This document shows positions 1-64,000 of a stretch of DNA of 64,000 nt, piece by piece (positions within the stretch are counted from its first letter, which is position 1; each line of letters begins with the position of its first letter). The stretch is from an uncultured Lachnospiraceae bacterium (GTDB lineage Bacteria > Bacillota > Clostridia > Lachnospirales > Lachnospiraceae). Under the pieces are notes generated by a model. That model worked only from the letters and a program-made list of their open reading frames with translations. It made no database searches and was not told the DNA's origin. The translations under genes were made by a program, and so were the position numbers. Location of the stretch: NCBI GenBank assembly GCA_965645705.1, contig CBFFWQ010000011.1, positions 1-64,000 on the forward strand, given 5' to 3'.

Positions 1-608
1 CTTTTCAAAAATTTGTAGTTCGGATTGTAGTGGCTGGTTTGATTCTTGTGGTATTGGTTAAACTTTTATTAGATTGCTATAAATAGGACTGACCGATAAA
101 GCAAGGTTTTTCAAATTTTCTATTTGTTTAGAGCGTTATAAAAATAACACAAATCAATGGATAAAATGATGCCTATGTTAAGTAGATTCCTACCAAACCT
201 ACTCTAAAAGCTGGTTTCAGTTGAGCTAATGCATAAGGGATTGTTCTTCACTTTTAAAATTACTAAAGATAATGAAATTGTATTAATGGTCATAATAAAA
301 ATAATTATTGTTCTTACTGAAACTTTTTACTCTGTTGTTATACTCACGAGTGGTAAATTTTACAGCTAACCTAAAAGTATACCAACTATAACAAATGTCT
401 TGCTGACGAATCTAAAGGCTCGTGAGTATAAATTCTTTCTAAATTAATAATATGAGTTCTGTTTAGCAGAAAGAAGTATACTACAAAACTAGTCACCAAA
501 TCGAAAATACCTCAAGAGCAGAACTAAAGGCTTATGGATACTTAGCATGGAAAAGGTTTTCTATCTTTTTCATCATAAATCCGCAGCAAGTAGATTAAGA
601 ACAACAAT

Positions 609-629
609 AAAAGGACGTTGCCTTTTCAG
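609..629 (-). terminator. Conserved hairpin+U-tract repeat (minus-sense GAAAAGGCAACGTCCTTTT), copy 1 of 5, about 100 nt downstream of the MVP stop
   Basis: Stem AAAAGGAC/GTCTTTT around a 3-nt loop followed by a T-run in gene sense. The same 20-28-mer recurs at 3442, 4858, 5998 and 10451. Confidence 0.45.
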
Positions 630-736
630 TACAACGCCCCAATAATTACACCAACAAGCTCTATAGCTACAATGACCATGCCACCTAATAAATCTAAAGG
701 CTCGTGAATCCAATACACCAGAATCTAAAGGAACTC

Positions 737-3259
737 TTAATCCTCGTCAACAGAAGGAGCAACAATAGAAGGGAGCTTTTCAACAAACTCCTCTAAAGAA
801 GTTCCATGAAGCAAACGGGTAGTTACATCAACAACAGACTCACCACTATCCGCAGCTAAAGCATAAGGACTCATCGCCTCCGCCAAAGTCTTCAATAACT
901 CGGCATTCGAAGTAGCAGTCATAGAGGCAATAAGGTCAGGACTAATCGCTTTCATTACATCCCGAATTGCTTCTGTTACAGATTCCCGTTTAGATACTTC
1001 AAGTTCTTCTAAAGCTTCTTTATATGCAATCTCTGCATCCTCGGACTTCTTCTTCCTCTTTAATTCTGCTTCTTGAATAGCATCCAGCACAGGCTGCAAA
1101 TTTTTCTCGGTTTCCTTTGCAGTCCTTATAGCAGTTTCTTCTAAACGCTTGATAACTTCTTCTTTTGCAATCTTTGCGGTAGCCAATGCTTTCTCCAACT
1201 CAAGTTCATGCTGTTTGTTATCATATTCAAGTTCAGCTTCACGTTCTTCTGCCTTAATCATCTGTTCCAGAATTTCGACTTCACGCTCTTTACTCGACCA
1301 TTCCAGCTGCCTACGAACCATAGTATACTGATGTCTATCAATCATATTCTGAATACTGTCTTCGACATGAATGCTCAATACATCAACATCGTGAACAAAC
1401 ATACCATTCTCACTAAAAAGCATTCCTGCTTTTCCACTCTCCATGTTTGTTACAATACCAGACTCTGGAATACCTAAAGCCACCCTTCTCACAATATCAG
1501 AAGCATTCTGATAAAAATCCTGAATTGTGTGTTTCTTTACTTCTCTCTTTAATAAAGAACGCTGCCTATCGCACAGATACTTCACATAGTTTTCTACATC
1601 AAACCATTTACTCTTAAACCTTTCTAGAAAATCAACACAGTAAGATACTTTCACATCTACATTAACAAAATCTTTCGTTTGCACATGAATGATATCAGCA
1701 ATCTTATTATTAGCCACACGCAAATAAACTGTCTTAAATAATTCATCTGTAGTTTTTGGTTTCCCTGTTGACAGTTCTAAAACTTCTAATGTCTGATCAT
1801 ATTCAAGCAGACAAGTCTGCGGACCACACACTACTTTTCTAGTACCATCCTTAGAAATTAGATTCACAGCATATCCCGTGAAAATTTCAATGGAAACAAC
1901 ACCAGCATACTTATTATCAATAAGAATTGTACGTGGTTCGCTGTAGGTATTCCCACGTGAAAATCCAGATTCTTCTACGACTGCATTTACCTGACCGTAG
2001 AAACCATTATCTAAAGGCTGAGCACTAAAATCATTAAACCTTTCAAAGGAACTCTGCTTAACTCTATTAGCACTTTTCATACTATTTCCAAGACTTCTAT
2101 TATACTCTAAAGCTTTTTCATTACCAGGAAACCATAATCTACACTGTTTATCTGTAAGCTTCCTTTTTACAACGACCTCATTCCTTGGGTCAGGCAAATA
2201 CATCGCTGGTCCTTTCACCATCTTTACATTGCCATTCATTCTATCAAGCACATAACGCCCTTCTCCAGCAGGAATAGCGATTGCATGATGCAATACCTTA
2301 TCTTCATACTTAATAATAGAATGTTCTGCCCTTGGATAATAAATCATCTGATCCTTACCTGTAATAAAAAGTTCTTCCCCAGTCTTGTAGCTCTTACCAG
2401 TATGCTCATCCACATAATCAGCAATAACCTTTAAATAAATCCCACTAATCTCAGACAATTCGATTGCCTTAAACTTATAGCCGCCAGTAGCTGTATTTTT
2501 TACGAAAATCTCATCAGGCTCTGGAAATACAACCGCTGAACCATGAATATACTTCTTTTCACCTTGCTCATTTTTTAGAATACAGTACTCTAACCTTTCC
2601 AGAGTAACAGCGTCCCTTACATACTTGTCACCTTTCCCACCAATAGGAAGAACTTCAATGCCTGTCGGCGGGATATAAAAAGGAACTTCTGTGCCTTTAA
2701 TTACAAGAATCTGTCCTACAGTATAACTAGCAGGAACTACCTCCGTAACAGAAGAATCTAAAGGAATGTCATCCTCACTACTCTCGTCTGCAACACCCTG
2801 AGTTTTCGGCAAGCCGACATCTGCTAAAGCATCTGCATCATAAACACGAGCCAATAAATACTGATTGGAATGCAACCTGTGACCTTGAATTACCTTAGCC
2901 ATCTGCCCTGGATACAATGCAAAAGAAATATTTCCCTTGATATTTACTTTCTTTCCAACCTGTAATTTCGGTGTTGTGTTTGGAGAATTCGGTGCTGGAT
3001 AGGAGCCATCTACAGTAGGATTCTTTAATGCAACATACCAATTCTCTGGTACTGCAACAAAAGTTGTAATAGCCGTGTCGAAGTTTGCTTCCTCAAACTT
3101 CTTTGTTTCTTCATTAAATACAACTAAAGCATCGGAATTGGACAGGCTCATTTTGCTGGAACCTACGACGCAGGAAATTAAACCTTTTGTCTTATCCAGC
3201 ACATAAGCGTACTCATTAGGATTTAATACCAAATCCCTTTCCCTTTGTAAATCTGACAT
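737..3259 (-). CDS. Major vault protein (MVP) homolog, about 840 aa: N-terminal vault repeats, SPFH-like shoulder, long cap-helix coiled coil and cap-ring
   Basis: Translation aligns by eye along its whole length with eukaryotic MVP. FALYPGQ matches FPLYPGE, TGEELFITG matches TGEEWLVT, VVCGPQTCLLEYDQTLEVLELSTGKPK matches [27 protein letters not shown], and a roughly 150-aa E/A/K-rich coiled coil is followed by AISPDLIASM...LLKTLAEAM, matching AIGPSTIRDL...LLQSLGL. Start trimmed to ATG at 3259 (MSDLQ), preceded by AAAGGTGG 9 nt upstream. Confidence 0.8.
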   Translation of the reverse strand: MSDLQRERDLVLNPNEYAYVLDKTKGLISCVVGSSKMSLSNSDALVVFNEETKKFEEANFDTAITTFVAVPENWYVALKNPTVDGSYPAPNSPNTTPKLQVGKKVNIKGNISFALYPGQMAKVIQGHRLHSNQYLLARVYDADALADVGLPKTQGVADESSEDDIPLDSSVTEVVPASYTVGQILVIKGTEVPFYIPPTGIEVLPIGGKGDKYVRDAVTLERLEYCILKNEQGEKKYIHGSAVVFPEPDEIFVKNTATGGYKFKAIELSEISGIYLKVIADYVDEHTGKSYKTGEELFITGKDQMIYYPRAEHSIIKYEDKVLHHAIAIPAGEGRYVLDRMNGNVKMVKGPAMYLPDPRNEVVVKRKLTDKQCRLWFPGNEKALEYNRSLGNSMKSANRVKQSSFERFNDFSAQPLDNGFYGQVNAVVEESGFSRGNTYSEPRTILIDNKYAGVVSIEIFTGYAVNLISKDGTRKVVCGPQTCLLEYDQTLEVLELSTGKPKTTDELFKTVYLRVANNKIADIIHVQTKDFVNVDVKVSYCVDFLERFKSKWFDVENYVKYLCDRQRSLLKREVKKHTIQDFYQNASDIVRRVALGIPESGIVTNMESGKAGMLFSENGMFVHDVDVLSIHVEDSIQNMIDRHQYTMVRRQLEWSSKEREVEILEQMIKAEEREAELEYDNKQHELELEKALATAKIAKEEVIKRLEETAIRTAKETEKNLQPVLDAIQEAELKRKKKSEDAEIAYKEALEELEVSKRESVTEAIRDVMKAISPDLIASMTATSNAELLKTLAEAMSPYALAADSGESVVDVTTRLLHGTSLEEFVEKLPSIVAPSVDED

Positions 3260-3441
3260 AATAGTAACCACCTTTCTTAATGTTAATAGAATTAGAATTG
3301 TACGGAAAACACAAGAATACCGAACAAATCTAATCAAGTGAGTTTAAGTAAAGATAAGGGAACAATTAATCTTTACCAACTGTTGCGGAGTAACAATACT
3401 GCTCTAAAGGCTACCACTCACAGGCATTTATAGGCAACAGA

Positions 3442-3460
3442 AAAAGGACGCTGTCTTTTC
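3442..3460 (-). terminator. Conserved hairpin+U-tract repeat, copy 2 (AAAAGGACGCTGTCTTTTC), flanked by two TCTAAAG motif copies upstream of the MVP gene
   Basis: Same hairpin as 609-629. Gene-sense reading is GAAAAGACAGCGTCCTTTTT. Confidence 0.45.
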
Positions 3461-3573
3461 AGAACAATATCCTTGTTGATCTAAAGAATTATTAAAGTGA
3501 ATTAGAATACAAGAATCAATTATTACACAAACGATAGATAGTTCCAAAAGTCTTTCGTTATCACATACTATAT

Positions 3574-3936
3574 TTATTCCAATAAATCTTTATTTTTCAT
3601 AAACAATAATCGCAAAAGTTCCGTTTTACCAGTAGCAGAATCACCAATAATCCTTGTAATTTTTTTAATGCTTAAGTTAGAACTATCAATATTCTTCATA
3701 ATCAACTCCTCCATACCACATGCAGACCCCCACAGTTTTATCGCAGGTAATTCATATAATATAATTAAAGTTTTTACGCTACCACTTAATCGGTCTGAGG
3801 ATATAATTCCTAATACGGGGCTTTGAAACGCACCATTTCCAAGCACTTCCGTTTTATCAATTTCTTGTATCATTTGACACACAAACGGATCTTCAAACCA
3901 TTCGTGCCTGAGAACGGACATAAAATAAATCATCAA
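3574..3936 (-). CDS. Hypothetical protein with a Walker-A-like GDSATGKT near its C-terminus (possible truncated ATPase remnant)
   Basis: ORF only. The P-loop sits about 20 aa before the stop, which is atypical. Confidence 0.3.
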   Translation of the reverse strand: MMIYFMSVLRHEWFEDPFVCQMIQEIDKTEVLGNGAFQSPVLGIISSDRLSGSVKTLIILYELPAIKLWGSACGMEELIMKNIDSSNLSIKKITRIIGDSATGKTELLRLLFMKNKDLLE

Positions 3937-4290
3937 TATTTATATCTCGATTATTTACACTACCAACCTCTAATTTTAACATAAACCAACACCACTCCTA
4001 CAAAATAATTTTTATACATTAAGTATACTACTTCTAGCAATAAATTAATATTTAATGAAAAGAATGCTACCTTTTTAAGATAGTGTTCTTAATGTTCTAA
4101 AGGATTCAATAGAAATTGATTATGCTCACTAACTGTGAAATTTACCACTAATTAAAAAAACATATACCAACTACAACAAGTGATTTTCTGGCAAATCTAA
4201 AGGCTAATGGGTATAACGTGAGAAACAAAAATTTCCTGCTTCTTAAGAAAAGACTACAATATTATGTTACGTTGGAATTAATACCTTTCT

Positions 4291-4710
4291 TTAATTTTCT
4301 TTATAAATTATTTTTCTCATACCACTGCCACAGAAATCATGTGGTATCTTTTTGAAACCAAAAGTTTCGTAAAAAGATTCTTTTCCTTTTTCTGAAATAA
4401 GCTGGATACTTGACCTACCTCCGTCAGGCGTATGTTCTTCTACATAATCCAATAACATACTAATGATAGAAGTACCAATCTTTTGATTTTGAAAATCAGG
4501 GTGTACAATTACATCTACAATCATATAGTATTGTCCATCACCAAGCAGTCTACCCATAGCAATTGTTTTCTTATTTTCAACAACTGTGATTACATATAAA
4601 CTATTACTGATGGCAGTTTCTGCTTGTATTTTAGAAAAATTTTTCCAATTAACACTTTCTCTTAATCTATAATAATCTCCGTAAGATAAAATATTTTCTT
4701 TATACTCCAT
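4291..4710 (-). CDS. GNAT-family N-acetyltransferase
   Basis: VHPDFQNQKIGTSII matches the acetyl-CoA-binding motif A. Size 139 aa. AGAGGA SD 8 nt upstream of the ATG. Confidence 0.7.
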   Translation of the reverse strand: MEYKENILSYGDYYRLRESVNWKNFSKIQAETAISNSLYVITVVENKKTIAMGRLLGDGQYYMIVDVIVHPDFQNQKIGTSIISMLLDYVEEHTPDGGRSSIQLISEKGKESFYETFGFKKIPHDFCGSGMRKIIYKEN

Positions 4711-4857
4711 AAGAATTATCCTCTTATAAAATTAACAATAGTGTCTATGATTTTACTTTACTATGCCATATTGAAACACACTTATGTATGAAAAATAAAA
4801 TCCTTTTACATTTTAAGCTTAACCATAAATTAGCTTTACAAGAAATTTAATAACAAC

Positions 4858-4878
4858 AAAAGGATATTGTCTTTTCAG
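4858..4878 (-). terminator. Conserved hairpin+U-tract repeat, copy 3 (AAAAGGATATTGTCTTTTCAG)
   Basis: Sequence family match to 609 and 3442. Sits downstream of the Fic locus. Confidence 0.4.
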
Positions 4879-5050
4879 AATGACACCCTTAATGAACTAA
4901 ACTACTTGATCGATAAAATGACTAACTATTACACGAATGCATAGCTCTATATAAAGCTTCTAAACCAAAAAGCAAAAAAGGTGTGCAGTCTAAAATTTCA
5001 TTTTCAGAGTCAATGAAAGCTACATCATACCTTGCACGTTCTTTATCAAA

Positions 5051-5865
5051 TTAGGATGTGAAACTTACAGCTCTTATTTTATCCAAACCAGAATCAATTA
5101 AAAACTTATTCATAATCATTCTTCCAGTTCTACCATTACAATCAGAAAAAGGGTGTACATACTCAAAAGCAAAATGCAATAATAAAGCTTTCAACCATGC
5201 ATTCTCCGAAAAAATTGGCTTGTTGTAAAAATCAATAAAAGTTGTTATTGCAGCAGGAACCTGCTCAAATGGAATAGCCTCGTATTCACCAATATAAACA
5301 GGAGCTGTTCTCCATTTTTTACCCATAAGCCATCGCAAACACCATTTGCAAGAATTCGCCATAATTCTAAGAGAATTTCCTCATTAAATTTTCCAGTATA
5401 TAAGTTTAAATATTTGACAGCATCAAACCCATTTTTTATCATTGTTTCACTATATTCATTATTTTTATCAATAGGAGCACCATTTCTAAGTACGTGCGTC
5501 CTAGCTAAAGTAGTTTTTGCACCCTCTATTTTCATTGTATAAAAAATTTCTTCTTCTATCTTTACTGAATGCTCAACTACTTTAAGCTTATCATACTCTT
5601 TCTGTACTAACTCCTCTAAAGAAGCTATCTGACTATTATACAAAAATTTTAATGTTGTTACACCCAATTGCAATCTAGTATCAAAAAGATTTTTCTTTTG
5701 CTTTTCTAATTCCTCTTGTGTGCTTAATAAGCTTGTATAGGATACCCACGGAAAGTCTACTTCATCATCAAAATAAAGTCCTTTAGGATGTGTAAAAATA
5801 CTTATAGTTTTTGTTTCATCAATAGGAGGAGTTTTAAAAGCAAAAAATTTTTTAGCATCCAACAT
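5051..5865 (-). pseudogene. Fic (filamentation induced by cAMP) family protein, split by a frameshift into 5245..5865 (N-terminal part) and 5051..5362 (C-terminal part carrying the Fic motif)
   Basis: HPFSDCNGRTGR is the canonical Fic motif HPFx(D/E)GNGRxxR. The two ORFs overlap by 118 nt in different frames. Confidence 0.55.
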
Positions 5866-5997
5866 TATTAATAATTCCTTTCATTCTAATTTTTAAATCC
5901 AAAACCAATGATACTATTCTATCATAACTATAATGTATACACAAGATAGAAATACAAGGATTTCAATTAAAATCATTTTCTATTTTATTAATAAAAA

Positions 5998-6025
5998 CAA
6001 AAGGACGCTGTCTTTTCAGAACAAC
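5998..6025 (-). terminator. Conserved hairpin+U-tract repeat, copy 4 (AAAAGGACGCTGTCTTTTCAGAACAACG)
   Basis: Sequence family match. A GACCTAAAGG motif copy lies immediately adjacent. Confidence 0.45.
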
Positions 6026-6060
6026 GTACTTGATGACCTAAAGGAATCAAATTAAAAATA

Positions 6061-6500
6061 CTACTCAGAATCAGAATCTGAAGAATCCTGTTTTTCTTCA
6101 GCACCATTACGAACATAATCTGGAACATGATAAAACCTCTGCTGTCTAGGCTTCGGCGGATGCTTCTTATGATAAACCTTATGACACTTACGTACAATAA
6201 TAATCACTAAGCTAAAGAGGATTGCATACAGAAATAAATGAATAATAACCATTCAAGAAATTCTGCAAAATTCTGCACTGTCTCAACTAAAGTATTACGC
6301 AATCTCTTTAAGAAAGTATCATTTGTCTTCGGTTTATCTTTATAGTGAGAAACCTCATTAATACTTATATTCAAATAGGAATAAGCAACATCTGCTTCTA
6401 TCATCATACGTGATTTTAGTTGCTCAATCTGAACCTGAACTTCTGTTAAGTAACTTTCTATTTGTAGCATTTCCTGCGTATTAAAAGACTTTTCAAGCAT
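6061..6500 (-). CDS. Hypothetical protein(s): two overlapping ORFs (6207..6500 and 6061..6252, the latter with a TM helix). May be one frameshifted gene.
   Basis: ORFs only. Confidence 0.2.
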
Positions 6501-6836
6501 TTTAACATATGCTTTTCTTTTGCTTAAAGAATTTCCATACGAACACCAGCGTCTTTATACTCTTGACTTACATTCTCTACGATGGACTCTTTACTTCTTA
6601 TGTCACCTAAAGAATTAATGAGAGTGTCATACTTTGTACTCGGAACTCTTACAGTTGCTGTATAATGTTGTTGCTTTTGAGATTCATCCATCACATAATC
6701 ATAGTGTCCTGCACCATCGCTATAATACTCTTACTCAACAAAACCACCTAAATCTTGCAGCAGACTCTTGAAAGAAGTTGCAGAAGTGTCAATGGAAACT
6801 TCGCACCTATAAATCAACATCTCTTTATCAATAATG

Positions 6837-7067
6837 TTATTTTGAGCAGAGGGAGAAATCTATGGAGGAGGTGAAGGACTTGGGTGAATCGTGAGAGGAA
6901 ACAGAGGAATCATAGGCGGAAGAAGAAAAACCTAAAGAATCCTCGTTGCCTGAACTAAAACCTTTATAACTGTCAGTACTGCTACCATCGTAAAAATTAT
7001 CACCACCAGTACAGCCAACGATAACCATACAAGAAACAAATAATCCAATGAAAAAAATCTTTTTCAT
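6837..7067 (-). CDS. Putative lipoprotein (signal peptide with a VGC lipobox, S/D-rich). Short and possibly truncated; no ORF follows over about 300 nt.
   Basis: MKKIFFIGLFVSCMVIVGC N-terminus. Confidence 0.3.
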   Translation of the reverse strand: MKKIFFIGLFVSCMVIVGCTGGDNFYDGSSTDSYKGFSSGNEDSLGFSSSAYDSSVSSHDSPKSFTSSIDFSLCSK

Positions 7068-7150
7068 AACGTACCTACCTAACTAAGAAATTATCTTCTA
7101 AGTACAACCACATAAAATTAAATGGTATCTCATCAAAATTGTCTAAGGTG

Positions 7151-7618
7151 CTAATTTATCAAATCACGAAGCTCAGTATAATAAACAGAATTTAACCAAA
7201 ATACAAAAATAGGATAAGGAACTCTGTAAATACCTTGTTCATCATCTGTTAGCACTATTTTTGTTTTCTTTTTACCTATAAGAATCTTTGTAAAGTAATC
7301 GTATTCTTGGAAAACATGAAAATGCGTAGCTGAAATCGACTTATCTGAAATACTCATCTCATACATAATCTGTCGCTTAAAATCAATAAGATCTACTTCA
7401 GCATCACCCTGCTCAGGCTTATGCAATTCTGTAATACAGTAATGTGCTTGTGCATCACAATAAGCACCCTTCAAAAAAGTCTCAATAAAACTTCCTAACA
7501 AAGCACCTGTTAAAACATCAGACAGAACTAAAGAAATACCACCAACATTTTTCAGATCCATCAATAAATCTTTAAGCAATCCCACAAAGGGTAATGGTGA
7601 AATCACTAAAACATTCAC
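7151..7618 (-). CDS. Hypothetical protein, 4-nt overlap with the upstream ORF (same operon)
   Basis: ORF only. Confidence 0.3.
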   Translation of the reverse strand: MNVLVISPLPFVGLLKDLLMDLKNVGGISLVLSDVLTGALLGSFIETFLKGAYCDAQAHYCITELHKPEQGDAEVDLIDFKRQIMYEMSISDKSISATHFHVFQEYDYFTKILIGKKKTKIVLTDDEQGIYRVPYPIFVFWLNSVYYTELRDLIN

Positions 7619-8088
7619 AAGTTTAAAAAAAAACTTGTAATATTTACAATTCTTTTTCCAGCTAAATACTCATTCCCTGAAAACCAATCCAATAATTCAT
7701 CACTATTTAGCATATTATTTATAGACTGAAAGCACACTAATCTACAATTGTATAATAATTTTAGAGCTGCTTTTACATCAGTAAAATTATACTTCCCAAC
7801 ATTTCGAGCATAATGACTAATAAGGTTATGTTCCAAAACTAAATTAAATATTTCCTGTTGTTCTTTTGAAATAGTCTTTAATGTTTTATTTAGGATATTT
7901 TGAATACTTTTTAAAGTTCTTGCACCTGAACACATTGCATCCCAGCCTGAATTATTATGCAAATGATACAAACATAAACATAAAATACAAATTGTAAATT
8001 CCGTGTCACGTACATTAGATGCAGGATTTCTAGTCTCATAAACTCGATTAGTATTTGATACAACATTTTCTTCAATACAAGAAGCCAA
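7615..8088 (-). CDS. Hypothetical protein
   Basis: ORF only. Confidence 0.3.
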   Translation of the reverse strand: MASCIEENVVSNTNRVYETRNPASNVRDTEFTICILCLCLYHLHNNSGWDAMCSGARTLKSIQNILNKTLKTISKEQQEIFNLVLEHNLISHYARNVGKYNFTDVKAALKLLYNCRLVCFQSINNMLNSDELLDWFSGNEYLAGKRIVNITSFFLNL

Positions 8089-8121
8089 ATACTCTTTTAA
8101 AGAGCTAAAACCGGAAAACTT

Positions 8122-8772
8122 TCAAGCATTCTCAATATACTCATTAAAATTTTCAACAGTGACATCTTCAGAATACTTTGATACACAGGCTACAAGATCT
8201 TCCACTAAAAACATAAATTTGTCATAATTACTTCTTTTACCAGTATAAACCAAATACTCTACAAAATTTAAAAAAGTAGCTCTTACATAAACAATTTGAG
8301 TGGCTATACCACGCCTACAAGCTGCGTGTATCATAATCTCCGAAGATCCAGTAAAAATTATTTTTACTGACGAAAAACTTCTACGTGCGGTATCTCCAAT
8401 ATTAGAAATAAAATTATCATATTTAGGCACATAAGTAATCTCATCTAATAAAATAAAATCATAAGAATTATTAGAAATGCTGCTTAATACATGATTGAGT
8501 AAATCATCAATATAATAATCATGTTCAATTGTTGCAAAGTTTATTGATAGTACTTTATAACCTCTTTGCAACAATTCTTCCTGTAACTGACCTAAAGCTA
8601 TTGTCTTTCCAATTTTGCGTGGTCCTAATAATGCACAAAACCTTGTTTCTGAACTTAAAGCAAAATCTAATAAGCTATAGTAGAACATTCTCTTAAAACT
8701 TTTAGATTCTGGCACAGATTCAATTGTGTTAACATTATTATCAAAAGCAAAAACCGTTTTAGCAATCGACAT
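8122..8772 (-). CDS. P-loop ATPase (Walker A LLGPRKIGKT). May form one broken AAA/DUF4143-type gene with the two downstream ORFs.
   Basis: Walker A motif near the N-terminus, Walker B-like ILLDEI. Confidence 0.45.
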   Translation of the reverse strand: MSIAKTVFAFDNNVNTIESVPESKSFKRMFYYSLLDFALSSETRFCALLGPRKIGKTIALGQLQEELLQRGYKVLSINFATIEHDYYIDDLLNHVLSSISNNSYDFILLDEITYVPKYDNFISNIGDTARRSFSSVKIIFTGSSEIMIHAACRRGIATQIVYVRATFLNFVEYLVYTGKRSNYDKFMFLVEDLVACVSKYSEDVTVENFNEYIENA

Positions 8773-9035
8773 AATAAACCCTCCATTTGATTATAATAAC
8801 CAATTAATATGAATTCAACGAACAAAATTTATTGCAGAGTTTCCGATTCTAGATTTCCCTAATAGCATTATTAAAGAGAAATTTTATTACATATAGTTTT
8901 ACTTATTATATTTACAAACTATAAAATTTTACCATAAACTAATGGAAATGATAGTAACTTACAACGAGTATCCTATTTAACAAAATCTAGAGCTTGTAAG
9001 TATAAATAATATTATTTTATTTCATCAAATTCACA

Positions 9036-10226
9036 TTAATTATAAATACTTAGTTCTGTCTTACACAAAAATTCCACATACGATAATTCTTCCTTTGTAT
9101 TAGGAATAAACACACTTTCTTCTTTGAAAATAAAATTCTCCTGAAATAGTATTCCTGACAATCCTAAATAAGTTCCTTTTAAAAAATCTTCCAATTTTAA
9201 TGAGCATCTGACACCTATTCTTCTTTCAAGTATTCGTGCTGTAAATATGAAACTTCGTAGTGAACTAAAAAATATTCTAAAATTTTCAAATACCTTTTTC
9301 ACTGTATCAATAGTAATCAAATTTGGATACATCATTTTGCTGTTTGTAAACAAAAAACTATAAAGTTCTCCTTGAGCCACTTGTATACCTTTTGACTCAA
9401 AACCAATGAATCTTGTTAAAACTAATAGCTTTAATAATTCTTTAAACTTTGAAAATTCTAAAGAACAAATACGCTTGTACTGTTCGGAAGAATGATCTTC
9501 CGTAGCAATAGCATACAAAAGATCCAACATAGAGTTTGGTTTATAAAATGAAATAAAATCTATACCTCGCTGATCGCATTTATTTCGTTCCAAAATATAA
9601 TACTCACGCAACCAAAGTTCCAAGTAATCTAAAGCGTCTAATCTCAGCAATAAAGCCATGTATTCAAAATAACTATTAATATCTGCAAGACCTAAAGTAC
9701 ACAATACTTTAAGATCATTCACATCCTCAGGTGTGCTTAAATTTCTTTCACGAGCAATCCATTCTACAAAGTGCAAATCACGCATATAGAATATCTCACA
9801 CTCGCAACGCTCATAGCAAAAATACTCATGTAAATCTCTTCTATGAACACGTTCGAAATTAGATATGATAAGCAATTTTGTCTTGGAAATAAAAGGATTC
9901 TCTTCATCATAAATATCCGAAAAATATCCAAGACTCTGATCAAAAAAATACATAGCCCCAAAGTTATCTAAAATAACTAAATTTGGTTTGTCTGTTTTTT
10001 GAATATGGCAAACCTCAGAAAATAATTCGAGAGGCTTTTCCTCGCCTACATAATCTAAAGCATCATAATAGTAAATAGTGTAAGCACTATCCTTTAAATC
10101 ATGATACAATTGTTTTATCAAAGTAGTCTTACCAACACCATACGATCCTAATAAACCACAAGCTTGTTTATTCGATTTTAATACAAAGTCTCTTACCTTT
10201 TCATAAAGTAATCTTTTTGGATACAT
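9036..10226 (-). CDS. AAA-family ATPase (AAA_14-like N-terminus with Walker A GSYGVGKTT and Walker B LVILDNFG, long C-terminal domain)
   Basis: Motifs as stated. Architecture is typical of STAND/AAA-DUF4143-type proteins common in defence islands. Confidence 0.5.
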   Translation of the reverse strand: MYPKRLLYEKVRDFVLKSNKQACGLLGSYGVGKTTLIKQLYHDLKDSAYTIYYYDALDYVGEEKPLELFSEVCHIQKTDKPNLVILDNFGAMYFFDQSLGYFSDIYDEENPFISKTKLLIISNFERVHRRDLHEYFCYERCECEIFYMRDLHFVEWIARERNLSTPEDVNDLKVLCTLGLADINSYFEYMALLLRLDALDYLELWLREYYILERNKCDQRGIDFISFYKPNSMLDLLYAIATEDHSSEQYKRICSLEFSKFKELLKLLVLTRFIGFESKGIQVAQGELYSFLFTNSKMMYPNLITIDTVKKVFENFRIFFSSLRSFIFTARILERRIGVRCSLKLEDFLKGTYLGLSGILFQENFIFKEESVFIPNTKEELSYVEFLCKTELSIYN

Positions 10227-10450
10227 ACAATCACCCCTAAGCCTATCGTGAACTTAAAATAACTGTCTACGATTAATACACCTTAATTGTAATTACCATT
10301 TTATCAGACAAAAAACAAAATATCAAGCAATTTAAAAAATTCACTATTACATAATTTCAGAAATTGTACAAAATAAATTTACGATCTTAATGAAACAAAT
10401 ACCAAAATAGACAATATTTGCTCTGCAATCAATTATAATTCCTTAATAAT

Positions 10451-10480
10451 AAAAAGACATTGCCTTCTCAGAACAACGCC
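10451..10480 (-). terminator. Conserved hairpin+U-tract repeat, copy 5 (AAAAAGACATTGCCTTCTCAGAACAACGCC)
   Basis: Sequence family match. Lies 3' of the ATCCTACTTGGCAAATCTAAAGGCTCATG element. Confidence 0.4.
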
Positions 10481-10574
10481 TTTGATACAAACGAACTATG
10501 AAATTTACCGTTAACTAAAAATAATATCCTGCTTGGCAAATCTAAAGGCTCATGTAATAACCTAATGTACCTGA

Positions 10575-11261
10575 CTAGGAGATAACCTTGTAACGTAACC
10601 GTACAAAGGAATCTTCCAAAGCAGACGCCTTCTCAAGCTGAAGCACACCTAACTTGTCCAACTCTCTAGGATTTGTTAATGACTGACCATCAATTAAAGT
10701 TGGAGTATCCCTGCCTCCTACTAAAACAGGAGCAATCACTACATCAACAAAATCAATCACTTTCTCACGTAATAGAAGTCCATTCAAAGTACCGCCAGAC
10801 TGCAGAGTAATTCGTTCACACCCATACAAGCTATACAAATCTCGGAGTACACCAGCTAAACAAAGGCTATCGTAAGAAAGAATTTCCAAATTTTCACACG
10901 CAACGGAACGTGCTGGGTGTCTATGATTAGTTGTAACAATGAATACACTGCTATACCTTGAGCACAAATACTCTACGCCATGCTTTGTTAAATTCCAGTT
11001 ATCGACAGCTACAAAATTAATACCAATTACTGTCGAATCTTCTAGCTGATTCTCGTTGACACCAATTTTAGCTTGTGTCTTTCCAGTACACAAAGACCAT
11101 AAATCAGTCGTTTGCTCGATCTCATAATACTGGTGCAAACCCTCTTTAATGCCGGAAATAATAGCAAAATCCTTATCTGCGTCAAGACTGTCACTTGAAC
11201 CTGTACTAATCTTTCCATCTACAGACTGCAATAAAAACAAAGTAGTTACTGGTCTTTCCAT
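10575..11261 (-). CDS. RibD C-terminal-domain / dihydrofolate-reductase-like reductase
   Basis: LLQSVDGKIS N-terminal motif and C-terminal ITLQSGGTLNGLLL...VIAPVLVGG. Start trimmed to ATG 11261 (MERPV), preceded by AAAGGGGTG. Confidence 0.65.
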   Translation of the reverse strand: MERPVTTLFLLQSVDGKISTGSSDSLDADKDFAIISGIKEGLHQYYEIEQTTDLWSLCTGKTQAKIGVNENQLEDSTVIGINFVAVDNWNLTKHGVEYLCSRYSSVFIVTTNHRHPARSVACENLEILSYDSLCLAGVLRDLYSLYGCERITLQSGGTLNGLLLREKVIDFVDVVIAPVLVGGRDTPTLIDGQSLTNPRELDKLGVLQLEKASALEDSFVRLRYKVIS

Positions 11262-11354
11262 AAAAAAACACCCCTTTTCATACTTACACAAAAAACGCAC
11301 CTAAGTAAGCCGAAAATCCGGCAGAACCTAAAGGAACTACCATACAACTATAAA

Positions 11355-11390
11355 GCAAAATGGCAGACGCTGTTACACGCCTGCCATTAA
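11355..11390 (-). terminator. Rho-independent terminator (ATGGCAG...CTGCCAT stem plus TTTT) after the SPFH gene. The 32-mer is identical to 54564-54595.
   Basis: 7-bp GC-rich stem with 14-nt loop GCGTGTAACAGCGT followed by a U-tract in gene sense. Confidence 0.6.
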
Positions 11391-11420
11391 AATGACTGTA
11401 CAAGTCAATCATCAAAAATC

Positions 11421-12419
11421 TTAGTCTTTCTTCTTCTCTTTTTTCTCTTCTTCAATAACCTCATCGCCACTGACCGTTATAACTGGATCTACTCCCTGCA
11501 TAACAATCCAACCATGCTCCATGCGAGCCTCAGCTTCTTTCATCTCAATCAAATTCTTATTAATACTTTCTGCAATCTTCTTGTTCGCCTTAGCTTCTGC
11601 TTCCGCCTCAATCAACTTTGCCTTTGCCTCTGCTTCTGCCTTAGCAATAATAACATCATTTTCATTTTGTTGTGTAACCAGTTTCTGCTCAGAAGAAAAC
11701 TTCTCATTGATAGATTCCTGAATCTTATCATCTTCGTACTGTAAACCGTCTTTCATTCCCAGTACAGTTATCGTAATTCCCTTGTCAGCAAAATACTTCT
11801 CTACATCTTCCCGCACTGTTTTCATAATCTTCTCTTTATCTGCAAGAATCTCATTCAGCGTTAGCTTTGCACACTGTTCTACAAACTTGCCCTCAACCCT
11901 TGCTCTAATCTCCGTATCCATAATTTCCTGCAAAGTCTTGTTATTGTAAGAATAAAGAAACTTTACAGCGTCGTCCTCTGTATAAATCTGAGCAGAGCAG
12001 TTCATACCAACAGAAAAACCAATATTCTCTTTCGACTCTGCATAAATTGCTTGATTCACTGTGGATGTACCAGAATCTTTCTGGCTATTCCATTCCCGTG
12101 TTTCTGGAGTACGCTCCACAATAATCAGCTTATGCGTTGGTCGCCACTCCCCTTGCCAGCCAAAGCGTCTTGTTTGTACCCAACGATGCGGAATTTGAAT
12201 CTCCTTGGTAGCAACTTTCGCTTCTGCAAGCAAAGCTTCAGATTCAAAAGAAGCCTGTTCTCCTGTGTCACCCAGCAATGGAATCAAAAACGCTGTTTGA
12301 CTTGCTTCAATCGTTACAAACTCTGGAGTGTCATAAGGACGAACAGAACCCGTTGTACTACTAGAAGAAACTATCAACAAACTTGCTAACAATAAACGCC
12401 TTACACTTGCACTTATCAT
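11421..12419 (-). CDS. SPFH/band-7 (flotillin/stomatin/HflK-like) protein with N-terminal signal/anchor and C-terminal AEAEAKAK coiled coil
   Basis: SPFH core plus EA-repeat C-terminus typical of YqiK/flotillin-like proteins. GGAGG SD 10 nt upstream. Confidence 0.7.
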   Translation of the reverse strand: MISASVRRLLLASLLIVSSSSTTGSVRPYDTPEFVTIEASQTAFLIPLLGDTGEQASFESEALLAEAKVATKEIQIPHRWVQTRRFGWQGEWRPTHKLIIVERTPETREWNSQKDSGTSTVNQAIYAESKENIGFSVGMNCSAQIYTEDDAVKFLYSYNNKTLQEIMDTEIRARVEGKFVEQCAKLTLNEILADKEKIMKTVREDVEKYFADKGITITVLGMKDGLQYEDDKIQESINEKFSSEQKLVTQQNENDVIIAKAEAEAKAKLIEAEAEAKANKKIAESINKNLIEMKEAEARMEHGWIVMQGVDPVITVSGDEVIEEEKKEKKKD

Positions 12420-12424
12420 AATAA

Positions 12425-12742
12425 TTAATCCTCCTTGTCCTTTTCTGTTCCCTTACTTGGAATTACAAGGCTAATACCAAGCCCTATACCAACTAAAGCG
12501 AAAGGAATCCATAAATGATTTCTTACGAAATAATACATTCGCAATGGTAAATCAGAGCCTGCTTCATTTTTAAGTTGATCTAAAGCAATGCTATTAATAA
12601 TCATTGTATCTAAATACTGCATCAATAAAGACACCGCAATTAACACACCAAAATAAATACCAACTGCTATTAACTTTTTACGCACCAAAATCACCTGCCT
12701 TTCATGACCTAAAGGAGAATACCTACGAAACTTGCCTTGCAT
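12425..12742 (-). CDS. Small two-TM membrane protein, translationally coupled to the SPFH gene (NfeD-like partner position)
   Basis: Two hydrophobic helices. Its stop lies 6 nt before the SPFH start. Confidence 0.4.
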   Translation of the reverse strand: MQGKFRRYSPLGHERQVILVRKKLIAVGIYFGVLIAVSLLMQYLDTMIINSIALDQLKNEAGSDLPLRMYYFVRNHLWIPFALVGIGLGISLVIPSKGTEKDKED

Positions 12743-12923
12743 AAACCACGATGAAAGAATCTAAAGTTTACACGCTGGTACTAATAATAGAAAAATCCCC
12801 TGCACCTAACTAAAGATACTGGGATACAGTACTAAACAATTAAAGGATAAGGTAGCAACAAACTATTCAATTGGCAAACCTAAAGCTTGGTCACAATACT
12901 AAGCAAAGATTCTGAACAAAAAC

Positions 12924-13370
12924 CTACAGGAAAGCATTAACAGTCCTTGCACATGTTGAATCATCAGAGGTTCTGGAAGAACTAGAGGTTTCAGCATTGG
13001 CAGAATTATGATTTTTATACGAATCGAATTGTTGCTGAAATACATCTTCAACATATTGACTTTTAAGGTCATCAGGAATCCCCATCACACCCATACTCAT
13101 TAAATCCTCAACTGAATAATCAGGAAGAATTCCGTACTTCACAAATGGCATAATCCATTCCTCAATCGCCTCTTGTTTTGTCAAGTTAAATCTTTTTAGG
13201 GAATATGGTGACATCCGATCTAAAGCCTCCGATAATAAAATAGGTATAAAATAATGTTTAAGTAAACCTGTACAATTAGTGAATGTTTTACCTAAAGCTA
13301 AAGGATTTACAGAACTAAGTTCAGCAACTTGCTCATCACTAAGACTTAAATTAAAACAAGAAGTATACAT
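12924..13370 (-). CDS. Hypothetical protein ending ...CARTVNAFL (member of the VNAF-tail set)
   Basis: ORF with the shared C-terminal motif. Confidence 0.4.
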   Translation of the reverse strand: MYTSCFNLSLSDEQVAELSSVNPLALGKTFTNCTGLLKHYFIPILLSEALDRMSPYSLKRFNLTKQEAIEEWIMPFVKYGILPDYSVEDLMSMGVMGIPDDLKSQYVEDVFQQQFDSYKNHNSANAETSSSSRTSDDSTCARTVNAFL

Positions 13371-13412
13371 ATCCTCGGTCTGTTCCGTACACTCAATATC
13401 GTAAACCTTTTT

Positions 13413-13850
13413 TTAACTTATACAACAATAATACATTAACTGACGACTGCACTCTGGTACAGGATCAAAAATAGCACCTTCTTCCAACACACTGCAACCA
13501 GAGAACATTTCGTCACAATTAACTACAGTTGATGGAATACTACCAGCATTTACTAAACTCTTACAACCATGATACATATTACTTGTATCCAACACACCAT
13601 TTGGTAATTCTGCTGCTTGTGTTAAAAAACAACTAGAGTAAAAAGTGCAATTGCAATAAACTACACTGTCGGGAATAAAAGGTGGCATTACTAATTTAGA
13701 ACCCCTGAAAGTATCTGATAAATCAATAACACCGTTTGGAATAACAATCTTAGAACCATCTGTTTCATTACCGATATAAACAGATTTTTGCAACCATAAA
13801 AATTTTGAATTGAGTTTCATCATAATCAAAAACTCCCAATTCACCTTCAT
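13413..13850 (-). CDS. BspA-type leucine-rich-repeat protein (short)
   Basis: Repeats of IPNGVxxLxxxFxGCxSL type. Confidence 0.45.
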   Translation of the reverse strand: MKVNWEFLIMMKLNSKFLWLQKSVYIGNETDGSKIVIPNGVIDLSDTFRGSKLVMPPFIPDSVVYCNCTFYSSCFLTQAAELPNGVLDTSNMYHGCKSLVNAGSIPSTVVNCDEMFSGCSVLEEGAIFDPVPECSRQLMYYCCIS

Positions 13851-14278
13851 AATGTTTCATAATAAATTACCTACCTTTCTCAAAATACAATTAATAATAG
13901 ATACTTGATACACATGAGGTTTCAGTACCTGCAACTCGTGAGCATAATGTGATTGCCTACATACAAGCAGTCTTCCAAACCCACTAAACAAAATAAATTA
14001 GACCTGTTTAGAAACTTGCTTCTACTAATCTAAAGGGTACAAATTCCGAATACGCCAGCAAAACAAGAATTACCAAACACACCTATTACCTTACGTTCCA
14101 CCCAACAATAAGTTACTGAATTAAATACAACAACCATTCTTTGAAACTAAAGGAATAGTTGACGAGCTATTAAACTCAATCAACTAAGAATTTCCTAATA
14201 ACTGCAAACTGCAGTATCAGACCTAAAGACTGCAAAAGAAATCCCAGCACCTACTTGAAAGATGCTGGGGATACAATA

Positions 14279-14983
14279 CTATAGACAACTGGCACAAAAT
14301 ACACCAAAATTCTGGAACATTAACTCCAACCGATCAATAATCTTCTCTGTATGATAATGACCACAATACCACTTCTTATAATCAAGCTTTTCTTCTATCC
14401 GATCTAACCATTCTTCGGTAGATTTATCAACTTTACTTTGGTCTATTCCTTGCAAGAATACTTCTACAGGCTCATACTTTAATGGAGTTGTATGCGACAA
14501 GACAACATCTATTTTCCAATCACAAACATCTAATTGCTGTTCTACAACTCTCTTAATTTCTTTGGAGGGTTGTTCATCTTCCCACCACGGATACCCATAA
14601 GCAAGCCTCAGCGACTTATCTACACTGTAAGCACCACCGATAACAATAGTCTTTAAACCATTAAAATCAAAAATTTCTCCGTCTTTACCAAACAGTATAT
14701 TAGGATACTCTTTCTCCACATAAACTTTACCACCACGCCAATCCATCTCTTTATAAGAAGGAATAGTAGCGGGTCGTTGCTCATGATTACCATGAATGCA
14801 AAACAATATTATAGGCATGGCAGCTATAAAACGTTTTGTAGCCTCATCTCGGAAACCGCCACTAAAATTAATACCTGCATCACCGAGAATAATCAGAACA
14901 TCATCAATAGAAGTTCCAACTTTTCTACAAAAATTAAATACACGACCAAAATCGCCGTGTGTATCTCCCGTTATATAAATCAT
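14279..14983 (-). CDS. Calcineurin-like metallophosphoesterase
   Basis: MIYITGDTHGDF, ILGDAG, GNHE and GHYH motifs. Confidence 0.65.
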   Translation of the reverse strand: MIYITGDTHGDFGRVFNFCRKVGTSIDDVLIILGDAGINFSGGFRDEATKRFIAAMPIILFCIHGNHEQRPATIPSYKEMDWRGGKVYVEKEYPNILFGKDGEIFDFNGLKTIVIGGAYSVDKSLRLAYGYPWWEDEQPSKEIKRVVEQQLDVCDWKIDVVLSHTTPLKYEPVEVFLQGIDQSKVDKSTEEWLDRIEEKLDYKKWYCGHYHTEKIIDRLELMFQNFGVFCASCL

Positions 14984-15285
14984 CCAATCACCTACTTTCT
15001 ACAGAACAATAGAAAAGAATCCTGTCGTAAATACCTCATTACAATAATCACAATTTACGATTTTCGTAAATGCTATAAACTTCGAACTCCTCTTCTGGAA
15101 AACTAGCAAATCTAAAGACTCAGGAAAACTCATCTTGCTCAAATGTTCTACAATTCCTTACAGCACTACTTCTAATTTCCCCAAATCAGAAGCTTTATCC
15201 TTTTACGAAACTAAAGTCACTCATGCTAAAGTAGTCGGTATACAGAAACAACGCAACGCTCATCCAAAACTAAAGGACGCACCAT

Positions 15286-15322
15286 AAAAGAAAACGGGTA
15301 GCCGCTGTTACACGACTACCCG
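15286..15322 (-). terminator. Rho-independent terminator (CGGGTAG...CTACCCG stem with the same GCTGTTACACG loop as the 11355 and 54564 terminators) just downstream of the tRNA
   Basis: Hairpin followed by TTTTCTTTT in gene sense. Confidence 0.5.
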
Positions 15323-15602
15323 ATACACGATTAATTTAGAAAACTATAGCCTACAATACAGCCATGTGGAAACTCAAGACTATACGGTTCTAGCACAACC
15401 ATACTCATGGATTTCGATACCAATACGATATCTACAAAACAATTTACAAATCACGAAAAACTATTGAAGACAAAACAAAAAACAAAGAACAGAAAACCGA
15501 AAACAATTGACGAAAAACAAAAAATTATCCAAATGCACGAATAAGAACATCCTACTTGCCAAGCAAGTCTCATGCTTACACTGTACATTAATCACTATTC
15601 GG

Positions 15603-15677
15603 CTTTGAAAAAGGGATTTGAACCCTCGACCTTTTGATTAACCATCAAACGCTCCAACCAGACTGAGCTATTTCGAA
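15603..15677 (-). tRNA. tRNA-like gene with anticodon GUU (Asn) if the loop is read canonically. It has an atypical G at position 33 and a C-A mismatch in the acceptor stem.
   Basis: Reverse complement folds as acceptor TTCGAAA/TTTCAAA, D-arm GCTC-AGTCTGGTTG-GAGC, anticodon stem TTTGA/TCAAA with loop TGGTTAA, T-arm GAGGG-TTCAAAT-CCCTT. 75 nt; no encoded CCA. Confidence 0.5.
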
Positions 15678-15748
15678 AAAAAAACTGTGGAATAATCCCT
15701 CCACAAGGGAGAACCGAATTTAGAGTTTTCGTATTGCAGGCAAATTAA

Positions 15749-16399
15749 TTAAAATTCAATCATTGTTGTAGCATTAGAAACCTTGATCTTAGTATCTAAT
15801 TCTTGTAATAAACTATCTCTGCTATCAACTAAAGACTCAATCTTTTTCTTCAAATCTAAAGGATCAACGAACTCAAAGCTATTCTCCCGTACATACACTT
15901 CCACAGGCTCCAAAAGAGAATTATCTTCTTTCACTTTAGAATCCTTGCCAAGAATACTATTTCGCATTACTTCTGCAGAAGACTGTACTCTCTGATTCTC
16001 ATTATTCACAATTCTAACTGCATTATCATAAGCCTCTGTCATCTTCTTGATAAGAAGTGAATCAAAATCCGTAACAACAGAAGTTTCTTTTAACCTCGTT
16101 CTTAAGGCAATCGCTGCTGCTATACTGCATCTACCAGACGAAAGTTCGATAAAAGTATTAGCATTAGAATTAATAATAGCAGCATCAAGTCGTTGATACC
16201 TCTCAATCAAATCCTGTATCTGTTGAAGCTGCGAAATGGCATTTTGCTCGAATTCTTTGCGAGGAATAAGGTTTGTTGATACCTTTTCCTCATTATGACG
16301 AATAGTACCAATAAAATTTGCACCCTTAATCTTGTTTGAAATCTTCTTCACAAGCAAATCTCTTTCATCAAGGGCTTGCGTTACTAACATCTGTTCCAT
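15749..16399 (-). CDS. Hypothetical coiled-coil-rich protein
   Basis: ORF only. Confidence 0.35.
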   Translation of the reverse strand: MEQMLVTQALDERDLLVKKISNKIKGANFIGTIRHNEEKVSTNLIPRKEFEQNAISQLQQIQDLIERYQRLDAAIINSNANTFIELSSGRCSIAAAIALRTRLKETSVVTDFDSLLIKKMTEAYDNAVRIVNNENQRVQSSAEVMRNSILGKDSKVKEDNSLLEPVEVYVRENSFEFVDPLDLKKKIESLVDSRDSLLQELDTKIKVSNATTMIEF

Positions 16400-16690
16400 C
16401 TTTTTACCACCTTTCTACTATCGAAAAATAAATGCACTTTTCCAAAATCAATAATTTATTTGCACATAAATTAAAAATACTTTTTTTATTGTTTTCACGC
16501 CGTTGATTTTAATTAAAAATTTTATGTTTTTTTCAAAAATTTTGTATTTTCTTCAAAAAAAAAAAGATTTCGTTATACTTACGAAATCTCCGAGTCACGA
16601 CACAAAGGTAAGAACCTAAGCACAAAACCCTATCATAAACAACAATACTGCAACTTACAAATGCACAGAATCTAAAAGTAATCAAGTCTG

Positions 16691-16888
16691 CTAATCAACA
16701 GACTTTTCACCTAAATGAGCTAAAGTATCATGCAATGTCTGCTGAGCATTAACTTCCTTCGTTTCTACTGTATCGAAAATAGAAAATACAAATACGCAAA
16801 CAAAAATAACGAAAATGATAAGAATATCTAAAACTACCTTACTGCTTTTGCTACTTTTTTTCATAATAATCACCTCTAATGCTTTCAA
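16691..16888 (-). CDS. Small single-TM membrane protein
   Basis: Begins MKKSSKSSK followed by a 25-aa hydrophobic helix. Confidence 0.25.
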   Translation of the reverse strand: MKALEVIIMKKSSKSSKVVLDILIIFVIFVCVFVFSIFDTVETKEVNAQQTLHDTLAHLGEKSVD

Positions 16889-17798
16889 AAATTACGGAAC
16901 TTTCTAGATTGTGTATTCACAGTATGCGTGAAGTTAGGAAATTCTTGCAAGAAAGAGAAATTGCAGATCTTTTCGTAATAAAAATGTAATATGATTTCAA
17001 AACTAAAGATATCGAAGAGAAAATCTGAACAGAGTCGGAAAAACATAAATACTACACACAATAGATTACTGATATGATAAAAGACATGATTTTAATCCAT
17101 AGGTGAGAATCTAAAGAGAGTCTTTATACAAAATAGGGTAAGAATCTAAAGCCTATAATATGGTTTTAATCATAATACTTTATTCTCTTCCTATACAAGA
17201 ATAGTAATTACTGCGAACTATCCGTTACCTAAAGTAAAGGTAATGGGCTTCTAAGAGGCTAACAACTCTATTTAAGAAGTTTGATATTTATGTTTACATC
17301 TGATAAGTCAGACAATCCTTATTCTCAGAGAAGTGTCCACTTCTCATCTACCGTATAATATGTAGTACTTTCCATGAAGGAAAAGTATCCCAAGCACAAC
17401 GCTACTTTTTCTTGTAAGCTGTATGACTATTTTTTACAGAAGGCTAACTGACATTTAAAATTTTACGTACTGTACGGCTAGACAGTACAAACACCCATTT
17501 TAACTTGCCAAAGTACAATAGAATGTGCTTATATTTGTATCACGCCATATAATTCTCAGAAAAATAAATTTTTTGTAATGCCATTCAAGCCATGATCTAA
17601 AGACATGGCTTTCTGACTGAAACTTTATAAAATTAAAGAAATAAAATTTCCTGAAAATAATAATGTAAAGAAATGTATATCAACGATAAGATTTAAAGAT
17701 GATACAGAATAAAACTTACTTTTCTTCAAAGACAGTTTTGGAGTAAAATAAATCTAAAGAAGGGCATTAATTCCATTGGCTCTATTAGAATTTGTAAA

Positions 17799-18002
17799 TT
17801 ATTGAGATTCCTCTGTTATTTCCATTAAAAGATTAAGGTTATATGGTTCTTTTCCTCTACCTATAATTAGCTCCTGATACTTTTGCTCATATAAATCCTC
17901 ATCAAATTGTGTAAAAGTTTCATCAGATGCAACATGGGACTGTCTTTCACAACAGGAAATAAAATCAGTACCAAGAAGACAAGAAAGCTCGTCTGCTTTC
18001 AT
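17799..18002 (-). pseudogene. Fragment of the retropepsin-like protein family (LLGTDFISCCERQSHVASD matches LLGADFISCCQWQCNIASD of the 34190 ORF)
   Basis: Local similarity to the C-terminal half of 34190..34774. Lies in an otherwise ORF-poor region. Confidence 0.35.
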
Positions 18003-18423
18003 TTCATAGTGCGGTCGTGCACATCACTTTATACTAAGCGGTTATGTTTTTCGACCGCTAGTATAGTAACATTAAATTTATGATTACTATCATCTATTTC
18101 GTAGATCAATTCTTTTAACATAGTAGCACTTAGAATCATACTAAATGAAACTGCTGTATCACTATTAGATATCACAGGTAAACTTGGAAACATTAAATCA
18201 CCAAGTTCAAACATAATTCGATATAAATTTCTCGTAGCTATGCCACTGAAGCCTGTAAAAGAAACATTTTTTACCAATTTAGCATTAAATTTTTCTAATA
18301 ATATCCTTTCATTTGCTGTCCAAACTGGGAAATAAGCTACAGTATCTAAAAGAACTCTTAGCCCATCTTATAATTTTATTACAGGACGTTGTTGCGTAGC
18401 ATCCAAATTTAATGTAAATTGCT

Positions 18424-18660
18424 TCATCCATGTACCCTCACCATACCTAATTGAAAGACATTATCTGGAGTAGTATACACAGCATCAACCTCTCCTTCGA
18501 TTGCCATTACTGTCAATTCATCTTTTGATTTTTCCGTGTACTTTACAACAGCAGATTCTACAGAAACTACATCATCATTTACATACCTCACATCAACCAA
18601 ACCTACCCACCTGTCAGGGTACTTTTCCTGAATTTGTTTCCATGTTAATCTTTCTTCCAT
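18424..18660 (-). CDS. Hypothetical small protein
   Basis: ORF only. Confidence 0.25.
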   Translation of the reverse strand: MEERLTWKQIQEKYPDRWVGLVDVRYVNDDVVSVESAVVKYTEKSKDELTVMAIEGEVDAVYTTPDNVFQLGMVRVHG

Positions 18661-19280
18661 AAATTACCTCCATTCTAAATAGTACGTTATCGGCTTCTCA
18701 TTCATTCTATCACAGTATTGTATTAAATTCCATAAAAAAATTACAAATTATTTTTGCTTTCAAAATGAAAAGAGAATCCAATACAATTAGCGTGTATGCC
18801 TTTTAATGACTAAATTTAAAATAGAGGAACGTTGACTATTACTTTTATGTAAAATTACAGTCTAAACTTCGGATACCTTTTGAATACAAGAAAAAGAATT
18901 ATTAAAGGTACTGTTAGCTACATCAAAATCATATTTCTTATAGCAATCCAATAAAAGTATAGCGTATTGCTAAATGCAAATTATATTATTTTCAATTTGT
19001 ATAATGCTGTTTAAATTTTTATTTGATTGCTATAAAAGCAATGAAAAACTGACCTAAAGAGCCAAGCAGAATATCGCAATCATCACTACTCATACACAAT
19101 TCACTATAATGAATTTTTAAATACTTTTCATTCTTATGATTTTATCTATCAACTTTTCTACATCTTTAGAGTCGATTTTTACCCACTGAGGTGCAGACTT
19201 AAAGGATTCCACTTGATGATTTTGTAAAAATACCATACACTGTTTTGCATTATGCTGAATCATCATTGCGTTTTTCCAAT

Positions 19281-19460
19281 ACCAGAACCACTGACTACTC
19301 CCACAGGCAAACTTGTGGTGTTCTCACTACCAAGCATAGTTCGTAATCGTACATCATTTTCAGACGTTGGAAGTACAAATATAAATCTATTTGAGTGAAA
19401 ACTTTTATTATCAAGCAGTCCAACGACCACATATTCAGAATAAACGCATAAACGGAAACA
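19281..19460. repeat. Direct repeat copy A (about 150 bp, roughly 85% identical to 20262-20420). Has a conserved small hairpin with a compensatory substitution.
   Basis: By-eye alignment. Hairpins are CCACAGG...CTTGTGG (A) and CCACAGG...CTGTGG (B). Confidence 0.6.
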
Positions 19461-19630
19461 ATTGCACAAAAAGACATTTTTGTTTATTTTACTAAAATTG
19501 AGTTAAAGTTTAACTATAACTTAAATTACAATATTCCCTACCATATTATCGCAGAAATTTCACGAAAATTACCAAAAAAATATGTAATAATATGCTTCTA
19601 TTTTCAGCAAACATTTTTCGCAAAAATGCC

Positions 19631-19660
19631 TTGACATGGGCGTTGGTAGCAAGGTATAAT
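19631..19660 (+). promoter_or_regulatory. Consensus sigma-A-type promoter (TTGACA, 18 nt, TATAAT) driving the plus-strand small ORF
   Basis: TTGACA at 19631-19636, TATAAT at 19655-19660, then AGGGAGG SD 8 nt before the ATG at 19691. Confidence 0.6.
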
Positions 19661-19690
19661 GAAAACAGTTAATGAAGGGAGGCGACAATT

Positions 19691-19900
19691 ATGAAATCAA
19701 AAAGTTTTATCGTTGGAATTGTACTATTTTTATTAGAAGTTATAGATATAATAATTTTAAATTCTATATGCTTAGAGATTGCCGCTGGAACGACAAGCTT
19801 ACTCACCATCCTTGCATCAATGCTTTTATGGATTCCTGCCTTTGTTTTTATATACATCTCGGCAGTATACCTTATAAGAAAATTATTCTGTAATTGCTAA
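19691..19900 (+). CDS. Small (69 aa) two-TM hydrophobic protein (holin-like or type-I-toxin-like)
   Basis: Strong promoter and SD. Two predicted TM helices. Bracketed by the direct repeats. Confidence 0.5.
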   Translation: MKSKSFIVGIVLFLLEVIDIIILNSICLEIAAGTTSLLTILASMLLWIPAFVFIYISAVYLIRKLFCNC

Positions 19901-20261
19901 GCCCTAATGAAATGTACTAGAGTGACTACTGCTTTAAAAAATAAAATTCATAAAACAGTAGTCACTTTTGCACGCACTCATTGTTGTGCATTCATTCTGT
20001 AACTAATCTTCTATTCTCTATTTTATATGATAGTGATTGCATAAAAGCTTCGTTACAAAACTAAAGAAATAAAATTCCCTATAAGCAATAGACTTAACAT
20101 CACTTGGTGTTAATGCCTACCTTACAAGGAAATAAATTATTCTGTTGTACCAGAAAATAATCTTTAATTTAAAAAGTTTTTCTTGCGATCTTGAATAACA
20201 GAATCTAAAGGTTTATAAAACTTCTCCAACCATCTACAACAGAAAACATTTTATTTATGAA

Positions 20262-20420
20262 TTGACCACTCCCACAGGCTAGTCTGTGGTGTTCTCACTA
20301 CAAAGCGTAGCTCGTAATCGTACATCATTTTCAAATTTTGAAAATACAAGTGTAAATCTATTTTGAATGAAAACTTTCATTACCAAGCAGTCCAATAACC
20401 ACATTAACAGTAACTTTCTG
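20262..20420. repeat. Direct repeat copy B (partner of 19281-19460)
   Basis: See copy A. Confidence 0.6.
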
Positions 20421-20614
20421 CCTTTCGACAAAGAAGTATAGTCAACCTCCATGAATATTTAAGCTGTTTTAGATTATGTGTTTATTCTAATTGTTAATTA
20501 AAAGTGGCTTTCGCCCAATACGCAAGCATGAGAGTTTTTCTCCACGAAATTATAATAACAACCAAAAAACTCAAACTTTCTGCAATACTCATAAATTTAC
20601 TTTGTAGCAATTCC

Positions 20615-21364
20615 TTAAAAGGCATTTACTCCATGAGCCTTGCCATCCTGACTATTCGCTACAGCTCTGGTATAAGATTTATAATTGTATCGTGTTACAA
20701 TAGACTCTATCTCTGCCAATGAAGACTCTAGTGCTAACTGCACAAATCTAGGCATAGCATTGTTAAGGAAACCTTGCTCTAATGCATTCCTTGCACTTTC
20801 TGTACAGTAAGATAAATTATAACCTAAAGAATCAATAGTTTCCAGCATTACTTCAAACATATTCATAGGCATAGTGATGTTTAACAAGCTAATCTTTTCT
20901 TGAATTAAAGACTTTAAGACTGGACGCACTTCACACAACCTGCTACGCATTTCTCTTACTTCCTCACTTGATGGAATTACTATAGTAACAGATTTTGCAA
21001 ATAATACTTGAGACACATACAAAACTGCAGCAGGTATTAAACCATTGCTACCATCACAATTGAAAGTAACATCACGCTGCAAAAAAGTGTCAAAATCTTC
21101 CGCTACAGGTGCTTTGTTCACAGCACGTTGAGCTCTCTTTGGCATCTGTTCTCGACCAAAATCATCGTCAGAATCAACTCCTACATCATCTAAAGTATGA
21201 TCCCAATACAACTGCTGAATCTCACACTTCTTCACTAATTCTACAAACTGAGCATACGATACGAAGAATGGATCAGCGTTATCCATAACACCGCCCTCTT
21301 TAATAAAGAAACCTACTACCTGACCGTCTTCTTTTACAGTTCCAACTTCATGATACCTTTTCAT
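20615..21364 (-). CDS. Hypothetical protein ending ...DGKAHGVNAF (VNAF-tail set)
   Basis: ORF with the shared C-terminal motif. Confidence 0.4.
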   Translation of the reverse strand: MKRYHEVGTVKEDGQVVGFFIKEGGVMDNADPFFVSYAQFVELVKKCEIQQLYWDHTLDDVGVDSDDDFGREQMPKRAQRAVNKAPVAEDFDTFLQRDVTFNCDGSNGLIPAAVLYVSQVLFAKSVTIVIPSSEEVREMRSRLCEVRPVLKSLIQEKISLLNITMPMNMFEVMLETIDSLGYNLSYCTESARNALEQGFLNNAMPRFVQLALESSLAEIESIVTRYNYKSYTRAVANSQDGKAHGVNAF

Positions 21365-21448
21365 AAAAACCTACCTTTCATAATCACGATTTCTAAATTA
21401 ACCTATCAATGCTAATATACAGAACGAACCTAAAGGTTAATGCTATGA

Positions 21449-22030
21449 CTATAAAGGATTCTCTGAATCCTTTTGCACATAACACTGCTCGCACTTACGA
21501 ATCAATTTGTTTCCTTCAAAATCCAATTCTATGATATAAGGCATCCAATTAAGAATTCTTAAAAAATCCGCACAACCAAAGTTGTTATCATAAAAATTCA
21601 ATATTGAACTAAGAGCAGTACCATGCGTTCCAACAACAATTTCTTTCTCTGGATTCTCTAATAAAATCTTATGCAATACTTCTATACTACGTTTCTGAAC
21701 CATAGCAATAGACTCTCCACCATCTTCATGATAATCATGATTAGCCCATCGTTTTTGATACATTCCAGGCTTATGACCATTAGAACCCCCTTCTCGTTCT
21801 CTTAAATGTTCCCCTATGATAATCTCTTTTTCAAAAAATGCTGCAGTACTTGCAATAGTATCTATGCTCCGTCTATAAGGACTACAATAAAAAACATCTA
21901 CAGTTCTATCTTTGAAAAATTCAAGTACCATAGCAGAATCCTTTTTACCTTCTTCCGTCAATGGTCTTGTCCTTGTTTCTCTCCAAGAACATTCTGGTTG
22001 TGCATGACGCACAAAAAACACTTTTGTCAT
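21449..22030 (-). CDS. Histidine phosphatase superfamily (phosphoglycerate-mutase-like) protein
   Basis: VFFVRHAQ (RHG-type motif), CSPYRRSIDT and GTHGTAL. Start trimmed to ATG 22030 with GGAGG SD. Confidence 0.65.
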   Translation of the reverse strand: MTKVFFVRHAQPECSWRETRTRPLTEEGKKDSAMVLEFFKDRTVDVFYCSPYRRSIDTIASTAAFFEKEIIIGEHLREREGGSNGHKPGMYQKRWANHDYHEDGGESIAMVQKRSIEVLHKILLENPEKEIVVGTHGTALSSILNFYDNNFGCADFLRILNWMPYIIELDFEGNKLIRKCEQCYVQKDSENPL

Positions 22031-22144
22031 AGCATCCTCCAAAACTACCTATAAAAGCAAAAGCCACGACAAATGAAATCCCCCAATGAATACACTGAAA
22101 AAATTTCATTTGTCGTGGCTTCTACCACAAAAACTGCCTAAAAA

Positions 22145-23074
22145 CTACCGAACACTGCCATTCATCATCATCGCATACTCGGTAGGGCTGTAACACTGCA
22201 TATACCCATTTTCGTCAAGTCTACAAACCATAAAGCCAGATGCATTAACAACATTCATTAAATACTCCAAATTATAATTTGCCTGAGCAAGTGGTGCTTC
22301 CAAAGAAGCCTTATACTCTTCCAAGGACTGCTGGTAAGCTGTTAAATTTGCTGAATCCTGTGCAAGTTTCAACTCACGCTCATACAAATTCTGATTGTAC
22401 TCCGCAATACCCTGTTCCTGCTGAACTACGCTCTGCTCTCTTGCAATAACACTCTGTTCACGATAAGCTACCTCTTGCTCTCTTTGCATAATCGCATACA
22501 AGGCACTATTTGGATCAACACCTTCCATACTATCGGCTACTGGCGGAGCAACTGGTGGTGCAGCAGACGGAGCAGGAACTCCTTCGGTACTCTCAACAAA
22601 AGCTTCTACAGGTTCCGCAAGAGTTTCAGCACCAACAGACGCTGGAACTTCCTCAGTAGAGGCTTCTTCAACTGGAATTTCCTCATTAGGAACTTCAACT
22701 TTGCCATCGTCAACAGGAGCAGTCTCCTCTGCTTCACCTAAAGGTTCAACTTCTGCAATCGTAGGGATTTCTGCAACAGGAGGAACAATGCTCTCGCTAC
22801 TTTTCTCCTCAACAGCCTCCTCTGCTTCCTTTGCAGGTTCTGGAACACTGACAGGTGCAACAGGTGGTTTTGGAATACCATTAGGAACAACGGGTACTTT
22901 CGGTACACCCATAGGTGATTTCGGTACACCGACTGGAGGCTTAGGTAATGCACCAGCTGGAGCTATTGGTGGCTTTGGAACACCCATAGGCGGTTTTGGC
23001 ATACCGTTAGGAGCAACTGGTGGCACACTACTACCAGAAACAACACTATTTTCTACAATCACTTTTTCATCCAT
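22145..23074 (-). CDS. Proline-rich repeat protein (several G(V/M)PKPP repeats, acidic linker, Q/E-rich coiled-coil C-terminus)
   Basis: Repeat structure in the translation. Confidence 0.4.
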   Translation of the reverse strand: MDEKVIVENSVVSGSSVPPVAPNGMPKPPMGVPKPPIAPAGALPKPPVGVPKSPMGVPKVPVVPNGIPKPPVAPVSVPEPAKEAEEAVEEKSSESIVPPVAEIPTIAEVEPLGEAEETAPVDDGKVEVPNEEIPVEEASTEEVPASVGAETLAEPVEAFVESTEGVPAPSAAPPVAPPVADSMEGVDPNSALYAIMQREQEVAYREQSVIAREQSVVQQEQGIAEYNQNLYERELKLAQDSANLTAYQQSLEEYKASLEAPLAQANYNLEYLMNVVNASGFMVCRLDENGYMQCYSPTEYAMMMNGSVR

Positions 23075-23725
23075 CTTTACTTAATCTCCTTTCAAGGATA
23101 CTGAATTTTTATTATCGGCATAGTATTGTTTATTACATAAAAATTTATTGTTTTCATGCTATTAAAAACAACAGAATTTTTAAGCAATAAATGCAATAAA
23201 AAAGCAGTGATTTAATAACTGCCTAAAATAACTAGTCCAATCAAGCACTAATTACTACCATACACCACTGTATACGCTCTAATGTAAAACTGATACAATT
23301 TTTTACTGCTTTCAAAAATCTAGCTAAAAGTGCTAAAAACTAGCACCATGAATTACACCATACGGAAAAGTCTGATCTAAAGGGTGAAAGCTTAAGTACA
23401 AAATACTAACTTGCTATACCACTCTAATACTTACCAAAATTATATAAAAATGAAGATGCTCTACATCACTACTGTATACGAAATAAAATTGCTATCCAAA
23501 TTTAGAAAAATTCCTGATTCAGAAAAAAAATTTCACCTATAATACGTACAAGCTTAGAAATAAGTTGATAAATCCATAAACAACACTCGAATAAATACAC
23601 CAAGCTGTAACAAATCTAAAGTGATGCAGATGCTTCATTTTCTAAAGAGTTTCATTCTTACTAAATCTAAAAAATAAATAAGATGCTGTAAAGTAACAAA
23701 TAATATCACTTTACAACATCTTATT

Positions 23726-24322
23726 TTAATTTAGTTCTCTCTTTGTCATATTATTAAATTCTGTCAATGCCAGAATATCTTCAAACTTCCAATCTGCACA
23801 TTCATCGTAAAAAGCTTGTTCCTTTCGCTTCTTAAAAATACGAAATGGTTTACGACTTGAGTTATCATAGATATGACAAACATCACAAATCTTTACAAGA
23901 ACTTTTATCAAGTCTAATGCTTTATCGTATCTTGCAATTATCTTTTCATCAGGTACATCATGACCGCCAGACGCAACCCTTGATTTCACACGCAAAACAT
24001 TAATCATAGGGTCTACTGTCAAAATATAGTAACAACGCACAAAGTATCCTTTTTCTTTTGCCTTTTCTAACAACTTCAAATTTCGTTCCGTGGATAATAC
24101 TGTTTCAAAACAAAACTCATACATTTGCTCAACGTGATTTTCTCGTTGTTCTTCTGCAAGCTGAGCTGCTTCTAAATCAGAACACTTTAAATTCTTCTTA
24201 ATTTCATCAGCATTAATATAATCCATCATTGAAGGCTTTAATAATTCAGTGAATGTGCTTTTCCCAGAACCATTAGGACCAGCAAAAACAACAATTTCAG
24301 GTTTTTTTTGCAATCCGTTCAC
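23726..24322 (-). CDS. Zeta-toxin-like / COG4185 P-loop kinase
   Basis: VVFAGPNGSGKSTF Walker A. Size and layout resemble zeta/PezT-family kinases. Confidence 0.5.
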   Translation of the reverse strand: MNGLQKKPEIVVFAGPNGSGKSTFTELLKPSMMDYINADEIKKNLKCSDLEAAQLAEEQRENHVEQMYEFCFETVLSTERNLKLLEKAKEKGYFVRCYYILTVDPMINVLRVKSRVASGGHDVPDEKIIARYDKALDLIKVLVKICDVCHIYDNSSRKPFRIFKKRKEQAFYDECADWKFEDILALTEFNNMTKRELN

Positions 24323-24515
24323 TGTAACGCCCCTTTCGCATCCTCTCTACAATCACTTGTGTTCCGTCACTATTTTTCTGATATATCTTTTTTGTTTTCC
24401 TATTATATACATAAACTGGAGCATCTAAAGCTTCTTTTTTCTCTAATTCTATCTTTACTGCCTTATTCGCAAGTTTTACTACCATTTCGTCAGGAATATA
24501 GTCCTCTCGTTTCAT
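24297..24515 (-). CDS. Small protein overlapping the zeta-like gene start by 26 nt (candidate antitoxin)
   Basis: Translational coupling. 72 aa. Confidence 0.3.
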   Translation of the reverse strand: MKREDYIPDEMVVKLANKAVKIELEKKEALDAPVYVYNRKTKKIYQKNSDGTQVIVERMRKGRYSERIAKKT

Positions 24516-24745
24516 ACTACAGATATACCTCCTTTCTAATAATCACAAGAATTCAAATTTCATCATTTATTCTATCACAAGAGTATACTAAATTTCAATA
24601 GCAAATTATGTACCAAAAACATAGTGGCTATTACACCACTATGTCAACACTAAGGAGAACACACTATACGTTCTATCCCATGAGGATTACAAAAGTAATA
24701 CTGACCTAAAGAGCTGTACAAAAATTCATACTTTTGATAAATCAA

Positions 24746-25105
24746 TTAATACAATTCTTTCTTTCGTATCTTCTTCAATTCGTCTTTCTTCCTATTTAAA
24801 TGGCGTTCACGTACACGTGGACGATACTTGTCGCACTTTTGACAATAGTGAGCATGATCGGCTTCTCTACCTTTTTTACAAGTACCAGCACATACATAAA
24901 ACAAACACGGAGTTATACGATCCTTAGCCATAATAAAATCACCATCCTTAAACAACCCTGCCCTAAAGGCATTCAGTTCACCATTACGAGCAAAATACAA
25001 AGATAACTTCTCTATCAACCACTTGCTACAAAGTTTGGCACTCTGCATCGCACTCGGATCACAAACAATTGAGGAAATGAAACAAATCCAAAAGGAGCAA
25101 AACAA
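24746..25105 (-). CDS. Cys/His-rich hypothetical protein (CxxC...HxxC)
   Basis: ORF only. Confidence 0.3.
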   Translation of the reverse strand: MFCSFWICFISSIVCDPSAMQSAKLCSKWLIEKLSLYFARNGELNAFRAGLFKDGDFIMAKDRITPCLFYVCAGTCKKGREADHAHYCQKCDKYRPRVRERHLNRKKDELKKIRKKELY

Positions 25106-25700
25106 TCAACAACCGCACGAGCATGACTCAAATGCTCATAGTTCAGCACGCCTTCATCAAATAACCACACATCCCTACCTTTAAAATCTGCTGCCCTAAC
25201 ACTGGATAACGATTCCGCATCAAGCAAATTAAAATCTAACTGATCTAAAGAAAGGTCGTACCTTGCTCACACACTGCAATTAAACCATCATCTACAACAA
25301 TAGACGAAGTATAATGCTCTAGATCTTGTAAATCATCAAAAGTCAACTTTATCATAATACAATGACACCTACCTTTTTATCTACAGACACCAATACTCCG
25401 TACCACCTACTGCACGCTGGACTTCAGAAGAAGATAAATCAAATAATGTAGCTACAAAATCTATTTGATCGTCTATAAACTGCTGTGAATAAATACCACT
25501 TTCCTTACTACTCCTTAATTGCTTAATACAATCATCTAAGGTTTTGGTTTGTTTTAATAACTCTGGCTGCTTCTTTTCAGCATATCGTTCATAATTACTC
25601 ATAAATACCTGCCTTTCTTTCTATGACCTAAAGGAATCCGTGGAAACAGATTTCGTTTATCTTAAAGTATCCTGTAACCAATACTGCCATAGCAGTACCA

Positions 25701-26198
25701 TTAATCGACTGCCCACCAATAATCAAATACCTTCTTGTACTGGCTACCATTATGCAATCCTCGCTTGTACCGTCTGACAGACTTATTTGCTACACGCTTA
25801 TAATACTGATACGCATTACCGTCATGATTCCCACGATACAAACGAACATAGCGTGGATTACGCAAAGGAATACGCTTACGACACCAAAAATCAAGAAAGA
25901 TTTCTTCTTTATAATAAGCTGGTGATGGATACCGATGAACATTATCTGCCAAAAACCTAAGATGCCTTCTATACGCAAAAAGACGTTCCCTTTTCGTTCG
26001 TTTGCTTGGCTTTGAATGCGGCTTAATCTGCGTTGCTTCCTTAGTCGCATCGGAACACTGACCCATCTGCCACAATGCTCCACCTACTTTTTCACACCAA
26101 CAAGACTGCTCACACGCAAGTAAAATAATCTCGTCTGCAATACCATTTGTTTTGCATTCAAATTCTTTTCGAATAAAAGAACACTCACGACACTGCAT
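25701..26198 (-). CDS. Basic, Cys-rich hypothetical protein (putative Zn-binding)
   Basis: ORF only. Confidence 0.3.
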   Translation of the reverse strand: MQCRECSFIRKEFECKTNGIADEIILLACEQSCWCEKVGGALWQMGQCSDATKEATQIKPHSKPSKRTKRERLFAYRRHLRFLADNVHRYPSPAYYKEEIFLDFWCRKRIPLRNPRYVRLYRGNHDGNAYQYYKRVANKSVRRYKRGLHNGSQYKKVFDYWWAVD

Positions 26199-26295
26199 AA
26201 CAACGCCCCTTTCTTAATGGAATAAATAAAGCTATTGCTGACTTTCATCAATAATAGCTAACACTTATTACGCAATACAAATTTACATACAAAAC

Positions 26296-26907
26296 CTATT
26301 TCTTTAAAAAAGCAAAGCAGGATTCCGCACCATTTTCAACTGACGAATTGTCTGATCCTATCTTATCAAGCAATGAACACAAATCTAAAGATTGGTGCTC
26401 TAAATCATAATTTGTTATCCTTTTGAAATATGCTTCATAGGATTCAGAATTAAAGGATTCTATTACTATATCACCATTAGTATGATGAGCATAATTACAA
26501 TGATGTAAAAAATCATTGCCAAGTAAAGAATCTTGCGACTTTTCATTTGGCACAAGAAAAAAATAAAATCATTTGATAATCTTTTTGTCTAATAGAACAT
26601 TATTTAAATGACATAGGTATCCAGTAATCTGATCACCAGAAGCTGATCTTGGTTCTACTCTTAAACAAGAAGAATTCTTTAATTGATTAATAATCTCATC
26701 TTTATGTTTCATATATTCATGATGACGTAAAAACTCTTTTAAAGTAATGATAGTTTTGCTCGCACCTGTATCAAAAAACATTTGTACATCATTAAAATTT
26801 TCCTGAAATGATAACAAAACATCATAAGCATTATAAGGTTTATTGTATTTTACAATACACTGTTGCAATGAATTCACCACCTTTCGACAGAATACAAGCC
26901 TTACCAC
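26296..26907 (-). pseudogene. Retropepsin-like (clan AA) aspartic peptidase paralog split into two ORFs (26569..26907 with FFDTGAS and 26296..26553 with LLGNDFL)
   Basis: D(T/S)GA active-site motif and downstream GRD-like motif lie in separate frames 16 nt apart. Paralog of 34190..34774. Confidence 0.4.
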
Positions 26908-27251
26908 ACAAGAAGTGATCGTGGCGATAATCCATAAGTCATATTACAATCCTTTTCTCTATAATTTTTTTCATCGAATGCTTTATCAAGTGCAGAATAA
27001 GAACTCTCAGTAGTGTTAAGAGATACCGCATAAACCAGACAATCACCATTCTCATCATCACGAGTTAATATACAAAGTCTCTTTTTAATTGCACAAACCC
27101 AATCACTACGATTAACTTTAAGTGGAATCTTAAAAAATACTACCTCATTCTTTATTAAGCAATTTTCTTTTGGAATATCAAATACGCCGTCTTCTCCCAT
27201 TTCTAAATATAAATAATCCATAGCTATATCACCTTCCTTTAAATTTTGCAA
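26901..27251 (-). CDS. Hypothetical protein
   Basis: ORF only. Confidence 0.3.
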   Translation of the reverse strand: MQNLKEGDIAMDYLYLEMGEDGVFDIPKENCLIKNEVVFFKIPLKVNRSDWVCAIKKRLCILTRDDENGDCLVYAVSLNTTESSYSALDKAFDEKNYREKDCNMTYGLSPRSLLVW

Positions 27252-27465
27252 TCAAGCATAAAGTAACAATACTATCTCGATTTGCTTATAAATACAAATA
27301 GTACAAAATTTTAACAATAATAGTATAACAAAATCTAAAGCGAAAATCAATTAAATTTACTTAAGAAATCTGACAACTTTAATCATAACCTATAATAAAG
27401 CTATTACTGACTTTCATCAATAATAGCTAAACAGAAAACAATAAACACATAATAAGCACTCATTA

Positions 27466-28095
27466 CTATTTAATAAAGTTTCGTATTTCTTCCACACAAA
27501 TCTCTAAATCCTGATTTTTAAACTTCCGTATAATTTCAGCACGATTCAGATTCTCTAAAGAAAAAGCTTCTTCATCTGCTAAAAATCTACGGCATACCTC
27601 AGCATAAGCAGGCTGTCGCTGTAGTCGTTCCCTCTGTATTGCACGTTCCAAGCGTGCACCATCTTCTATTTCAATATAAATAGGTATAACACACTGCTTA
27701 AGCCAATTCTCTATACATACAACTGATGAAGCACTAATAAGCTTTTTACGGTAATACGCCTTGATGCTTTCGTAAACTTCCAATGTTCCAATTAACAAAT
27801 ACTTCTCGTCACCATTCATAATAATTTGCCCATCATCAGCAGTAAAATACGTCCAATCACCATGAATAGTATGATACACACGTGACTCAATAATTCTTTT
27901 TTCTTTCTGCATCTCAATAAACTTTTCTTGCGATACAAAGTAATACTGCTCACCGTTCACTTCGCCCTCTCTTTTTGGACGTGTAGTATAAGGTATTACC
28001 GTTTTGAATCTAAAGGAACTATCCTGTTTTAATCTTTGAAAAATAGTATCCTTACCACTTGCACTTTTCCCCATAACAAGATATAATACTGACAT
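27466..28095 (-). CDS. gmk: Guanylate kinase-like protein (divergent C-terminal half)
   Basis: GKSASGKDT P-loop and TTRPKREGEVNGEQYYFVSQEKFIEM, matching E. coli Gmk [26 protein letters not shown]. Start trimmed to ATG 28095 with GGGAG SD. Confidence 0.65.
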   Translation of the reverse strand: MSVLYLVMGKSASGKDTIFQRLKQDSSFRFKTVIPYTTRPKREGEVNGEQYYFVSQEKFIEMQKEKRIIESRVYHTIHGDWTYFTADDGQIIMNGDEKYLLIGTLEVYESIKAYYRKKLISASSVVCIENWLKQCVIPIYIEIEDGARLERAIQRERLQRQPAYAEVCRRFLADEEAFSLENLNRAEIIRKFKNQDLEICVEEIRNFIK

Positions 28096-28173
28096 AAACA
28101 TCTCCCTTTCATTGTACTCACAAACTTTAACCTGCAACGCTAACTAACTCGCTAATAATACACAAAATAGGTT

Positions 28174-28698
28174 TTACCACACACTTACCAATCTCAAAAA
28201 ACTTGCTCTATTTAAGGCATGATCTAAAGGAACATTAAAGAATGAGGCAACCTTTTTCATTGCAACCTTACCATCAACTGTATTTTCTTCCACAATACTT
28301 TTAAACTTTTCCTCTGGCATTAATAATTCATACGTAAAGTCCTTTAAAATTTTCTCATTAGGAGAAGTATCCATCATAAGTTTGACTAGATCGCCAGAGA
28401 AAACATTAATTAAAGATACATGCTCGATATAATTTGTATACAAAAACAAATGAGATAATTCATACCCTACACAATAGGTTAATTTGTTTTCAACATCATA
28501 AACAGACATTGGTAGCTTAATTGTAAAAATAGAATTATCTGTTAACACAAGTTCGCTATTTCCAATTGAAATCTCGCATTCAAGTGTACCACCTAATTTC
28601 TTTACTAAACTTTTCACATCACTTATCGGTCGAATTATTTCGTAGATTTTTGCAATCCTATCTACAACCTCTTTTAATTCATCCGTATACCTGCACAT
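28174..28698 (-). CDS. ImmA/IrrE-family metallopeptidase-like protein
   Basis: GYELSHLFLY (HExxH-like) and LLMPEEKF helix typical of the family. Confidence 0.5.
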   Translation of the reverse strand: MCRYTDELKEVVDRIAKIYEIIRPISDVKSLVKKLGGTLECEISIGNSELVLTDNSIFTIKLPMSVYDVENKLTYCVGYELSHLFLYTNYIEHVSLINVFSGDLVKLMMDTSPNEKILKDFTYELLMPEEKFKSIVEENTVDGKVAMKKVASFFNVPLDHALNRASFLRLVSVW

Positions 28699-28889
28699 AA
28701 TAGTCCCTGCCTTTCATAATAAGGAATAGCGATCACAACTTGTATTTTAATCTACTAAATAAAATTAAACACCACTAGGAATCCGCAACCAGAACGAACC
28801 TAAAGAATCTATTACTTGCATCTCTGCAAGTAATAGAACACACTAACATAACCTCTACTTGACTGAATAATCAACACTATCTTCTACTA

Positions 28890-30420
28890 CCAAATCTAAA
28901 GTTTGCACACTGGACAAACTTTGATACAACTGTCTCATGTCCATCTACTCTATCTTTGCCTACTCTGATTCTGATACCAGTACCATTTGCCCACAACCAT
29001 AAAGTACGATCATTCTTCCCTTCAAGCAGAAGCACACTCTTCTTGTTTCTTTTATTCACGTTGGCTTGTCACACTCTGCAATACCTCTCAGGAACTGTCA
29101 AAAATTAACTTTTAAATTTGAGGTTTGATAACATAGTTCCATTTTCCAAGTGTTTCACAGGGAAAAATGTTAATTCTAGCTAATTCGTCATCCGATATCT
29201 TGTGCCCGGTTTCATATACTTTCTCATCAAGCTGGCAGGTAATGGACAATCCTTTTTCTGTTGTTGTATTTGATATTAAACTGATTATTGTTTCAATATC
29301 AATCAATGGATGCCCCTGCCAATTTTTTGAAATATAACAGAACATCCTGTGTTCTATTTTGTTCCATTTTGATGTGCCGGGCGGATAATGGGAAACCATG
29401 ATCTCAAGTCCTGTATCATTGACCAACTGCTGTAATTCGTATTTCCAGTTGCGGCTATCGGAACCGTTGCTCCCACTACCATCACACGTGATATAAATTC
29501 GTTTTGCCGCAGGAAATGTATTTTTTCCAACAGCATTCCACCAACACGAAATACTGGTTACCGCAAATTCCGATGTGTCATGGCTGGTTCCGAGGTTCAC
29601 AAAACCAGTATTGTTATTGAGGACATAGACCCCGTAAGGTGCCACCTTTCCTAATTCAGGTATCGGGAAATCATGATCCAGTACTTTGCGAGGATTTTTT
29701 TCTTCTCTGTATTCTGCACCAGCGTTCTTGAAATTGCCAATGTTCTCTTTTTTCTTTGTGTCAACAGAAATAACTGGCTCCCCGTTCTCCAGATACTCGT
29801 GGGCAGTATGGTCAATCAATTCAAACTGTTTATTACGGTCTGGACTCGGTATGCCGACTTGTTCCATTTTTTGGTTCACCTGTTTGCTGTAGCCCATTTC
29901 TGCCAAAAGCTGTGATATCTTTTCATGACTTACCGTTATGGAATAATCCTCTTCGAGGATATCCCTGATTTGGCGGAGGCTGAGAGTAGATGCAACCCAG
30001 TGCAGTTCTCTGGAAGGATCGCCATATGTGCTGCCATCAATTATTTTTTCGATGGTCTCTGTGATGTTTGGATAGGTCTCCGTGATTGGTTTACGACCAG
30101 CACCTTCTTTGCGGATTCTGCTATCCGAAATAACCTCATCATTCTCGGAATCAGCCTTTCCAACAGTCAGGGTTGGATATGAGATGCCGGTTAATTCAAC
30201 AATGTGAGCCTTTCCACCGCTGCCATATACATCCGCAGCTTTACTCAAAAGGATCCGCTTACTTTTTTCATCTGATAACTTATTTATTAGCGAAACAAGT
30301 TCGTCAAATGAAGCTATATTTATAATATTCATGGCATACTGCTCCTTATCTAATCTATAAAAAGAGTATACTATAATATGCCATGATTTAAAAGTTATTT
30401 ATTGACAATTCCTCAGTAGC
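28890..30420 (-). mobile_element. ISAzo13-family insertion sequence, about 1.5 kb, visibly higher GC than its flanks
   Basis: Contains the transposase ORF. The compositional shift starts near 28890 and ends near 30400. Terminal IRs not resolved by eye. Confidence 0.55.
29112..30332 (-). CDS. ISAzo13-family DDE transposase
   Basis: 406 aa. Matches the Rhodopirellula-type DDE transposase layout (YPPGTSKWNKIEHRMF and other motifs). Confidence 0.75.
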   Translation of the reverse strand: MNIINIASFDELVSLINKLSDEKSKRILLSKAADVYGSGGKAHIVELTGISYPTLTVGKADSENDEVISDSRIRKEGAGRKPITETYPNITETIEKIIDGSTYGDPSRELHWVASTLSLRQIRDILEEDYSITVSHEKISQLLAEMGYSKQVNQKMEQVGIPSPDRNKQFELIDHTAHEYLENGEPVISVDTKKKENIGNFKNAGAEYREEKNPRKVLDHDFPIPELGKVAPYGVYVLNNNTGFVNLGTSHDTSEFAVTSISCWWNAVGKNTFPAAKRIYITCDGSGSNGSDSRNWKYELQQLVNDTGLEIMVSHYPPGTSKWNKIEHRMFCYISKNWQGHPLIDIETIISLISNTTTEKGLSITCQLDEKVYETGHKISDDELARINIFPCETLGKWNYVIKPQI

Positions 30421-30581
30421 ACTAAAATTTTTATAGCAGTTCACTCTTTTTAATAAAAAGAACACCAGCTTCTACACTGATGTTCTGTATCCACTTCAAC
30501 TTTCAGCTTCATAAGTACATGGAATTTTACTCCATGCAAGTACTTGCTTACCATGATTTAATTTTATAAGATTCATTACTA

Positions 30582-30842
30582 CTAAAATCCGATAATACAA
30601 TAGCCTGACATTAATCCCCACTCAGGAGCATCTCGAATTATATACCTAGCAATTCTTCGTGCCTTCCTGCCTGTATAATAACCGCTACCATTATTATCAG
30701 GAATCCATTCTTCGAGAATAAGAACATCGCCAACTTCTACACCATCCTCATCTTTTCGAAGTTCGAAATTCTTCTCACCAGCTGCTACCTTTTCGAAATA
30801 TTCTGACCAAGTCTTCTTTCTAATTTCCTTCATCACTATCAT
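30582..30842 (-). CDS. DUF3850 / ASCH-like small protein
   Basis: KTWSEYFEKVAAGEKNFELRKDEDGVEVGDVLILEEW...YTGR matches the DUF3850 signature. Confidence 0.6.
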   Translation of the reverse strand: MIVMKEIRKKTWSEYFEKVAAGEKNFELRKDEDGVEVGDVLILEEWIPDNNGSGYYTGRKARRIARYIIRDAPEWGLMSGYCIIGF

Positions 30843-31000
30843 CTACCTTTTATTTGTTCAGAAACTAAAGTACAATACTTCACCGCACCTGTAATACCAA
30901 ATTGTGATATTTTGCTCTGCACTATTTTACGAATTTTCTGCCTCACATACAAAGCAAACCTAAAGGCTAGTGAATACAACTAAGCACTCGCTTTTATCCA

Positions 31001-31396
31001 CTACGTAATAACTTCTTCTAACTTTCCTGTACAAGCAAAACAGGTCTTACACGTAATAGCGTGACCGCACGCATTGTTTTTTCTAAATGCACATTTCCCA
31101 ATTCGCTCTAACTCCAAGGGTGTTATTTTAGAAATATGCAAGCCCATAAAATACGCATCATCATGCTTGGATTTATAAATCCAAACAAATTCTTTATTGA
31201 TAGGACTCTCTTTATAATAATAAATCTTTTTTGAATCACACAACTCATCTACAACTCGACAAGCCTTTCTTTCAGCTTTGTAAGTTCCATCTTTCTCTAA
31301 TTCAAGAACAGTCAATTTAGTACCACACAAAGGACAAAATTTGAAATTCTTTTTTCCTGTCTTATAGCCACAATTACATAATTTCTGCATTAGCAA
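31001..31396 (-). CDS. Zn-ribbon hypothetical protein
   Basis: CxxC...CxxC at both ends. Confidence 0.3.
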   Translation of the reverse strand: MLMQKLCNCGYKTGKKNFKFCPLCGTKLTVLELEKDGTYKAERKACRVVDELCDSKKIYYYKESPINKEFVWIYKSKHDDAYFMGLHISKITPLELERIGKCAFRKNNACGHAITCKTCFACTGKLEEVIT

Positions 31397-32897
31397 TCAC
31401 AGTCCTCCTTATTCTTTGCCTTCTTTTAAATCTTTCTACCAAAGTATAACCTGGCTCTAAAATCATACAATACTTCCGAGCTAAAGTTCTTGCATTCTCT
31501 GATGCCTGTTGTCCTTGTGGCAATCTTCTGGAATAAGTGCCAACGTTAATAATTTTTGTTAGCTCTATCGTTCTTGGGGTAAATTTTGATTTTACCTGAT
31601 CATAATTCCACCAAATAGGCTCACTATAGTAAAGATTTTCATCTTCAAAATAAGTAGAAATCCTTTCTATCATAGTTGCTATTTCTGCTTTAAGAACATC
31701 CTCTCCACTCAATAACGCAACACGCTCCAGTCCAGCAATCATTCTTTCTTTCAAGCCGAGCCAACACAAAAGACCTAAAGTTAATGAAAAATCAATCTCG
31801 TACATAAATGTCATGAAACTTGTCTCTAAGTCCTCTATGTTTAAAACTAAATCACGATAGCATTGTCCTCGCAAACAATACCTAACAATTATATAATGCA
31901 ATCCTTCCCTATGAACTTCTCGTAACGCAACTTCTGTGATTTTGTCAAAAGGCTTTTGAAAGTGTAATATAACACCTTCCTCTCTCACAAATAACTTCCG
32001 ATACTTTAAAACATCTACTCCAGTCCCCTGCACAATTACATTCACTGCACCATTGATGATACTCTCTTCTAAGCGATTCTCTCTTTCTATACTTAAAAAA
32101 TGCAAACATACATTAGCCTGCATTCCTGGGTTAAAAAGATTCTCTATAGCACTATAAACACTAGCGGTCATTATCGTGTTAAAATCTATAACTTTTACAT
32201 TTTCCTTCATTGTTTTTACAAGATCTTCCACAAAACCCTCAGAATTCAAAATACTAAGAACATTCCGTACTGCTCTGACATCTTTCTGACGAACAGGATA
32301 ATAATTTCTTGGAGTTTTGAAATCTAATTCAGATAATAGCACAATCATTTCCAACAGAGTCACATCTGCTTGCTGAAATAAAGAAACTCGATCACCCTGC
32401 CAACCTCCTGACTGCATCCCACGTTGATACCACTCTACAATAAGTAAGTGTAAAATTGCACAATTGGAATACAACGCACTATTATGTGAACAATACTTCA
32501 AGCAAAACCTACGAAGCATTCTACAATAAACTTCTTCTGACACTTCTGTGCAAAAATTATCTAAAGCAGTCATCAACGAACCTGTTAAATCAGGTACTTT
32601 TTGCTTACTTAAAAAAACCAAAAAGGTGCTTACCAAATCGTAATACTTCGTAGCACTTTTTCCACACAATAATATTTGCCCCATATCTTCCCAAATTTTT
32701 TCAGAATTAGAGGAGCAAATAGCATACAAGGGTAATAAAACTGCTCGCAATTTTGCATCCATTTCTTTTCTATAAAGATCACTTGGTAACTCTGAACCAC
32801 TTTGTGCTTCCTTTACGCTTGTAGTAAGCACACTGCCAAAGAACTCATACAAAGTCATAATAATCAACCTCCTGTCACTAAAATAGAGCAATGGCAT
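31374..32897 (-). CDS. Hypothetical 507-aa protein
   Basis: ORF only. Confidence 0.35.
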   Translation of the reverse strand: MPLLYFSDRRLIIMTLYEFFGSVLTTSVKEAQSGSELPSDLYRKEMDAKLRAVLLPLYAICSSNSEKIWEDMGQILLCGKSATKYYDLVSTFLVFLSKQKVPDLTGSLMTALDNFCTEVSEEVYCRMLRRFCLKYCSHNSALYSNCAILHLLIVEWYQRGMQSGGWQGDRVSLFQQADVTLLEMIVLLSELDFKTPRNYYPVRQKDVRAVRNVLSILNSEGFVEDLVKTMKENVKVIDFNTIMTASVYSAIENLFNPGMQANVCLHFLSIERENRLEESIINGAVNVIVQGTGVDVLKYRKLFVREEGVILHFQKPFDKITEVALREVHREGLHYIIVRYCLRGQCYRDLVLNIEDLETSFMTFMYEIDFSLTLGLLCWLGLKERMIAGLERVALLSGEDVLKAEIATMIERISTYFEDENLYYSEPIWWNYDQVKSKFTPRTIELTKIINVGTYSRRLPQGQQASENARTLARKYCMILEPGYTLVERFKRRQRIRRTVIANAEIM

Positions 32898-32946
32898 TCT
32901 CTACCATTGCTCTATACAATAATCTTTTTATTATGCTACTATCTCT

Positions 32947-33396
32947 TTAATCGTCTAACTTACAAACAAGAATCTCCACGCTTGTCTCTTGGAACACCTG
33001 CTGAATCTGCTCCGAAACCTTATCCCATGGCAGCTTATCCAAGCCAGCTCCAATAGTAGGCATTGCAATTTTCTTGATTCCATTCTCTTTACAAATACTT
33101 TTCATTTTCTGTAAAGCAAGTCTCATAGTAATAATACTTGGTTTTTCATAATACCGTTCTTTTGTAATTAAATTTAAAACCCTGCCTTCAAGGATACAAT
33201 CGCCACCAATACGACACCTATTATAATAACTATGATAATCTGGATACTTTTCCAACAGGCAGTTTTTCATATCAAACCTCTTGTTAAACTCTACAACGAT
33301 TCCCTTGCCCATACCAAAATCTGCACTGATGCAATGTGCCAAAAAATAATCTTCACTGACACTAAACAAGTTACACTTTCTTTCTTCGTACTGCAT
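32947..33396 (-). CDS. Macro-domain protein (ADP-ribose binding/hydrolase)
   Basis: HCISADFGMGKGIV and IAMPTIGAGLDKLPW match macro-domain signature regions. Confidence 0.7.
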   Translation of the reverse strand: MQYEERKCNLFSVSEDYFLAHCISADFGMGKGIVVEFNKRFDMKNCLLEKYPDYHSYYNRCRIGGDCILEGRVLNLITKERYYEKPSIITMRLALQKMKSICKENGIKKIAMPTIGAGLDKLPWDKVSEQIQQVFQETSVEILVCKLDD

Positions 33397-33400
33397 AACA

Positions 33401-33856
33401 CTATCCCTTCTTTCTTACAGGAATCCAAATCTCACAAGAATCCTTTGATGGATAATACTCGAGATCCCAACCTTTCACAACTTCGTATTCTTTATCATCA
33501 CAAGACAGAAATTCCCTTTTGATACAATCCCATGCATTCTGTACTGCAACAGAAGTAGAAGCTTCAAAACGAAATACAGCCCATGTCTGCTCTGGCAAGC
33601 AGAATTCCTGGAAACCTTCTGGCACATCATCAGCATCCTCTGCATACAAACCAATACCGTACTTAAACACTTCTTCGCCATTGTTTGCACAAACACCAAA
33701 ATAACAAGACACCTCTTTACCAATCTGCTTTTTGTGATGTGCATCCCACAATGCTGGAATTCCCTCCTTGCGAGTTTCCTCATTAAAATCCTCAAAATAA
33801 ACGAACAATTTTAATTCATCTTTGTTCTCAATACGACAATCCATGATAAATACCAC
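33401..33856 (-). CDS. GyrI-like (AraC effector-binding-type) small-molecule-binding domain protein, co-transcribed with the macro gene (5-nt gap)
   Basis: YFGVC...GIGLY...WAVFRF...EIWIPV pattern. Confidence 0.55.
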   Translation of the reverse strand: MVFIMDCRIENKDELKLFVYFEDFNEETRKEGIPALWDAHHKKQIGKEVSCYFGVCANNGEEVFKYGIGLYAEDADDVPEGFQEFCLPEQTWAVFRFEASTSVAVQNAWDCIKREFLSCDDKEYEVVKGWDLEYYPSKDSCEIWIPVRKKG

Positions 33857-34189
33857 CTTTCACTAAAAAGAGCAAATGTTAAAATACACTGCCTAACTAC
33901 TGGCACGATAATGAACTAAAGGACTTTTCAAGTACAGACACTGCAATCCACTAACTGCCAAAACAATACTGAAACAACGCCAAATAAAACAGTGACGATT
34001 AAATCACTGTTTTCATGAAATACAATTTTATAAATAATACGCAGAATTTCTATCTGTAAGTTCAGTATTACTCTGTTTCAATCTTTTAACTGCAAAATAA
34101 TTCTAATTTAAAGGAACTTCATTAAATAGTATCAGTCAAATCATTATTTTCTTTTAAATAAAATAATAGTACAACAATGTAAATCGCCA

Positions 34190-34774
34190 TCAATTATTAT
34201 CTTTTGTATTTCCGAAAGCATTCACTCCTGATGCATAATTATTATGATCACTAAAAATAGTATTTTGAAATGGTAAATCTAAAGAATTGAGGCTACAGAT
34301 TTGTTCTTCACTGGTATGTTGAAAAGGATTATTATAACGATAGTCATCAAATGCTGTAACTATAATATCACTTGCAATATTACACTGCCACTGACAACAC
34401 GAAATGAAATCTGCTCCCAACAATGCAGAAGGATTTACTCCGTCAGGAGTAAGATAGAAATAAAATTTTTGAATATAATAATTCCCTATTTTAGCATCTT
34501 TTATGTAACAAAGAGTTCCTATTCTTTCTTGACCAAAAACTGCTTTAAACTTTTGTTTTAAAAAGGAGCTATTATCTAAAATATTTTCCAATTCTTTTCT
34601 TTCTTTAGATGTCCAATATTCAAAATTAAGTAAAGCTGCATAGGAAATCATAGTAAGTTTCGCTCCTGTGTCAAATTTAAGTAATAACTGATTATATGAT
34701 TTATGAAAGGCATTTGTTTGTACAGCATAAGAATTTTGCTTTTCATAATACTTAGCTCTAAATAACTCATTCAA
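34190..34774 (-). CDS. Retropepsin-like aspartic peptidase (FDTGAK plus LLGADFI) ending ...SGVNAFGNTKDNN (VNAF-tail set)
   Basis: DTGA motif, downstream GxDF motif and the shared C-terminal tail. TTG start in the ORF track. Confidence 0.5.
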   Translation of the reverse strand: MNELFRAKYYEKQNSYAVQTNAFHKSYNQLLLKFDTGAKLTMISYAALLNFEYWTSKERKELENILDNSSFLKQKFKAVFGQERIGTLCYIKDAKIGNYYIQKFYFYLTPDGVNPSALLGADFISCCQWQCNIASDIIVTAFDDYRYNNPFQHTSEEQICSLNSLDLPFQNTIFSDHNNYASGVNAFGNTKDNN

Positions 34775-35144
34775 CAGATGTCACCTCCACATCGGGATAT
34801 CCAGGTAAATAAGAATAACCTTTGTCAGAACTTTGTTCATTTCGACACAAATGTACAAGTCTATTATTAAACTCTTTACTTACTGACATGGCAAAAACAT
34901 ACGCATAATCAGAACCACCAGAATATATCAAGCTATTACGATCATTAAGAAAAAAAGCCCAAAGTCCAAAATCAATTTTTAAAGGGTGCTTAAAAATTCG
35001 CAAACCTTGCTCTTCGTAATAATTATTGGAATCAAAAATCACATCCCCTTTATCATCAAAAACAGCATCCACACTCATAGAATCTACTTCATCTAAAGTA
35101 ACACTACTTAAATCATCTAACATAATAATCATCTCTTTCTTCAA
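34767..35144 (-). CDS. Hypothetical protein
   Basis: ORF only. Confidence 0.3.
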   Translation of the reverse strand: MKKEMIIMLDDLSSVTLDEVDSMSVDAVFDDKGDVIFDSNNYYEEQGLRIFKHPLKIDFGLWAFFLNDRNSLIYSGGSDYAYVFAMSVSKEFNNRLVHLCRNEQSSDKGYSYLPGYPDVEVTSVE

Positions 35145-35283
35145 TAATTATTCTTAATTAACAATTAATGTCTTGTGAAACTTCTTACAGTTTACAACTA
35201 TTATATCTTAATGTCAAGATTCAATACACTATGAATAAAATATCAACAAACCAAAATTCAACAATGACCAATTCCCATCACTA

Positions 35284-36021
35284 TTACCCCATATGCCTAC
35301 AACCATAAACGCAACCTGAGACACTCTCTAATACATCTGCAAAAACGGAATTTACCCCATAATCCTTGTAGAAAATATACTCACAATCAAAAAATTCCTG
35401 AAATAATTCAATACAACTGGAAGAGAATTCCTCAAAGAATCTTATCCCTTTTTCGTAATTGTTTAAAAATACTTGATAAACAACCCTTTCAGGAAAATAA
35501 TAACTATCCATAGGTTCACAAAGATAAGATGTAATTACGTTTTCCATCTCTTTATAAGTAAGTACTCTAGTTAAAGGTTGATCTTTAGAAGAATCGTAAG
35601 TACTGTAAATTCTATGCAGAATAAGATCTAAAGCCAAGCAGGAAAAAAGCTTATGAAGTTGCTCATCAGTACAGTTCGCAATTAATTCTTCTATCATCTG
35701 TTCTTCCTTTTTTGTAAAATCTATTATCGAATTTCCATCGTATTCTTTACCTAAAGTTTTATCTACAAGTTCTTCATAATACCATTCAAAAATTTCGTCC
35801 ATGGTTTTGATATCGAGCTCTTTTACAGGAATCCAAAGATCTTCTAATTCTTTCAACATCTGAGTCCCTTGTTCATAATAATCTTCCCATAAATCATACT
35901 TATCTCTATCAAGTCTCTTTATTTCTTCCTTAATTTCTTTTTGCAGTTCTCCCATGGAAATAGACTTTTTAAAAATAAAAGAAGAACTACTGGAATTCGT
36001 AACAAAATCTGTCCTATACTT
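35284..36021 (-). CDS. Hypothetical protein (start trimmed to MKYRTDF, AAAGGAGAAGG SD 9 nt upstream), 8-nt overlap with the upstream gene
   Basis: Strong SD. The ORF-track extension into the upstream gene is an artefact. Confidence 0.4.
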   Translation of the reverse strand, partial: KYRTDFVTNSSSSSFIFKKSISMGELQKEIKEEIKRLDRDKYDLWEDYYEQGTQMLKELEDLWIPVKELDIKTMDEIFEWYYEELVDKTLGKEYDGNSIIDFTKKEEQMIEELIANCTDEQLHKLFSCLALDLILHRIYSTYDSSKDQPLTRVLTYKEMENVITSYLCEPMDSYYFPERVVYQVFLNNYEKGIRFFEEFSSSCIELFQEFFDCEYIFYKDYGVNSVFADVLESVSGCVYGCRHMG

Positions 36022-37099
36022 CATACAGAACCTTCTCCTTTCTATTGCACAAAACAATCTGTCTTCGAATAGGACAACCACCCATACACAAGACTCTATC
36101 TTTACACAAAGGGCAAGATTGCTTGAAGAATGATCTAAAGGGACAAAACTGAGGACTGTCCCATGCTTCTTTAATAGAATGATTGTGTAAGTCAAATCCC
36201 CACCGCAGCTCCTGATTATCAAAAGAACATGGCATGGCAATCAAATCAGCACTTACATACATAGACCATCTTCCGCCTTCACAAGTATCAATACTAACTG
36301 ACTCTACCTTTCGACAACAATTCACAATTCCAGGAACACTGCAACTGTCGAATCCTATTTTAAAAGGAAAATTCCCCCTATCTACCAGATGAAAAAACTC
36401 CCTAACTTTTACATCATGAAGTTTCAATACATTCTCTTCCATACCTAAACCTATTGGTTTATGAAGAAGAAAAATAACTGCATTAATCCCCTCTGGGAAA
36501 TCTTTCTTCTTCAGCCTATCTAAAGCTTCGTCAATAGAATTGTTTCCCAGTACATAATGAATATTTGTCTTAACACCCGCCTTGATAAGTGCCTGAATCG
36601 CATCTAAAATGTGCTGCTGCCGATACCAACTAATTGCTACTGCACCACAATACTGCTTACACAATTCTACAATTTTCTCAGTAAAACCAATGCCAGAGGA
36701 AGTGAAATTAGGTACAATATGATTCTTTTTACAACACTCTAATATTTCTTTGAAGTTTTCATGCTGGTCAACGTCACCCCTCCCACCTAAAGCAAACTGA
36801 AAAGTTTTGCCTCTGCATTCCCTTGCAAGTCTTTGGAACTCACTCAAAGACATATTAGGCTTTTGTACGTGTAAGCCGTCCTGATAACACTGCACTCCTG
36901 CCTTCATGCACAATACACTCTTACCATGCATACAGTGTCCCATGACACCAACATCAATAAGTTCTGGAAAAGATGCCATGAAAGGATCTTCTCCTGTATC
37001 TTTCCCATCTCTAATGATACCTATCCTGCAATACTCCCCTGTCTTTGTATTAAAAATAGAGACAAAATGATTCTCTTCATCCACTTTTCTGATAACCAA
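36014..37099 (-). CDS. Cys-rich protein with a C-terminal CxxCx5Cx3C (SPASM/twitch-like) cluster. Possible non-canonical radical-SAM/Fe-S enzyme.
   Basis: C-terminal CPLCKDRVLCMGGCP. No canonical CxxxCxxC found. Confidence 0.3.
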   Translation of the reverse strand: MVIRKVDEENHFVSIFNTKTGEYCRIGIIRDGKDTGEDPFMASFPELIDVGVMGHCMHGKSVLCMKAGVQCYQDGLHVQKPNMSLSEFQRLARECRGKTFQFALGGRGDVDQHENFKEILECCKKNHIVPNFTSSGIGFTEKIVELCKQYCGAVAISWYRQQHILDAIQALIKAGVKTNIHYVLGNNSIDEALDRLKKKDFPEGINAVIFLLHKPIGLGMEENVLKLHDVKVREFFHLVDRGNFPFKIGFDSCSVPGIVNCCRKVESVSIDTCEGGRWSMYVSADLIAMPCSFDNQELRWGFDLHNHSIKEAWDSPQFCPFRSFFKQSCPLCKDRVLCMGGCPIRRQIVLCNRKEKVLYEV

Positions 37100-37288
37100 A
37101 ATAACACACCCTCTCTATTACTTTTTAAGCTTGTTCTTTTGCTTCTTCAATGAGTACCTCTACTTAGCAAATCTAAAGGCTCATAAGTGTAATAGAATTC
37201 TTGTGACGTGCAACTACCATAGCCTAACACCAAACATCTCACCAGAGGCATTTCGTGTTTTAAATACCTCTGGCAGATAACTCACACA

Positions 37289-38743
37289 CTATTTCTGCAA
37301 TCTACGTAACAAATCCATCTTCACGGCATAATAGTCTGGAGTGAAATCTAAATAATGCTGATGTGGATTTTCAAAACGTAACTCTTCCTTCCACACTTCA
37401 TGCTGTAATTGATGCTGTACTTGTGCCCTAATTTCTTTCAAAGAAGGTGACCTATACACTAATTCACCATTTCTAAAAATCGGAACCTGTAATTTTCTTA
37501 CGGTGTAGTTCTCAAAAAACCTCTGTTTCCATGGCATAGCTGGATCCACATACCGAAAAGGCTTCGTAAAATTAAGACATTCACTCTGTTTTCCAATTAA
37601 ATCAGCGATGGATCTACCATACTCATCGTAAATTCTGTAAACACTTTTTAAACCCGGATTCGTAATCTTTTCCACATTCTCTGAAATTTTAATACGTGGA
37701 ATAAAAGTAAGTCCATGTTTTGCCACTGCTGCCAGCTTATACACTGCACCAAAAACGGAATCACTCTTAGCAGTAATCAAACGTTCTCCAACACCAAAAA
37801 CATCAATAGCCGCATTTTGATTAACTAAAGAAGCAATTGTAAATTCATCCAGACTATTGGAAACAATCACCTTGCAATCAGACATACCAGCGTCCATTAA
37901 CATCATAGTGGCTTTCTTTGATAAATAAGCTAAATCTCCACTATCGATACGAATCCCCTTGAGCCTCTTACCTTGTGGTTCCAATACTTCTTTTGCTACT
38001 TTAATTGCATTCGGTATACCACTTTTTAACACATCATAAGTATCTACCAATAAAACACAAGCATCTGGATAAATTTCTGCATACTTCTTAAATGCGGTAT
38101 ACTCATCTTCAAAATACATTACCCAACTATGTGCCATTGTACCCGATACAGGAATCCCAAAAGTCTTTCCTGCCAGTACAGTCGCAGTACTATCTACGCC
38201 ACCAATATAAGCAGCTCTTGCACCATAGACAGCTGCATCTGCATTGTGAGCACGCCTTGCACCAAAATCAGAGACTATTCTTCCCTGAGCTGCACGAACA
38301 ATACGGCTTGCTTTTGTAGCAATTAAAGACTGATGATTTACCTGTAACAAAATTGCTGTTTCAATTAACTGAGCGTCAATCAAAGGAGCGACTACCGTAA
38401 TCACTGGCTCATTTGGATACATCACGGTTCCCTCTGGAAAAGCGTACACATCGCCGCTAAATCTAAAGTTCTGCAAATAACTTAAAAACTCTTCCTTGAA
38501 AATTTTCTGCTCACAAAGATACTCAATATCATCTTCCTCGAAATGAAGTTCCTGTATATACTCAATTATTTGTTGTAACCCAGCAAAGATAGCATAACCA
38601 CCGCCATCGGGATTCTTTCTATAAAATACATCAAAAGCCACACGCTGCTCACTTTTTGCTTGACTGCTATTAAAATAGCCATTACTCATGGTTAATTCAT
38701 AAAAATCCATGAGCATAGATAAATTCCTTTCGTTGTTTTTCAT
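37289..38743 (-). CDS. pncB: Nicotinate phosphoribosyltransferase
   Basis: LMDFYELTMSNGYF N-terminus, FGARRA, SGTMAHSW, 484 aa. AGGGGA SD. 11-nt gap from pncA. Confidence 0.85.
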   Translation of the reverse strand: MKNNERNLSMLMDFYELTMSNGYFNSSQAKSEQRVAFDVFYRKNPDGGGYAIFAGLQQIIEYIQELHFEEDDIEYLCEQKIFKEEFLSYLQNFRFSGDVYAFPEGTVMYPNEPVITVVAPLIDAQLIETAILLQVNHQSLIATKASRIVRAAQGRIVSDFGARRAHNADAAVYGARAAYIGGVDSTATVLAGKTFGIPVSGTMAHSWVMYFEDEYTAFKKYAEIYPDACVLLVDTYDVLKSGIPNAIKVAKEVLEPQGKRLKGIRIDSGDLAYLSKKATMMLMDAGMSDCKVIVSNSLDEFTIASLVNQNAAIDVFGVGERLITAKSDSVFGAVYKLAAVAKHGLTFIPRIKISENVEKITNPGLKSVYRIYDEYGRSIADLIGKQSECLNFTKPFRYVDPAMPWKQRFFENYTVRKLQVPIFRNGELVYRSPSLKEIRAQVQHQLQHEVWKEELRFENPHQHYLDFTPDYYAVKMDLLRRLQK

Positions 38744-38754
38744 CTTGATATCCC

Positions 38755-39285
38755 CTATGCAATTTTAATCTGGCAAGATGCCATTGTTTCTAAAGCTGCT
38801 TTATGTTTTTCTGGCGTTACACCTGCACAGCACTTGCTATCAACACTAATAGGAACTTCTGGAAGAAATGCTTTCAACAGAAGAGCATTAGAAACTACAC
38901 AAATATCTGTACATAATCCAATCAGCTCCACACTCTCTGGGTTCAAGCTTTTTACATCTAAAGCCAGATTCGTGCTACCAAAAGTTTCTTTCTTGTAAAT
39001 AGGACAATCTGCCAAAAGATCTCTTACTACTGGGTGCAGTTGCCAGCCTTCTTCTCCTTCTTTGCAATGCTCTACAGGTAACAATTTTCCTTCTTGAGTG
39101 AATTTATAATTCTCATGATGTGTATCCATTGTTACATAAATTTGATAATCTTCTGCTTTGCACTTCTTAATCTTTTCTACTACTGCCTGAACAATGCCCT
39201 CTGCTTCCTTAGAACCTAAAGAGCCTGTGATGAAATCATTTTGAAAATCCACTACGATGAGTACTTTGTTTCCTTTCTTTTTCAT
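38755..39285 (-). CDS. pncA: Nicotinamidase / isochorismatase-family hydrolase
   Basis: VLIVVDFQNDFITGSL, catalytic Cys context GLCTDICV, 176 aa. Confidence 0.75.
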   Translation of the reverse strand: MKKKGNKVLIVVDFQNDFITGSLGSKEAEGIVQAVVEKIKKCKAEDYQIYVTMDTHHENYKFTQEGKLLPVEHCKEGEEGWQLHPVVRDLLADCPIYKKETFGSTNLALDVKSLNPESVELIGLCTDICVVSNALLLKAFLPEVPISVDSKCCAGVTPEKHKAALETMASCQIKIA

Positions 39286-39341
39286 AATTTTTACAATTAA
39301 AAACTGATAACCACCAAGCAGCTATCAGTCTAAATATTATA

Positions 39342-39863
39342 TTATTTAATTTTCTTATCTCCAAATGCATTTACTGTATTCGCTTTTTCAAATGAGGAGG
39401 ATTTATCATTCGTATCTTTGATTTCGAAATCATCAGAAACATCTTCATCTATATCCAACATTTCAAAATCATCAAGAAATTCTATAATTTCAGAATATAA
39501 ATCATACCTTTCTTCAAAACATAATTCATAAACTTGATTAAAAGCATCTTTACTGTAGCTAATCAAGTAAGTTTTAATAAATTTATCAAAATCTCCTATA
39601 TTTTTCATTTCATGAACCAAAGAATTTCTCATATCTGTAAATGCAGTAGGTACTTTCGCTGAAATACGATTTTTCACACATTTATAATTTGCACATTTAT
39701 TTTCTTTATAACTGCAAACGAGCTGTATTGTTTCAAATAAGCGTATGATTAACAAAGTTAAAGTTGCCTCACAAGGAAAATCCCTAAAATCTCTTAAAGT
39801 TCTCGCAAGGACACGTTTAGCCTCAGAAACCTCCTCAAAAGCAACAACTTGCTTATTAGGCAT
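39342..39863 (-). CDS. HEPN-domain protein (Rx4H motif in MRNSLVHE) ending ...NTVNAFGDKKIK (VNAF-tail set)
   Basis: Rx4-6H motif in a predicted helical context, plus the shared tail. Confidence 0.45.
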   Translation of the reverse strand: MPNKQVVAFEEVSEAKRVLARTLRDFRDFPCEATLTLLIIRLFETIQLVCSYKENKCANYKCVKNRISAKVPTAFTDMRNSLVHEMKNIGDFDKFIKTYLISYSKDAFNQVYELCFEERYDLYSEIIEFLDDFEMLDIDEDVSDDFEIKDTNDKSSSFEKANTVNAFGDKKIK

Positions 39864-40182
39864 TTAACCACCGCCCATCTCTGTAAACACACGTTAAATT
39901 ACGAATACCTGTTTGCTTTGGGTCAAAATCTTTTACTTTCTCTCGTACAACACCATGCCAATAATTTGTTTCTTCATCAGAATATAATTCTTCAAACTCC
40001 TCTACATCAATTACAGTAATATCATTTGAATCAATAATTAGCCATAATAATGAATGATACGTAGGATCATCAAAATTTTTTGGCTCTGTTACCCACAATT
40101 CCTTAGCTAAAGGATTTTCCATTAAATCTTCCCATTTCTTTCTTACAATTTCTCTATTCAATTCCATGATTAACACCTCCAT
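39856..40182 (-). CDS. Small acidic protein, tandem paralog B (about 75% aa identity to 40311..40619). Its stop overlaps the HEPN start, making it a candidate immunity/antitoxin partner.
   Basis: 8-nt overlap with the HEPN gene. Paralogy extends to the nucleotide level. Confidence 0.45.
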   Translation of the reverse strand: MEVLIMELNREIVRKKWEDLMENPLAKELWVTEPKNFDDPTYHSLLWLIIDSNDITVIDVEEFEELYSDEETNYWHGVVREKVKDFDPKQTGIRNLTCVYRDGRWLNA

Positions 40183-40310
40183 ATTTTAATAAAAACTATA
40201 AGTACCTTCATAAATATTTTATCACATTATAAAATAAATGTCCAACTATTATTCTACAATTAACTTTTACTTCTTTCGCATAATCAATTATTTTCTCTAT
40301 AATACTATAG

Positions 40311-40619
40311 CTAGTGCAACCACCGCCCATCTCTATAAACACACGTTAAATTATGAATACCTGTCTGTTTTGGATCAAAATCTTTCGTTTTTTCTCGCAC
40401 AATACCATACCAGTAATTTGCTTCTTTATCGGAATAAAGTTCTTCAAACGCATCTACATCAATCACCGTTACATCATCAGAATCAACAACAAGATGTAAT
40501 GACGGATGACACGTAGGATCATCAAAATTCGCTGCTTCTGTCACCCACAATTCCATAGCTAAAGGGTTCTTCATTAACTCTTCCCAGCGTTTTCTTATAA
40601 ATTCTCTATTAGTCACCAT
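40311..40619 (-). CDS. Small acidic protein, tandem paralog A
   Basis: Same family as 39856..40182. Confidence 0.45.
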   Translation of the reverse strand: MVTNREFIRKRWEELMKNPLAMELWVTEAANFDDPTCHPSLHLVVDSDDVTVIDVDAFEELYSDKEANYWYGIVREKTKDFDPKQTGIHNLTCVYRDGRWLH

Positions 40620-40634
40620 GTCACAATCACCTGC

Positions 40635-41696
40635 CTAAACATCTGATAATGCCTTAATAATACCACACGCCTTATAATGTTGCAATGGATAATACTCTAT
40701 GGAAACTTCTTTTTCTTTCGCCAATTGTTTGATACTATTCAAACAAGGGTCAACAGCAGACGCTTCGCTCACTAACACTTTCCACGGAACTCTCCTTAAT
40801 AGCACTCTTGTAGTTTCTCCAATTCCTGGCTTAATAAGGTTCACGTCCTTAATTTTAAATTTTTCCGCCAATTTCCTGACTTCGTCAATGCCATGACCTA
40901 AAGGGACAGAATCTTGTACCATAGAATTTTCTTGAAACTCCGACTCAATGGCATTAATGAATTCATACGACAAATCAGAATCTTTCAATTCTTCATAATA
41001 AACAGCACCATGAAAATCATTAACTCCAATAACATCATCACGTAAAAAAGTTCTGCTAATTAAACCTGAAACAGTACTGTTTAAACAAGAACTTGGTATT
41101 AATAAATCTTCATGAGTACCGCATAATTCCGTTACATTCGCTGGGTCAGCTACAACAGCAAGTTCTGGATTAACACCAGGGTAATCAACTAAAGCTTTCT
41201 GCAATGTATTCTGGATTGCACCTTTACCAATCCAACCATCGACAAACAGAAGATCACCTGCATCATACTGCCCCAACAACCATTTCATTGCATTGTGATC
41301 GATACCCTTACCACGAATAATAGAAATGGAATAGTGCGGAACTTCTATTTGCCACTTCCACTTTAAATACCGTTTCAGCAAAATCCCAATCGGAGTACCT
41401 GCACGAGCTAAAGAAACCAGCACAACATTCTTTCCACGAGCCTGCACAATCTTCTCTGCAAGCACTCCAAGGGCAACAGCTACTGGCTTTGCATAGTCCC
41501 TAAGAGCTGCTTGATATACTTCTAAATATCTTTGACTTGGTACATACTCAATAGGCAACATCTCACAATAATGCTTACCACTCTGAATTAGCTTTTCTCT
41601 TTCTTCCGTTGACTGAGGCTTTACCAGTCCAGTAATATCCTTTAACAATAAAACTACATCATCCTCTGAATACGAACTTCTCAACTCTAACACCAC
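40635..41696 (-). CDS. StiP-like protein (the family usually paired with an atypical PRTase in Ter-associated metabolite modules). Overlaps the PRTase gene by 10 nt.
   Basis: Size, operon partner and recalled family resemblance only. Confidence 0.35.
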   Translation of the reverse strand: MVLELRSSYSEDDVVLLLKDITGLVKPQSTEEREKLIQSGKHYCEMLPIEYVPSQRYLEVYQAALRDYAKPVAVALGVLAEKIVQARGKNVVLVSLARAGTPIGILLKRYLKWKWQIEVPHYSISIIRGKGIDHNAMKWLLGQYDAGDLLFVDGWIGKGAIQNTLQKALVDYPGVNPELAVVADPANVTELCGTHEDLLIPSSCLNSTVSGLISRTFLRDDVIGVNDFHGAVYYEELKDSDLSYEFINAIESEFQENSMVQDSVPLGHGIDEVRKLAEKFKIKDVNLIKPGIGETTRVLLRRVPWKVLVSEASAVDPCLNSIKQLAKEKEVSIEYYPLQHYKACGIIKALSDV

Positions 41697-42817
41697 CTAA
41701 CTAATGTAATACTCTTATTACCACACGAAACTAAAGCATTCACTAAAGAATAAACCCCAGTAGCTACTAACTCTTCGGCATCGGTCAAAATAAATACTTG
41801 ATCGTACTTGGTCAAATTATACACAAAAGTCTTCCTGCCTTTTTCATACAAGCTGACTAATTCCCATCGCTCGTGTAATGGATACTCTTTCTCTGTACTG
41901 ACTGCAATAGGACTACGTGTTGTAGCATGGAACTTAACGGTAACTCCTGCCAAATCTTCTATTTTCTTCGCTACGTACAAAACTGGATACATAAATTCTT
42001 CTGTACCCAAAACTAAAGTACTGCTGTCAGGTAATACTCTACTTTTCATACTATTCCAGAAAAAATTACACACTGCCTGATAATCTGCTGGTGAAGACAA
42101 CTTGCGGGTATCAATGCCACACTGCACGTTAATGCACTCTATGGGACAAACATCACAATCCAAATCATGATAATAACCATCTTCTCTATAACCATTCGCA
42201 ATCGCTTCATAGCCTCTATGGTCTGTCTTAACGAGATAATGCACTTGAATTCCACGATTTTCAAAATGGGCAAGAGCTTCCCTGTCCATACCATTTAAAA
42301 GAGAAGCAACAGAATACTGAAGTCTGTCAGACCATTCTTTCTCCATAGCACCAATCAAATCGAGAATCGTATTCCCTGTTGTTACTTCATCTTCTACAAA
42401 AACAATACGCTTAATCTTACCATGTAGAATGGTTTCTTTCATGCCGTCTTTCACTAACTTCTGTTCTGTAGCATGGCTATGTGATTCTGTAAAAAAAAGA
42501 TAATCTGCCTGATACAAGCACTCTCTTGTGGTCTGCACATACTGCATTCCAAGTTTCATTGCTACGCACGCACCAATTGCCGTAGCTGTCCCAGCGAACC
42601 CAATAACTAAAGTAGAATCTTTATCATACTGATTTGCAAGCAAATTACTAAGTTGACTGAATAAAGAAAATGTTTCTGTCGGAGAAACTGGTACGTGCTT
42701 TCCTTGCAATGGGTTAACTACAAGATACTTTCTTTTATTATTATTTTCTCTTTTGGCAATCTTTACCAAATCACTTTCACTGTACAAAATAAAAACTCCT
42801 TCCTTAATCATACTCAC
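41687..42817 (-). CDS. Phosphoribosyltransferase-domain protein (large atypical PRTase)
   Basis: PRPP-binding motif IVFVEDEVTTGNT. Confidence 0.65.
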   Translation of the reverse strand: MSMIKEGVFILYSESDLVKIAKRENNNKRKYLVVNPLQGKHVPVSPTETFSLFSQLSNLLANQYDKDSTLVIGFAGTATAIGACVAMKLGMQYVQTTRECLYQADYLFFTESHSHATEQKLVKDGMKETILHGKIKRIVFVEDEVTTGNTILDLIGAMEKEWSDRLQYSVASLLNGMDREALAHFENRGIQVHYLVKTDHRGYEAIANGYREDGYYHDLDCDVCPIECINVQCGIDTRKLSSPADYQAVCNFFWNSMKSRVLPDSSTLVLGTEEFMYPVLYVAKKIEDLAGVTVKFHATTRSPIAVSTEKEYPLHERWELVSLYEKGRKTFVYNLTKYDQVFILTDAEELVATGVYSLVNALVSCGNKSITLVRWC

Positions 42818-42941
42818 TAGTTGTAAAATTTACACCTAACTGAAAAGATACACCAAACGCAATAAATCTAAAGGCTCGTAAGTGTAATAAAAACTTTTCC
42901 ACTAACAATTTTCAATCATTAATGAAACAGCTTCTTATTAT

Positions 42942-43517
42942 TTAAATTAATATGTATGCTGATACAAATGTCTTGGGTAATGTTTTTCCGTTGTAGCCTT
43001 CCATATGACATTTTGCAAAATCATCTCTGTAATCTTCTATTGTTAATTGCTTAGACCAATCACCATCAGCATAACAATTTTCAAAATCACATCGAAATTT
43101 ATCACCATAACATTTTATAAAAAATCTCGCTACAAAATAATACTGCCAAGGCTCTTCCATCAAATCCCCAATTGGTTCTTCAAATGCTTTCGCCCTGATA
43201 TTAACAACTTCCATTGGAGATTTGCATTTTTTAAATAAATTGTAATAATCATTAACATCTCTATACGGATACGGAAGAATAACACTATTTCTTAATTCCA
43301 TTAAAAGTCTTGCATTCATACCAACTTCGATATAACCTTCATAATTAGCGAGTTTATACTCATAATCATAGCACAAAATTTCACAAATTTCATATAAAGG
43401 ATTATCATCTTCATCAGTACCGATATTTGTAATCTTATACTTATTAAGAATTTCGTTCTCAATTTCTTGATACGTCTTTTCTTTCGTGAAATCTTTCAAT
43501 AGACTTAGATCGATCAT
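42942..43517 (-). CDS. Hypothetical protein, paralog of 60374..60949 (for example LLMELRNSVILPYPY vs LMELRKSCILRLP, and EEPWQYYFVARFFI vs DENWQYWWATRLFI)
   Basis: Intra-window paralogy. Confidence 0.35.
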   Translation of the reverse strand: MIDLSLLKDFTKEKTYQEIENEILNKYKITNIGTDEDDNPLYEICEILCYDYEYKLANYEGYIEVGMNARLLMELRNSVILPYPYRDVNDYYNLFKKCKSPMEVVNIRAKAFEEPIGDLMEEPWQYYFVARFFIKCYGDKFRCDFENCYADGDWSKQLTIEDYRDDFAKCHMEGYNGKTLPKTFVSAYILI

Positions 43518-43794
43518 TACAAAAACGCTCCTTTCTTCCTTACCGTTGTTGCAAAATTATTTTCCTCAGCTGTAATTTTTCGTCTACCATTTTCATCTTA
43601 AATCAAATGAGAAACTACATTACCGTAAACATAAATTTATCCTCTAACTAAAGGCAGGAAGAACTTGGAATGAGCAGAATACTGAATAATAATAATAATA
43701 ATAATATATTCAATTCTACTATTCAAGGTTAAGCACCTTGCCTGCCTTAACAGCTCATTGTAGCTTAATCTCTACACAATCTAAAGCGAAGCAA

Positions 43795-44622
43795 TTAGGA
43801 TACTACTAAATCATAAAGTTCTTTCGGTAAATAATTCCTTAAGAGCTCATCTGCATTTGGAACAGTCTCATGATAAAATTCCTCTGCAATGCCACCACCG
43901 ATTGCACATAGTGTATCCGTGTCGCAACGAATGCTCAGCACATTCCTGAGAAAACTCTCATAATCTTCAGAATCTAAAAAGCATCGAATTGCTACAGGAA
44001 TACTTCCTTGACAAGTTGTATCCCAACCACACTCTCTCCGCATCTCATCTAAAGTCATAGATACTGGATACAAACATGAACTATCTGGATACTGCTTAAG
44101 AGCATACTCCCCAATCTCCTTTTTAGATGCACCTGTCTTTGCCATGAAACCACATACTGCCGTAACCACAGCACCTTTAATACCTTCTGCATGATTATGC
44201 GTACACGCAGCAGAACTTTCTGCATACTGAGATACTGATCCTAATGTATCAAAGAAATCTACAACAGGAGAGACTCTCATGGCAGAACCATTACCGCAAC
44301 TATTGTAAGGTTGCCTGTCACAAGATTTTAACCATTTACTAAAACCGCCGCCATAACTACAATCAGGATACTTAATCCCAAATTCGTAATAAGCATCTGC
44401 AAACGATACGTTATTTTGCAACGCATACTTTGTTGCAATTGTTAAAACGGTATCATCAGTATAAAAACAATCTTTTGCAAATAATTCTACACCTTTCCAA
44501 TCAAGATTCCATGGTCGATTAAATTCCCATTTAGAACCTGTAATGTCACCTAAAATTACACCTATTATTGCCAATGGCAAACACTCCTCTCTGTTCTGAC
44601 CTAAAGGGAAGTCGTAAATCAA
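43795..44622 (-). CDS. ADP-ribosylglycohydrolase (ARH/DraG family)
   Basis: GDITGS, YTDDT, GNGSAMR, HNHAEG and GGGIAEE motifs. Confidence 0.75.
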   Translation of the reverse strand: MIYDFPLGQNREECLPLAIIGVILGDITGSKWEFNRPWNLDWKGVELFAKDCFYTDDTVLTIATKYALQNNVSFADAYYEFGIKYPDCSYGGGFSKWLKSCDRQPYNSCGNGSAMRVSPVVDFFDTLGSVSQYAESSAACTHNHAEGIKGAVVTAVCGFMAKTGASKKEIGEYALKQYPDSSCLYPVSMTLDEMRRECGWDTTCQGSIPVAIRCFLDSEDYESFLRNVLSIRCDTDTLCAIGGGIAEEFYHETVPNADELLRNYLPKELYDLVVS

Positions 44623-45013
44623 AAAATCCTTACTGTCTACGCTCTTCCAGTACTTGGAATAAACTTTCTTTTACATTTGCTATATCACTATACAACGCAT
44701 TTTCTGAATCCATACAATCTTTTCAATAGGTGCTAAATTCAAAATTGCATCTATTTCGTGATATAACTTTTCTAAACGCTCGTATACGCTACTTACCACC
44801 TTTCTTATTTTGGAAACACTATAATAACAGTTTCATTTTATACCTGTTTTCACAAGTAGAATAACAACCAAAAATTCTATGCATAAGCTATAAAATTTTG
44901 CACAAACTAAGTATGCAACAATCTACTTTAAAAAACAATGTGGCAGTTGTGGATCTCACAAAAACTCTCAACCACCCGAGAATAAGATTGCAAATTTTAA
45001 GCCCAACATTAAA

Positions 45014-46333
45014 TTATAACGATTTTACCACCATTGCATTATTGTTTGGCATAATTTTGACTAAAGGAACATTACAATAGGAAGCAAGATGAATAGCCAT
45101 ATCTTTATCTTGTTTTTCTGCATCATACCTAAAGAAAGTACCGACTGGTTCTATTGGATACGTTAATACAATCTCATTACAACGCAATTGAGTACAATTT
45201 AACATAAAAACGTTAAATGGAAAATAACCATCATCATACTCCTCTTCAATAGCCATCAACTCTACAACAGTATCCACGTAAGAATACGCAAAGATAGTAT
45301 TCAAAATACTTTTCGGATCAACTACTGACTGAATTTTTGTATTGGAATCTGTTGCTGTCATCAACTTTACATTATGTGCTTTTGGTAAATAAATAAAACC
45401 CACCTTACGATTATTGTAAGTATACAGATGTGATTCTGTAATAACACTAGTAGAAAATACAGGGTGCTGCGTGGTAATAAAAGGATTGAAATGATCGAAA
45501 GCTTGGATAATAAAAGCATATTTCTCAAGTATCTGAATTTCAGAAATACTTGAATGAAACGATGTTAAATGTTGATACCAATCTTTCATACATAAAGTTT
45601 TTACTTCTCTTTCAAACGATTCAAATTCATTTAGATTTCCTTCTAATTCTTGACACAATACAATAAACTCTTTTACATCAATAACTAAAGTAGGCTTCGA
45701 AAAATCTATTGCATTCTTTATAGTAATTAATGAATTGTGATTAATTTTATCAATAAAATCTGTATACTGCTTTTCTGCAATAGCCATTTTCTTTACAGAA
45801 TAGTCATAATCCGCAAACAAACTTTTATCATAGTATTTTAAAGAATTTCTTATACGTTTAAAGCGAATAGGAAAACTCTTTATTTCTGATTGTAAAACAG
45901 AAAAGTCGTTATCAAAAATCAAATACTCTGTTGCCTGCCTCTGAAGATAAAGTAGCATATCCGCTTTATTTGATTCCATTACAATAGATTTATCTGAAAA
46001 ATTTTCACCACCAACATCAAATGGTACATAGGATTCTAAGTAAATCTTAATATAACCTAAAGGAAGCCATCCAGCGGTATTGGCAACATAATCAGAATAC
46101 CTAACTGCCTTATACAACTTTTCATTATATGTACGAACTTCTGTACGTTCTTCCATTACTTCTTCCTGATCACTAGAAAACTTTCTAACAATAAATGCAA
46201 CAGGAAAATCATTAATAGTTACCTCTTTGACCTCAATTGATGTGCTATCGTACACATTTCTACTGCATAACTTACGATGCCTTTTTGTCGGAAAATACTT
46301 CTCTTCATACCAGTAATTAATTTCAAATACCAT
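45014..46333 (-). CDS. Hypothetical 439-aa protein
   Basis: ORF only. Confidence 0.35.
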   Translation of the reverse strand: MVFEINYWYEEKYFPTKRHRKLCSRNVYDSTSIEVKEVTINDFPVAFIVRKFSSDQEEVMEERTEVRTYNEKLYKAVRYSDYVANTAGWLPLGYIKIYLESYVPFDVGGENFSDKSIVMESNKADMLLYLQRQATEYLIFDNDFSVLQSEIKSFPIRFKRIRNSLKYYDKSLFADYDYSVKKMAIAEKQYTDFIDKINHNSLITIKNAIDFSKPTLVIDVKEFIVLCQELEGNLNEFESFEREVKTLCMKDWYQHLTSFHSSISEIQILEKYAFIIQAFDHFNPFITTQHPVFSTSVITESHLYTYNNRKVGFIYLPKAHNVKLMTATDSNTKIQSVVDPKSILNTIFAYSYVDTVVELMAIEEEYDDGYFPFNVFMLNCTQLRCNEIVLTYPIEPVGTFFRYDAEKQDKDMAIHLASYCNVPLVKIMPNNNAMVVKSL

Positions 46334-46790
46334 AATACGCCTCCTTACTCTAAACCGATTGTATTATTTACAGTTTCATTATTACTTCGATAATTAAAAT
46401 GAGTATAACCTAAAGGACTAACATATCTACTGCCTAAAGGACTTATACTATAATTTTAATTACTGAATAATAGATAAATAACTAACAGACCGCAGAGCTA
46501 TAAATACAGTTTTAATCAAAGGAGACAGAGAAAGAATTTACTCGGGAATTACATTTCTACCAACATAAAAGAAGATGAAATTATAATTATGCTTAAAATC
46601 AAGGACAAGAATTCAGAGCAAAAATTAATGGTTATCAGATTCAGAATACTTCTTATTACTATTATAGCATTAAATGAATTTATACCTATGAGTTATAAGT
46701 CTGCCATTAACTAAAAGACATGATGACTTATTTTAAATGATTGCTCTAAAAATATCAAATAAAGTCTTGCAATTTAAACTTAATTATTGT

Positions 46791-46817
46791 ACTATTATTT
46801 GAGTTTCCCCATTTTTT
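46791..46817. repeat. Left arm of an inverted repeat (22 bp perfect core AAAAAATGGGGAAACTCAAATA in reverse complement) bounding a 1.47-kb non-coding segment
   Basis: Reverse complement matches 48243-48264. Confidence 0.6.
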
Positions 46818-48242
46818 AGGTTTAGGTATCATCAAGCCCCATTTTTAATATGGTTAACAGGAAATTGGCAGCATAAACAGCTTGTTTTCTAAAATAAATC
46901 ATTATCCAAACTTGTTTAGAAAAAAATCTGTTTTAAAAGCATATCCCATTGCAAAAAAAACAAATTTGGAATTTTATAATCCTTTTTGAACATTCAAAAA
47001 TTTGGTCCATTAAACGGCTCCATTATTCAGAAAAAATATTCCCAGATAACCACTCCCAGTGTTGCAAAAAAATTCAGGTTACGTATGATTTAATGACATG
47101 ACACTAAACTTCAAAATAAACTGCTGTTTTAAAAACGGAAGTATCTTCTATCCTCCATCTCATAAGATAAACTTTTGTAACAAAAACACAGCTTTTTCTT
47201 CTGTATGTTCCTGTATTTCCAGTGTAAGCAGCACATTGATTTTTCCCAAAACCATACACTACAACAAGACAAGGCTTTGGGGAATGCACATAATCTTTAC
47301 GTATATAAATTATTTTACAACCTGGATTTTTTTGCCATTTCTGTCTGTAAAACCCCATACAAATTCCCTTTATATTTTTTTTCCACTCCATTATGTTACA
47401 GTTTATTTTTTAAATAATGTTCTGTTTTCCTTACACGTATATAAATTTCCTCCCTTTCAAGAAATACCTTAATAATCTTTTGCATCAAAGCCCCTGTCAA
47501 AGTCCTACGCAGTTTTTTTGAAATTTGCAGACATGTAATCAGCATTTTAAAATTTTCATCTGTTTCACTTAAAAAACCCTTTTCTGCCACTGAAAAACCA
47601 CTTTCATAAACAGCAGTGATTTACTTCCATATAAAACAGCAGCTTCAAATAGAAGGTATCCCTTTTTTATTCACCAGTACTGCCATCCCTTTACACAGAA
47701 AGGGCTTCCATTTTTTTACTGTTATGTTTCCTAAATCAGAAATTACAATTATGATAACAAACTTTTTTCATTAATCTAACAAATTTTTTACAAGCTAATG
47801 GTAAATTTTCTGTTGCCTATATTTTCTTTTGCCATTAAAACAAAGAAAGATTCCTTCATAAAGCCTGTCAACGCGTTTTTTTCCCAGACTCTGTTTTCTT
47901 CAATTGAACGTGCGATTTCACTCAGATTGCACTGCATGCTTCCAGTATTCCATAAACCATATCGGAGAGTATAAATTTTTTGCCGGTATTTCATCCCTTT
48001 TGAAAATTTTTTGCCTGAAATATAAACTCTAGTTTAAAAAACCCTTCTTTTAATTCCCTGCCACCTGTTTATAACTTAAATCCATGCAACCAAAACATCC
48101 TTATTTCCCACACCCTCGTGATTAAATATAACATAAATTGTTTGGCCACGCTAATAATGTTCTAAGCCTTTTTAATATGAAAAATTTTTATTAATAAAAG
48201 TTATATACTACTTATGTCCTTGCTTAAATTACATTTGTAATC

Positions 48243-48272
48243 AAAAAATGGGGAAACTCAAATACTATTATT
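48243..48272. repeat. Right arm of the inverted repeat, followed by the palindrome TTGACTGGACAGTCAA
   Basis: Direct reading matches the reverse complement of the left arm. The palindrome recurs at about 60335. Confidence 0.6.
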
Positions 48273-48347
48273 ATTGACTGGACAGTCAAAAATTCTGAGT
48301 TTGACTCTTCAGTTAATGACAAAAACGTATAAATGAGGTTTACAAAA

Positions 48348-48812
48348 ATGCCTAGAGGAAAAAGAAAATCTAAAGAAGAGGAAGAAAATGTTTCAACTGA
48401 TAAAACTACACCCGTAGAAAAAAGAACTGCAAAACAAATCAAAACTAAAGAGGAATCCCTGCAAGTCGTAGAAGAATCTCTGCAAGTTGCTGATGCTGCA
48501 AGTCATGATAAGCAAATAAACGCAGAAGTAACTAAAGAAACAAAACCAACAAAACCAAAAATGCACAAAAATAGAAAGAAAATAACAACGGAAGACATTT
48601 TATCTGACATAGCAATACAATACGGTGATAACGAGACTTCCGTTTTAGAAATCGTTGAAAAGGTGAAACAAGATTGTAAGAATAAGGGTTACAGAAAACA
48701 AGTTCGTAGAGTTTCTATGTACGTTAAACCAGAAGATGGCAAAGTTTATTATGCCTTAGACGACACTACAGACAGCGTAGAATTATTTGACGAGTCTAAC
48801 CAATCTGAATAA
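48348..48812 (+). CDS. Highly charged K/E-rich protein (MPRGKRKSKEEEE...). The only sizeable plus-strand gene.
   Basis: Start taken at the second ATG, preceded by a GAGG SD. Confidence 0.45.
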   Translation: MPRGKRKSKEEEENVSTDKTTPVEKRTAKQIKTKEESLQVVEESLQVADAASHDKQINAEVTKETKPTKPKMHKNRKKITTEDILSDIAIQYGDNETSVLEIVEKVKQDCKNKGYRKQVRRVSMYVKPEDGKVYYALDDTTDSVELFDESNQSE

Positions 48813-48951
48813 AATGCCTCTAAAACAAAAGGGTAGAGTCAGTAATCAATACCAACTCTACCCCATAGAATGCAACCCTTTTTTCACAATCCTACTTTTA
48901 CTAAAATCAAAGAATGTACCACCGTTAAGTGGAACGTCCTACTGCATAATA

Positions 48952-49671
48952 CTAACTCTTTACGATAGTAACAACTTCTGTAGCACTCCCTAATAATCTC
49001 TGAGAATCTAAATTATAAGCAGATACCGTAATGCTGACGGTATTCTCTCCTTTAGCTAAAGTTACATAAGCATCCCAATACGCAAGATCTCCTGGTTTAA
49101 TAAAAATACTGTTACAAAGTACTTTCTCCCCAGCTGAAAGAGAATACTGTAAATAAAAATCATTCTCTATTGGATTACTTAATTCAATTAGCTTAGACTT
49201 TTTCGACACTTCCAAATTGTTGTAATCAGGTAGCACAATATCCAGCACATCATCACCATCAACCAATTCCGCAATCTTAGCCTTTGTTTTAGAATCCGTA
49301 TCTAAAGTGTAATAATTTTTAGAATCTTTAAATACTACGATCAATACAATAACAAGGCACAAAAGCAATGTTACTGGTACGATTGCTTTCGTTGAATACG
49401 AATAATAATACGAACTTAGTATCGGAACTAGGACTGGATAGCTTCTATAATTTGAAGAACCACCATCTGAAATCGACTTTAGAGCGTGTTCCATCATACC
49501 AACATTCTTACGAATTTCTTCTTTTCTGTCAGTTCTGGTACAATAAAGAAATTCATACTCTGCATTCTTAATACACTCCATTATGACTTCCATTTGCTGT
49601 TCTGCATCCATCACAAGAAATTTTTTAGTCGAAAGAAATTTTTTAACTTTCACAAAACCACCTCTCTGCAA
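48952..49671 (-). CDS. Membrane-anchored hypothetical protein (central TM helix)
   Basis: ORF with hydrophobic segment LLLCLVIVLIVV. Confidence 0.35.
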   Translation of the reverse strand: MQRGGFVKVKKFLSTKKFLVMDAEQQMEVIMECIKNAEYEFLYCTRTDRKEEIRKNVGMMEHALKSISDGGSSNYRSYPVLVPILSSYYYSYSTKAIVPVTLLLCLVIVLIVVFKDSKNYYTLDTDSKTKAKIAELVDGDDVLDIVLPDYNNLEVSKKSKLIELSNPIENDFYLQYSLSAGEKVLCNSIFIKPGDLAYWDAYVTLAKGENTVSITVSAYNLDSQRLLGSATEVVTIVKS

Positions 49672-49909
49672 ATTCTATACTCACTTACTGTTGTAATAAA
49701 AATTGTGCAAAGTACACCTACAAGCTAAAGGGCAGAATAACTTTACTAAGAAAATCCTACTTGGCAAAACTAAAGGCTCGTAGATGCAATTTACACCTTT
49801 GCGTAGCAATTCTGTAATAATTAGCTACCTTATAAATAAGGTATTGATTTTACCTTGTTTCTACACGCTGTAATTTTACAGTTATTAACAACAAAACTAA
49901 AGGGAGAGC

Positions 49910-50551
49910 TTAAACAGTTTCTTCTGGCAATTTCGCCATCTTCTTAAATTCTAAAGATAATCCGTCATTACAATGCTGTAACTCGCACCAGTCTAATTTA
50001 TTAATAATTTCATGCAATCGAATATACTTTCTATCTAATAATTTCTCATGCTTTAAACGTAGTGTCTCTGCTTTACCTTTTAAATCTTCTGCGATTGCAT
50101 TCATTCTTTCATTAAAAATACTCGTTGCAGGAACGCAAATTTCCTCCAAATACGTGTTGATCGTGGTTGATACCTCTGCAGCACTATTCAAACTTTCCAC
50201 TTCCTCGTTATACTTTTGCGTCAAAGAAGCACAATCTTGAAAAACTTTTAAACTGTCGTCTTTAAGTAACTGCTCATAAACAGACAAACTTAGATTATCT
50301 TCTAAGTACACACTGGCTTTTTCTTTAACAAAATAAGTAGTCAGGATACTACTTAATTCATTGAGCCGAATAATTTGCTTAAACTCAAACAACATTGATT
50401 CAACATTCTCATCCAATGAAACTTTGTGACTAAAGATAAATTCTGCTTGTTCAATCCTTTTGTCGATAAAAGAATTCAGATAATCTATCAACCGCTCTAA
50501 ATCTCGCAATGAAATTTCTTTTGTAAATGATGTTTTTAAAATTACTAACAT
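49910..50551 (-). CDS. Hypothetical protein
   Basis: ORF only. Confidence 0.3.
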   Translation of the reverse strand: MLVILKTSFTKEISLRDLERLIDYLNSFIDKRIEQAEFIFSHKVSLDENVESMLFEFKQIIRLNELSSILTTYFVKEKASVYLEDNLSLSVYEQLLKDDSLKVFQDCASLTQKYNEEVESLNSAAEVSTTINTYLEEICVPATSIFNERMNAIAEDLKGKAETLRLKHEKLLDRKYIRLHEIINKLDWCELQHCNDGLSLEFKKMAKLPEETV

Positions 50552-50631
50552 AACAAAAACTCCTTTCTATAAGAATCTAAAGAAATGGTATCAGGAAATG
50601 CCTCTATCCATTTTCACATTGATATCCTTAT

Positions 50632-51117
50632 TTAATTCGCCTTCGCTAATACCGTAACACTGACACAAATTAATAGACTGCAAAGCGTACTTAACATCTG
50701 AGACCTGCCAATCCATTCTGTATAACACCTAGAAAATATATGTAATATTTCAATAACTTCTTTCATAAAGGCAAGAAGATTATCGCTTGCATCGGAATCT
50801 TGCTTCTGTTCTGATACAAAACGTTTTGCACACTGGAATGCCTTATTGAGTTCTTCTTCAATGCCGTAAAACTGACGCATACTTTCCACGCAAATTAACT
50901 GATCACCAAGTTCTTCAATTAAATTTAAAACATCTCCCTTTTGGCGATAATACTTTGAAAGAATTTGAAACAATTCTGATAGCTCTTCCATACAAACTAC
51001 CAGCTTTGTTTCTTTACCAAGTTTCTCGTTTGACTGTTTTATCTTCTCCTTAAATAAAGGATCTCTGATTGTACTTGCTTCCTGATACTCCTTCTTAAAC
51101 AATTCTTTTTCCATCAC
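50632..51117 (-). CDS. MazG-like nucleotide pyrophosphohydrolase-fold protein (putative)
   Basis: EELSELFQ...K...EELGDQLICV resembles the EExxE/ExxD MazG/HisE motifs. Paralog at 52012. Confidence 0.4.
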   Translation of the reverse strand: MMEKELFKKEYQEASTIRDPLFKEKIKQSNEKLGKETKLVVCMEELSELFQILSKYYRQKGDVLNLIEELGDQLICVESMRQFYGIEEELNKAFQCAKRFVSEQKQDSDASDNLLAFMKEVIEILHIFSRCYTEWIGRSQMLSTLCSLLICVSVTVLAKAN

Positions 51118-51259
51118 TAAACACCTGCCTTTCTACACACTCTCAGTAAATTTTAAAACCCTACTTAAAGGAACTAAAGACTGATAGAAATACCAGACTA
51201 TAAACGAAATCCCTTAACACAATAAAAAGACTTCCGCACACTGCTTACAAAAGCAGAAA

Positions 51260-51844
51260 TTACATACACAATACATCTTTGTCCTTTTCCCAAAAATCTC
51301 TTTTTTGCTGCAACAATCGAAAAATTTCATCTTCTGAAAATAAGAAGAAATGATTTAGGTCACACCCAACATTGAGACCAAACGGTTTGAATAATCCTGT
51401 AATGCGATGCGTATGACCAAATAAATTGACATACTCATCTTTGTGATTCGATGGATAATGATTCAGATAAAATGGCTGTGTACGAAGAGTTAAATACAAT
51501 TCTTTGTATACTTCTTTAAATCCAGCACTAACTGCAAATTCTCTAAAATAGGAGAAATTTCCAGCAAAAACCTTGGAAAGAATCCGTTCTTCATTATTCC
51601 CGAGAATTAAGATGGAATTACACTTTATCTGTTTTACGAGATGGATATTTTCCCAAAAAGCGGTCTTTTCCCATTCATTGTAATTAATAAAATCGCCAAC
51701 GTGATAAATTGTATCTGTATCACTTACTTGACAATTAAAATTTTCTATAACACTACTGGCAAATTCTTTTGCCGAACGAAAAGGTCGATGCTCCCTTGCC
51801 AGTATATACTCTCCACCAAAATGGGTATCCGCAATAAAATAATT
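51260..51844 (-). CDS. Metallophosphoesterase (paralog 1)
   Basis: FIADTHFG, GNNE, GHTH. Start trimmed to MNYFIADTHFG with AAAGGA SD. Confidence 0.6.
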   Translation of the reverse strand, partial: NYFIADTHFGGEYILAREHRPFRSAKEFASSVIENFNCQVSDTDTIYHVGDFINYNEWEKTAFWENIHLVKQIKCNSILILGNNEERILSKVFAGNFSYFREFAVSAGFKEVYKELYLTLRTQPFYLNHYPSNHKDEYVNLFGHTHRITGLFKPFGLNVGCDLNHFFLFSEDEIFRLLQQKRDFWEKDKDVLCM

Positions 51845-52011
51845 CATAAAATTCCTTTCTACACTCAAACTATAGAAACTATAATAGAAGATTTTGCTGA
51901 CACTTGAAGATTGCAAATCTAAAGGATTGTATAGAAATAAAATTAGGAACTGTTACAGGACTCCGTCCTGCAGCAATCCCTACAAAAAATACTGTACGCT
52001 ATAAAAATGGA

Positions 52012-52335
52012 TTATTTTACTTTTGTATTAAAAGCTTTATTTAATTCACCATCAATAATGTCATAAAATTGGCACAAACTGTCTATACAAACCAATAAAC
52101 TACTACGCACAAATACCATCTGTTCTTTACTAAATTCTTCTATAAAATGCTCGGAAAGGTCATTCACTATTTCCGATACTTCTCTTATATGCAATACAAG
52201 ACTTTTCTCCGAATTCTGTAATTGTTGTGCTGGTACAACAGAACGTTTTGCACTTTGGAATGCTTTCTCAATCTTTTCTTCTGAAATACTATAATGTTGT
52301 CTTAAAATTTCAATACAAACTAAAGAATCGCACAA
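52012..52335 (-). CDS. MazG-like paralog (shorter)
   Basis: ILRQHYSISEEKIEKAFQSAKR matches MRQFYGIEEELNKAFQCAKR of 50632. Confidence 0.35.
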   Translation of the reverse strand: MCDSLVCIEILRQHYSISEEKIEKAFQSAKRSVVPAQQLQNSEKSLVLHIREVSEIVNDLSEHFIEEFSKEQMVFVRSSLLVCIDSLCQFYDIIDGELNKAFNTKVK

Positions 52336-52479
52336 TTCTTCTATGCACGCAACTAATTTTATTTCTGTATCAAACCGTGCATAAGATTGTTGTATCTTCT
52401 TTTGAACAAAGGATCTCTGATCTCACTTGCCTCTTGATACTGTTTTTTAAATAATTCTCTTTCCATAATCTAAAGTCTC

Positions 52480-53053
52480 CTATAACTCAATTTTTTCTAT
52501 ACTTTGCTTAAATACAAAGTTATTTTTCTCTAATTCCTTCAAAGTTACAGGTGCATAACCATTAATAACCACACCACAATTTAGAGCCTTATCTAAAGTC
52601 CTCATAAACTGAAATGTAACATTTGTGCTATTATGAATATGTCCATACACATGATAAGTTCCATGATACATCCATTCCACTCAGCTAAAGGATAATGACA
52701 AACGCAAATATTTCTACCGTCATCTCTTACATGACACATCTTGTCCACGCCTTCAAAACAACTCATAGCAGCAGCATCTTCTAAAAGCTTACCATCGTGA
52801 TTACCGATAATAAGATACTTTTACCTTTTAACTGTTTTAAGTACCATTCAAAAGGTTTCGTGTTTCTGTAAACAAAATCGCCTACTACATACACCGAATC
52901 CTTATTATTTACTTTCTTATCCCATAATTCAATAAGTATACGATCCATCTCTTCTACGGAACTAGAGGGTCTATTATCAAACTTAATTACACTCTGATGA
53001 CCAAAATGAAGATCTGCAACATAATAAATCATATCCATGAATCTACCTTTCAC
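52480..53053 (-). pseudogene. Metallophosphoesterase paralog decayed into two ORFs (52781..53053 with DLHFGH and 52480..52680 with GHIHN)
   Basis: N- and C-terminal MPE motifs lie in different frames. Confidence 0.45.
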
Positions 53054-53369
53054 AAAAGCTGTACTGCTTCATACAAGACTGTATGCTTACTGTCCAAATT
53101 TTCATTAAAATGATAATGCCCAAAATACCAATGATTATACTGCAATCTCTGCTCTAGCCATGAAAATAATTCGTCAATCTATCTGGAACATTATGGTAAG
53201 AAATACTTCCACGACTATACAGTATTCCCACAATCAAGTTTTGTGCTTCACTGGAAGCACAATGCGTAATTACATAATCTACACAATAATCAACTTTCTC
53301 CAGATTCTTCCTACCTTCCTGCATTTTCCTCCTCTGTCGGTAATTCCTCTTTCCACCAAGAGAAATGCT

Positions 53370-53822
53370 TCACTCGATACGGTAGTCTTTCCTATTTGCT
53401 TTCTTAACAAGATCAAAGTAATTCGGATCATCTCTATCCAGAATACCACCTTGCACGTCACCACTTTTAGCACCGCCAAATGTAAAGAAAGTCTTTCCGT
53501 CAATCGAAAAAACTTGACCTCTTTCCAACAAAATAATATTAGGAAGAATTTTTCGCACCTTTTCACCATTCCATTCTTCTACTGGATACTCTGCAATTAA
53601 ATCATAATTCTCATGATTTCCTTGCACCCACAAAATAGTGAAAGGAAGTCTTGACATCCAATCCAAATTATATTCTAATTCTTTATCCTTTACCCAAAGT
53701 AAACTAAAGTCACCACAGACAATTATAAAATCTCCTTTGTCTGACTCTGCCTGTACTCTCCATCGGCTCTTCTTTGTAAAGCGACTAAAACTGCCATGTG
53801 TGTCACCTGTAACATAAATCAT
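53370..53822 (-). CDS. Metallophosphoesterase (paralog 3, 150 aa)
   Basis: YVTGDTHG, CGDF, GNHE. Confidence 0.5.
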   Translation of the reverse strand: MIYVTGDTHGSFSRFTKKSRWRVQAESDKGDFIIVCGDFSLLWVKDKELEYNLDWMSRLPFTILWVQGNHENYDLIAEYPVEEWNGEKVRKILPNIILLERGQVFSIDGKTFFTFGGAKSGDVQGGILDRDDPNYFDLVKKANRKDYRIE

Positions 53823-53915
53823 AAAACCGCCTTCCTTCCTTAAATTTATTCAGCAAAGAAACTGAATCTCAATACAAAACTCTACTGTCGTAGACGAATC
53901 TAAAGGCTTGTGAAC

Positions 53916-54467
53916 TCAAATTAAATTCATGCCGTTAAAAGCATTTAGCATTCCTGTCACAATAAAATCTGCTATCTGCATAACTAAACGCATCCGTACC
54001 GAGTGAATGAATTCCTCAAAAGCAATATCAGATTGAGTCACTATACCAGTGATGCTAATATTCCCCACTTTTGGTAAAGTTTTACCAAAAGCAATTCCTG
54101 GAGAAATTTCTCCTTCACGCAAAGTAACACTACCAATAGCATTGCATTCCCCCATAAAACTATCAATAACAATAATGAATGGATTACAATACTTGTTATT
54201 CATAGTATCAATCATTTCTTTAAGATTACCCGCATGAACGCTAGACTCTAATGTACCATACACAATTATACCATCATAATGGTTAGAAGCAAGCCTATGT
54301 CCAACTATCGAACCAAGACAATCCCCAATAAAATAATCTGAACCAATACATAGAACAATAATTCTCTGATAACCATTTAATTTGCTTCTTAGCATTGTTT
54401 GCAACTTGTACTCAAATTGCCGTCTGTTGTTTTTCTCTGCAGTATTAAAATTACAATAAATACTCAC
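53916..54467 (-). CDS. yyaC: YyaC-like putative sporulation/germination-protease-family protein
   Basis: IIVLCIGSDYFIGDCLGSIVGHRL resembles the YyaC/GPR-type signature. Confidence 0.45.
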   Translation of the reverse strand: MSIYCNFNTAEKNNRRQFEYKLQTMLRSKLNGYQRIIVLCIGSDYFIGDCLGSIVGHRLASNHYDGIIVYGTLESSVHAGNLKEMIDTMNNKYCNPFIIVIDSFMGECNAIGSVTLREGEISPGIAFGKTLPKVGNISITGIVTQSDIAFEEFIHSVRMRLVMQIADFIVTGMLNAFNGMNLI

Positions 54468-54563
54468 TGTTAAAACACCCTCCGTTACGCTAATAAATTT
54501 TAGGACTGTATCATCGGAGCTATTAAGAGTGCTTAAACTATAATGTAAGCACCTTATAAAACA

Positions 54564-54595
54564 AAATGGCAGACGCTGTTACACGCCTGCCATTA
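54564..54595 (-). terminator. Rho-independent terminator, 32-mer identical to 11357-11388
   Basis: Exact repeat of the hairpin plus U-tract, downstream of 54627..55412. Confidence 0.6.
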
Positions 54596-54626
54596 AACAA
54601 AATTTTCCTGACCTAAAGGTTTATGA

Positions 54627-55412
54627 TTACTTTATAGAAACTTCTTGCCAACCCTCTGGCTTGCTATAAACTATTCTACGCCGAGAATTTTTCGCATGAG
54701 CTTCAATAAAATCTACGCTCTCAGGACTGTACTCATCTACGCAATCATCCCTAATTACTAATAAACGGTCGTTCGCTCCAATAAAGAAATTTCCCTTTGA
54801 TAAATCAAGCTGAATAATACTATCAAACTTACGACCACTTAATGCAGAAGAATCCGCACCTAAAGGTTTTAAAAATACCTTAAAACTACGTGGACCAAAT
54901 ACTCCTGGAGTTCTATCTTTCAAATCAAAATAATCAAACTCTGCTACCAGCCTACAAAGCCTAAACAACAACTTACCAATACGATCCGACACAATAGACA
55001 AGAGAAGCTTTGATACAAAAACTAACAAAAAATAATAACCAGCAGTCAACCCTGCATGAACTAAAGCTACATCAACTGCAACGAAAACAGCAACAACCAG
55101 AAACGCTGGCAATTCAACCCGACACCACGATTGTTGTCTATCAACATTCACAATGATAGACAGTCGCACACTGAACACCAATGCTACAACTCCCACAATC
55201 AGAATAAAAGCCTGCTTTAAATCAATGGACAAATGCTTACCCATCGCAGTAAATACAATATTCAACAAAAATAAAATCCCATCCAATAGCCAAGTTGTCT
55301 TGTATAATACTTCTTGCTGCATTAAATGCAACAGCTCTTTTGTTCGAAACTTAATCTTTCTAATCGTTCTATAAGGTTTAATGCTGTACTTCTTTCCTAA
55401 TACTTGTTTCAT
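54627..55412 (-). CDS. Membrane protein (N-terminal TM helices and a C-terminal soluble domain, possibly bacterial PH-like)
   Basis: Hydrophobicity pattern only. Confidence 0.35.
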   Translation of the reverse strand: MKQVLGKKYSIKPYRTIRKIKFRTKELLHLMQQEVLYKTTWLLDGILFLLNIVFTAMGKHLSIDLKQAFILIVGVVALVFSVRLSIIVNVDRQQSWCRVELPAFLVVAVFVAVDVALVHAGLTAGYYFLLVFVSKLLLSIVSDRIGKLLFRLCRLVAEFDYFDLKDRTPGVFGPRSFKVFLKPLGADSSALSGRKFDSIIQLDLSKGNFFIGANDRLLVIRDDCVDEYSPESVDFIEAHAKNSRRRIVYSKPEGWQEVSIK

Positions 55413-56799
55413 TTGACCTTTCCCACCTTTCCAAAGTGTCTATTTCATTTTTAATACCAGAACGGAAATCCACAATCGTATCTGGTGCAATTGGAATACA
55501 ATGCAATTTAGAAGAATCGTCAAACATCCTATAATAAGATTTTATTCCATACGGGATTACAACACTGCCATAACCATCGCCACGATACTTCAAATAAGCT
55601 TCACCATCCCAATACCTAAAGGTGAATTGCCGATAATCGAAAACAAACTCTCCCAGAAATCCTTTGTAGTAAATCTCCCAACCACCAACCCACTTTACAC
55701 GAAAATTAGTGTACTCTACGGATTGACAACCTTGATAAACGCAATTGCCCCTTTCACCATAAAAATTTTCTTTTAAACAAAAACAATTGCTGAATGCACA
55801 ATCACAAGAATCCACTGCCCAATGCACGAACGGTTGCGACTGCAAAAAGAAACAATTCTCGAATGCATAATCCATACGGCGAACACTTTCTGGCAATTCA
55901 GGAGGTTCTAAAACCCAATAGCAATCCTGAAAAACACGACTGGCATCAACCAATCCTTCTGGCAATACAATTCCTCTTGAAGCCCCTCCACAGTAATGCA
56001 AATAAGAAAATTCCTCACAATACTCTATACAATACTCTCTCGTGTCATACTCAAACGAACCTAAAGAACCATCATACGAAATCACAAAAGAATTTTTTTC
56101 TACTTCATTTAATACCGATGCCTTGAGCGAACCGTAAACTCTTTCCAAAGTAGTACACCCTTCATAAATAGAATCTTCGTACTCCTCTGGTTTTCCATCT
56201 AAAGGAAGAACTGCAGGTAATTCTAAAGCAACGCAACCTTTAAAAATACCGTCAAAATACAAAATAGTACCTGCAATAAGAGGCGGTTTCTTTAGCGATA
56301 CACAACCATCTAACGCATGATTCAGACACACAACACTAGAAGGAAATTTAGGAGGCTCTTTCAATTCACGACAATCTCGAAATGCACTACTGCAATCAGT
56401 AACTCCATAGGGAATTTGTGGTGGATACACTATACCACAACCACAAAACAATCTATAAGCAGATTTCAATCCAACCGGTATTTTAATACAAGAGCCATCT
56501 GTCTCAGAGCCAATATAATGCAAATAAATTCTTCGCTGACCTAAAACTACTTCAAATTGAGTAGGATCATACTTAAACGTACCTAAAGTATCAGAACTAC
56601 AAATTGCACTCAGCAAATGTATCACCCTTTCTAACGCACTACAGAGCAATACTCTATAGGCTATACTGCAACAAAACAGTACAATCATTGCATAAGCAAT
56701 AAAATGTCTGGAATCTCTCGACTCCAGACACAAATAAAAAAGGTAATACAAAACACAAATCACCGAAGAGACAAACCTAAAGCTATAATAAAGAAACAA
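55378..56799 (-). CDS. BspA-type leucine-rich-repeat protein (about 470 aa) with N-terminal hydrophobic segment
   Basis: Multiple IPxGV...FxxCxxL repeats. Confidence 0.5.
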   Translation of the reverse strand: MFLYYSFRFVSSVICVLYYLFYLCLESRDSRHFIAYAMIVLFCCSIAYRVLLCSALERVIHLLSAICSSDTLGTFKYDPTQFEVVLGQRRIYLHYIGSETDGSCIKIPVGLKSAYRLFCGCGIVYPPQIPYGVTDCSSAFRDCRELKEPPKFPSSVVCLNHALDGCVSLKKPPLIAGTILYFDGIFKGCVALELPAVLPLDGKPEEYEDSIYEGCTTLERVYGSLKASVLNEVEKNSFVISYDGSLGSFEYDTREYCIEYCEEFSYLHYCGGASRGIVLPEGLVDASRVFQDCYWVLEPPELPESVRRMDYAFENCFFLQSQPFVHWAVDSCDCAFSNCFCLKENFYGERGNCVYQGCQSVEYTNFRVKWVGGWEIYYKGFLGEFVFDYRQFTFRYWDGEAYLKYRGDGYGSVVIPYGIKSYYRMFDDSSKLHCIPIAPDTIVDFRSGIKNEIDTLERWERSNETSIRKEVQH

Positions 56800-56817
56800 A
56801 GCTAATCAACTAAAAAC

Positions 56818-57177
56818 TCAGTGCAATAAAGGTTCTACCTTGCTTACTAGAAACTTCCTTGTTTCTTCTATAATAATACTATTATTTTTTTCCAACACCT
56901 TGAAGGCATCTGTACCGTTACACACACCATTCTCCTGTAAAATACTCACAGCCGCAGACAAACACGCACTAGCATAAGGATTGATAATACGGTCAAAAAT
57001 TGACCGTTCACCCTCAATTTGTCCATAATAAAATCCATCTTTGTAACCATCTGAATAAGCATCTGAAAACTGCTCATCACACTGACAGTCTAAAGCACCT
57101 ACAGACAAAAAATTCCTCTCTTCTTCCTTGAAACTCTTTACTGCTACAATTTTAGAATTTTTCTTTTTACCCTTCAT
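56818..57177 (-). CDS. Hypothetical protein
   Basis: ORF only. Confidence 0.3.
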   Translation of the reverse strand: MKGKKKNSKIVAVKSFKEEERNFLSVGALDCQCDEQFSDAYSDGYKDGFYYGQIEGERSIFDRIINPYASACLSAAVSILQENGVCNGTDAFKVLEKNNSIIIEETRKFLVSKVEPLLH

Positions 57178-57503
57178 TACACTAAATCCTCCTAATAATT
57201 TTATAGTTTTTGCTATAGTAATACAAGTTTACTACCGACAACTCATAAAATTAGGAGCGAATTTTATCTGTTTTCATTAAAATTATAAATTTATGCTAAC
57301 GAAATGCTATTGTATTCACTAACACGTTAAAATACAACAGCATTTCCCAACAAAAGAAATGTTTCAGAAATCGAAAAGAAATCTAAAAAGCTTTACTAAG
57401 CTAAAGGTTTTATGACTACTATGCCATAAAACCTGCAAACTACAAAAAATAGTACACGGTAATTTAATCATGTATTGAAAATACAATAATGAACTGCATT
57501 ACA

Positions 57504-58304
57504 CTATCTACGACGATTTCTTCCCCTTAATACAATAAGACTCACCAACGAACGAGGTAATGGTTCAATACTATAACTCGTGTAAGCTTTACCAAACTCT
57601 TCCTGTGCTTTTGTTAATACTTTCTCAGCTGCCCCCATACTCTCATACACACGAGCGCCACGAATAACATCCGTCACACCTAAAGTACCTTTACTATCTT
57701 CTGCGACAAACATTGGAGTCCTTGTGAAACTATTCTTTGCAGTAACTATAAAAACAAAATCCTTAATTGGTAAATTGTTCTCTTGCTTAGAAGTTTCACT
57801 TTCAGAACCTGTAGATTCTATAAGTGATTTCTCTGGTTCAATACTAATCACCTTATGCACATACTCCAAAGGACGCAGTTTACTTAAACGTTCGATCTGT
57901 GCATCTGTAAAAGAAAGTTCTTTCGTACTCAATTGACCATGAGTACGTAATACTCTACCTTTCACTTTCCCCTCTGCACGTCTTCCTACTGCAATAAACG
58001 TAACAATACTTGATTCAGCACTTTCTCTTTCTGTAGTTACAGAACCAATCAGCTGTCCCTCAAAGTCTTTCTGAAAAAAATACTCTGGAAAATCAATAGA
58101 CAAAACTTTTGCATCAGTTGGGACAAAGAACGTCTTTTTTCCGAAACCGTCAATCTCAAATCTAAGATTCATTCCAATATGTTTGCAATCAGGGCACACT
58201 GCCTCCTGATGAGCAACACCTAAACACTTCTCTAAATCTTTAAATCCATAGCCTAATGTAATAATCTTCGAACACTCAGAGCATTCATGCTTAATTTCAA
58301 TCAT
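57504..58304 (-). CDS. Hypothetical protein with N-terminal Zn-ribbon (CxxC...CxxC)
   Basis: ORF only. Confidence 0.3.
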   Translation of the reverse strand: MIEIKHECSECSKIITLGYGFKDLEKCLGVAHQEAVCPDCKHIGMNLRFEIDGFGKKTFFVPTDAKVLSIDFPEYFFQKDFEGQLIGSVTTERESAESSIVTFIAVGRRAEGKVKGRVLRTHGQLSTKELSFTDAQIERLSKLRPLEYVHKVISIEPEKSLIESTGSESETSKQENNLPIKDFVFIVTAKNSFTRTPMFVAEDSKGTLGVTDVIRGARVYESMGAAEKVLTKAQEEFGKAYTSYSIEPLPRSLVSLIVLRGRNRRR

Positions 58305-58407
58305 CTTTTATCTCCTCCATACTTTTATTTCACGGACTTATCGCCGTAAACTCACTGCACTACCTAAAATGACAGTGAGATAATCCAAATCTATAAAAAA
58401 CAATCTT

Positions 58408-59862
58408 TCACACCAATACAATCTCTATTGAAATACTCTTAAGCAGGAAAGACTGAATTCCTCTCTGCAACAAACTCTTATTTGTTTGATTACACAAAAA
58501 TCTATAATCCTCACGAGAGTGACAGCATACAAGCAATACACAATCTTTATCCACAAACACAGAAGTTCTGCCAAGCACAGAATCTAAAGGAGATGGTAAG
58601 ACAATCTCCTTCACACACTCAATCACTGTCAAAGCATCCAAATAACAAGCTCTACTCTCAAACTCGACGGAACACTCTGGAACACTAAACTCCGTGACAC
58701 TCTTCTGCAACTTCTCTACCTGCTTTTCTAATTCCTGAATACGAATTAGCAAAGATTCTGAATCGGATTCAGAATCAAACCGAACTTCACACAACTTAAT
58801 AAAATAAATCTCTGCAATACTTGTCTTCTGCGTATTAGAACGAAATTTTTCCTGCAGCTCAGACAGAACTCGTATCACACGAATAAGAAATTTAGAATCA
58901 ACCATACCGAGAGCAGACTCTACCATTCCTTGTTCTGTTTCACCAAAATCTGTCATATCCCATACACTACGAGAAGAAGACAATAATAGTAAATCTCTAT
59001 TGAATTTTATAAATCCAGAAACAACTGATTCAATACTATTGCCAGCAGATAAAGTGTCCTGCAGTAACAGCAGAATTGGTTCAACACTACCATCCCGAAT
59101 ACACTTTAATAAACTAAAATATGTTTCAGTCGGCGGCACTCCTAATACAGAACGTACACCTGCATAATCTAAAGAGGAGACTGAAGCAATGCACCTATCA
59201 AGCAGACTAATCGCATCACGCAGAGAACCATCAGAAGCAGAAGCTATAAAACGAAGTGCGGCAGAATCTGTCACAGCACCCTCTGCCTCCGCAATAACAA
59301 CTAATCGTTCCACAATGGAATCTAACGGAATCCTCTTGAAGTCGTATCTTTGACATCTCGATGCCACTGTTGGTATCACCTTATGCACATCCGTAGTTGC
59401 AAGAATAAAAATCACATACGGCGGAGGCTCTTCCAGTGATTTAAGCAAAGCATTGAATGCACCCGTAGACAGCATATGTACTTCGTCTACAATCATTACC
59501 TTATACTTACAATCAGTAGGCGGATACCGTAACTCTTCAATCATAGTACGAACAGAATCAACACCATTATTAGAAGCGGCATCAATTTCTTGTACACTAA
59601 AAGTAGTACCTGCAGAAATAGATTCACAAACTCTGCATTCACCGCAAGGATTACCATCAACTGGAGATAAGCAATTAACAGCTTTTGCCATGATTTTGGC
59701 AATCGTTGTTTTACCTGTCCCCCTAGTTCCAGTAAATAAATAGGCGTGACTAATGCGACCATTTTTAACCTGATTGCGTAAAGTTGTCACAATCGCATCT
59801 TGCCCCTTTACACTATTGAAGTCTTGGGGACGGTATTTCCGATACATAACTTGATAAGCCAC
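58408..59862 (-). CDS. dnaX: DNA polymerase III gamma/tau subunit (clamp loader)
   Basis: AYQVMYRKYRPQDF matches E. coli SYQVLARKWRPQTF. GTRGTGKTT, CxxCxxC zinc module, DEVHMLS, SRCQRYDF. GTG start at 59862 with GGAGGT SD 9 nt upstream. Confidence 0.85.
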   Translation of the reverse strand: MAYQVMYRKYRPQDFNSVKGQDAIVTTLRNQVKNGRISHAYLFTGTRGTGKTTIAKIMAKAVNCLSPVDGNPCGECRVCESISAGTTFSVQEIDAASNNGVDSVRTMIEELRYPPTDCKYKVMIVDEVHMLSTGAFNALLKSLEEPPPYVIFILATTDVHKVIPTVASRCQRYDFKRIPLDSIVERLVVIAEAEGAVTDSAALRFIASASDGSLRDAISLLDRCIASVSSLDYAGVRSVLGVPPTETYFSLLKCIRDGSVEPILLLLQDTLSAGNSIESVVSGFIKFNRDLLLLSSSRSVWDMTDFGETEQGMVESALGMVDSKFLIRVIRVLSELQEKFRSNTQKTSIAEIYFIKLCEVRFDSESDSESLLIRIQELEKQVEKLQKSVTEFSVPECSVEFESRACYLDALTVIECVKEIVLPSPLDSVLGRTSVFVDKDCVLLVCCHSREDYRFLCNQTNKSLLQRGIQSFLLKSISIEIVLV

Positions 59863-60373
59863 TAGGTCAACACCTCCTGATACTATAAAAATTGCAACAC
59901 CCAATGAAATAATAAATTCAACCACGTTAAAAAGAGTAGTTCATTGACTACTCTTTCGCATACGCACAAACAAGAATGCTAAATTAAAAGAAGTCATGCT
60001 TTTTCAGTATGCTCCCCTATAAAACTTGAATACTAACCGTTTTAACAAAATAGCTTGTTTTAATAATTTTCACTAACAATGAAACTCTCTTCTGCAATGT
60101 CAGAATTATTTTTAGAATGAATAATGATTATATCAATTTACTTAGATACATCTTTATCTATATTCATGAACTGTGAAATTTAACATGACCTAAAGGATCG
60201 ATAACTACAACAATTATCCTACTTGGCAAAACTAAAAATTCATAAATATAACAGTAATATTAGAAACAATCATTACAATCCATCATACATTTTCTAATTA
60301 GGAAAACCTATGAAATAAAACACTTATTGCAAGTTACTGGACAGTCAAAAATTCTTGCATACAGATAAATATA

Positions 60374-60949
60374 TCATGGACTGAATTTATCCCTGTCATT
60401 ATAAACAATTCTTTTAGCTAAAGCTTTTGCAGGATTTTCAAAATCATCTAATTCTGGCACGCCGTCCTTAAGCATAAATTCATAAGTAAATTCAAAAGAC
60501 TCTCTATTCTTTTCTGGAATAAATAATCTAGTTGCCCACCAATATTGCCAATTTTCATCATTATAATCTTCAAGAAATAATCTCAAATATGCTGATCTAT
60601 ACTCTCTTATTCTCTCATGGTTACTATCTGGATGTGACTGGAAAAAATCAATAGGTAATCTTAAAATGCAGCTTTTTCTTAATTCCATTAAAGTTCTGGC
60701 ATCATACTGTTTATTAAGATACGCAAAAGCATTACATCTTAAATCTTCGTAATCATAATATAACATTAATGCTGCCTCAAAAATCGCATTATCATCTACA
60801 AATCCTTGGTTACAAACGCTATTTATCAATGCCTGAAAATCATTAACTGTATAATCTAAAGTGAAATCGTACAACATTTTTAAATTAATCATCACTATAA
60901 TCTCCAATCTCAGATTTCTGTAATTGCAATAAGCTAGTAAAATCAACAT
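60374..60949 (-). CDS. Hypothetical protein, paralog of 42942..43517
   Basis: Intra-window paralogy. Confidence 0.35.
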   Translation of the reverse strand: MLILLAYCNYRNLRLEIIVMINLKMLYDFTLDYTVNDFQALINSVCNQGFVDDNAIFEAALMLYYDYEDLRCNAFAYLNKQYDARTLMELRKSCILRLPIDFFQSHPDSNHERIREYRSAYLRLFLEDYNDENWQYWWATRLFIPEKNRESFEFTYEFMLKDGVPELDDFENPAKALAKRIVYNDRDKFSP

Positions 60950-61820
60950 TAGAGTAATTTTTGTATTTATTAATCAAATCCTCAACAATTTCTGGATAGT
61001 TTGGTAATTTTGATAATTCCTGTAATTTAATAAACAATACCGCTGAAATATCTGGAGACACAGTATCTGCAAATAAATCTAATAACAGTGAAACATCATT
61101 ATATAACTTATCACCATAAGACGTAAATGACAATTGCTTAATCCTTTGGAATTCTGGAAAATAAGAACTATTAACTGCTATACTTTCTATAATTTCTGCT
61201 AAATTATCATTACATTGTCTTAACAATTCTCGCTCATATTCTGCTGTCTTTACACGAATACAATTTTCACTAACTCTTCGACCATATACTCTTAATAAAA
61301 AAGACTTAAATCCTTTTAATACAGAAATCTCGAAAGTACCTTTTTCTCCTTCTTCTACAATATTGGGATCATTGGGGATACATAATAAATCATGTTTCCT
61401 TAAATAATAATTATCATACTTCTTTGTATACCAATTTAGTTCATGAAAAGATATCACTCGTTCATTAAATTGTTTCGTTACTACTTCTATCCAAAGTGGC
61501 ATACGATAGGAAGCGTCTATAATACAAGAAAACTTATCCTGTTTAACACTCCTCTCTTTATCCAAATTAATCATAAAAGGATGTAATTGTCTTAAATAAG
61601 AACGTATAAAAGTTTCAGGATCAATATCACATGACCTTAAAAATTTTATTATACCCAAATTAGAACTCTTGGAATGAGGCTCGAAATCAAAAGTCGTATT
61701 TTTAGACAAAGATAAACAATACAATTCATTTTTTATATTTATTGTCTGTCTCTCTTCGCCAGTTAGTGCTATATCAGCATTATCATTAGTAAATGTATTT
61801 ATAATTTGTGCACGTTTCAT
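60885..61820 (-). CDS. Hypothetical protein
   Basis: ORF only. Confidence 0.3.
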   Translation of the reverse strand: MKRAQIINTFTNDNADIALTGEERQTINIKNELYCLSLSKNTTFDFEPHSKSSNLGIIKFLRSCDIDPETFIRSYLRQLHPFMINLDKERSVKQDKFSCIIDASYRMPLWIEVVTKQFNERVISFHELNWYTKKYDNYYLRKHDLLCIPNDPNIVEEGEKGTFEISVLKGFKSFLLRVYGRRVSENCIRVKTAEYERELLRQCNDNLAEIIESIAVNSSYFPEFQRIKQLSFTSYGDKLYNDVSLLLDLFADTVSPDISAVLFIKLQELSKLPNYPEIVEDLINKYKNYSNVDFTSLLQLQKSEIGDYSDD

Positions 61821-62052
61821 AATTAACTCTCCAAGCTATCTAATATTAAAAATTTGTTTTTAATCAATATCAACGCTACAAACATCTGCAGCCGCAATAA
61901 AAATAGTTTAACACACAATTAACTTAAATGCAAGTTTACAGCAAAAATTTCTAAATAAAACCATTTGAAAAACTATCGTAATCAATAATCAATGTATTAT
62001 TTTCTATTTTTGCTGTAAAACCATTTCTATCATTTCAGAATTACTATTTTTC

Positions 62053-62493
62053 TCATTCAACAATTTTGTAATCGAAATCTTCTTCTGACAATTCTTTCTT
62101 CCCTAACAAATCCGCTAATTCTCTTTGCGTTAATTCAATTGCAAGCCCTCTCACATCCACAAACTTAGGGTCAAAGTCTTCTGCATCCACTTCAAATTCC
62201 CAAATAGCCCGCACTTTAATTTTTGTTGCCTTTTCTTTTAGCACTGGGTATTCTTCCAGCAATTCCTCTTTACTTTTCTTAATTAAGTCTAAAACTGTTT
62301 TGTTTTCTTTGTACTTGTTTTCTCGCCAATCAATTACCATCTCACCTTGCTTTGTCAGCTTAACTTCTGCTATTACCTTTCCTTCCTCATCTGGGTTTTG
62401 TGGAAACCAATCAATAGTAATCGAAGCTAAGAATTCATGATTTTCTTGCGGTTTAAAATATTGTTTAAAATTGTTCTTGAAACTGTCTTGCAT
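62053..62493 (-). CDS. Hypothetical protein
   Basis: ORF only. Confidence 0.3.
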   Translation of the reverse strand: MQDSFKNNFKQYFKPQENHEFLASITIDWFPQNPDEEGKVIAEVKLTKQGEMVIDWRENKYKENKTVLDLIKKSKEELLEEYPVLKEKATKIKVRAIWEFEVDAEDFDPKFVDVRGLAIELTQRELADLLGKKELSEEDFDYKIVE

Positions 62494-62586
62494 TCTTTTT
62501 CCTTCCTTTCTATACTATCTACTAAAAACACGACCACTGTTAATTCCTATATAGTTTTACTTCATTCATTTGGTTAGAACCCTTTG

Positions 62587-63237
62587 TTACTTCATGGACA
62601 TACTAAGAATCTGATCTACATTTTTATCTTGATAACACCTTATTAACTTCTCAATATGCTTATTAACATTTAAAACTACATTAGTTACTGGAATTAGGGA
62701 AACTTCATAAACTGACGAATTATGAGTACTCGTTGCAATTTTTTGCATTCCAACATACTCACAAAGTTTTACACCATCCGAAGTCGCAGCATCGGCAATA
62801 AACTTACCAAAATAAATACTTCGTTCTATAGCTAACTTTATTAAGAAATCAATAAAAGCCCTGTAAATAATTACAAAAGTACTAGTTACTTTATAAGCAG
62901 GATGAATACAAAAAGAGCATAAATAAAGATTATAAATTCCTTGTGCATTGTATTGGCAGATATCTTTTGTTTCAAATTTGGTATCATCAAAATCACCACT
63001 ACTAATTTCTTTATACAAAAAATCATTAATAGGCAATGTATTAAAAAATCCTACCAATTTTCCTGTTTCTGTATCACGTACTGCTATGATTGTCGAGGGA
63101 TTGTGCTGAAACCATTTCTTATCTGTTTCAAAACTTGCTATGACTTCAGGCGGTAGCACTAATTTCTCAATCTCATACAAATCTAAAAGATCTTTATCAT
63201 CAAATTTCTCTAATGCAATAACAACAAATTTCTTCAT
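62587..63237 (-). CDS. Hypothetical protein (weakly acyltransferase-like)
   Basis: ORF only. Confidence 0.25.
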   Translation of the reverse strand: MKKFVVIALEKFDDKDLLDLYEIEKLVLPPEVIASFETDKKWFQHNPSTIIAVRDTETGKLVGFFNTLPINDFLYKEISSGDFDDTKFETKDICQYNAQGIYNLYLCSFCIHPAYKVTSTFVIIYRAFIDFLIKLAIERSIYFGKFIADAATSDGVKLCEYVGMQKIATSTHNSSVYEVSLIPVTNVVLNVNKHIEKLIRCYQDKNVDQILSMSMK

Positions 63238-63435
63238 AATAACACCCCTTTTTTAAACACGATTATACGTATAAATTATAAAGTTTATTCTCAACTAAAA
63301 GACAAAGAGATTTATAGTAAATAAATATTTCACTAACAAACTAAATGTTAGATACCAAATACATAATAAAGCAATACTACGTAAAAGGAGTCGCACTCTT
63401 CAATACGACTCCCTGTATAAAAATCTACAAACTTA

Positions 63436-63969
63436 TTATCCAAAACTCAACTGGCTATTTACATAACTAAGACGCTCTTGCAACTTCATTAACTCTTCTT
63501 CCTGCTCGAATGGCTTGTTATACTCAATCTTAGCAGATTCAAGTTGTGCTTTCAAGTTTGTAATCTTCCTCTCTGTATTTAGAATCAGTTTATCAAAATC
63601 AGAGAAGATACGTTGGAATTTCCCTATATAACCAGCTAATGTAGTACCTTGCTCTAATGTATACTCTAAAGTATGAACTAAAGATACATGTACTCTCTCA
63701 TCTACACGAATACGAATACTGAAGCCACAATACTCTCCAAACGTGTAATCCATACCAACGCCAAGATAACTAGAATAAACCTGCTTAAAGTAATGCTCTG
63801 CTGCATCCATATCATTGAATTCTTGGTCAGCAATTTTAATATGAAAAAGAGCTTCCCCTTGCTCTCGATTTTCTAAATAGAATGCTTTATCTTTCTTAAG
63901 ATTTCCAAGTCTACGTTCTGCAGCATCTAAAGCTTGAGGAATTTCTACATTAATACTTTCACCTAACAT
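63436..63969 (-). CDS. Hypothetical protein with C-terminal coiled coil
   Basis: ORF only. Confidence 0.3.
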   Translation of the reverse strand: MLGESINVEIPQALDAAERRLGNLKKDKAFYLENREQGEALFHIKIADQEFNDMDAAEHYFKQVYSSYLGVGMDYTFGEYCGFSIRIRVDERVHVSLVHTLEYTLEQGTTLAGYIGKFQRIFSDFDKLILNTERKITNLKAQLESAKIEYNKPFEQEEELMKLQERLSYVNSQLSFG

Positions 63970-64000
63970 ATACCGCTGCGTAATAACATTAGAACGTGCA

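Follow-up and report, generated by a model that had tools for sequence, protein, structure and literature searches.

What is the short, oriented sequence that recurs between the genes of this uncultured Lachnospiraceae contig, and what keeps it on one strand? The window, that is, the whole stretch of 64,000 nucleotides analysed here, had been described in the original prediction as carrying more than 40 copies of a core that can be written RAYCTAAAGR. This motif is real, as the pattern matches 49 sites, on the plus strand only, compared with an expectation of 1.7 and a maximum of 4 in 100 shuffles, and a copy was found within a few bases of each position put forward. The core had been drawn too narrowly, however, and the true unit is shorter and far more abundant. 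Read on the gene-sense (minus) strand, the core is 5'-CTTTAG-3' and the extended unit is CTTTAGNT. CTTTAG occurs 158 times in gene sense and 8 times on the other strand (z = 10.9 in a 4th-order model; 25–35 copies expected under orders 1–3), and the 8-mer CTTTAGNT occurs 136 times in gene sense and twice in reverse. The one-mismatch neighbours of CTTTAGNT have ordinary counts. The copies have a mean spacing of 405 nt with a Poisson-like distribution (CV 1.0), and no regular spacing or phasing was found.

The reverse orientation is mildly depleted, with 8 copies compared with ~ 16 (15–20 expected, p ~ 0.02) and, within coding sequence (CDS), 7 copies compared with 15.9 ± 3.7. A reversed copy that had been linked to a plus-strand cassette does exist, at 19164–19169 rather than 19185, yet it is one of eight reverse copies whose number is at or below background, which removes the link to the cassette. 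Nearly all genes and all motif copies are co-directional over at least 80 kb, and there is no polarity switch over that distance (~ 100 kb were inspected, the replicon measuring at least 275 kb). An AT-rich k-mer artefact would be equally frequent in coding sequence and randomly oriented. The motif is indeed frequent in coding sequence but its orientation is far from random, and such an artefact can thus be dismissed.

The copies had been thought to lie exclusively between genes and in almost every spacer. In fact, 19 of the 49 10-mer matches (18 of them in one frame) and 98 of the 158 core copies (62%) are inside ORFs, and only 34 of the 62 spacers of at least 40 nt hold a copy. The 158 copies divide into 60 in spacers, 85 in the frame xCT-TTA-Gxx, 10 in the frame xxC-TTT-AGx and 3 antisense to a plus-strand gene; the frame that contains a stop codon is never used. 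The density is 2.0/kb in CDS versus 3.6–3.9/kb in spacers. Synonymous shuffling leaves 23.0 ± 4.4 CDS copies where 89 are observed. Moreover, the tripeptides [SPTA]-L-[DGVA] are spelled xCT-TTA-GNT at 66 of 103 sites (64%; 9.1 expected, p ~ 1e-43), and the second permissible frame is also enriched (9 of 65 versus about 4%). With two frames enriched, the stop frame avoided and the permissive tripeptides saturated, selection acts on the nucleotides and not on codon pairs. A codon-pair or translational cause was rejected on the higher density in spacers than in CDS, the enrichment of two frames and the presence of antisense copies. Stop-codon reassignment was considered because the motif contains TAG; recoding any stop barely alters ORF coverage and the code is standard. 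Pairing of the motif with the 3' tail of 16S rRNA was discarded as well, with at most 4 contiguous pairs seen by inspection.

A subset of the copies belongs to a longer, mostly intergenic form (Table 1). The sequence GAGCCTTTAGATTTGCC has 12 matches at up to 3 mismatches compared with 0.18 expected, and the 17-mer AATCTAAAGGCTCGTGA has 10 compared with 0.13. Two of the three longer copies named in the original prediction, 10535–10551 and 49763–49779, are recovered, whereas the core of the third, near 60212, is degenerate (CTAAAA). About 5 of the ~ 12 long-form copies sit in imperfect hairpins of ~ 95 nt, which are REP-like or ssi-like. The 338–431 hairpin has a 13-bp outer stem in which UUAUACUCACGAG is paired with CUCGUGAGUAUAA; the CCUU of the motif is in an internal loop and UAGAUU is paired with AAUUUA. 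In the 4120–4216 hairpin, the pairing of the outer stem CAUUAG/UUAGUG is kept through G-U pairs and in the sense strand only. The loop of the 60150–60250 element contains an intact copy, CCTTTAGGT, at 60190–60195. Compensatory changes, each in at least 1 of 7 sequences, affect 5 of the 8 outer-stem pairs. These elements resemble REP/BIME sequences, ssi/sso hairpins and T7 RNase III sites in being imperfect spacer palindromes that all point one way and keep a conserved motif unpaired. They differ in that there is no sequence similarity, no Rfam match and no RAYT-type transposase; the only match of the Rfam covariance models in the window was a tRNA-Asn, with none at the motif. A REP-like character, as suggested earlier, may apply to the long form only; palindromes and similarity beyond the core extend to ~ 5–12 copies and not to the other ~ 146.

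Table 1 Features of the polar motif in the window.
Feature	Position	Strand	Remarks
Polar-motif domain, 5'-CTTTAG(N)T-3'	263..63932	-	Core in 158 copies; T at +2 in 136 of them
Sole intergenic reverse copy	19164..19169	+	Other 7 reverse copies in minus-strand ORFs
Motif-free gap	28896..30865	.	Coincides with ISAzo13-family transposase gene (29112-30332), recent insertion
Motif-free 1.46-kb insertion	46800..48262	.	28-nt inverted repeats 46790-46817 and 48243-48270
DUF6465 gene	48348..48812	+	Three minus-strand motif copies, antisense to the gene
Antisense copies in DUF6465	48370-48375, 48445-48450, 48532-48537	-	All with T at +2
Best GAGCCTTTAGATTTGCC copy, gene sense	10535..10551	-	Alignment
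Further long-form copies	405-421, 687-703, 4190-4206, 15105-15121, 15849-15865		At most 3 mismatches; 15849-15865 within an ORF
Further long-form copies	30953-30969, 37166-37182, 42861-42877, 49763-49779, 51912-51928, 53893-53909		At most 3 mismatches
Long-element hairpin	338..431	-	~ 95 nt, -26.3 kcal/mol, z = -3.45
Hairpin form	4120..4216	-	Right arm GGTAAATTTCACAGTT matches exactly
Hairpin form	10468..10562	-	AGAUUUGCC paired with GGUAAAUUU; followed by terminator-like hairpin
Hairpin form	49697..49792	-	Second motif copy in distal part; -29.9 kcal/mol, z = -3.28
Hairpin form	60150..60250	-	Left-arm core decayed to TTTTAG

The copies are conserved. Alignment with a relative of 84% nucleotide identity shows 26 common copies and 7 and 9 unique ones, a retention of 74–79% compared with 44% for all hexamers (p = 3e-4), and the turnover is by single substitutions. 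The polarity is the same in every relative sampled (53:2, 60:2, 57:4 and 45:1 in L111, L121, L081 and L115, respectively), and is 13:1 in the distant relative L123. The motif is absent from recent insertions, namely the insertion sequence and the 1.46-kb insertion bounded by terminal inverted repeats (Table 1). The latter is missing from a contig, L114, that is elsewhere 99–100% identical.

The motif is also lineage-specific. Eighty Lachnospiraceae dnaX loci (1.2 Mb) contain 131 versus 172 copies on the two strands, or 0.11–0.14/kb, with no enrichment or skew, and the 5.6 kb past the left border contain 4 and 3 copies without motif signal. Neither phage phiCD211 nor the conjugative-element (ICE) loci L119 and L120 are enriched; L119, which has a similar GC content, carries 0.5–0.7/kb on both strands. 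A further candidate carrier, L097, looked skewed, but the word is not over-represented there. No close relatives were found in phage and plasmid collections or in IMG/VR, where a 16-mer scan returned chance matches only, and two JGI metagenome scans with DUF6465 and helicase queries yielded no confirmed relatives. A literature search on CTTTAG/CTAAAG and on polar phage motifs found nothing relevant.

These results bear on whether the motif could be a functionless by-product, either of the spread of a REP/MITE-like repeat or of the codon or compositional bias of an AT-rich genome with one coding strand. A repeat family does exist, and with genes all on one strand any word borne by codons becomes strand-biased. 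However, no more than ~ 12 of the 158 copies can be ascribed to the family, synonymous shuffling retains 23 where 89 are observed, L119 shows no such bias at similar GC content, the copies are conserved above background and the one-mismatch neighbours are not enriched. This explanation is largely refuted, and we consider it scarcely credible.

The key test of the relation between motif and transcription was the single good plus-strand gene, DUF6465. Its [ST]-K-E sites are spelled A-xCT-AAA-G in 3 of 3 cases, a spelling that minus-strand genes use at 5 of 69 sites (p = 4e-4). Across the gene the local GC and AT skew is reversed, but the motif strand is not. In the homologue of the distant relative L123, 65% identical, the count is once more 3 of 3, after the loss of one site and the gain of another, and the motif is not enriched in the gene's own sense. 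In this test, which comprises one gene family (DUF6465) and one 77-aa ORF, motif polarity follows the DNA strand and not transcription.

This result weighs on a transcription-tied signal, which we regard as possible but rather improbable. The motif would then be an ops- or pause-like site on the non-template strand that re-loads an antitermination factor, or a site of RNA binding or processing, and would serve very long co-directional transcripts that cross many intrinsic terminators. Such a role fits the shared direction of genes and motif over at least 80 kb, the enrichment of terminator-like hairpins on the gene strand (24 versus 7.7 expected in 20 kb) with no consistent promoter motif evident, the twofold density in spacers, and the long-form G-U pairs and compensatory changes, the former folding in the sense strand only. 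Nonetheless, antisense copies are kept in DUF6465 in two lineages with none enriched in its own sense, the placement of the copies is unrelated to starts, stops or terminators, and a 64% saturation of permissive ORF sites is hard to justify for an RNA site. Antisense read-through across DUF6465 could rescue the model. The original suggestions of a UTR motif, an alternative sigma-factor site or a processing site do not account for the ORF saturation, the second enriched frame and the DUF6465 antisense copies.

The next start codon lies between 2 and 692 nt from the motif. Intrinsic terminator hairpins do not include the motif, which is found on either side of them, and no second conserved element or partner motif is present from -60 to +70 nt. 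The prediction that the motif is neither a sigma-70 promoter at fixed distance nor a terminator is thus upheld, and neither sigma-70-type nor alternative-sigma promoters fit, as there is no second hexamer at fixed spacing and the distance to starts is unconstrained. Regulator operators of the mycobacteriophage-stoperator type, or promoters of an element-specific sigma factor, are very unlikely. The site is asymmetric, unidirectional and enriched in spacers, an extended consensus of ~ 16 nt is seen in about 12 spacers, and the motif resembles the late -35 box of phage SPO1, CGTTAGA. However, 98 of 158 copies are in ORFs, there is no -10/-35 partner or fixed start distance, DUF6465 carries antisense copies, and the copy number exceeds that of known operator sets about ten-fold. 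Stoperators and start-associated sequences are likewise asymmetric, in one orientation relative to genes and in the short spacers of a mobile element, but they are 13-bp sites in 20–35 copies that are essentially intergenic, whereas here an 8-mer is found mostly in ORFs. Taken as a whole, the polar word shows the behaviour of a directional DNA signal of the Chi or KOPS kind, not that of a promoter, terminator or UTR site.

The motif is carried by a large replicon with many orphan genes in co-directional arrangement, which looks like a mobile element of gut Clostridia. The only phage hallmark seen was a homologue of phrog_1491 of doubtful annotation. A neighbouring gene encodes a 1609-aa methylase-SNF2 helicase with homologues in conjugative elements. 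This helicase was rejected as a partner of the motif because its homologues occur in ICEs without any polar word, and the protein family is therefore no predictor of the motif. The surroundings of dnaX were excluded as the source of a primase or reader, as the neighbours are orphans or an LRR protein and not replisome parts. No reader protein was identified, and inspection of ~ 100 kb revealed no primase gene.

Firmicute DnaG primases start at 5'-CTA/TTA-3'. The complement of CTTTAGNT is ANCTAAAG, which contains CTA. An unlikely alternative is that CTTTAGNT or ANCTAAAG is the preferred start site of a primase of the element or its host, with the motif strand single-stranded during lagging-strand synthesis or after conjugative entry and the hairpins acting as strong ssi- or sso-like sites. 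The strict one-strand polarity independent of transcription, the hairpins, whose loops expose the motif and whose folding is better in one strand than in the other, the conjugative-element homologues of the adjoining helicase, and the embedding of both CTA and TTA in the motif or its complement are all consistent with priming. Yet known primase sites are 3–5 nt long and such enrichment is not known for them, no primase gene accompanies the motif in the inspected region, depletion of the reverse orientation is not predicted, and the ICE loci with homologous helicases lack such a motif.

With moderate confidence, we interpret the intergenic motif as the visible part of a replicon-wide, strand-polar octamer, CTTTAGNT, that is a DNA-level polar signal of the Chi/KOPS class. 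Like Chi (RecBCD/AddAB), it is a short exact word, over-represented and strand-polar, that occurs in both coding and non-coding sequence, characterises the resident backbone and is not found in recent insertions; a parallel extends to the enrichment and orientation bias of Chi in the plasmid-prophage P1. Chi is recognised as single-stranded DNA, as is proposed for the motif here. However, the present word is AT-rich, ~ 10 times denser and 95–98% polar compared with about 75% for Chi in E. coli; neither related host-type genomes nor the flank carry it, no cognate helicase-nuclease was identified, and the intergenic copies have an extended consensus and hairpins. The over-representation and skew that Chi shows in its host chromosome were not found in these related genomes, which give an indirect comparison. 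With the KOPS/SRS sequences that orient FtsK and SpoIIIE it shares an 8-mer with one degenerate position, a very high skew, a mildly counter-selected reverse orientation and independence from transcription. The latter sequences are G-rich, with about one copy in 10 kb, and change strands at the origin and dif, whereas here the polarity is constant over at least 80 kb and there is no known translocase. The DNA uptake sequences USS/DUS are similar in their extreme over-representation (about 1/kb), use of permissive frames, extended spacer consensus and association with hairpins or terminators, and 'drive' of their kind could explain the saturation; but they are not strand-polar, and nothing here corresponds to their tie to competence.

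The sequence is unlike the known Chi and KOPS/SRS motifs, which are G-rich. Other observations also run against the Chi/KOPS class: known Chi or KOPS do not come near this density (1 per 0.4 kb) and saturation, and the extended intergenic consensus and hairpins look more like a protein- or RNA-binding site than like a classical Chi or KOPS.

Under the Chi/KOPS-class reading, selection would act on the DNA itself to keep CTTTAGNT on one strand of the conserved replicon backbone. Its most likely role would be to signal polarity or 'self' to an enzyme that tracks DNA one way. In the preferred version, the single-stranded motif would be read by a helicase-nuclease or a translocase that enters or moves from one side, to which it would signal 'right direction, do not degrade'; in the next-best version, it would be a priming site on the strand exposed in unidirectional replication or transfer. 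The long intergenic hairpins may be high-affinity versions that present CCUUU/CCTTT in an internal loop. The absence of the motif from related host-type genomes and the flank makes AddAB/RecBCD or FtsK/SpoIIIE of the host unlikely readers, so that a reader encoded by the element must be postulated. A more tentative reading, less likely than not, is that of a giant element of gut Clostridia with a private polar self-marking code, in which the octamer would be placed on one strand wherever coding allows and would mark the element against host or foreign DNA. The element's own DNA-tracking enzyme might then read it in a Chi- or KOPS-like manner and be nuclease-attenuating, translocase-guiding or priming.

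Chi and KOPS-type polar words are the main known means of reading direction or 'self' on bacterial chromosomes. The AT-rich word described here has much higher density and polarity and is private to one lineage of very large elements made up mostly of orphan genes, being shared neither by related bacteria nor by other elements of similar base composition. If something reads it, the two would form an undescribed enzyme-motif pair, which could be used for spotting these elements in metagenomes and for dating foreign insertions, and which would bear on the ways in which giant phage-, plasmid- or ICE-like replicons withstand host nucleases or arrange their replication and transfer. The hundreds of sites can be removed or inverted by synonymous recoding, which offers an experimental handle.

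An unbiased k-mer scan of the window identified the hexamer CTTTAG, in gene sense (minus strand), as the real unit of the repeat. It is the sole outlier word (z = 10.9; the runner-up hexamer has z = 3.5), with 158 copies on the minus strand versus 8 on the other strand and 25–35 expected by Markov models of orders 1–3. Position +2 is T in 86% of the copies, and the 8-mer CTTTAGNT occurs 136 times versus twice on the opposite strand. Neighbors one mismatch away have ordinary counts and the reverse orientation is depleted about two-fold. The original prediction described (A/G)A(T/C)CTAAAG(G/A) as an oriented repeat with more than 40 copies, all of them in spacers. Such a repeat does exist, with 49 matches, all on the plus strand, versus 1.7 expected; the 17-mer form yields 10 matches versus 0.13 expected. 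The confinement to spacers did not hold: 19 of the 49 matches lie within ORFs, 18 of them sharing one frame.

The CTTTAG copies are distributed among spacers (60), the ORF frames xCT-TTA-Gxx (85) and xxC-TTT-AGx (10), and a plus-strand gene (3), with none in the ORF frame reading CTT-TAG; the genetic code is standard. ORFs with a minimum length of 80 aa have a density of 2.0/kb, compared with 3.6/kb outside them, and copies occur in only 34 of the 62 spacers. Synonymous shuffling of the ORFs resulted in 23.0 ± 4.4 copies, compared with 89 observed. The spelling xCT-TTA-GNT is used in 66 of 103 [SPTA]-L-[DGVA] tripeptides (9.1 expected), a class that is itself enriched 1.55-fold, and the enrichment extends to the second permissible frame (9 of 65 versus about 4%). 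Thus, the selective pressure is on the nucleotides, wherever coding tolerates the motif. That the motif is a by-product is hardly credible.

From −60 to +70 nt around the motif, C at −1 and T at +2 and +3 are the only informative positions, and the distance to the next start codon ranges from 2 to 692 nt, which together rule out a classical promoter. The spacing between copies is Poisson-like (mean 405 nt, CV 1.0). An assignment as operator or sigma sites is considered very improbable. Terminator-like hairpins on the gene strand are abundant (24 versus 7.7 expected in 20 kb); they exclude the motif, which is found on either side of them, and a terminator is therefore ruled out. A known RNA family is likewise ruled out, as an Rfam search of the window returned tRNA-Asn alone.

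All three motif copies in the plus-strand gene encoding DUF6465 are antisense to it, being on the minus strand. The spelling A-xCT-AAA-G is used at 3 of 3 [ST]-K-E sites in this gene versus 5 of 69 in minus-strand genes (p = 4e-4), and the one A-L-D site of the gene does not have the spelling of a sense copy. The local GC and AT skews reverse at this gene and the motif polarity is unchanged. In L123, a distant relative, the 65% identical DUF6465 protein again has 3 of 3 such sites, following the loss of one ancestral site and the gain of a new one, and a second plus-strand ORF also contains one antisense copy. The motif polarity therefore tracks the DNA strand. This finding counts against a signal that resides in the non-template strand or the RNA of long transcripts, for which antisense read-through transcription across DUF6465 provides a formal escape; such a transcript signal is possible and rather unlikely.

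Every sampled piece of the element family carries the motif with the same type of polarity: 53 versus 2 copies in L111 (a relative at 84% nucleotide identity), 57 versus 4 and 45 versus 1 in the related loci L081 and L115, 13 versus 1 in L123, and 60 versus 2 in the related locus L121, bringing the co-directional domain to 80 kb or more. Eighty control Lachnospiraceae dnaX loci (1.2 Mb) contain 0.11 and 0.14 copies/kb and are unskewed, a control ICE locus of the same GC content as the window contains 13 and 18 copies per 26 kb, and no outlier word was found in phiCD211. Between the window and L111, 26 copies are common and 7 and 9 are lineage-specific, gains and losses being single substitutions; the retention of 74–79% exceeds the 44% of all hexamers (p = 3e-4). 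Large motif-free gaps match recent insertions, namely the ISAzo13 region and a 1.46-kb segment, and strain-variable cargo has reduced motif density.

The statistical behavior of the motif fits the class of architecture-imparting polar words that includes Chi and KOPS/SRS. Its saturation resembles that of DNA uptake sequences (USS), an analogy that suggests very strong selection or transmission drive. A DNA-level polar signal, preferably for guidance or protection of the Chi/KOPS type, is given an even chance; a priming signal is improbable. A host-encoded reader of the polar signal is unlikely, given that the motif is lacking in related genomes and in the left flank of the element. The reader must be assumed to be element-encoded; no candidate was found in the ~ 100 kb of element sequence inspected.

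The GC content of the window is 33% and its skew is strong; about 76% of it is coding, with nearly all genes on the minus strand. Most of its proteins have no match in Pfam or PHROG. The recognizable genes are a mixed set, auxiliary and anti-defence-like: DnaX, NAPRTase and isochorismatase, ADP-ribosylglycohydrolase, PRTase_2/TRSP, StiP/PELOTA, zeta toxin, guanylate kinase, RibD_C, radical SAM/SPASM, SPFH and MVP-shoulder proteins, metallophosphoesterases and an ISAzo13 transposase. DnaX shares just 44–53% identity with Lachnospiraceae DnaX. Metagenome contigs of up to 275–285 kb carry the same element. Homologues of a methylase/helicase fusion are located in conjugative elements, and those of a PHROG 1491 protein in large Clostridial and Brevibacillus phages and phage-plasmids. 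At the left border, a frameshifted IS630-like transposase is followed by an XRE/CI-type regulator, a 548-aa ECF-sigma-like protein and a methyl-accepting chemotaxis protein; beyond it, the motif is at background and GC skew tracks gene orientation. A 275-kb NCBI contig terminates exactly at this border, which could be an integration junction. Together, the gene set, contigs, homologues and border led to the element being called a large mobile-element-like replicon or island, which may be a phage, plasmid or ICE.

Features of the window and its flanks
Feature	Location	Strand	Remarks
Left border	L116 (locus) 7236-12932		Beyond window position 1
Hairpin family, terminator-like	11359-11388, 15295-15322, 54560-54600		Common loop and stem core GCGTGTAACAGCG; 3 copies versus 0 expected
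Second hairpin family, terminator-like	3450-3465, 6007-6022		Common GTTCTGAAAAGACAGC
tRNA-Asn and PHROG 1491 protein	15601-16399		Adjoining; 216 aa, 'tail fiber' annotation doubtful; phiCD211 homologue likewise adjoins a tRNA gene
Gene-poor stretch	16.4-20.6 kb		Holds the sigma-70 consensus
Sigma-70 consensus TTGACA-18-TATAAT	19631-19660	+	Perfect, 12/12; 12 nt upstream of the 73-aa ORF
73-aa ORF	19672-19893	+
NAD/ADP-ribose cluster	36014-44622		NAPRTase, isochorismatase/nicotinamidase, ADP-ribosylglycohydrolase, PRTase_2/TRSP, StiP/PELOTA; endonuclease V, HipA-like and macro-domain genes replace or join these in L114 (related locus), PARG-like gene added in L121; looks like a variable anti-defence island
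1.46-kb segment	46790-48270		28-nt flanking inverted repeats (93% complementary); missing from L114, otherwise 99-100% identical; no convincing ORF, zero motif copies; probably a non-autonomous transposable insertion
DUF6465	48348-48812	+	Only well-supported plus-strand gene in the window
dnaX	58408-59925		Region taken downstream to 54627; neighbors are orphans or an LRR protein (436 aa, weakly similar to BspA-type leucine-rich repeats); ybaB and recR absent; DUF1256 downstream, as in bacterial dnaX regions L112 and L113
Longest motif-free stretch	60856-63666	−	2.8 kb, three minus-strand orphan genes; differs between window and L111 lineages, which suggests recently exchanged cargo
Methylase/helicase fusion	L081 1661-6490; window 63436 onward		Just past right end; 1609 aa, Eco57I/N12-type adenine methylase and SNF2 helicase; DarB-like, ICE-type; about 3 motif copies per kb

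A long form of the motif, GAGCCTTTAGATTTGCC, has 12 matching copies versus 0.18 expected. Four to six of these belong to a ~ 95-nt imperfect palindrome, in which they are the left arm and GGTAAATTTCACAGTTCGTGAG is the right arm. The predicted fold positions CCUU inside an internal loop and pairs (U)AGAUUUGCC with GGUAAAUUU; two of six folds have z of about −3.3 to −3.5. This subset, which is what drew the attention of the original prediction, is REP-like, ssi-like or RNase-III-site-like. Alignment of seven copies, a small number, revealed compensatory changes at 5 of 8 outer-stem pairs, each in one or more sequences, and the U-G and G-U pairs of this stem can form in the sense strand only.

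Follow-up and report, generated by a model that had tools for sequence, protein, structure and literature searches.

The window (the whole 64-kb stretch of DNA analysed here) encodes what is almost certainly a genuine and functional major vault protein (MVP) homolog. The product of 840 aa is read from an uninterrupted open reading frame at 737-3259 on the minus strand (ATG at 3259-3257, TAA at 739-737); the position given in a preliminary description of this DNA stands, and the strand is corrected to minus. Bacterial MVPs were described in 2013 (Daly 2013, PMC3762200) and 2019 (Sokolskyi 2019, bioRxiv 10.1101/872010), and gut-phage MVPs in 2023 (bioRxiv 10.1101/2023.11.10.566534). Since such proteins are already known and common, the finding adds one more protein to a family that is known yet still uncharacterised, and it repeats two preprints as well as automated annotation.

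The MVP gene and its maintenance

The first methionine of the product is invariant in a family alignment of 99 sequences, and a longer start (TTG at 3337) is possible. As had been described, an ordinary bacterial Shine-Dalgarno sequence precedes the ATG (Table 1). Purifying selection on the gene is strong (dN/dS of 0.09 against the sister strain), the DUF4349 and Fic genes adjoining it are broken, and exact MVP copies occur on dozens of contigs. A DUF4869 gene fragment lies inserted between a repeat-element copy and MVP and is missing there in the sister strain (comparison of the window with sister-strain sequence L141). In the short segment 3' of MVP that is kept in the sister strain, a hydrophobic mini-ORF of 17 codons ends and a weak hairpin (AAAAGG-CAACGT-CCTTTT) is found, a weak-terminator candidate that was not called by the terminator scan.

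Table 1. Features of the MVP locus and its flanks (window coordinates)
Feature	Position	Strand	Remarks
Full copy of the dispersed element, 3' of MVP	332..431	-	nhmmer E 7.6e-26; the inverted repeat is its closing stem
Third, degenerate core box 3' of MVP	524-540	-	same repeat family
Short segment 3' of MVP kept in sister strain	602..639	-	blastn 87% over 38 nt
Core-box-only copy directly after the MVP stop codon	681..709	-	TCACGAGCCTTTAGATT at 691-707
MVP-homolog CDS	737..3259	-	stop codon included; 94 kDa, pI 5.25, without membrane segment
Acidic C-terminal helical segment, counterpart of the cap-ring region	740..946	-	residues 772-840, pI 4.1
Cap helix (predicted)	947..1360	-	residues 634-771, ~138 aa; DSSP on model
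Shoulder (SPFH-like) domain	1358..1711	-	residues 517-634; Pfam PF11978
N-terminal beta-repeat body	1715..3259	-	residues 1-515; disordered loop 153-173
Helical and disordered insertion in the beta-repeat body	1895-2152	-	residues ~370-455
MVP Shine-Dalgarno sequence AAAGGTGG	3268..3275	-	8-nt spacer to ATG; read from sequence
Core box GCCTTTAGA, ~140 nt 5' of the MVP start codon	3403..3411	-	candidate shared promoter/operator motif
DUF4869 gene fragment	3574..3936	-	120 aa, profile positions 6-78 of 128; Pfam 1e-15
Full copy of the dispersed element (~95 nt), 5' of the DUF4869 fragment and MVP	4117..4217	-	nhmmer E 1.5e-22

Domain architecture and predicted fold

The product had been proposed to be collinear with MVP along its full length, and the beta-repeat body, the SPFH-like shoulder, a long cap helix and a C-terminal segment are all found. 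Overall identity to eukaryotic MVP (rat, human, rabbit; PDB 4V60, 9BW5, 9Z4W) is only ~17-20%. Rat and human MVPs are matched at 5e-20 by phmmer and at 1e-42 by a family profile, in an alignment that spans repeat R9 along with shoulder and cap helix and matches repeats R1 and R3-R7 weakly. The motifs quoted earlier are all present (FALYPGQ at residue 113, TGEE at 293, AISPDLIASM at 771 and LLKTLAEAM at 788) and align with the matching rat MVP segments. In the Pfam search proposed as a check by the preliminary description, MVP_shoulder (PF11978) is clear (78.3 bits for a cut-off of 25, with E 6.3e-22 and a match across profile positions 2-118 of 118), Vault_3 lies barely above its threshold (29.1 against 28.8 bits) and the 'Vault' repeat model falls below (16.3 against 27 bits).

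Monomer structure prediction, likewise proposed earlier, yields the beta-repeat body, an N-terminal array of vault beta-repeats. The AlphaFold model reaches a pLDDT of 82.3 with a diverse alignment of 99 sequences as input; 32 close homologs alone gave 50.6, with the repeat region unusable. A Foldseek search with this model retrieves full-length vault structures (4e-34 to 1e-26) and, with ~1e-16, the R1-R7 crystals. The shoulder is modelled at a pLDDT of ~95. The cap helix is predicted to be continuous (pLDDT 64-90) and aligns with rat MVP residues ~647-800; a long cap helix had been claimed correctly, and its length of ~150 residues is revised to that in Table 1, as compared with ~156 residues in eukaryotic MVP. 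The C-terminal segment is aligned by phmmer to rat residues 790-826, and the model places helices at 774-801, 809-816 and 823-832 with lower pLDDT.

Certain features set the protein apart from its eukaryotic counterparts. About 7-8 beta modules are suggested by the secondary structure of the model (rather than by coordinate-level parsing), in a register shifted by about one repeat relative to rat MVP, and as the slices used for internal-repeat comparison with hhalign partly overlap, the meaningful pairs are the non-overlapping ones. The repeat number is probably lower than the nine of metazoan MVP and, together with an insertion of ~85 residues before the last repeat, may give a geometry that differs from that of the eukaryotic vault. 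Furthermore, most residues of the NAD+/ADP-ribose pocket of human MVP (R504, K506, R507, P508, H509, R511, D521, F522 and W545; PMC12280208) differ: the K, P and K of the loop alone are kept, with the changes H509->D, R511->F, D521->N, F522->K and W545->V, a comparison that is approximate since it is based on a pairwise phmmer alignment. The G-K-P-K loop itself (STGKPKTTD at residue 497) is nearly invariant in the family.

Distribution and relatives of the family

Bacterial MVPs had been called rare, a view that does not hold: more than 6,600 relatives are found at E<=1e-3 in a 90%-clustered database, and at least 585 clusters at 50% identity (E<=1e-30). The accompanying statement that they are uncharacterised agrees with the literature search, in which no experimental report on a prokaryotic or phage MVP was found. 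JGI annotation already labels relatives 'major vault protein'.

The nearest relatives outside the species are encoded on viral contigs of jumbo-phage size. Those at 50-64% identity reside on IMG/VR contigs of 130-240 kb and on contigs of 147-151 kb binned into Firmicute MAGs; across the 40 IMG/VR MVP loci the contigs are mostly 130-470 kb, and full-length identity of the jumbo- and huge-phage proteins to the window MVP is 38-64% (~39% for the huge phages LR756500, LR756501 and LR756503). Among GTDB species representatives the best match has 57% identity. MVPs of (gliding) Bacteroidota, Myxococcota and Chloroflexota (Saprospira grandis, Microscilla, Flexibacter/Bernardetia) belong to a common clade with it at 41-46% full-length identity and are likewise uncharacterised; members are chromosomal in Bernardetia and Saprospira, and the family is also present in Cytophagales chromosomes. 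These bacterial genes lie on scaffolds or chromosomes of 4-6 Mb in free-living organisms, whereas the window MVP is carried by an AT-rich, ORFan-rich, Firmicute-associated replicon.

The MVPs of the human-gut Caudoviricetes ctOa11 and ct2Ri15 (Santos et al., bioRxiv 10.1101/2023.11.10.566534) come from a similar setting (gut, Firmicute-associated, ~810 aa), are closest to Lachnospiraceae and Clostridium sequences, likewise lack TEP1 and vPARP and may likewise stem from a prophage, a phage or the host. The window lineage differs in lacking a close IMG/VR relative (64% at best) and in its bacterial-type dnaX, pncB and yyaC. The Asgard archaeal homologs (PMC12962969) are also prokaryotic and possess cap helix, shoulder and repeats, with assembly modelled in silico alone; they have five repeats only, whereas the body of the window MVP is of about eukaryotic length.

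The gene neighbourhood is shared in part with the viral loci. DUF8224, a metallophosphatase and a nicotinamidase are neighbours common to the jumbo- and huge-phage loci and the window; homologs of the window's nicotinamidase and metallophosphatases lie near MVP in viral loci, and DUF8224 occurs both on a 171-kb viral contig and in the sister strain. Conserved neighbours of MVP, present at 13-17 of these 40 loci, are DUF2828-vWA, an RlaP-like nucleotidyltransferase, RNA ligases, an AAA_33 kinase, metallophosphatases and RNase T; the RNA-end-repair-like cluster (DUF2828-vWA, nucleotidyltransferase, ligases, kinase) that surrounds MVP in many of them is absent from this 64-kb window. DUF2828 was considered as a TROVE/Ro60-like module paralleling TEP1, for which no signal was obtained (phmmer and profile searches against PDB; Pfam at E<=1), a vWA-like C-terminus being the sole feature seen. 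The 2016 RNA-repair survey of Burroughs and Aravind is said to be relevant for SPFH and TROVE scaffolds.

The replicon carrying the gene

Two kinds of carrier come into question, a very large phage-like element and an ORFan-rich chromosome region of uncultured Clostridia related to Lachnospiraceae. According to the former, to which a probability just short of even is assigned, the window would belong to a huge phage or to an extrachromosomal element of phage-like kind in a Lachnospiraceae-type host, and MVP would be expressed in infection, its shell protecting phage processes or sequestering host factors. The extreme strand uniformity is in favour of this and against a chromosome: across the 64 kb, all but three of the ORFs that reach 120 aa share one strand, as do the genes of a further 10 kb. 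About half of the window ORFs have no Pfam or PHROG match; a lone tRNA-Asn and, next door, a 1,609-aa SNF2-like helicase with a run of ORFans add to the resemblance. So do the viral relatives of MVP and the neighbours shared with them, as well as NAD-salvage, Macro and ADP-ribosylglycohydrolase genes typical of counter-defence. DnaX, also in favour, forms an isolated branch in which identity falls from 91% to ~53%.

Nevertheless, no virion hallmark (capsid, terminase, portal or tail) was found in the window beyond one PHROG match labelled 'tail fiber', and its nucleotide searches against phage and plasmid records, like the tblastn search of MVP against plasmids, returned nothing. The clamp loader and a 439-aa ORFan have no close or viral relatives in IMG/VR. 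Bacterial equivalog cut-offs are passed by DnaX (502 against 400 bits), NAPRT (pncB; 660 against 469) and the spore protease YyaC (137 against 85); together with an ISAzo13 transposase and pseudogenes, these genes argue against a lytic-phage setting here. Contigs with exact window proteins reach 275-285 kb, and one cluster member is located on a 390-kb contig, which also counts against the phage reading.

The equivalog-level genes, IS elements, pseudogenes and long contigs favour an accessory, ORFan-rich chromosome region of a deep-branching Clostridia lineage related to Lachnospiraceae, in which MVP would be a cellular stress or defence cage, possibly acquired from a jumbo phage; this, too, is held at slightly less than an even chance. 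The named relatives of DnaX are Lachnospiraceae-type, the neighbours resemble a defence island (STAND/AAA_14 NTPases, Fic, a zeta-toxin-like kinase, GNAT, StiP/PRTase_2), and true chromosomal MVPs are available for comparison in Bernardetia and Saprospira. Apart from dnaX, pncB, yyaC and the one tRNA gene, however, no core gene is recognised in ~74 kb, and the viral position of the nearest MVP relatives, with 57% as the best match among species representatives, also counts against a chromosome. The 'Firmicute-like' bacterial context described previously is uncertain: the closest MVP relatives outside the species are viral and the window is ORFan-rich and one-stranded, and it also carries the bacterial-type dnaX, pncB and yyaC. 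A permissive Rfam scan of the ORF-poor region at 15-20.7 kb gave nothing beyond tRNA-Asn, and there was no support for explaining ORF-poor stretches by stop-codon recoding.

Flanking repeats and the proposed vault partners

The flanks of MVP had been reported to contain structured repeats, including an inverted repeat of 12 bp at 339-350 and 419-430. This inverted repeat exists and proves slightly longer, its 13-nt arms (338-350 and 419-431) being 100% complementary. The repeats are also present, though as members of a window-wide family rather than a speciality of the MVP flanks: the window holds four strong copies of the dispersed element and four that are weaker or fragmentary, and four copies are found in the sister strain, where the counterpart of the copy upstream of MVP lies ~380 nt ahead of its MVP (L141 9529-9622, by blastn correspondence). 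All copies are in gene orientation, and the following gene, where evident, mostly starts 50-130 nt (up to ~625 nt) downstream, with dnaX, PRTase_2, a radical-SAM gene and a metallophosphatase among these genes. The core box occurs at 10 sites in the window (0.16 expected by chance), and GCCTTTAGA has 9 exact matches, all on the minus strand (0.39 expected). The element is promoter-like, and the box of which a copy lies upstream of MVP is common to about ten other genes of the replicon. YYAYGAGCCTTTAGATT is a box of the dispersed copies and a candidate promoter motif; a scan of IMG/VR for the 16-nt repeat box gave single chance matches only.

These repeats bear on the suggestion that the flanking spacers encode a dedicated, vault-RNA-like small RNA partner of MVP, which is very unlikely. 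The 104 nt at 333-436 of the minus strand do fold at -26.3 kcal/mol (z = -4.15), four copies retain the closing stem, one of its pairs being compensatory, and two to three element copies cluster directly 3' of MVP. The inverted repeat is, however, not an MVP-specific RNA, because it is the closing stem of an element found throughout the window ahead of many unrelated genes. The consensus fold is weak (-1.29 kcal/mol), the structure of the upstream spacer is ordinary (z = -0.66), the sequence 3' of MVP lacks conservation in the sister strain, and no Rfam family (vault RNA, Y RNA and tRNA-like included) is matched in window positions 1-4300 even at E<=1. Nor was any Rfam match to vault RNA or Y RNA obtained otherwise. 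As stated previously, no TEP1- or VPARP-like partner is apparent: no TEP1 (TROVE/NACHT/WD40) or PARP4 domains were found among the window ORFs scanned with Pfam. In contrast to the eukaryotic vault, TEP1, PARP4 and vault RNA were not found near this MVP.

Relation to SPFH cages, proposed assembly and role

SPFH cages (HflK/C, QmcA, flotillin, prohibitin, stomatin) resemble MVP in having an SPFH fold followed by a long helix, packed laterally into a closed dome; they are membrane-anchored at the N-terminus and lack the beta-repeat body, of which the window MVP carries ~515 residues ahead of its SPFH-like shoulder. An SPFH-cage-type protein is separately encoded in the window (Band_7, 11421-12419). 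The reading of the MVP product as nothing more than a generic SPFH/band-7 protein, equipped with a coiled coil but of superficial vault likeness, named by the preliminary description as the outcome that would speak against it and favoured by the two low Pfam vault scores, is already effectively refuted and merits next to no credence, as full-length MVPs are the top structural and sequence matches by at least 20 orders of magnitude (flotillin, PHB and HflK score merely 1e-7 to 1e-4 in Foldseek) and the product, with a maximal 19-residue hydropathy of 1.24, has no transmembrane segment and lacks the membrane anchor of classical SPFH proteins.

Vault shells form by self-assembly of MVP alone, driven by the cap helix (summarised in bioRxiv 10.1101/2023.11.10.566534). 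By analogy, shell assembly by the window MVP is plausible. The ORF encodes a functional, soluble member of the prokaryotic and phage MVP clade within the SPFH-superfamily cage proteins. Its shoulder domains and cap helices, packed laterally, would most likely drive self-assembly into a large homo-oligomeric cytoplasmic dome or barrel, as in eukaryotic MVP and other SPFH proteins, and the cage would enclose or scaffold cargo. This explanation as a whole, cage assembly included, is considered somewhat more probable than not. As for its role, a protective or sequestering compartment in phage-host conflict, rather than a housekeeping organelle, would be the most likely, because the family is concentrated in huge phages near RNA-end-repair and NAD enzymes and the window is rich in NAD/ADP-ribose and toxin-like conflict genes; this role is proposed tentatively and is in itself somewhat unlikely. 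Further still from assurance is the broader conjecture that the MVP clade of gut and rumen Firmicute huge phages builds a genuine vault-like organelle in bacteria, deployed in host conflict (for example, by sheltering RNA-repair or NAD/ADP-ribose chemistry or by sequestering defence factors).

Significance

The prokaryotic and phage MVP clade is large, well conserved and especially common on jumbo-phage-sized contigs, often beside RNA-end-repair and NAD-related genes, and the window adds to it a selectively maintained MVP on a Firmicute-associated replicon. To our knowledge, the function of the vault has been unknown for ~40 years. A vault-like organelle in bacteria, if true, would for the first time make vault function genetically tractable in a prokaryote. 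If such proteins form shells, they would provide compact, recombinantly accessible cages as well as a route to testing the purpose of vault-type compartments.

Identity and predicted structure of the MVP homolog

The 840-aa product is a major vault protein (MVP) homolog with the full MVP architecture; the full-length assignment of the preliminary description is thus borne out by domain models, sequence searches, a family profile and structure prediction. Pfam MVP_shoulder is matched at 6.3e-22 over the entire model, with Vault_3 slightly over the gathering threshold and Vault under it. In a phmmer search of all PDB sequences, major vault proteins were the only matches (5e-20), with residues 454-797 aligned to rat 457-826 and the repeat region aligning in weaker stretches, while a profile built from 99 diverse relatives raised the match to 1e-42 and extended it weakly to rat R1 and R3-R7. 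AlphaFold gave no usable model with a shallow alignment (pLDDT 51), whereas the model from a diverse alignment reached pLDDT 82.3 and pTM 0.60. Its best Foldseek counterparts in the PDB were the full-length vault chains of rabbit, human and rat (4e-34 to 1e-26), followed by murine R1-R7 crystal structures, which are devoid of the SPFH domain (about 1e-16, TMt 0.57), and flotillin, prohibitin, erlin, HflK/C and stomatin reached just 1e-7 to 1e-4. Since sequence and structure searches both favour MVPs and the R1-R7 crystals are matched, a generic SPFH protein devoid of repeat domains does not describe this product.

Secondary structure in the model and the alignment register suggest seven or eight beta modules, not nine. 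The motifs quoted in the preliminary description were located (FALYPGQ at residue 113, TGEE at 293, AISPDLIASM at 771, LLKTLAEAM at 788) and pair with the corresponding rat segments in HMMER alignments. Unlike membrane-anchored SPFH proteins, such as the Band_7 product of 11421-12419, the homolog (94 kDa, pI 5.25) has no hydrophobic segment and, judged by its sequence, is soluble. The shoulder of human MVP binds NAD+ and ADP-ribose (PMC12280208; bioRxiv 10.64898/2026.05.01.722283). The pairwise alignment showed that the G-K-P-K loop alone is retained (here STGKPKTTD, nearly invariant across the family); because most pocket residues differ, a conserved nucleotide pocket is not supported. A giant-virus "prohibitin domain-containing protein" (BFVD A0A3G5A4K1, Harvfovirus sp., 802 aa) could be aligned to the MVP model across about 885 columns (E 4e-12) and may be an MVP-like protein in Nucleocytoviricota.

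Coordinates of the predicted MVP domains and of genomic features in the window
Feature	Position	Strand	Basis or remark
Beta-rich body	residues 9-364		AlphaFold model
Helix and disordered insertion	residues ~370-455		AlphaFold model
Final beta module	residues 456-510		AlphaFold model
Alpha/beta shoulder	residues 518-632		AlphaFold model
Single continuous helix	residues 634-771		AlphaFold model
Three short helices	after residue 771		AlphaFold model
Broken DUF4349 and Fic genes	4848-7097	minus	compared with L141 (sister-strain locus) 6386-8630
ISAzo13-family DDE transposase	29112-30332	minus	Pfam DDE_Tnp_ISAZ013 3e-115; phrog_34518 6e-175
NAD/ADP-ribose/stress gene cluster	32947-44622	minus	30-40 kb from MVP
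DnaX (gamma/tau) gene	58408-59925	minus	NCBIfam equivalog cut-offs passed
Core box sites	425-409, 707-691, 4210-4194, 10555-10539, 15125-15109	minus	
Core box sites, further	30973-30957, 37186-37170, 42881-42865, 49783-49767, 53913-53897	minus	
Extended ~95-nt element copies	332-431, 4117-4217, 10464-10557, 42796-42888	minus	
Weaker element copy	60158-60251	minus	

Gene integrity and selection

The MVP gene runs without interruption on the minus strand from an ATG at 3259 to a TAA at 737-739, and has its own ribosome-binding site. Starting from the alternative TTG in frame at 3337 would lengthen the product by 26 residues; the ATG is preferred because AAAGGTGG precedes it with an 8-nt spacer and Met1 is invariant in the family alignment (99 sequences). 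Comparison with the sister strain gave 87.5% nucleotide and about 91% protein identity, with dN 0.039, dS 0.42 and dN/dS 0.09, showing that the gene is under purifying selection. The neighbouring DUF4349 gene (351 aa in the sister strain) is broken into pieces of 55, 97 and 63 aa, and the Fic gene (316 aa) into 206 and 103 aa; as several independent assemblies carry the same breaks, these are true pseudogenes, not artefacts of sequencing. Decay thus affects the neighbours, whereas MVP itself is kept intact. Dozens of contigs, from many samples, carry the gene in exact or near-exact form.

Directly after MVP lies a hydrophobic mini-ORF of 17 codons (MVIVAIELVGVIIGALY, 627-680, minus strand), followed by a weak hairpin (602-625); the 3' end of the mini-ORF is also conserved in the sister strain. 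Elsewhere, a radical-SAM/SPASM-type gene (35284-37099, minus strand) is covered by two overlapping ORFs (35284-36240 and 36014-37099), which may reflect a frameshift or another pseudogene.

Nature of the carrier replicon

The window (G+C 28-38%, with strong and uniform GC skew) carries all but three of its ORFs of at least 120 aa on the minus strand, and matches the start of NCBI contig CBFEGA010000001.1 (GCA_965617245.1, 275,626 nt) at 99.9% identity. A cellular chromosome and a huge phage or other mobile element are about equally probable carriers. The chromosome is favoured by DnaX, NAPRT and the spore protease YyaC, all over NCBIfam equivalog cut-offs, by the ISAzo13 transposase and the pseudogenes, and by the occurrence of exact window proteins on 275-285 kb contigs and of one cluster member on a 390-kb contig. 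Several features argue for the phage or mobile element: roughly every second one of the larger ORFs has no Pfam or PHROG match; in the next 10 kb, a 1,609-aa SNF2-like helicase is accompanied by eight genes without hits, all on the same strand; there is a single tRNA-Asn; DUF8224, metallophosphatases and nicotinamidase also occur at MVP loci on jumbo-phage contigs; and the closest MVP relatives are viral. DnaX points the same way, being 91% identical inside its own cluster and about 53% to all others, which are Lachnospiraceae-type; outside its own 90% cluster the closest relatives, of that type, are 51-54% identical, and its lineage is isolated, either fast-evolving or deep-branching. The window showed no virion hallmark gene, no stop-codon recoding and no nucleotide match to phage or plasmid records. 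To call the context purely bacterial is an overstatement, the nearest MVPs being viral.

The transposase sits among ORFan genes. A further stretch of about 4 kb (16415-20617) is almost devoid of ORFs above 80 aa, gave no Rfam match at E<=0.1 and contains a duplication of about 145 nt (19292-19432 and 20263-20404, 85-88% identity).

A dispersed intergenic element

All assemblies of this strain stop about 710-736 nt downstream of MVP. The sister strain continues past the break into an S24-like gene, DUF2201 (vWA-like), DUF8224 and DUF4869, and homology between the strains ends directly after the MVP stop codon. The inverted repeat reported in this flank is real and perfectly complementary, and one base longer than claimed (13 nt, 338-350/419-431); it is the closing stem of one copy (332-431) of a dispersed element, and this copy has no evident gene downstream. 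In the window the core box YYAYGAGCCTTTAGATT was counted at 10 sites, where 0.16 would be expected; every site is intergenic and in coding-strand orientation. A further copy of the 9-mer GCCTTTAGA precedes the MVP start by about 140 nt. Four copies of the box lengthen to an element of about 95 nt, ending GGTAAATTTYAC...AGTGAGTATAA. In the window, nhmmer detected four strong copies together with four weaker ones or fragments (one upstream of dnaX); the sister strain has four, of which one precedes its own MVP by about 380 nt. Where the following gene is evident, the box lies mostly 50-130 nt, and at some sites up to about 625 nt, upstream of the start codon.

The proposal of a small RNA partner of MVP is not supported by these data: the element is dispersed, its consensus fold is weak, Rfam gave no match on the MVP flanks, and the spacer upstream of MVP showed no unusual structure. 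MVP shares its upstream box with about ten other genes. Downstream of MVP, the element and the point where the assemblies break coincide. The simplest reading is that of a replicon-wide promoter or leader, which also caused the assembly break; it probably serves a replicon-specific transcription factor or sigma factor.

Neighbouring genes and possible partners

Upstream of MVP lie a truncated DUF4869 gene, GNAT, the broken Fic and DUF4349 genes, two AAA_14/STAND NTPases, RibD_C and Band_7. The more distant NAD/ADP-ribose/stress cluster comprises a Macro domain, GyrI-like/Cass2, the radical-SAM/SPASM enzyme, nicotinate phosphoribosyltransferase (NAPRT), nicotinamidase, StiP+PELOTA, PRTase_2+TRSP (Ter-associated) and an ADP-ribosylglycohydrolase; several jumbo-phage contigs encode homologs of the nicotinamidase (47-50% identity) at a distance of about 6.5 kb from MVP. 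In line with the preliminary description, to which no TEP1/VPARP-like partner was obvious, no PARP, TROVE, NACHT or WD40 protein was found among the window ORFs scanned with Pfam.

Within about 8 kb of MVP, a conserved block recurs in 13-17 of 40 viral loci and on the phage-sized contigs L046-L048 and L077 (block loci include L018, L029, L041, L043, L046 and L047, from IMG/VR and phage-sized MAG contigs). DUF2828+DUF7788 (vWA-like) lies directly upstream and an RlaP-like nucleotidyltransferase directly downstream, accompanied by two RNA ligase families, an AAA_33 kinase, metallophosphatases and RNase T. The block, which is missing from the window, resembles an RNA-end-repair toolkit, and a literature search found no description of such an MVP neighbourhood. 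DUF2828 was considered as a TROVE-like module paralleling TEP1 and set aside, as no sequence signal was found.

Distribution of the family

The view that bacterial MVPs are rare does not survive: relatives at E<=1e-3 number in the thousands. A word-indexed search returned more than 6,600 of them among 8,000 candidates scored, each of the best 120 being close to full length, with an identity of 52% or more; some already bear the JGI label "major vault protein". Exhaustive search of 50%-identity representatives gave 1,207 clusters at E<=1e-3, of which 585 reach E<=1e-30, and exact-peptide seeds alone recovered 40 IMG/VR loci on contigs mostly of 130-240 kb, up to 470 kb. Furthermore, relatives at about 39% identity occur in three published huge-phage genomes (462-735 kb). 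In GTDB species representatives the relatives span Cytophagales, Saprospiraceae, Microscillaceae, Anaerolineae, Riflebacteria and CPR bins. A clearly chromosomal location applies to two of these relatives, in Bernardetia sp. OM2101 and Saprospira grandis, and others lie on contigs of 147-151 kb that were binned into MAGs of Lachnospiraceae, Oscillospiraceae and Eubacterium. Published relatives include bacterial MVP homologs (Daly et al., 2013, PMC3762200; Sokolskyi, 2019, bioRxiv 10.1101/872010), two MVPs from gut Caudoviricetes that have Firmicute affinities (Santos et al., 2023, bioRxiv 10.1101/2023.11.10.566534) and Asgard homologs (PMC12962969). The present homolog joins a known, experimentally unexplored kind of protein, as no experimental work on an MVP from a prokaryote or phage came up in the literature search.

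Proposed assembly and role

To our knowledge, all SPFH proteins of known structure form closed domes. Eukaryotic MVP self-assembles alone, driven by the cap helix (as summarised in bioRxiv 10.1101/2023.11.10.566534). On these two grounds, the homolog would most likely, at moderate confidence, form a large homo-oligomeric cage in the cytoplasm. From the distribution and neighbours of the family, such a cage would probably, at low confidence, be a compartment that sequesters or protects its contents when phage and host are in conflict. The more interesting lead is the family-level picture, in which MVP is widespread in huge phages and often lies next to RNA-repair-type genes.

Follow-up and report, generated by a model that had tools for sequence, protein, structure and literature searches.

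The C-terminal tail of SSB (DDDIPF) and the tails of phage T7 gp2.5 and gp4 serve as docking handles for several partners. Like the tail described here, they present a C-terminal Phe on a disordered segment. However, they are strongly acidic and need a free terminal Phe, whereas the tails in this work are polar or basic, and up to seven residues follow the Phe. Besides, one hub protein bears the handle in those systems, and here many different proteins carry the tail. Encapsulin cargo-loading peptides, such as GGSENTGGDLGIRKL of T. maritima and LTVGSLRR of M. xanthus (PMC11190991), are a comparison that is fair as an analogy. They are likewise short conserved peptides that end otherwise unrelated proteins, behind a flexible linker and with a lineage-specific sequence, and they allow a search for 'secondary cargo' in the rest of the genome. 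In this locus, the same short peptide occurs at the termini of unrelated proteins (the carriers, p1 to p4), and a flexible linker precedes it in the AF2 models of p3 (pLDDT 53-77) and p4 (pLDDT <50). Nevertheless, A-x-[T/G]-V-N-A-F is unlike the LTVGSLRR or GGDLGIRKL type (PMC11190991). The carriers are a protease, a HEPN-like protein and ORFans, whereas typical encapsulin cargo is of the ferritin or peroxidase type. Pfam and PHROG gave no match to a shell gene (encapsulin or HK97-fold) over the ~73 kb covered, out of an element of at least 275 kb.

The bacterial sliding clamp recognizes a C-terminal motif with the consensus QL(S/D)LF, in which variation is tolerated (PMC9690074). Clamp motifs are known to recur in unrelated proteins, toxins and transposases among them (PMC9690074; PMC4549789). 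As with our tail, the motif is of pentapeptide scale and usually lies at the extreme C-terminus after a disordered linker (PMC9690074). Positions 2-5 (hydrophobic, polar S/D/N, hydrophobic or small, Phe) also agree. In contrast, 32 of 33 tails lack the glutamine of position 1, and the tails prefer Ala at position 4 and add an upstream [L/A]-K at -6/-5. For vaults, the only targeting module known to us is INT of vPARP, which is a folded domain and not a peptide; it spans about 160 residues, and the tail has 7. The element that carries the tails also encodes an MVP homolog, but the tail does not co-occur with MVP in 160 neighbourhoods tested (±10 kb). In the two MVP phages of 10.1101/2023.11.10.566534, no vPARP or TEP1 homologs were reported.

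The window, that is, the whole 64-kb stretch of DNA analysed, belongs to an element of at least 275 kb (275,626-bp contig CBFEGA010000001.1, GCA_965617245.1), of which 73 kb were read. Four ORFs, all on the minus strand, end in the shared C-terminal tail, just as the earlier note had described. Its unit, (G/T)VNAF, is present in all four and extends to seven residues, A-x-[T/G]-V-N-A-F (ARTVNAF, AHGVNAF, ASGVNAF and ANTVNAF in p1 to p4). The coding frames of the window contain VNAF four times, each copy 0-7 residues ahead of the stop, in four unrelated proteins. A six-frame scan of the 64 kb adds a fifth copy, in a non-coding plus-strand frame. The VNAF codons are GTT AAT GCT TTC in p1, GTA AAT GCC TTT in p2, GTG AAT GCT TTC in p3 and GTA AAT GCA TTT in p4. 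Since the wobble positions differ and the DNA flanking the four sites is unrelated between carriers, the tail is conserved at the protein level, and not as a DNA repeat, in agreement with the same note. The stop codons are TAG, TAA, TGA and TAA, respectively. Each of the three stops is in use in the window, and the ORFs do not improve under any codon reassignment, so the ends of p1-p4 are true C-termini. An alternative genetic code, which would make the tails false C-termini, was rejected on the same grounds.

From composition, 0.14 VNAF would be expected among the 15,131 coding residues of the window, and only 0.006 in the last 12 residues of its 68 proteins; by Poisson, P(>=4) is about 5e-11. 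A test not biased towards VNAF used 2000 within-protein shuffles, and no 4-mer appeared in four tails. The maximum was three, in 17 of the 2000. BLASTP of p1-p4 against each other found nothing beyond the tail (best E 0.18, four-sequence database). The carriers are thus otherwise unrelated, as had been claimed, and the tails do not extend into a larger shared domain, the outcome that the note had set against its own idea. Their folds differ too, p3 being a beta-rich retropepsin and p4 a helical bundle (AF2). With a loose motif, six tails of the window match against 2.3 expected. This enrichment is only about 2.6-fold, so the case within the window is built on the strict 7-mer. A tail with no function, resulting from chance, a DNA repeat entering gene ends or ordinary paralogy, has the shortness of the motif in its favour and nothing more. 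The tests described already refute these three origins, and orthologs keep the motif despite variable linkers, which leaves this explanation practically no credence. The shared tail of four unrelated proteins is confirmed as real and non-random.

Two of the carriers have no family match. The first, p1 (12924..13370, minus strand, 148 aa), ends in ...CARTVNAFL, with the 7-mer at 12930-12950 and the tail ...SSSSRTSDDSTC-ARTVNAF-L. An LRR-type protein (13413-13850) is encoded upstream of p1, and a small membrane protein and a Band_7/SPFH gene follow downstream. On the related contig L016, a homolog of the p1 body (41% identical) has no tail and forms one protein with the LRR-type neighbour. The second, p2 (20615..21364, minus strand, 249 aa), finishes in ...SQDGK-AHGVNAF, with the 7-mer at 20618-20638. 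Its only diverged orthologs (88% and 75% identity) retain the C-terminal 37 residues, with HGVNAF among them. Both p1 and p2 have polar linkers of low complexity.

The other two carriers can be classified to a different extent. The p3 protein (34190..34774, minus strand) is a retropepsin-like aspartic protease (DTGA, LLGADFI) with its core at residues 1-165. This label of the earlier note is confirmed by the DTGA motif and by the top Foldseek PDB matches (5c9f / Rickettsia APRc, and the FIV/HIV proteases). It ends in ...YASGVNAFGNTKDNN, the tail being ...FSDHNNY-ASGVNAF-GNTKDNN with the 7-mer at 34214-34234. The pLDDT is 89 overall and 53-77 over about the last 30 residues (166-194). The p4 protein (39342..39863, minus strand) has a helical core at residues 9-132 and ends in ...KANTVNAFGDKKIK, with the tail ...DTNDKSSSFEK-ANTVNAF-GDKKIK and the 7-mer at 39363-39383. 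Its core has pLDDT >90, and residues 139-171 have pLDDT <50. Its designation as HEPN is plausible but unproven. The helical bundle and the conserved R-x4-H (RNSLVH) agree with it, but the best Foldseek HEPN matches are weak (E ~0.6).

Variants of the tail occur in and near the window. A second retropepsin-like paralog (26296..26907, minus strand, one in-frame stop) ends in ...SVENG-AESCFAF-LKK. AESCFAF is a variant of the shared tail, with A at -6 and A-F at -1/0. Strains that lack the IS insertion have the paralog intact (190 aa, P0039; L001 4077-4649). A protein of 374 aa (L021 1162-2286), encoded just upstream of the window, ends in SGSASLKIAFN. The carrier tally is therefore four strict and two variant, with unrelated bodies. 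A protein of 107 aa (52012..52335, minus strand) that ends in ELNKAFNTKVK (...DGELNKAFNTKVK) is a possible but uncertain degenerate carrier. The DUF1256 protein (53916-54467, ...GMLNAFNGMNLI) was not counted; a hydrophobic stretch and not a polar linker precedes its end, which is thus probably part of the fold. The window also encodes a DnaX-like clamp-loader subunit (58408..59925, minus strand; Pfam DNA_pol3_delta2 1.3e-43), with about 45% identity to bacterial DnaX. The MVP-like gene that the note had placed in the region is indeed there (737..3259, minus strand), outside the range which that note covered. It encodes 840 aa from the ATG at 3259 (Pfam MVP_shoulder 6.7e-22, Vault_3), with 38-62% identity to MVP-like genes of phages and bacteria. 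It is the candidate shell of the note, and we list it only as context for the tail.

The orthologs of p4 (57-95% identity) end in VNAFGDKKIK, VNAFNSKNFK, KSNAF, KSSAF, ELNVF, NMELF and KGFGEN. Their linker is variable, with indels, and the C-terminal motif (hydrophobic, N/S/D, small, F) is kept. The extensions past the Phe persist as well: GDKKIK in P0001 and P0009, and NSKNFK in P0007. The retropepsin-like family comprises 166 clusters, and tails were counted on 133 representatives. The strict motif, [LIVM][NDSTE][AVSLCIF]F ending within the last 8 residues, is present in 14 of the 133 against 2.2 expected. The loose motif is present in 25 against 8.8 expected; a control with the last 30 residues shuffled averaged 7.7 and never exceeded 19 in 1000 rounds. 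The members with the tail run past the usual C-terminal helix of the family. So, the tail is gained and lost within families, as in this one and in the L016 ortholog of p1.

On L016, further unrelated ORFs (5 of about 30) end in DLLAF, DLNAF, NMELF, DMSVFDQLEE and DMSIFPD. The flavours of this contig are KDLNAF, KNMELF and EDMSVF, versus VNAF in the window. The related contig L116 has the tail on its retropepsin and at most one weak match on a 65-aa ORF. With so few tails there, multi-carrier sets are not universal. We collected 33 tails in a position table, by hand and by eye from positive cases, so the table describes the motif and does not test it. It has L/A at -6 in 22/33, K at -5 in 14/33, M/L/V/I at -3 in 22/33, N/S/D at -2 in 23/33 and A/V/L/I at -1 in 27/33. 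F is found in 33/33 because it anchors the alignment. It is terminal in 14/33, and 1-7 residues follow it in 19/33.

Wider searches returned little. A metagenome scan with a trimmed p4 alignment gave two loci, both from lineages already found. No match was obtained for 22 kb of the window against INPHARED phages (megablast) or for p3 against phages and plasmids (tblastn), and the IMG/VR scans contained no relatives of p2, p3 or p4. Neither PHROGs nor PADLOC matched the carriers or the genes around them. Searching the PDB by sequence was of no use for p1, p2 or three of four further unknown proteins, and a homolog search with a concatenated query of all four carriers returned nothing. The 'Bacteriophage sp.' MT83xxxx contigs, found via the DnaX-like and DarB-like genes, were rejected as relatives, being pieces of bacterial chromosome or unrelated elements.

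We read the tail as a probable short linear docking motif that unrelated proteins acquired independently and that would bind one common partner. The docking peptide would have seven residues, A-x-[T/G]-V-N-A-F here and [L/A]-K-x-hydrophobic-[N/S/D]-[A/V/L]-F across relatives, held at the C-terminus on a disordered polar linker. The grafting onto unrelated proteins would have taken place within a single family of large, poorly known mobile elements or phages of gut Firmicutes (Lachnospiraceae-type). The tails would bind the same groove on the common partner, and the peptide ...EKANTVNAFGDK would bind some protein of the element or of the host. Shared docking might then recruit, load or regulate the carriers as a set. 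That the tail binds anything, and what it binds, is what we infer; the reason for recruiting the carriers together is a guess, because most of them have no known function. The motif is near-identical within a lineage and different between lineages, and this pattern in the sequences favours a partner encoded by the element itself. Among the possible partners or roles, we give the largest single share, though well under half, to a loading or sorting receptor (capsid interior, other shell or transfer apparatus), with MVP as a small part of it. A sliding clamp of the host or of the element comes slightly behind, the retropepsin-like protease of the element and a protease adaptor (degron) have small shares, and the remainder goes to something else, for example the LRR proteins of the element.

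One competing explanation is that the tail is a sliding-clamp-binding motif and that the carriers ride the beta-clamp of the host or of the element, on the model of clamp 'tool-belt' proteins, the clamp-binding toxin SocB and IS transposases. The tolerance of the QL(S/D)LF consensus and its occurrence in unrelated proteins suit this idea. The hand-collected tails match positions 2-5 at the frequencies given above, and they often lie at the extreme C-terminus behind a flexible linker. Likewise, the element encodes the DnaX homolog, and an L018 protein with a NAD-ligase adenylation domain has ...SNAFNS... 24 residues from its end. However, the defining glutamine (Q at -4) is present in 1/33 tails. 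The carriers that can be classified, an aspartic protease and a HEPN-like protein, are not DNA enzymes or recognisable proteins of DNA metabolism. No clamp gene turned up within the 73 kb read, and ten neighbouring ORFs gave no match to a clamp family (E up to 1). Lineage-specific flavours also fit poorly with the highly conserved pocket of a host clamp. A helicase that ends in ...NSQLSFG was considered as a canonical clamp motif in the element and rejected: in a homolog the aligned residues are an internal ALNIG, so this end belongs to a conserved helix, not to a tail. Clamp binding is possible, although we doubt it. It is unlikely that the tail is a recognition or cleavage site of the retropepsin-like proteases of the element (VNAF/G, VNAF/L, the slash marking the cut), including autoprocessing as in retroviruses. 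Both retropepsin paralogs carry the tail and their family is enriched for it. Retroviral retropepsin sites are of the type TLNF/P, and an extended motif of seven residues with an aromatic P1 suits the retropepsin cleft, but a Gly at P1', as in p3 and p4, makes a poor substrate. A bacterial precedent is RimB, a retropepsin-like protease reported to trim a C-terminal tail (PMC11957791). Yet p2 and 14/33 tails end exactly at the Phe and so offer no scissile bond, the removal of 1-7 residues has no obvious purpose, and the p3 tail is not confidently docked in the AF2 monomer model.

A C-terminal degron, which would hand possibly toxic carriers to a host AAA+ protease and give them a short or timed lifetime, is very unlikely. 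The non-polar end on a disordered tail would suit it, and so would the carriers, which include potentially toxic enzymes, each of them distal in a two-gene module. But ssrA-type degrons need their motif at the free C-terminus, and in p3 and p4 there are 6-7 residues after the Phe, an extension that orthologs keep. Nor do the tails resemble LAA-type ends. Of the sorting or cargo tag that the earlier note proposed, the protein-level tail on a disordered linker, the unrelated folds and the retention in orthologs hold up. Its link with MVP gains no support, and we regard loading into a vault-like shell of the MVP homolog as quite improbable. That homolog is encoded 9.7 kb from the nearest carrier, the Band_7/SPFH gene beside p1 is another cage-forming fold, and the tail is built like encapsulin cargo-loading peptides (short, terminal, linker-borne, lineage-specific; PMC11190991). 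Against it, [LIVM]N[AVSLIC]F ends were found in 3 ORFs, all spurious-looking, of 80 GTDB MVP neighbourhoods (1339 ORFs). In 14 Firmicute phage-like MVP loci (342 ORFs) there are no linker-plus-NAF tails. In 80 IMG/VR MVP loci (2011 ORFs) there are 15 strict matches, about the chance rate, none of which resembles a linker followed by NAF, and no locus has a 4-mer common to at least three tails. Taken together, the co-occurrence that the note had proposed as a check is at background rate in 160 MVP neighbourhoods of bacteria and jumbo phages (3350 ORFs), and a polar linker followed by NAF is absent from all their tails; this test is weak, because it covers ±10 kb per MVP gene, and in the window only one tagged gene lies within 10 kb of the MVP gene. 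Other lineages may also use other flavours of the motif, which would weaken it further. Conversely, the tail-bearing contigs L016 and L018 have no MVP in the 15-20 kb read (L016-L020, tblastn), and L116 and L119, which also bear tails, have no MVP-sized ORF in their ORF and gene lists (15-20 kb). The closest MVP relatives (58-62% identity) lie among ordinary bacterial genes in Lachnospiraceae MAGs. More generally, ordinary bacterial chromosomes commonly carry MVP relatives, and at least 122 IMG/VR jumbo-phage contigs have them as well.

A bolder and unlikely version makes the tail the address label of a new sorting system in a huge Firmicute phage or mobile element. It would load potentially harmful enzymes (two aspartic proteases, a HEPN-like nuclease and ORFans) into a shell, either an MVP particle or the capsid, for sequestration or for delivery into the next host. 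If this holds for MVP, vault-type shells would have their first natural peptide tag, which would also give a first hint of what prokaryotic or viral MVP particles contain. If the partner is the sliding clamp, the result would be more ordinary, yet it would extend the clamp motif to forms without glutamine, to a protease and to a HEPN protein. If the tail is a docking tag, as we favour, a peptide of seven residues would give access to an element of which about 70% otherwise resists annotation. It would name a set of proteins that act together and provide a bait for their common partner. It may also be of use as a transferable tag with which proteins are loaded or recruited, and it would allow a direct test of cargo in bacterial or viral MVP particles, a general question about vaults.

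Four open reading frames of the window, all on the minus strand, end in VNAF, as the earlier note had described. They are p1 (12924-13370, ...CARTVNAFL), p2 (20615-21364, ...KAHGVNAF), p3 (34190-34774, ...YASGVNAFGNTKDNN) and p4 (39342-39863, ...KANTVNAFGDKKIK); SSFEKANTVNAFGDK is an example of a carrier tail of 12-15 residues. The common unit is longer than the pentapeptide reported there, and all four carriers present A-x-[T/G]-V-N-A-F. Six-frame translation of the 64 kb gives VNAF five times. Four are the carrier tails, 0-7 residues before the stop, and the fifth lies in a non-coding frame. Composition predicts 0.006 VNAF-type tails (P for four or more about 5e-11), and 2000 within-protein shuffles never placed a 4-mer in four tails. 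The proposed conservation at the protein level is sustained by VNAF wobble positions that vary among the genes and by unrelated surrounding DNA. The four genes stop at TAG, TAA, TGA and TAA; the ORF map of the window gains nothing from any stop-codon reassignment, so these ends are true C-termini. BLASTP among the four carriers, said to be otherwise unrelated, finds no similarity beyond the tail and no sign of a larger common domain. The tail is a genuine, non-random C-terminal motif at the protein level.

The retropepsin-like label of p3 holds. It has the motifs DTGA and LLGADFI, its AF2 model reaches a pLDDT of 89, and the top Foldseek matches are Rickettsia APRc and the FIV/HIV proteases; it is a real retropepsin-like aspartic protease. 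The HEPN label of p4 stands only in part. It presents a helical bundle, a conserved R-x4-H and HEPN toxins among its best fold matches, but these matches are not significant. Family and structure-database sequence searches gave no match for p1 and p2. AF2 assigns low confidence to the tail segments of p3 (residues 166-194) and p4 (residues 139-171), which are presumably disordered.

In every case the carrier is the distal member of a small gene module. An LRR-type protein precedes p1; the related contig L016 has the LRR unit and the p1 body as one fusion protein. BspA-type leucine-rich-repeat proteins (PDB 4gt6, E 5.8e-9) occur at 55378-56799, at 13413-13850 and in L016 (3429-4316), in a cytoplasmic-looking context, and are candidate peptide receptors. 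A 125-aa protein precedes p3, a pairing also seen elsewhere. The small protein preceding p4 is fused to the p4 body in the homologs P0012 and P0013, which suggests a functional pair of small protein and HEPN-like body, perhaps toxin-antitoxin-like. Upstream of p4 there are two small proteins, paralogs of each other (39856-40182 and 40311-40619).

The orthologs of p4 (57-95% identity) have linkers full of indels and retain their ends: VNAFGDKKIK, VNAFNSKNFK, KSNAF, KSSAF, ELNVF, NMELF and KGFGEN. Likewise, HGVNAF is retained in both diverged p2 orthologs. The L016 ortholog of p1 is without a tail; 5 of about 30 ORFs of that contig have tail-like ends (DLLAF, DLNAF, NMELF, DMSVFDQLEE, DMSIFPD). 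An exhaustive search with p3 as query gave a family of 166 clusters. Among 133 near-full-length retropepsin-like representatives, 14 carry [LIVM][NDSTE][AVSLCIF]F in the last 8 residues (2.2 expected) and 25 a looser motif (8.8 expected; shuffling the last 30 residues gave 7.7 on average and never more than 19). In these proteins the tail has been appended, because its bearers run beyond the usual C-terminal helix of the family.

Further carriers extend this list. A second retropepsin paralog (26296-26907, ...AESCFAFLKK) has one in-frame stop in the window strain, whereas strains that lack the IS insertion have it undamaged (P0039, 190 aa). The ISAzo13-type transposase (29112-30332) occurs also in L002. 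It is absent from L001 and L003, which have instead a 735-aa RNA-ligase/kinase gene and the intact second retropepsin. Just past the window end, a 374-aa ORF (contig L021) finishes in ...SGSASLKIAFN. The ORF at 52012-52335 (...ELNKAFNTKVK) may be a degenerate carrier, judging by its end.

We took the window to belong to a large phage or mobile element of Lachnospiraceae-type Firmicutes. Its genes are all on one strand, with a GC of about 34%, and most ORFs tested had no match in Pfam or PHROG. The recognizable genes include MVP (vault-like, 737-3259), Band_7, NAPRTase, PncA, ADP-ribosylglycohydrolase, Macro, PRTase_2/TRSP, StiP/PELOTA, a SPASM protein, a zeta-toxin-like kinase, a DnaX homolog and DUF1256, together with one tRNA-Asn and, in some strains only, the IS. 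The nearest MVP relatives are in Lachnospiraceae MAGs. Contigs end about 700 bp past MVP, and an NCBI MAG has a contig of 275,626 bp that starts with the same sequence. This stretch of about 700 bp without ORFs (1-736), a breakpoint of several independent assemblies, may mark a repeat or the end of a genome. Few ORFs (49-82 aa) were called at 16400-20600, adjoining the lone tRNA-Asn (15601-15677), and Rfam gave no match there. Genes of the "Ter-dependent stress response" type (PRTase_2/TRSP, StiP/PELOTA, radical-SAM/SPASM, RibD_C) lie at 40635-42817, 36014-37099 and 10575-11300 and recur on related contigs, L116 additionally having TerD, vWA-TerF and a C-C bond lyase. A tailless DarB-like antirestriction helicase of 1609 aa lies just upstream (L021 4973-9802), with its C-terminus at 63436-63969. 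DarB of phage P1 is packaged in the virion and injected. By analogy, this neighbor fits an element that would deliver proteins alongside its DNA.

The idea that the tail directs proteins to an MVP shell is unsupported: the motif occurs around MVP genes at about background. MVP relatives are widespread, with 164 in a GTDB scan, true bacterial chromosomes among them, and at least 122 in IMG/VR, mostly on contigs of 100-240 kb. In 80 GTDB neighborhoods (1339 ORFs), [LIVM]N[AVSLIC]F ends 3 ORFs, all spurious-looking. In 80 from IMG/VR (2011 ORFs), the strict motif is found in 15, about the chance rate, with no linker-plus-NAF tail and no locus where three tails have a common 4-mer. Nor did 14 Firmicute phage-like MVP loci (342 ORFs) show a linker-plus-NAF tail. 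These neighborhoods span ±10 kb per MVP gene, a distance that in the window includes only p1, which limits their power.

The MVP-encoding 462-kb phage L014 (LR756500.1, 11589-17022) has six adjacent paralogs ending in NADDFG[F/M][F/L]DN or a near variant. We take this acidic-aromatic C-terminal tail to recall that of the archaeal/eukaryotic ribosomal stalk P proteins (...DDDMGFGLFD). In Firmicute MAG contigs, MVP repeatedly has genes for NAD salvage and for a Metallophos phosphoesterase in its vicinity (L030, L031, L036-L039, L041, L043); NAPRTase is 72% identical in L043 and L030, and PncA is in five MVP loci. In the window, where this theme concerns 737-3259, 37289-39285 and 14279-14983, an ADP-ribosylglycohydrolase and a Macro protein are added to it. 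Given these neighbors and the ADP-ribose that a 2026 preprint (10.64898/2026.05.01.722283) reports as bound in the vault shoulder, an MVP-NAD link is possibly of interest.

In 33 hand-collected tails the motif reads [L/A]-K-x-hydrophobic-[N/S/D]-[A/V/L]-F, with Phe terminal in 14 and followed by 1-7 residues in 19. It agrees with the beta-clamp motif QL(S/D)LF (PMC9690074) at positions 2-5 and in placement, and the element encodes a clamp loader, the DnaX homolog. Against a sliding-clamp partner, however, Gln is lacking in 32 of 33 tails, no clamp gene was found within the readable sequence, and the carriers that can be classified are not DNA enzymes. A site for the retropepsin-like proteases is attractive, as both proteases bear the tail themselves, yet the many tails that stop at Phe could not be such a site. 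An ssrA-type degron fails on the opposite class, where extensions after Phe are conserved. Inside a lineage the motif is uniform, and from one lineage to another it differs; this pattern points to a partner that the element itself encodes.

The tail shows the typical traits of a docking peptide, and the proteins that carry it are unrelated members of an element about which little is known. It may serve to dock them on one partner, in the manner of cargo-loading or clamp-binding peptides, without itself qualifying as a member of either class.

Follow-up and report, generated by a model that had tools for sequence, protein, structure and literature searches.

Introduction

Insertion sequences of the IS605 type, such as IS608 and ISDra2, are built in the order left end (LE), tnpA, tnpB and right end (RE), and encode a transposase of the Y1_Tnp type (TnpA) together with an accessory protein that carries a RuvC D-E-D triad (TnpB). 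Each end has a subterminal hairpin that resembles the one at the other end, and terminal inverted repeats are absent; in IS608 the boundary is about 19 nt from the LE hairpin on its 5' side and about 10 nt from the RE hairpin on its 3' side. The ωRNA (reRNA) of TnpB is a multi-helix scaffold encoded in the right end on the nuclease strand; it overlaps the 3' end of tnpB and ends at the transposon boundary, so that its guide comes from the flanking DNA. Small genes in phages have other described counterparts: morons, which bring their own σ70 promoter, Shine-Dalgarno (SD) sequence and terminator, and type I toxin-antitoxin loci (e.g., fst/RNAII and txpA/RatA), which encode a small hydrophobic peptide behind a strong promoter. 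For cassettes that recombine between repeats, the 'promoter-early stem-loop' (PeSL) repeats of T4-type phages serve as comparison. Miniature PATE-like derivatives of IS200/IS605 elements encode ωRNAs that are acted on in trans (Meers et al., PMC10055086).

Here we describe a locus in a window of 64,000 nt (64 kb, the whole stretch of DNA that was analysed), which belongs to the ~275-kb genome of a gut phage and in which two direct repeats bracket a small gene, ORF69. With a probability of roughly 0.85, the locus is an ordinary transposon scar, in which relics of an insertion sequence (a solo RE and an LE-RE mini-element) flank an unrelated phage orphan gene; this corrects the toxin-antitoxin or cassette architecture that a preliminary description had seen in the same arrangement. 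The locus documents a 3.7-kb insertion hotspot in the phage and leads to a family of the IS605 type that seems not to have been catalogued so far; it comprises TnpA, a 537-aa TnpB-like nuclease without zinc finger and a ~200-nt ωRNA-like RNA, is abundant in Firmicutes of the human gut and also enters their phages.

Repeat copies in the window

The direct repeats were confirmed at 19292-19432 and 20263-20404, with 85-88% identity and a single 1-nt indel; over 19291-19445 and 20262-20455 the identity is about 84-85%. They lie about 970 bp apart in direct orientation with ORF69 between them, and are read on the minus strand of the window, which is the strand of the phage genes. That there are two copies stands as first described; their extents do not, as the copy at the higher coordinates (copy B) is longer than claimed and the other (copy A) is a truncated version.

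Copy B (20262..20455, minus strand) is a full-length RE module that matches our covariance model R1 over the full model length (220 bits, E = 6e-51). Its ~200 nt (20455->20262) form an ωRNA-like structured scaffold with the 3' end ...CCUGUGGGAGUGGUCAA, and align end to end with copies found 3' of a TnpB-like gene in the loci L104, L116 and L117. Further out, to 20559, follows the left end of the same insertion sequence (20480..20559, minus strand), for which the LE profile match runs from 20555 to 20499 (E = 1.2e-9). It is the single LE detected by this profile in the window and aligns with the LEs of L100, L101, L104 and L117, while both its subterminal hairpin and its promoter region are decayed. 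Copy B and its LE make up a protein-less LE-RE mini-element of ~300 nt (20559->20262); remnants of TnpA and TnpB were sought in the LE-RE interval and are not present, and the window as a whole yielded no TnpA and no TnpB-like remnant. No target-site duplication was seen around copy B.

Copy A (19291..19445, minus strand; 172 bits, E = 3e-39 with model R1) is a 5'-truncated solo RE module, which lacks the first ~45 positions of the model and has no LE; near it, neither an LE nor a TnpB-like remnant was found. Its terminus lies 24 nt upstream of the ATG of a 49-aa ORF. Copy B resembles the PATE elements in being a ~300-nt LE-RE unit without protein genes that keeps the whole ωRNA-like module, but differs in its decayed LE hairpin and its phage genome setting, whereas copy A, 5'-truncated and without LE, is not a PATE. 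Because its LE hairpin is decayed, copy B is probably no longer mobilisable.

The repeat core occurs exactly twice in the 64 kb (0 expected). A profile search for further copies found no third one within the window. As the searches for repeat copies and for a TnpB-like gene covered 64 kb of the ~275-kb phage genome, additional copies or a TnpB-like gene could lie elsewhere in it. A 24-nt inverted repeat (19437-19460 / 20465-20488) was considered as a pair of transposon termini and rejected, being no stronger than the other chance pairs of the region and having its right arm within the IS left-end region.

Phage lineages and the accessory island

The two IS relics lie together with ORF69 and a number of small ORFs in an accessory island of 3.7 kb (16883..20614), the limits of which are given by the junction in the relative L034; this phage is devoid of the whole island, with window position 20615 joined directly to 16882. 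In a sister lineage (L022) the island is mosaic, as seen from the blocks of the L022-vs-window alignment. The sister lineage has only copy B and has still kept ORF69, and the block common to both lineages contains copy B and ORF69, not copy A. It has deleted the stretch between two copies of GCAGAAAGTT, which lie in the window at 20583-20574 and 20421-20412 (segment 20412..20583, minus strand, in the same alignment), a loss that includes the LE and the RE's 5' portion.

Copies A and B each diverge by 11.6% from the bacterial copy L081, versus 16.4% from each other (bootstrap ~0.95), and share one derived site only. On this sequence evidence, they are not each other's closest relatives, and each is closer to a Lachnospiraceae copy. 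Contigs of ~100% identical strains that span the locus all show the intact arrangement, and none is deleted between the repeats; the first 20 loci are such strains and carry no comparative signal. Scans of IMG/VR with a 17-mer and a two-block pattern gave chance matches only, and no relatives came up when IMG/VR was searched with the flanking proteins.

These data bear on the proposal of a small mobile cassette, in which the repeats would be functional recombination sites that excise ORF69 or shuffle it between phage genomes, as in the PeSL comparison. Direct repeats ~970 bp apart around a self-contained gene, in a mosaic accessory island, are what such a cassette would look like, and the truncated 5' edge of copy A lies within a few bases of the endpoint of homology with the sister lineage. 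This coincidence of copy edge and homology breakpoint is not explained by the IS reading and leaves room for a role in recombination. However, the repeats are not closest relatives and have just the one derived site in common, only two copies exist within the 64 kb, the sister lineage holds ORF69 with copy B alone while copy A falls outside the common block, and the strain contigs spanning the locus show no deletion between the repeats. We therefore consider recombination sites extremely improbable. What remains of the cassette proposal is that the repeats derive from a mobile element; as the one-repeat sister lineage indicates, they do not form the termini of a cassette carrying ORF69.

The intact insertion sequence in gut Firmicutes

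Hundreds of contexts in gut Firmicutes contain this ~200-nt element, which is specific neither to the phage nor to ORF69 and is present outside phage in Lachnospiraceae MAGs. In the loci L104-L106, L117 and L118 it begins ~11 nt past the stop of a gene for a 537-aa protein, which in turn comes after a TnpA gene of the Y1_Tnp type (126 bits); in L100-L102 and L091, C-terminal remnants of the 537-aa gene lie before the element. The TnpA of L117 (927-1340) is a full-length Y1_Tnp match (125.9 bits), that of L105 matches Y1_Tnp and NF033573, and that of L118 was found by tblastn. Because intact copies adjoin the stop codon of the TnpB-like gene and this follows an IS200-type TnpA gene, the repeats are the right ends of an insertion sequence of the IS200/IS605 family, which is common in gut Firmicutes and also enters phages. 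The preliminary description had named a widespread intergenic repeat without relation to the ORF as a finding that would speak against its proposal; across genomes, though not within the 64 kb of this one, the repeat is such an element.

The intact element measures ~2.5-2.6 kb and comprises an LE with subterminal hairpin, a 73-aa ORF, TnpA, the 537-aa TnpB-like gene and the ~200-nt RE. Its LE hairpin (CCCATAGG-CTTG-CCTATGGG) resembles the RE hairpin (CCCACGGG-CTTG-CCCGTGGG), the RE hairpins are cross-matched by the LE profile, and terminal inverted repeats are absent. Conservation of the RE ends sharply after ...GGGAGTAGTCAG in 8 different contexts, and the LE starts with GTTATAAATT in 4 contexts plus the window. 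The resulting distances between boundary and hairpin are ~21 nt (LE) and 9 nt (RE), close to those of IS608. The sequences 5' of the LE (GGGT, ATGT, AGCT, GGTT and AGAG) show no clear TAM motif from 5 sites.

The element thus agrees with the IS605 type in the LE, tnpA, tnpB-like, RE order of its intact copies, in its Y1_Tnp protein, in the similar subterminal hairpins of ends without terminal inverted repeats, in an accessory protein with the RuvC D-E-D triad, and in a structured 3' RNA on the same strand that stops at the transposon boundary. It differs in that the nuclease is long (537 aa), has SQYDH instead of SQxCxxCG and escapes the TnpB models of Pfam and NCBIfam, that the RNA lies wholly downstream of the stop and does not extend into the 3' end of tnpB, that an extra 73-aa ORF precedes tnpA, and that the window copies are gene-less. 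An assignment of the 73-aa first ORF as Arc was dropped, with no confirmation from Pfam. The bacterial copy L081 is of the gene-less LE-RE type, like copy B. Contigs frequently break at the element, as expected of a multi-copy sequence. A look-up of contig P0076 gave only the phage's own copy B.

The 537-aa TnpB-like protein

In three plasmids, homologs of the 537-aa family come after tnpA genes that are annotated as IS200/IS605, and one homolog carries the NCBI annotation 'RNA-guided endonuclease TnpB family'. The gut proteins have no sequence match in Pfam, NCBIfam or the PDB; the TnpB assignment rests on the family profile and on distant homologs. The latter match Cas12f1-like_TNB with 31 bits (cut-off 26.3), and OrfB_IS605 and HTH_OrfB_IS605 below the cut-off. 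The family profile matches PDB entry 9j09 (Cas12n) with E = 2e-7 in an alignment spanning the RuvC motifs, and a triad of D277, E387 and D482, invariant in the 7-sequence family alignment, aligns to the GVDLG and RD motifs of that entry. The zinc finger (CxxC...CxxC) was sought in the family and no invariant cysteine was found, the corresponding motif being SQYDH...QRD. Judged by these comparisons, the 537-aa protein is probably a divergent, zinc-finger-less RuvC nuclease of the TnpB family, and is called TnpB-like here.

Structure of the right-end RNA

The repeats were originally thought to encode a structured RNA, and this is borne out by covariation once bacterial copies are included. The evidence first offered for it does not hold: the change in a small hairpin (CCACAGG/CTTGTGG vs CCACAGG/CTGTGG) is not compensatory, as the CCACAGG arm is identical in both copies and the other arm has a 1-nt change on the loop side. 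The copy of the sister phage (L022B) has a mismatch in the same hairpin, its 3' hairpin being damaged, and it takes the bacterial copies to reveal true compensatory changes in that hairpin (A-U to G-C).

The consensus structure on the gene strand has 41 pairs, with 97.4% of the cells paired versus at most 47% in slid controls, and the changes that support the structure are consistent with the minus strand and not with the plus strand. Double changes were found at 6 pairs in 3 helices, a number reached by 8 of 500 shuffles, and the covariation score was exceeded in none of 500 shuffles, covariation being measured on 10 related sequences with an effective number of 1.38. Single-sequence folds of the repeats are no better than those of shuffles (z -0.35 to -1.3), and the structure is visible only with homologs. 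TnpB-like genes of 31-36% identity are also followed, on their own strand, by a counterpart that matches the covariance model: in C. difficile and B. cereus it adjoins the stop codon, in Mycoplasmatota it comes ~330 nt further downstream. None of 4227 Rfam covariance models reached its gathering score, and at E <= 10 Rfam gave no relevant match over 19100-20600.

By its position, strand and covariation-supported structure, the right-end RNA appears to be an ωRNA-like scaffold. It corresponds to the ωRNA (reRNA) of TnpB in being encoded in the right end on the nuclease strand, in forming a multi-helix scaffold with covariation, in having its 3' end at the transposon boundary, from which it follows that a guide would come from the flanking DNA, and in co-occurring with the nuclease family across distant taxa. 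It departs from it in matching no Rfam family and overlapping no ORF, and its binding, processing and guide function are putative. By analogy, the RNA is presumably bound and used by the TnpB-like protein. The repeats may be transcribed in the phage, although the LE promoter of copy B is decayed. The 3' hairpin of the RE could equally act as a DNA hairpin for TnpA. A 6S RNA, a riboswitch and a cis-regulatory leader were discarded, with no Rfam match and with the element facing the 3' end of the next gene in L091 and L100.

ORF69 and its signals

ORF69 (19691..19900, plus strand) exists as described, a 69-aa ORF with two hydrophobic segments, and is open in both phage lineages. Its σ70-type promoter (19631..19660, plus strand; TTGACA-18-TATAAT) scores 12/12 and is the sole perfect match in the window (0.11 expected), with both hexamers kept in the sister lineage. 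The SD sequence AGGGAGG (19676-19682) was likewise confirmed, 8 nt before the ATG. On the 3' side, a long hairpin (19914..19973; inverted repeat I3 with 23-nt arms, 83% complementary), which is 96% conserved between the lineages and precedes a short plus-strand T-run, is the likely terminator of the ORF69 transcript. The products of the two lineages share 84% aa identity; substitutions by codon position number 8/2/8, and the replacements are conservative hydrophobic ones. The same codon-position pattern disfavours an antisense 62-aa ORF inside ORF69. A conserved long ncRNA in the spacer 19986-20262 was also rejected: in the sister lineage its predicted long stem is disrupted and no compensatory change restores it, and few sites underlie the difference in conservation.

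No homologs of ORF69 were found outside these phages or near any bacterial repeat copy, and searches with PADLOC and PHROG gave no match. ORF69 is a real, conserved phage orphan gene, and it is independent of the repeats. Its orientation, opposite to the flanking phage genes and within the accessory island, its absence from a related phage, and its own σ70 promoter, SD and terminator are shared with phage morons; the want of homologs sets it apart from them.

The preliminary description regarded ORF69 as the small membrane toxin of a type I toxin-antitoxin locus, and the repeats or their transcripts as antisense or trans-acting sRNAs. The gene is short and hydrophobic, has a perfect σ70 promoter, a strong SD and a long hairpin at its 3' end, and lies antisense to phage transcription, which makes a read-through antisense RNA plausible; the peptide, the promoter and the likely convergent transcription at the 3' end are also features of fst/RNAII and txpA/RatA. 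But these repeats, as IS right ends, recur in hundreds of contexts without ORF69, no ORF69 homolog accompanies the bacterial copies or occurs outside these phages, and the sister lineage keeps the gene with a single repeat. Flanking sRNAs are contradicted by the duplex energies with the ORF69 mRNA, which for both strands of both repeats are about those of shuffles (z -0.6 to +0.1) and reveal no excess complementarity. In contrast to the known loci, no antisense promoter was identified for ORF69 in the window and no dedicated sRNA, and the flanking repeats belong to a transposon and are not complementary to the mRNA. With PADLOC and PHROG also without a match, we judge a toxin-antitoxin function of this kind highly unlikely.

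Proposed origin of the locus

According to the transposon-scar reading, one IS200/IS605-type family, frequent in human-gut Firmicutes, would have landed twice in the variable island of the phage. The repeat is its RE, which on the transposon coding strand is predicted to fold into a conserved multi-helix RNA ending exactly at the boundary, and the guide of this ωRNA-like scaffold would come from the DNA next to it. Copy B would be an internally deleted (PATE-like) LE-RE mini-element and copy A a 5'-truncated solo right end; the two probably came in or diverged independently, in the same orientation, within the 3.7-kb island. Because there is no transposase or nuclease gene nearby, both are expected to be immobile scars unless the host provides TnpA and TnpB in trans. 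ORF69 would be a separate, phage-specific, moron-like unit with host-type promoter, strong SD and terminator, and its product is predicted to be a small hydrophobic membrane peptide.

A more active role of the relics can be imagined, in which selection keeps the ωRNA-like modules in the phage, which loads them into a TnpB-like nuclease of the host, so as to drive the mini-element into co-infecting phages without it, to cut a competitor or to decoy the host nuclease. Copy B is 95% conserved between the lineages and the neighbouring coding DNA ~91%, one helix pair changes in a compensatory way (U·G in copy B to U-A in L022B), copy A and L022B, truncated independently, both keep the core from about the same model position, and the ωRNAs encoded by PATEs must be used in trans (PMC10055086). 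On the other hand, the conservation difference depends on few sites, the 3' hairpin of L022B is damaged, copy B has a decayed LE promoter, the 64-kb window of the phage showed no TnpB-like gene, and decayed IS ends are common and usually inert. Retention under selection is therefore, in our estimate, very improbable, and the same low odds apply to the mechanism it would involve, namely transcription of the modules by read-through on the phage gene strand and loading in trans into the zinc-finger-less TnpB-like nuclease. If it were true, guides derived from the flanks would target related phage genomes without the insertion, resulting in a homing or exclusion drive, or else the modules would titrate the host nuclease; either way, a phage would be exploiting orphan transposon guide RNAs.

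Annotation of the element

A protein-coding repeat (an ORF of 55-68 aa with a 4-nt overlap with the next ORF) was rejected, as synonymous changes account for only 0/11, 2/14 and 1/10 of the altered codons. There is no third-position bias, copy B is frameshifted, and the start of the copy-B ORF sits in the segment deleted in the sister lineage. Translation of this pseudo-ORF nevertheless retrieves 427 protein clusters, with Catenibacterium and Butyrivibrio among them. Gene callers systematically mis-call an ORF across the RNA, these 427 clusters being spurious 'hypothetical protein' entries, and covariance model R1 could serve both for annotation of the element and for clearing such false genes from annotations.

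Classification of the repeats and their copy number

The locus is made up of two relics of an IS200/IS605-family transposon, each a right-end (RE) module resembling an ωRNA and one of them with a left end (LE), beside an unrelated orphan gene; relics and gene share a hypervariable island in the genome of a large gut phage. Elements of this kind are already known, but this particular family appears to be uncatalogued, because the zinc-finger-less nuclease of its gut members has no match in Pfam or NCBIfam and its RNA none in Rfam.

The preliminary description was largely accurate as to the two direct repeats and the small plus-strand ORF with its promoter and Shine-Dalgarno (SD) sequence, but not as to a compensatory change in a small hairpin, one arm of which is identical in both copies, the other being changed toward the loop. 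The repeats align at 85% identity (19292-19392 vs 20263-20363) and 88% identity (19390-19432 vs 20362-20404) with one 1-nt indel, and a 33-nt core pattern has exactly two occurrences across the 64 kb (0 expected). Neither a profile HMM nor a covariance model detected a third copy in the window. Copies A (19445->19291) and B (20455->20262) diverge by 16.4%, each differs by 11.6% from the Lachnospiraceae copy L081 (bootstrap ~0.95), and they have one derived site in common. Because both are closer to L081, and a sister phage lineage carries the ORF and copy B but lacks copy A, the copies are not a pair. A cassette bounded by the repeats, as had been proposed, is not supported. Their shared orientation would presumably fit the insertion strand bias of IS200/IS605 elements.

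Transposon ends

An LE profile detects a second short homology on the gene strand (window minus; 20555->20499), 5' of copy B; in other loci with the element (L100, L101, L104, L117, L091, L118, L119) its counterpart lies upstream of the transposon genes. The LE segment forms a nested hairpin, whose inner stem-loop (CCCATAGG-CTTG-CCTATGGG) is similar to the 3'-end hairpin of the repeat (CCCACGGG-CTTG-CCCGTGGG), and the LE profile cross-matches the RE hairpins. The element ends have sharp boundaries in many contexts and lack terminal inverted repeats; together with the matching subterminal hairpins this is the signature of IS200/IS605. The LE hairpin lies about 21 nt from the boundary and the RE hairpin 9 nt, values which we take to fit the geometry of IS608.

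Given the LE homology upstream, copy B is an internally deleted LE-RE mini-element (20559->20262, ~300 nt), which the bacterial copy L081 resembles. Copy A consists of a right end alone, truncated on the 5' side; the window holds one LE only, and no trace of a TnpB-like gene remnant was found in it. The truncated edge of copy A coincides within a few bases with the breakpoint of homology to the sister lineage. In alignment A8 (columns ~32-45), copy A and the copy-B orthologue of sister locus L022, which were truncated independently, start at nearly equal positions of the RNA model with the core complete in both; this may be a coincidence or a hint to a functional RNA start.

Parent transposon and its nuclease

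In five other loci (L104-L106, L117, L118) the element starts ~11 nt past the stop codon of a gene for a 537-aa protein, located directly 3' of the gene for a Y1 transposase of IS200 type (126 bits to Y1_Tnp in L117); C-terminal remnants of the 537-aa gene lie 5' of the element in L100-L102 and L091. The protein has no sequence match in Pfam, NCBIfam or PDB, and its family lacks zinc-finger cysteines. Homologs with 31-36% identity occur in plasmids of Bacillus, Clostridium, Pontibacillus, Mycoplasmatota and Acidithiobacillus; directly upstream of three of them is an annotated IS200/IS605 tnpA, one homolog is annotated as a TnpB-family RNA-guided endonuclease, and the homologs give weak to threshold matches to OrfB_IS605, HTH_OrfB_IS605 and Cas12f1-like_TNB. 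In the family alignment D277, E387 and D482 are invariant, and the structure of a miniature type V-N Cas12n (PDB 9j09; PMC12216341) is matched by the family profile at E = 2e-7, in an alignment that spans the GxDxG, SQ and RD motifs. On these grounds we conclude from sequence that the 537-aa protein is a putative divergent TnpB-family nuclease.

TnpB-like homologs (31-32% identity) are also present at ~26.9-28.2 kb on ~181-kb (pXO1-sized) Bacillus anthracis plasmids; on B. anthracis and B. cereus plasmids they are labelled 'hypothetical protein' only. On the B. cereus plasmid L112 the gene (1405-2901) is followed by a weak match to the RNA model (2918-3123). Arc-TnpA-TnpB IS605 elements are described in the literature; an Arc identity of the 73-aa first ORF of the intact element was not confirmed with Pfam.

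RNA structure

On the gene strand, 10 distinct copies support a structure of 41 pairs, with 97.4% of cells paired (vs at most 47% with slid partners). Both-sided changes (C-G/G-C, U-A/C-G, A-U/G-C) affect six pairs in three helices, a number reached by 8 of 500 shuffles, and the covariation score of 0.178 (0.129 in shuffles) was reached by none of 500. G·U pairs are numerous and would be mismatches on the opposite strand, and the consensus energy of five sequences is -28.4 kcal/mol on the gene strand vs -17.7 kcal/mol on the other. R1, the covariance model of the repeat RNA, finds a counterpart on the same strand downstream of distant TnpB-like genes, directly after the stop codon in C. difficile (E = 2.5e-5) and B. 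cereus (E = 2e-4) and ~330 nt downstream on a Mycoplasmatota plasmid (E = 2.7e-8); Rfam yielded no match. In its position, strand and boundary, and in occurring together with the nuclease, the repeat RNA matches the ωRNA scaffold of TnpB; it would probably be bound by the nuclease and used as a guide. PATE-like mini-elements 'often encode ωRNAs' for use in trans (Meers et al., PMC10055086). A reading in which a host nuclease works in trans with these orphan guide RNAs for the benefit of the phage is very improbable.

Distribution and spurious genes

Scans with degenerate patterns identified genuine copies in four contigs, two from Lachnospiraceae MAGs and two from metagenomes, with homology spanning ~190-200 nt of the window minus strand; the repeat is thus not phage-specific. 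In three copies the element is spanned by an ORF (MVVGLLGNKSFHSNRF...ENDVRLR..LGSEN). A protein-coding reading was ruled out by the synonymous share of changed codons (0/11, 2/14 and 1/10), with no third-position bias, and by a frameshift in copy B. With the translation as bait, 427 clusters of proteins came up, Catenibacterium and Butyrivibrio among them; the contigs reach 772 kb. Since the element has varying neighbors (glgB, hflX, genes for a kinase and a glucosidase) and contigs frequently terminate at it, it behaves as a multi-copy mobile sequence. Gene callers regularly predict 'hypothetical proteins' of 47-103 aa across the RNA element (in the window at 19263-19430 and 20279-20452, minus strand), at times fused to adjacent genes, which amounts to a systematic family of false genes in public databases. 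Two unrelated fecal phage contigs hold full-length and TnpB-only copies of this IS, which therefore enters phage DNA.

The small ORF

The 69-aa ORF (19691-19900, plus strand) is open in both phage lineages. Its TTGACA-18-TATAAT promoter (12/12) is the sole perfect match in the window (0.11 expected), the SD sequence AGGGAGG lies 8 nt 5' of the ATG, and a long hairpin (19914-19973) follows; promoter and SD are thus as first described. The sister lineage keeps the promoter hexamers, the terminator and a weaker SD. Between lineages the protein is 84% identical; the 18 substitutions are distributed 8/2/8 over the codon positions, and the replacements are conservative and hydrophobic, which favors the plus-strand frame over an antisense 62-aa ORF. 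Searches of 5.8 billion clustered proteins and of 1.84 billion representatives found no homologs outside the two lineages, and Pfam, PHROG and PADLOC gave no match.

The layout had been likened to a type I toxin-antitoxin locus. The repeats are transposon ends, and neither of them, on either strand, pairs with the ORF mRNA better than shuffled sequence; this proposal is not supported. The ORF is read as an orphan gene, independent and moron-like, for a putative small membrane peptide, which may act as a toxin, in a holin-like way or in exclusion.

The non-coding spacer between its terminator and copy B (19986-20145) is 95% identical between lineages (ORF, 91%) and also more conserved than adjacent coding DNA, a difference of a few sites; no conserved structure or ORF was found in it by the two-lineage comparison.

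Phage genome and accessory island

The window is a piece of a large phage-like genome. Its G+C content is low (~34%), nearly all large ORFs are on the minus strand, and PHROG matches include a nicotinamide phosphoribosyltransferase and a clamp loader, the latter related to versions from jumbo phages and human-fecal phage contigs. About 20 contigs (up to 275 kb) are ~100% identical over the locus and uninformative for comparison; several end within the repeats. The sister lineage (L022-L033; contigs up to 285 kb) has 84-91% nucleotide identity to the window and retains a 249-aa gene, the copy-B orthologue and, together with promoter and terminator, the small ORF. Copy A is absent from this lineage, whose genes differ left of ~19441. 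The lineage also lacks 20421-20574. Two copies of the 10-bp direct repeat GCAGAAAGTT (20574-20583 and 20412-20421, minus strand) flank exactly the ~163 nt lost, which indicates a microhomology-mediated deletion that removed the LE and the 5' part of the RE.

In the more distant relative L034, position 20615 abuts 16882 directly (island site at L034 2088-2093), so the whole 3.7-kb segment 16883-20614 between two conserved genes is accessory. In the L022 lineage (L022 7622-10697) it is partly replaced by DDE_Tnp_1 fragments and other ORFs; the island looks like a hotspot of insertion and exchange.

Elsewhere, a 406-aa DDE_Tnp_ISAZ013 transposase (phrog_34518; 29112-30332, minus) is shared with some otherwise identical strains (such as L003 and L005), and in L002 and L004 other genes, including an RNA-ligase/AAA_33 gene, lie upstream at this region, i.e., strains vary around the IS. 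The 285-kb sister contig L023 carries a 411-aa RRXRR+HNH (IscB-like) gene (3950-5185, minus) where L022 has a different 371-aa gene, which suggests that other RNA-guided-nuclease mobile elements colonize these phages too. A His_Phos_1 histidine-phosphatase gene (21449-22042, minus) is missing in L034, where 22043 and 21383 are nearly adjacent, a further case of an indel between conserved genes. The sole tRNA of the window is a tRNA-Asn (GTT; 15601-15677, minus). A 198-aa Zeta-toxin/AAA_33-like P-loop kinase (23726-24322, minus), with weak PADLOC ATPase matches, is kept in all relatives.
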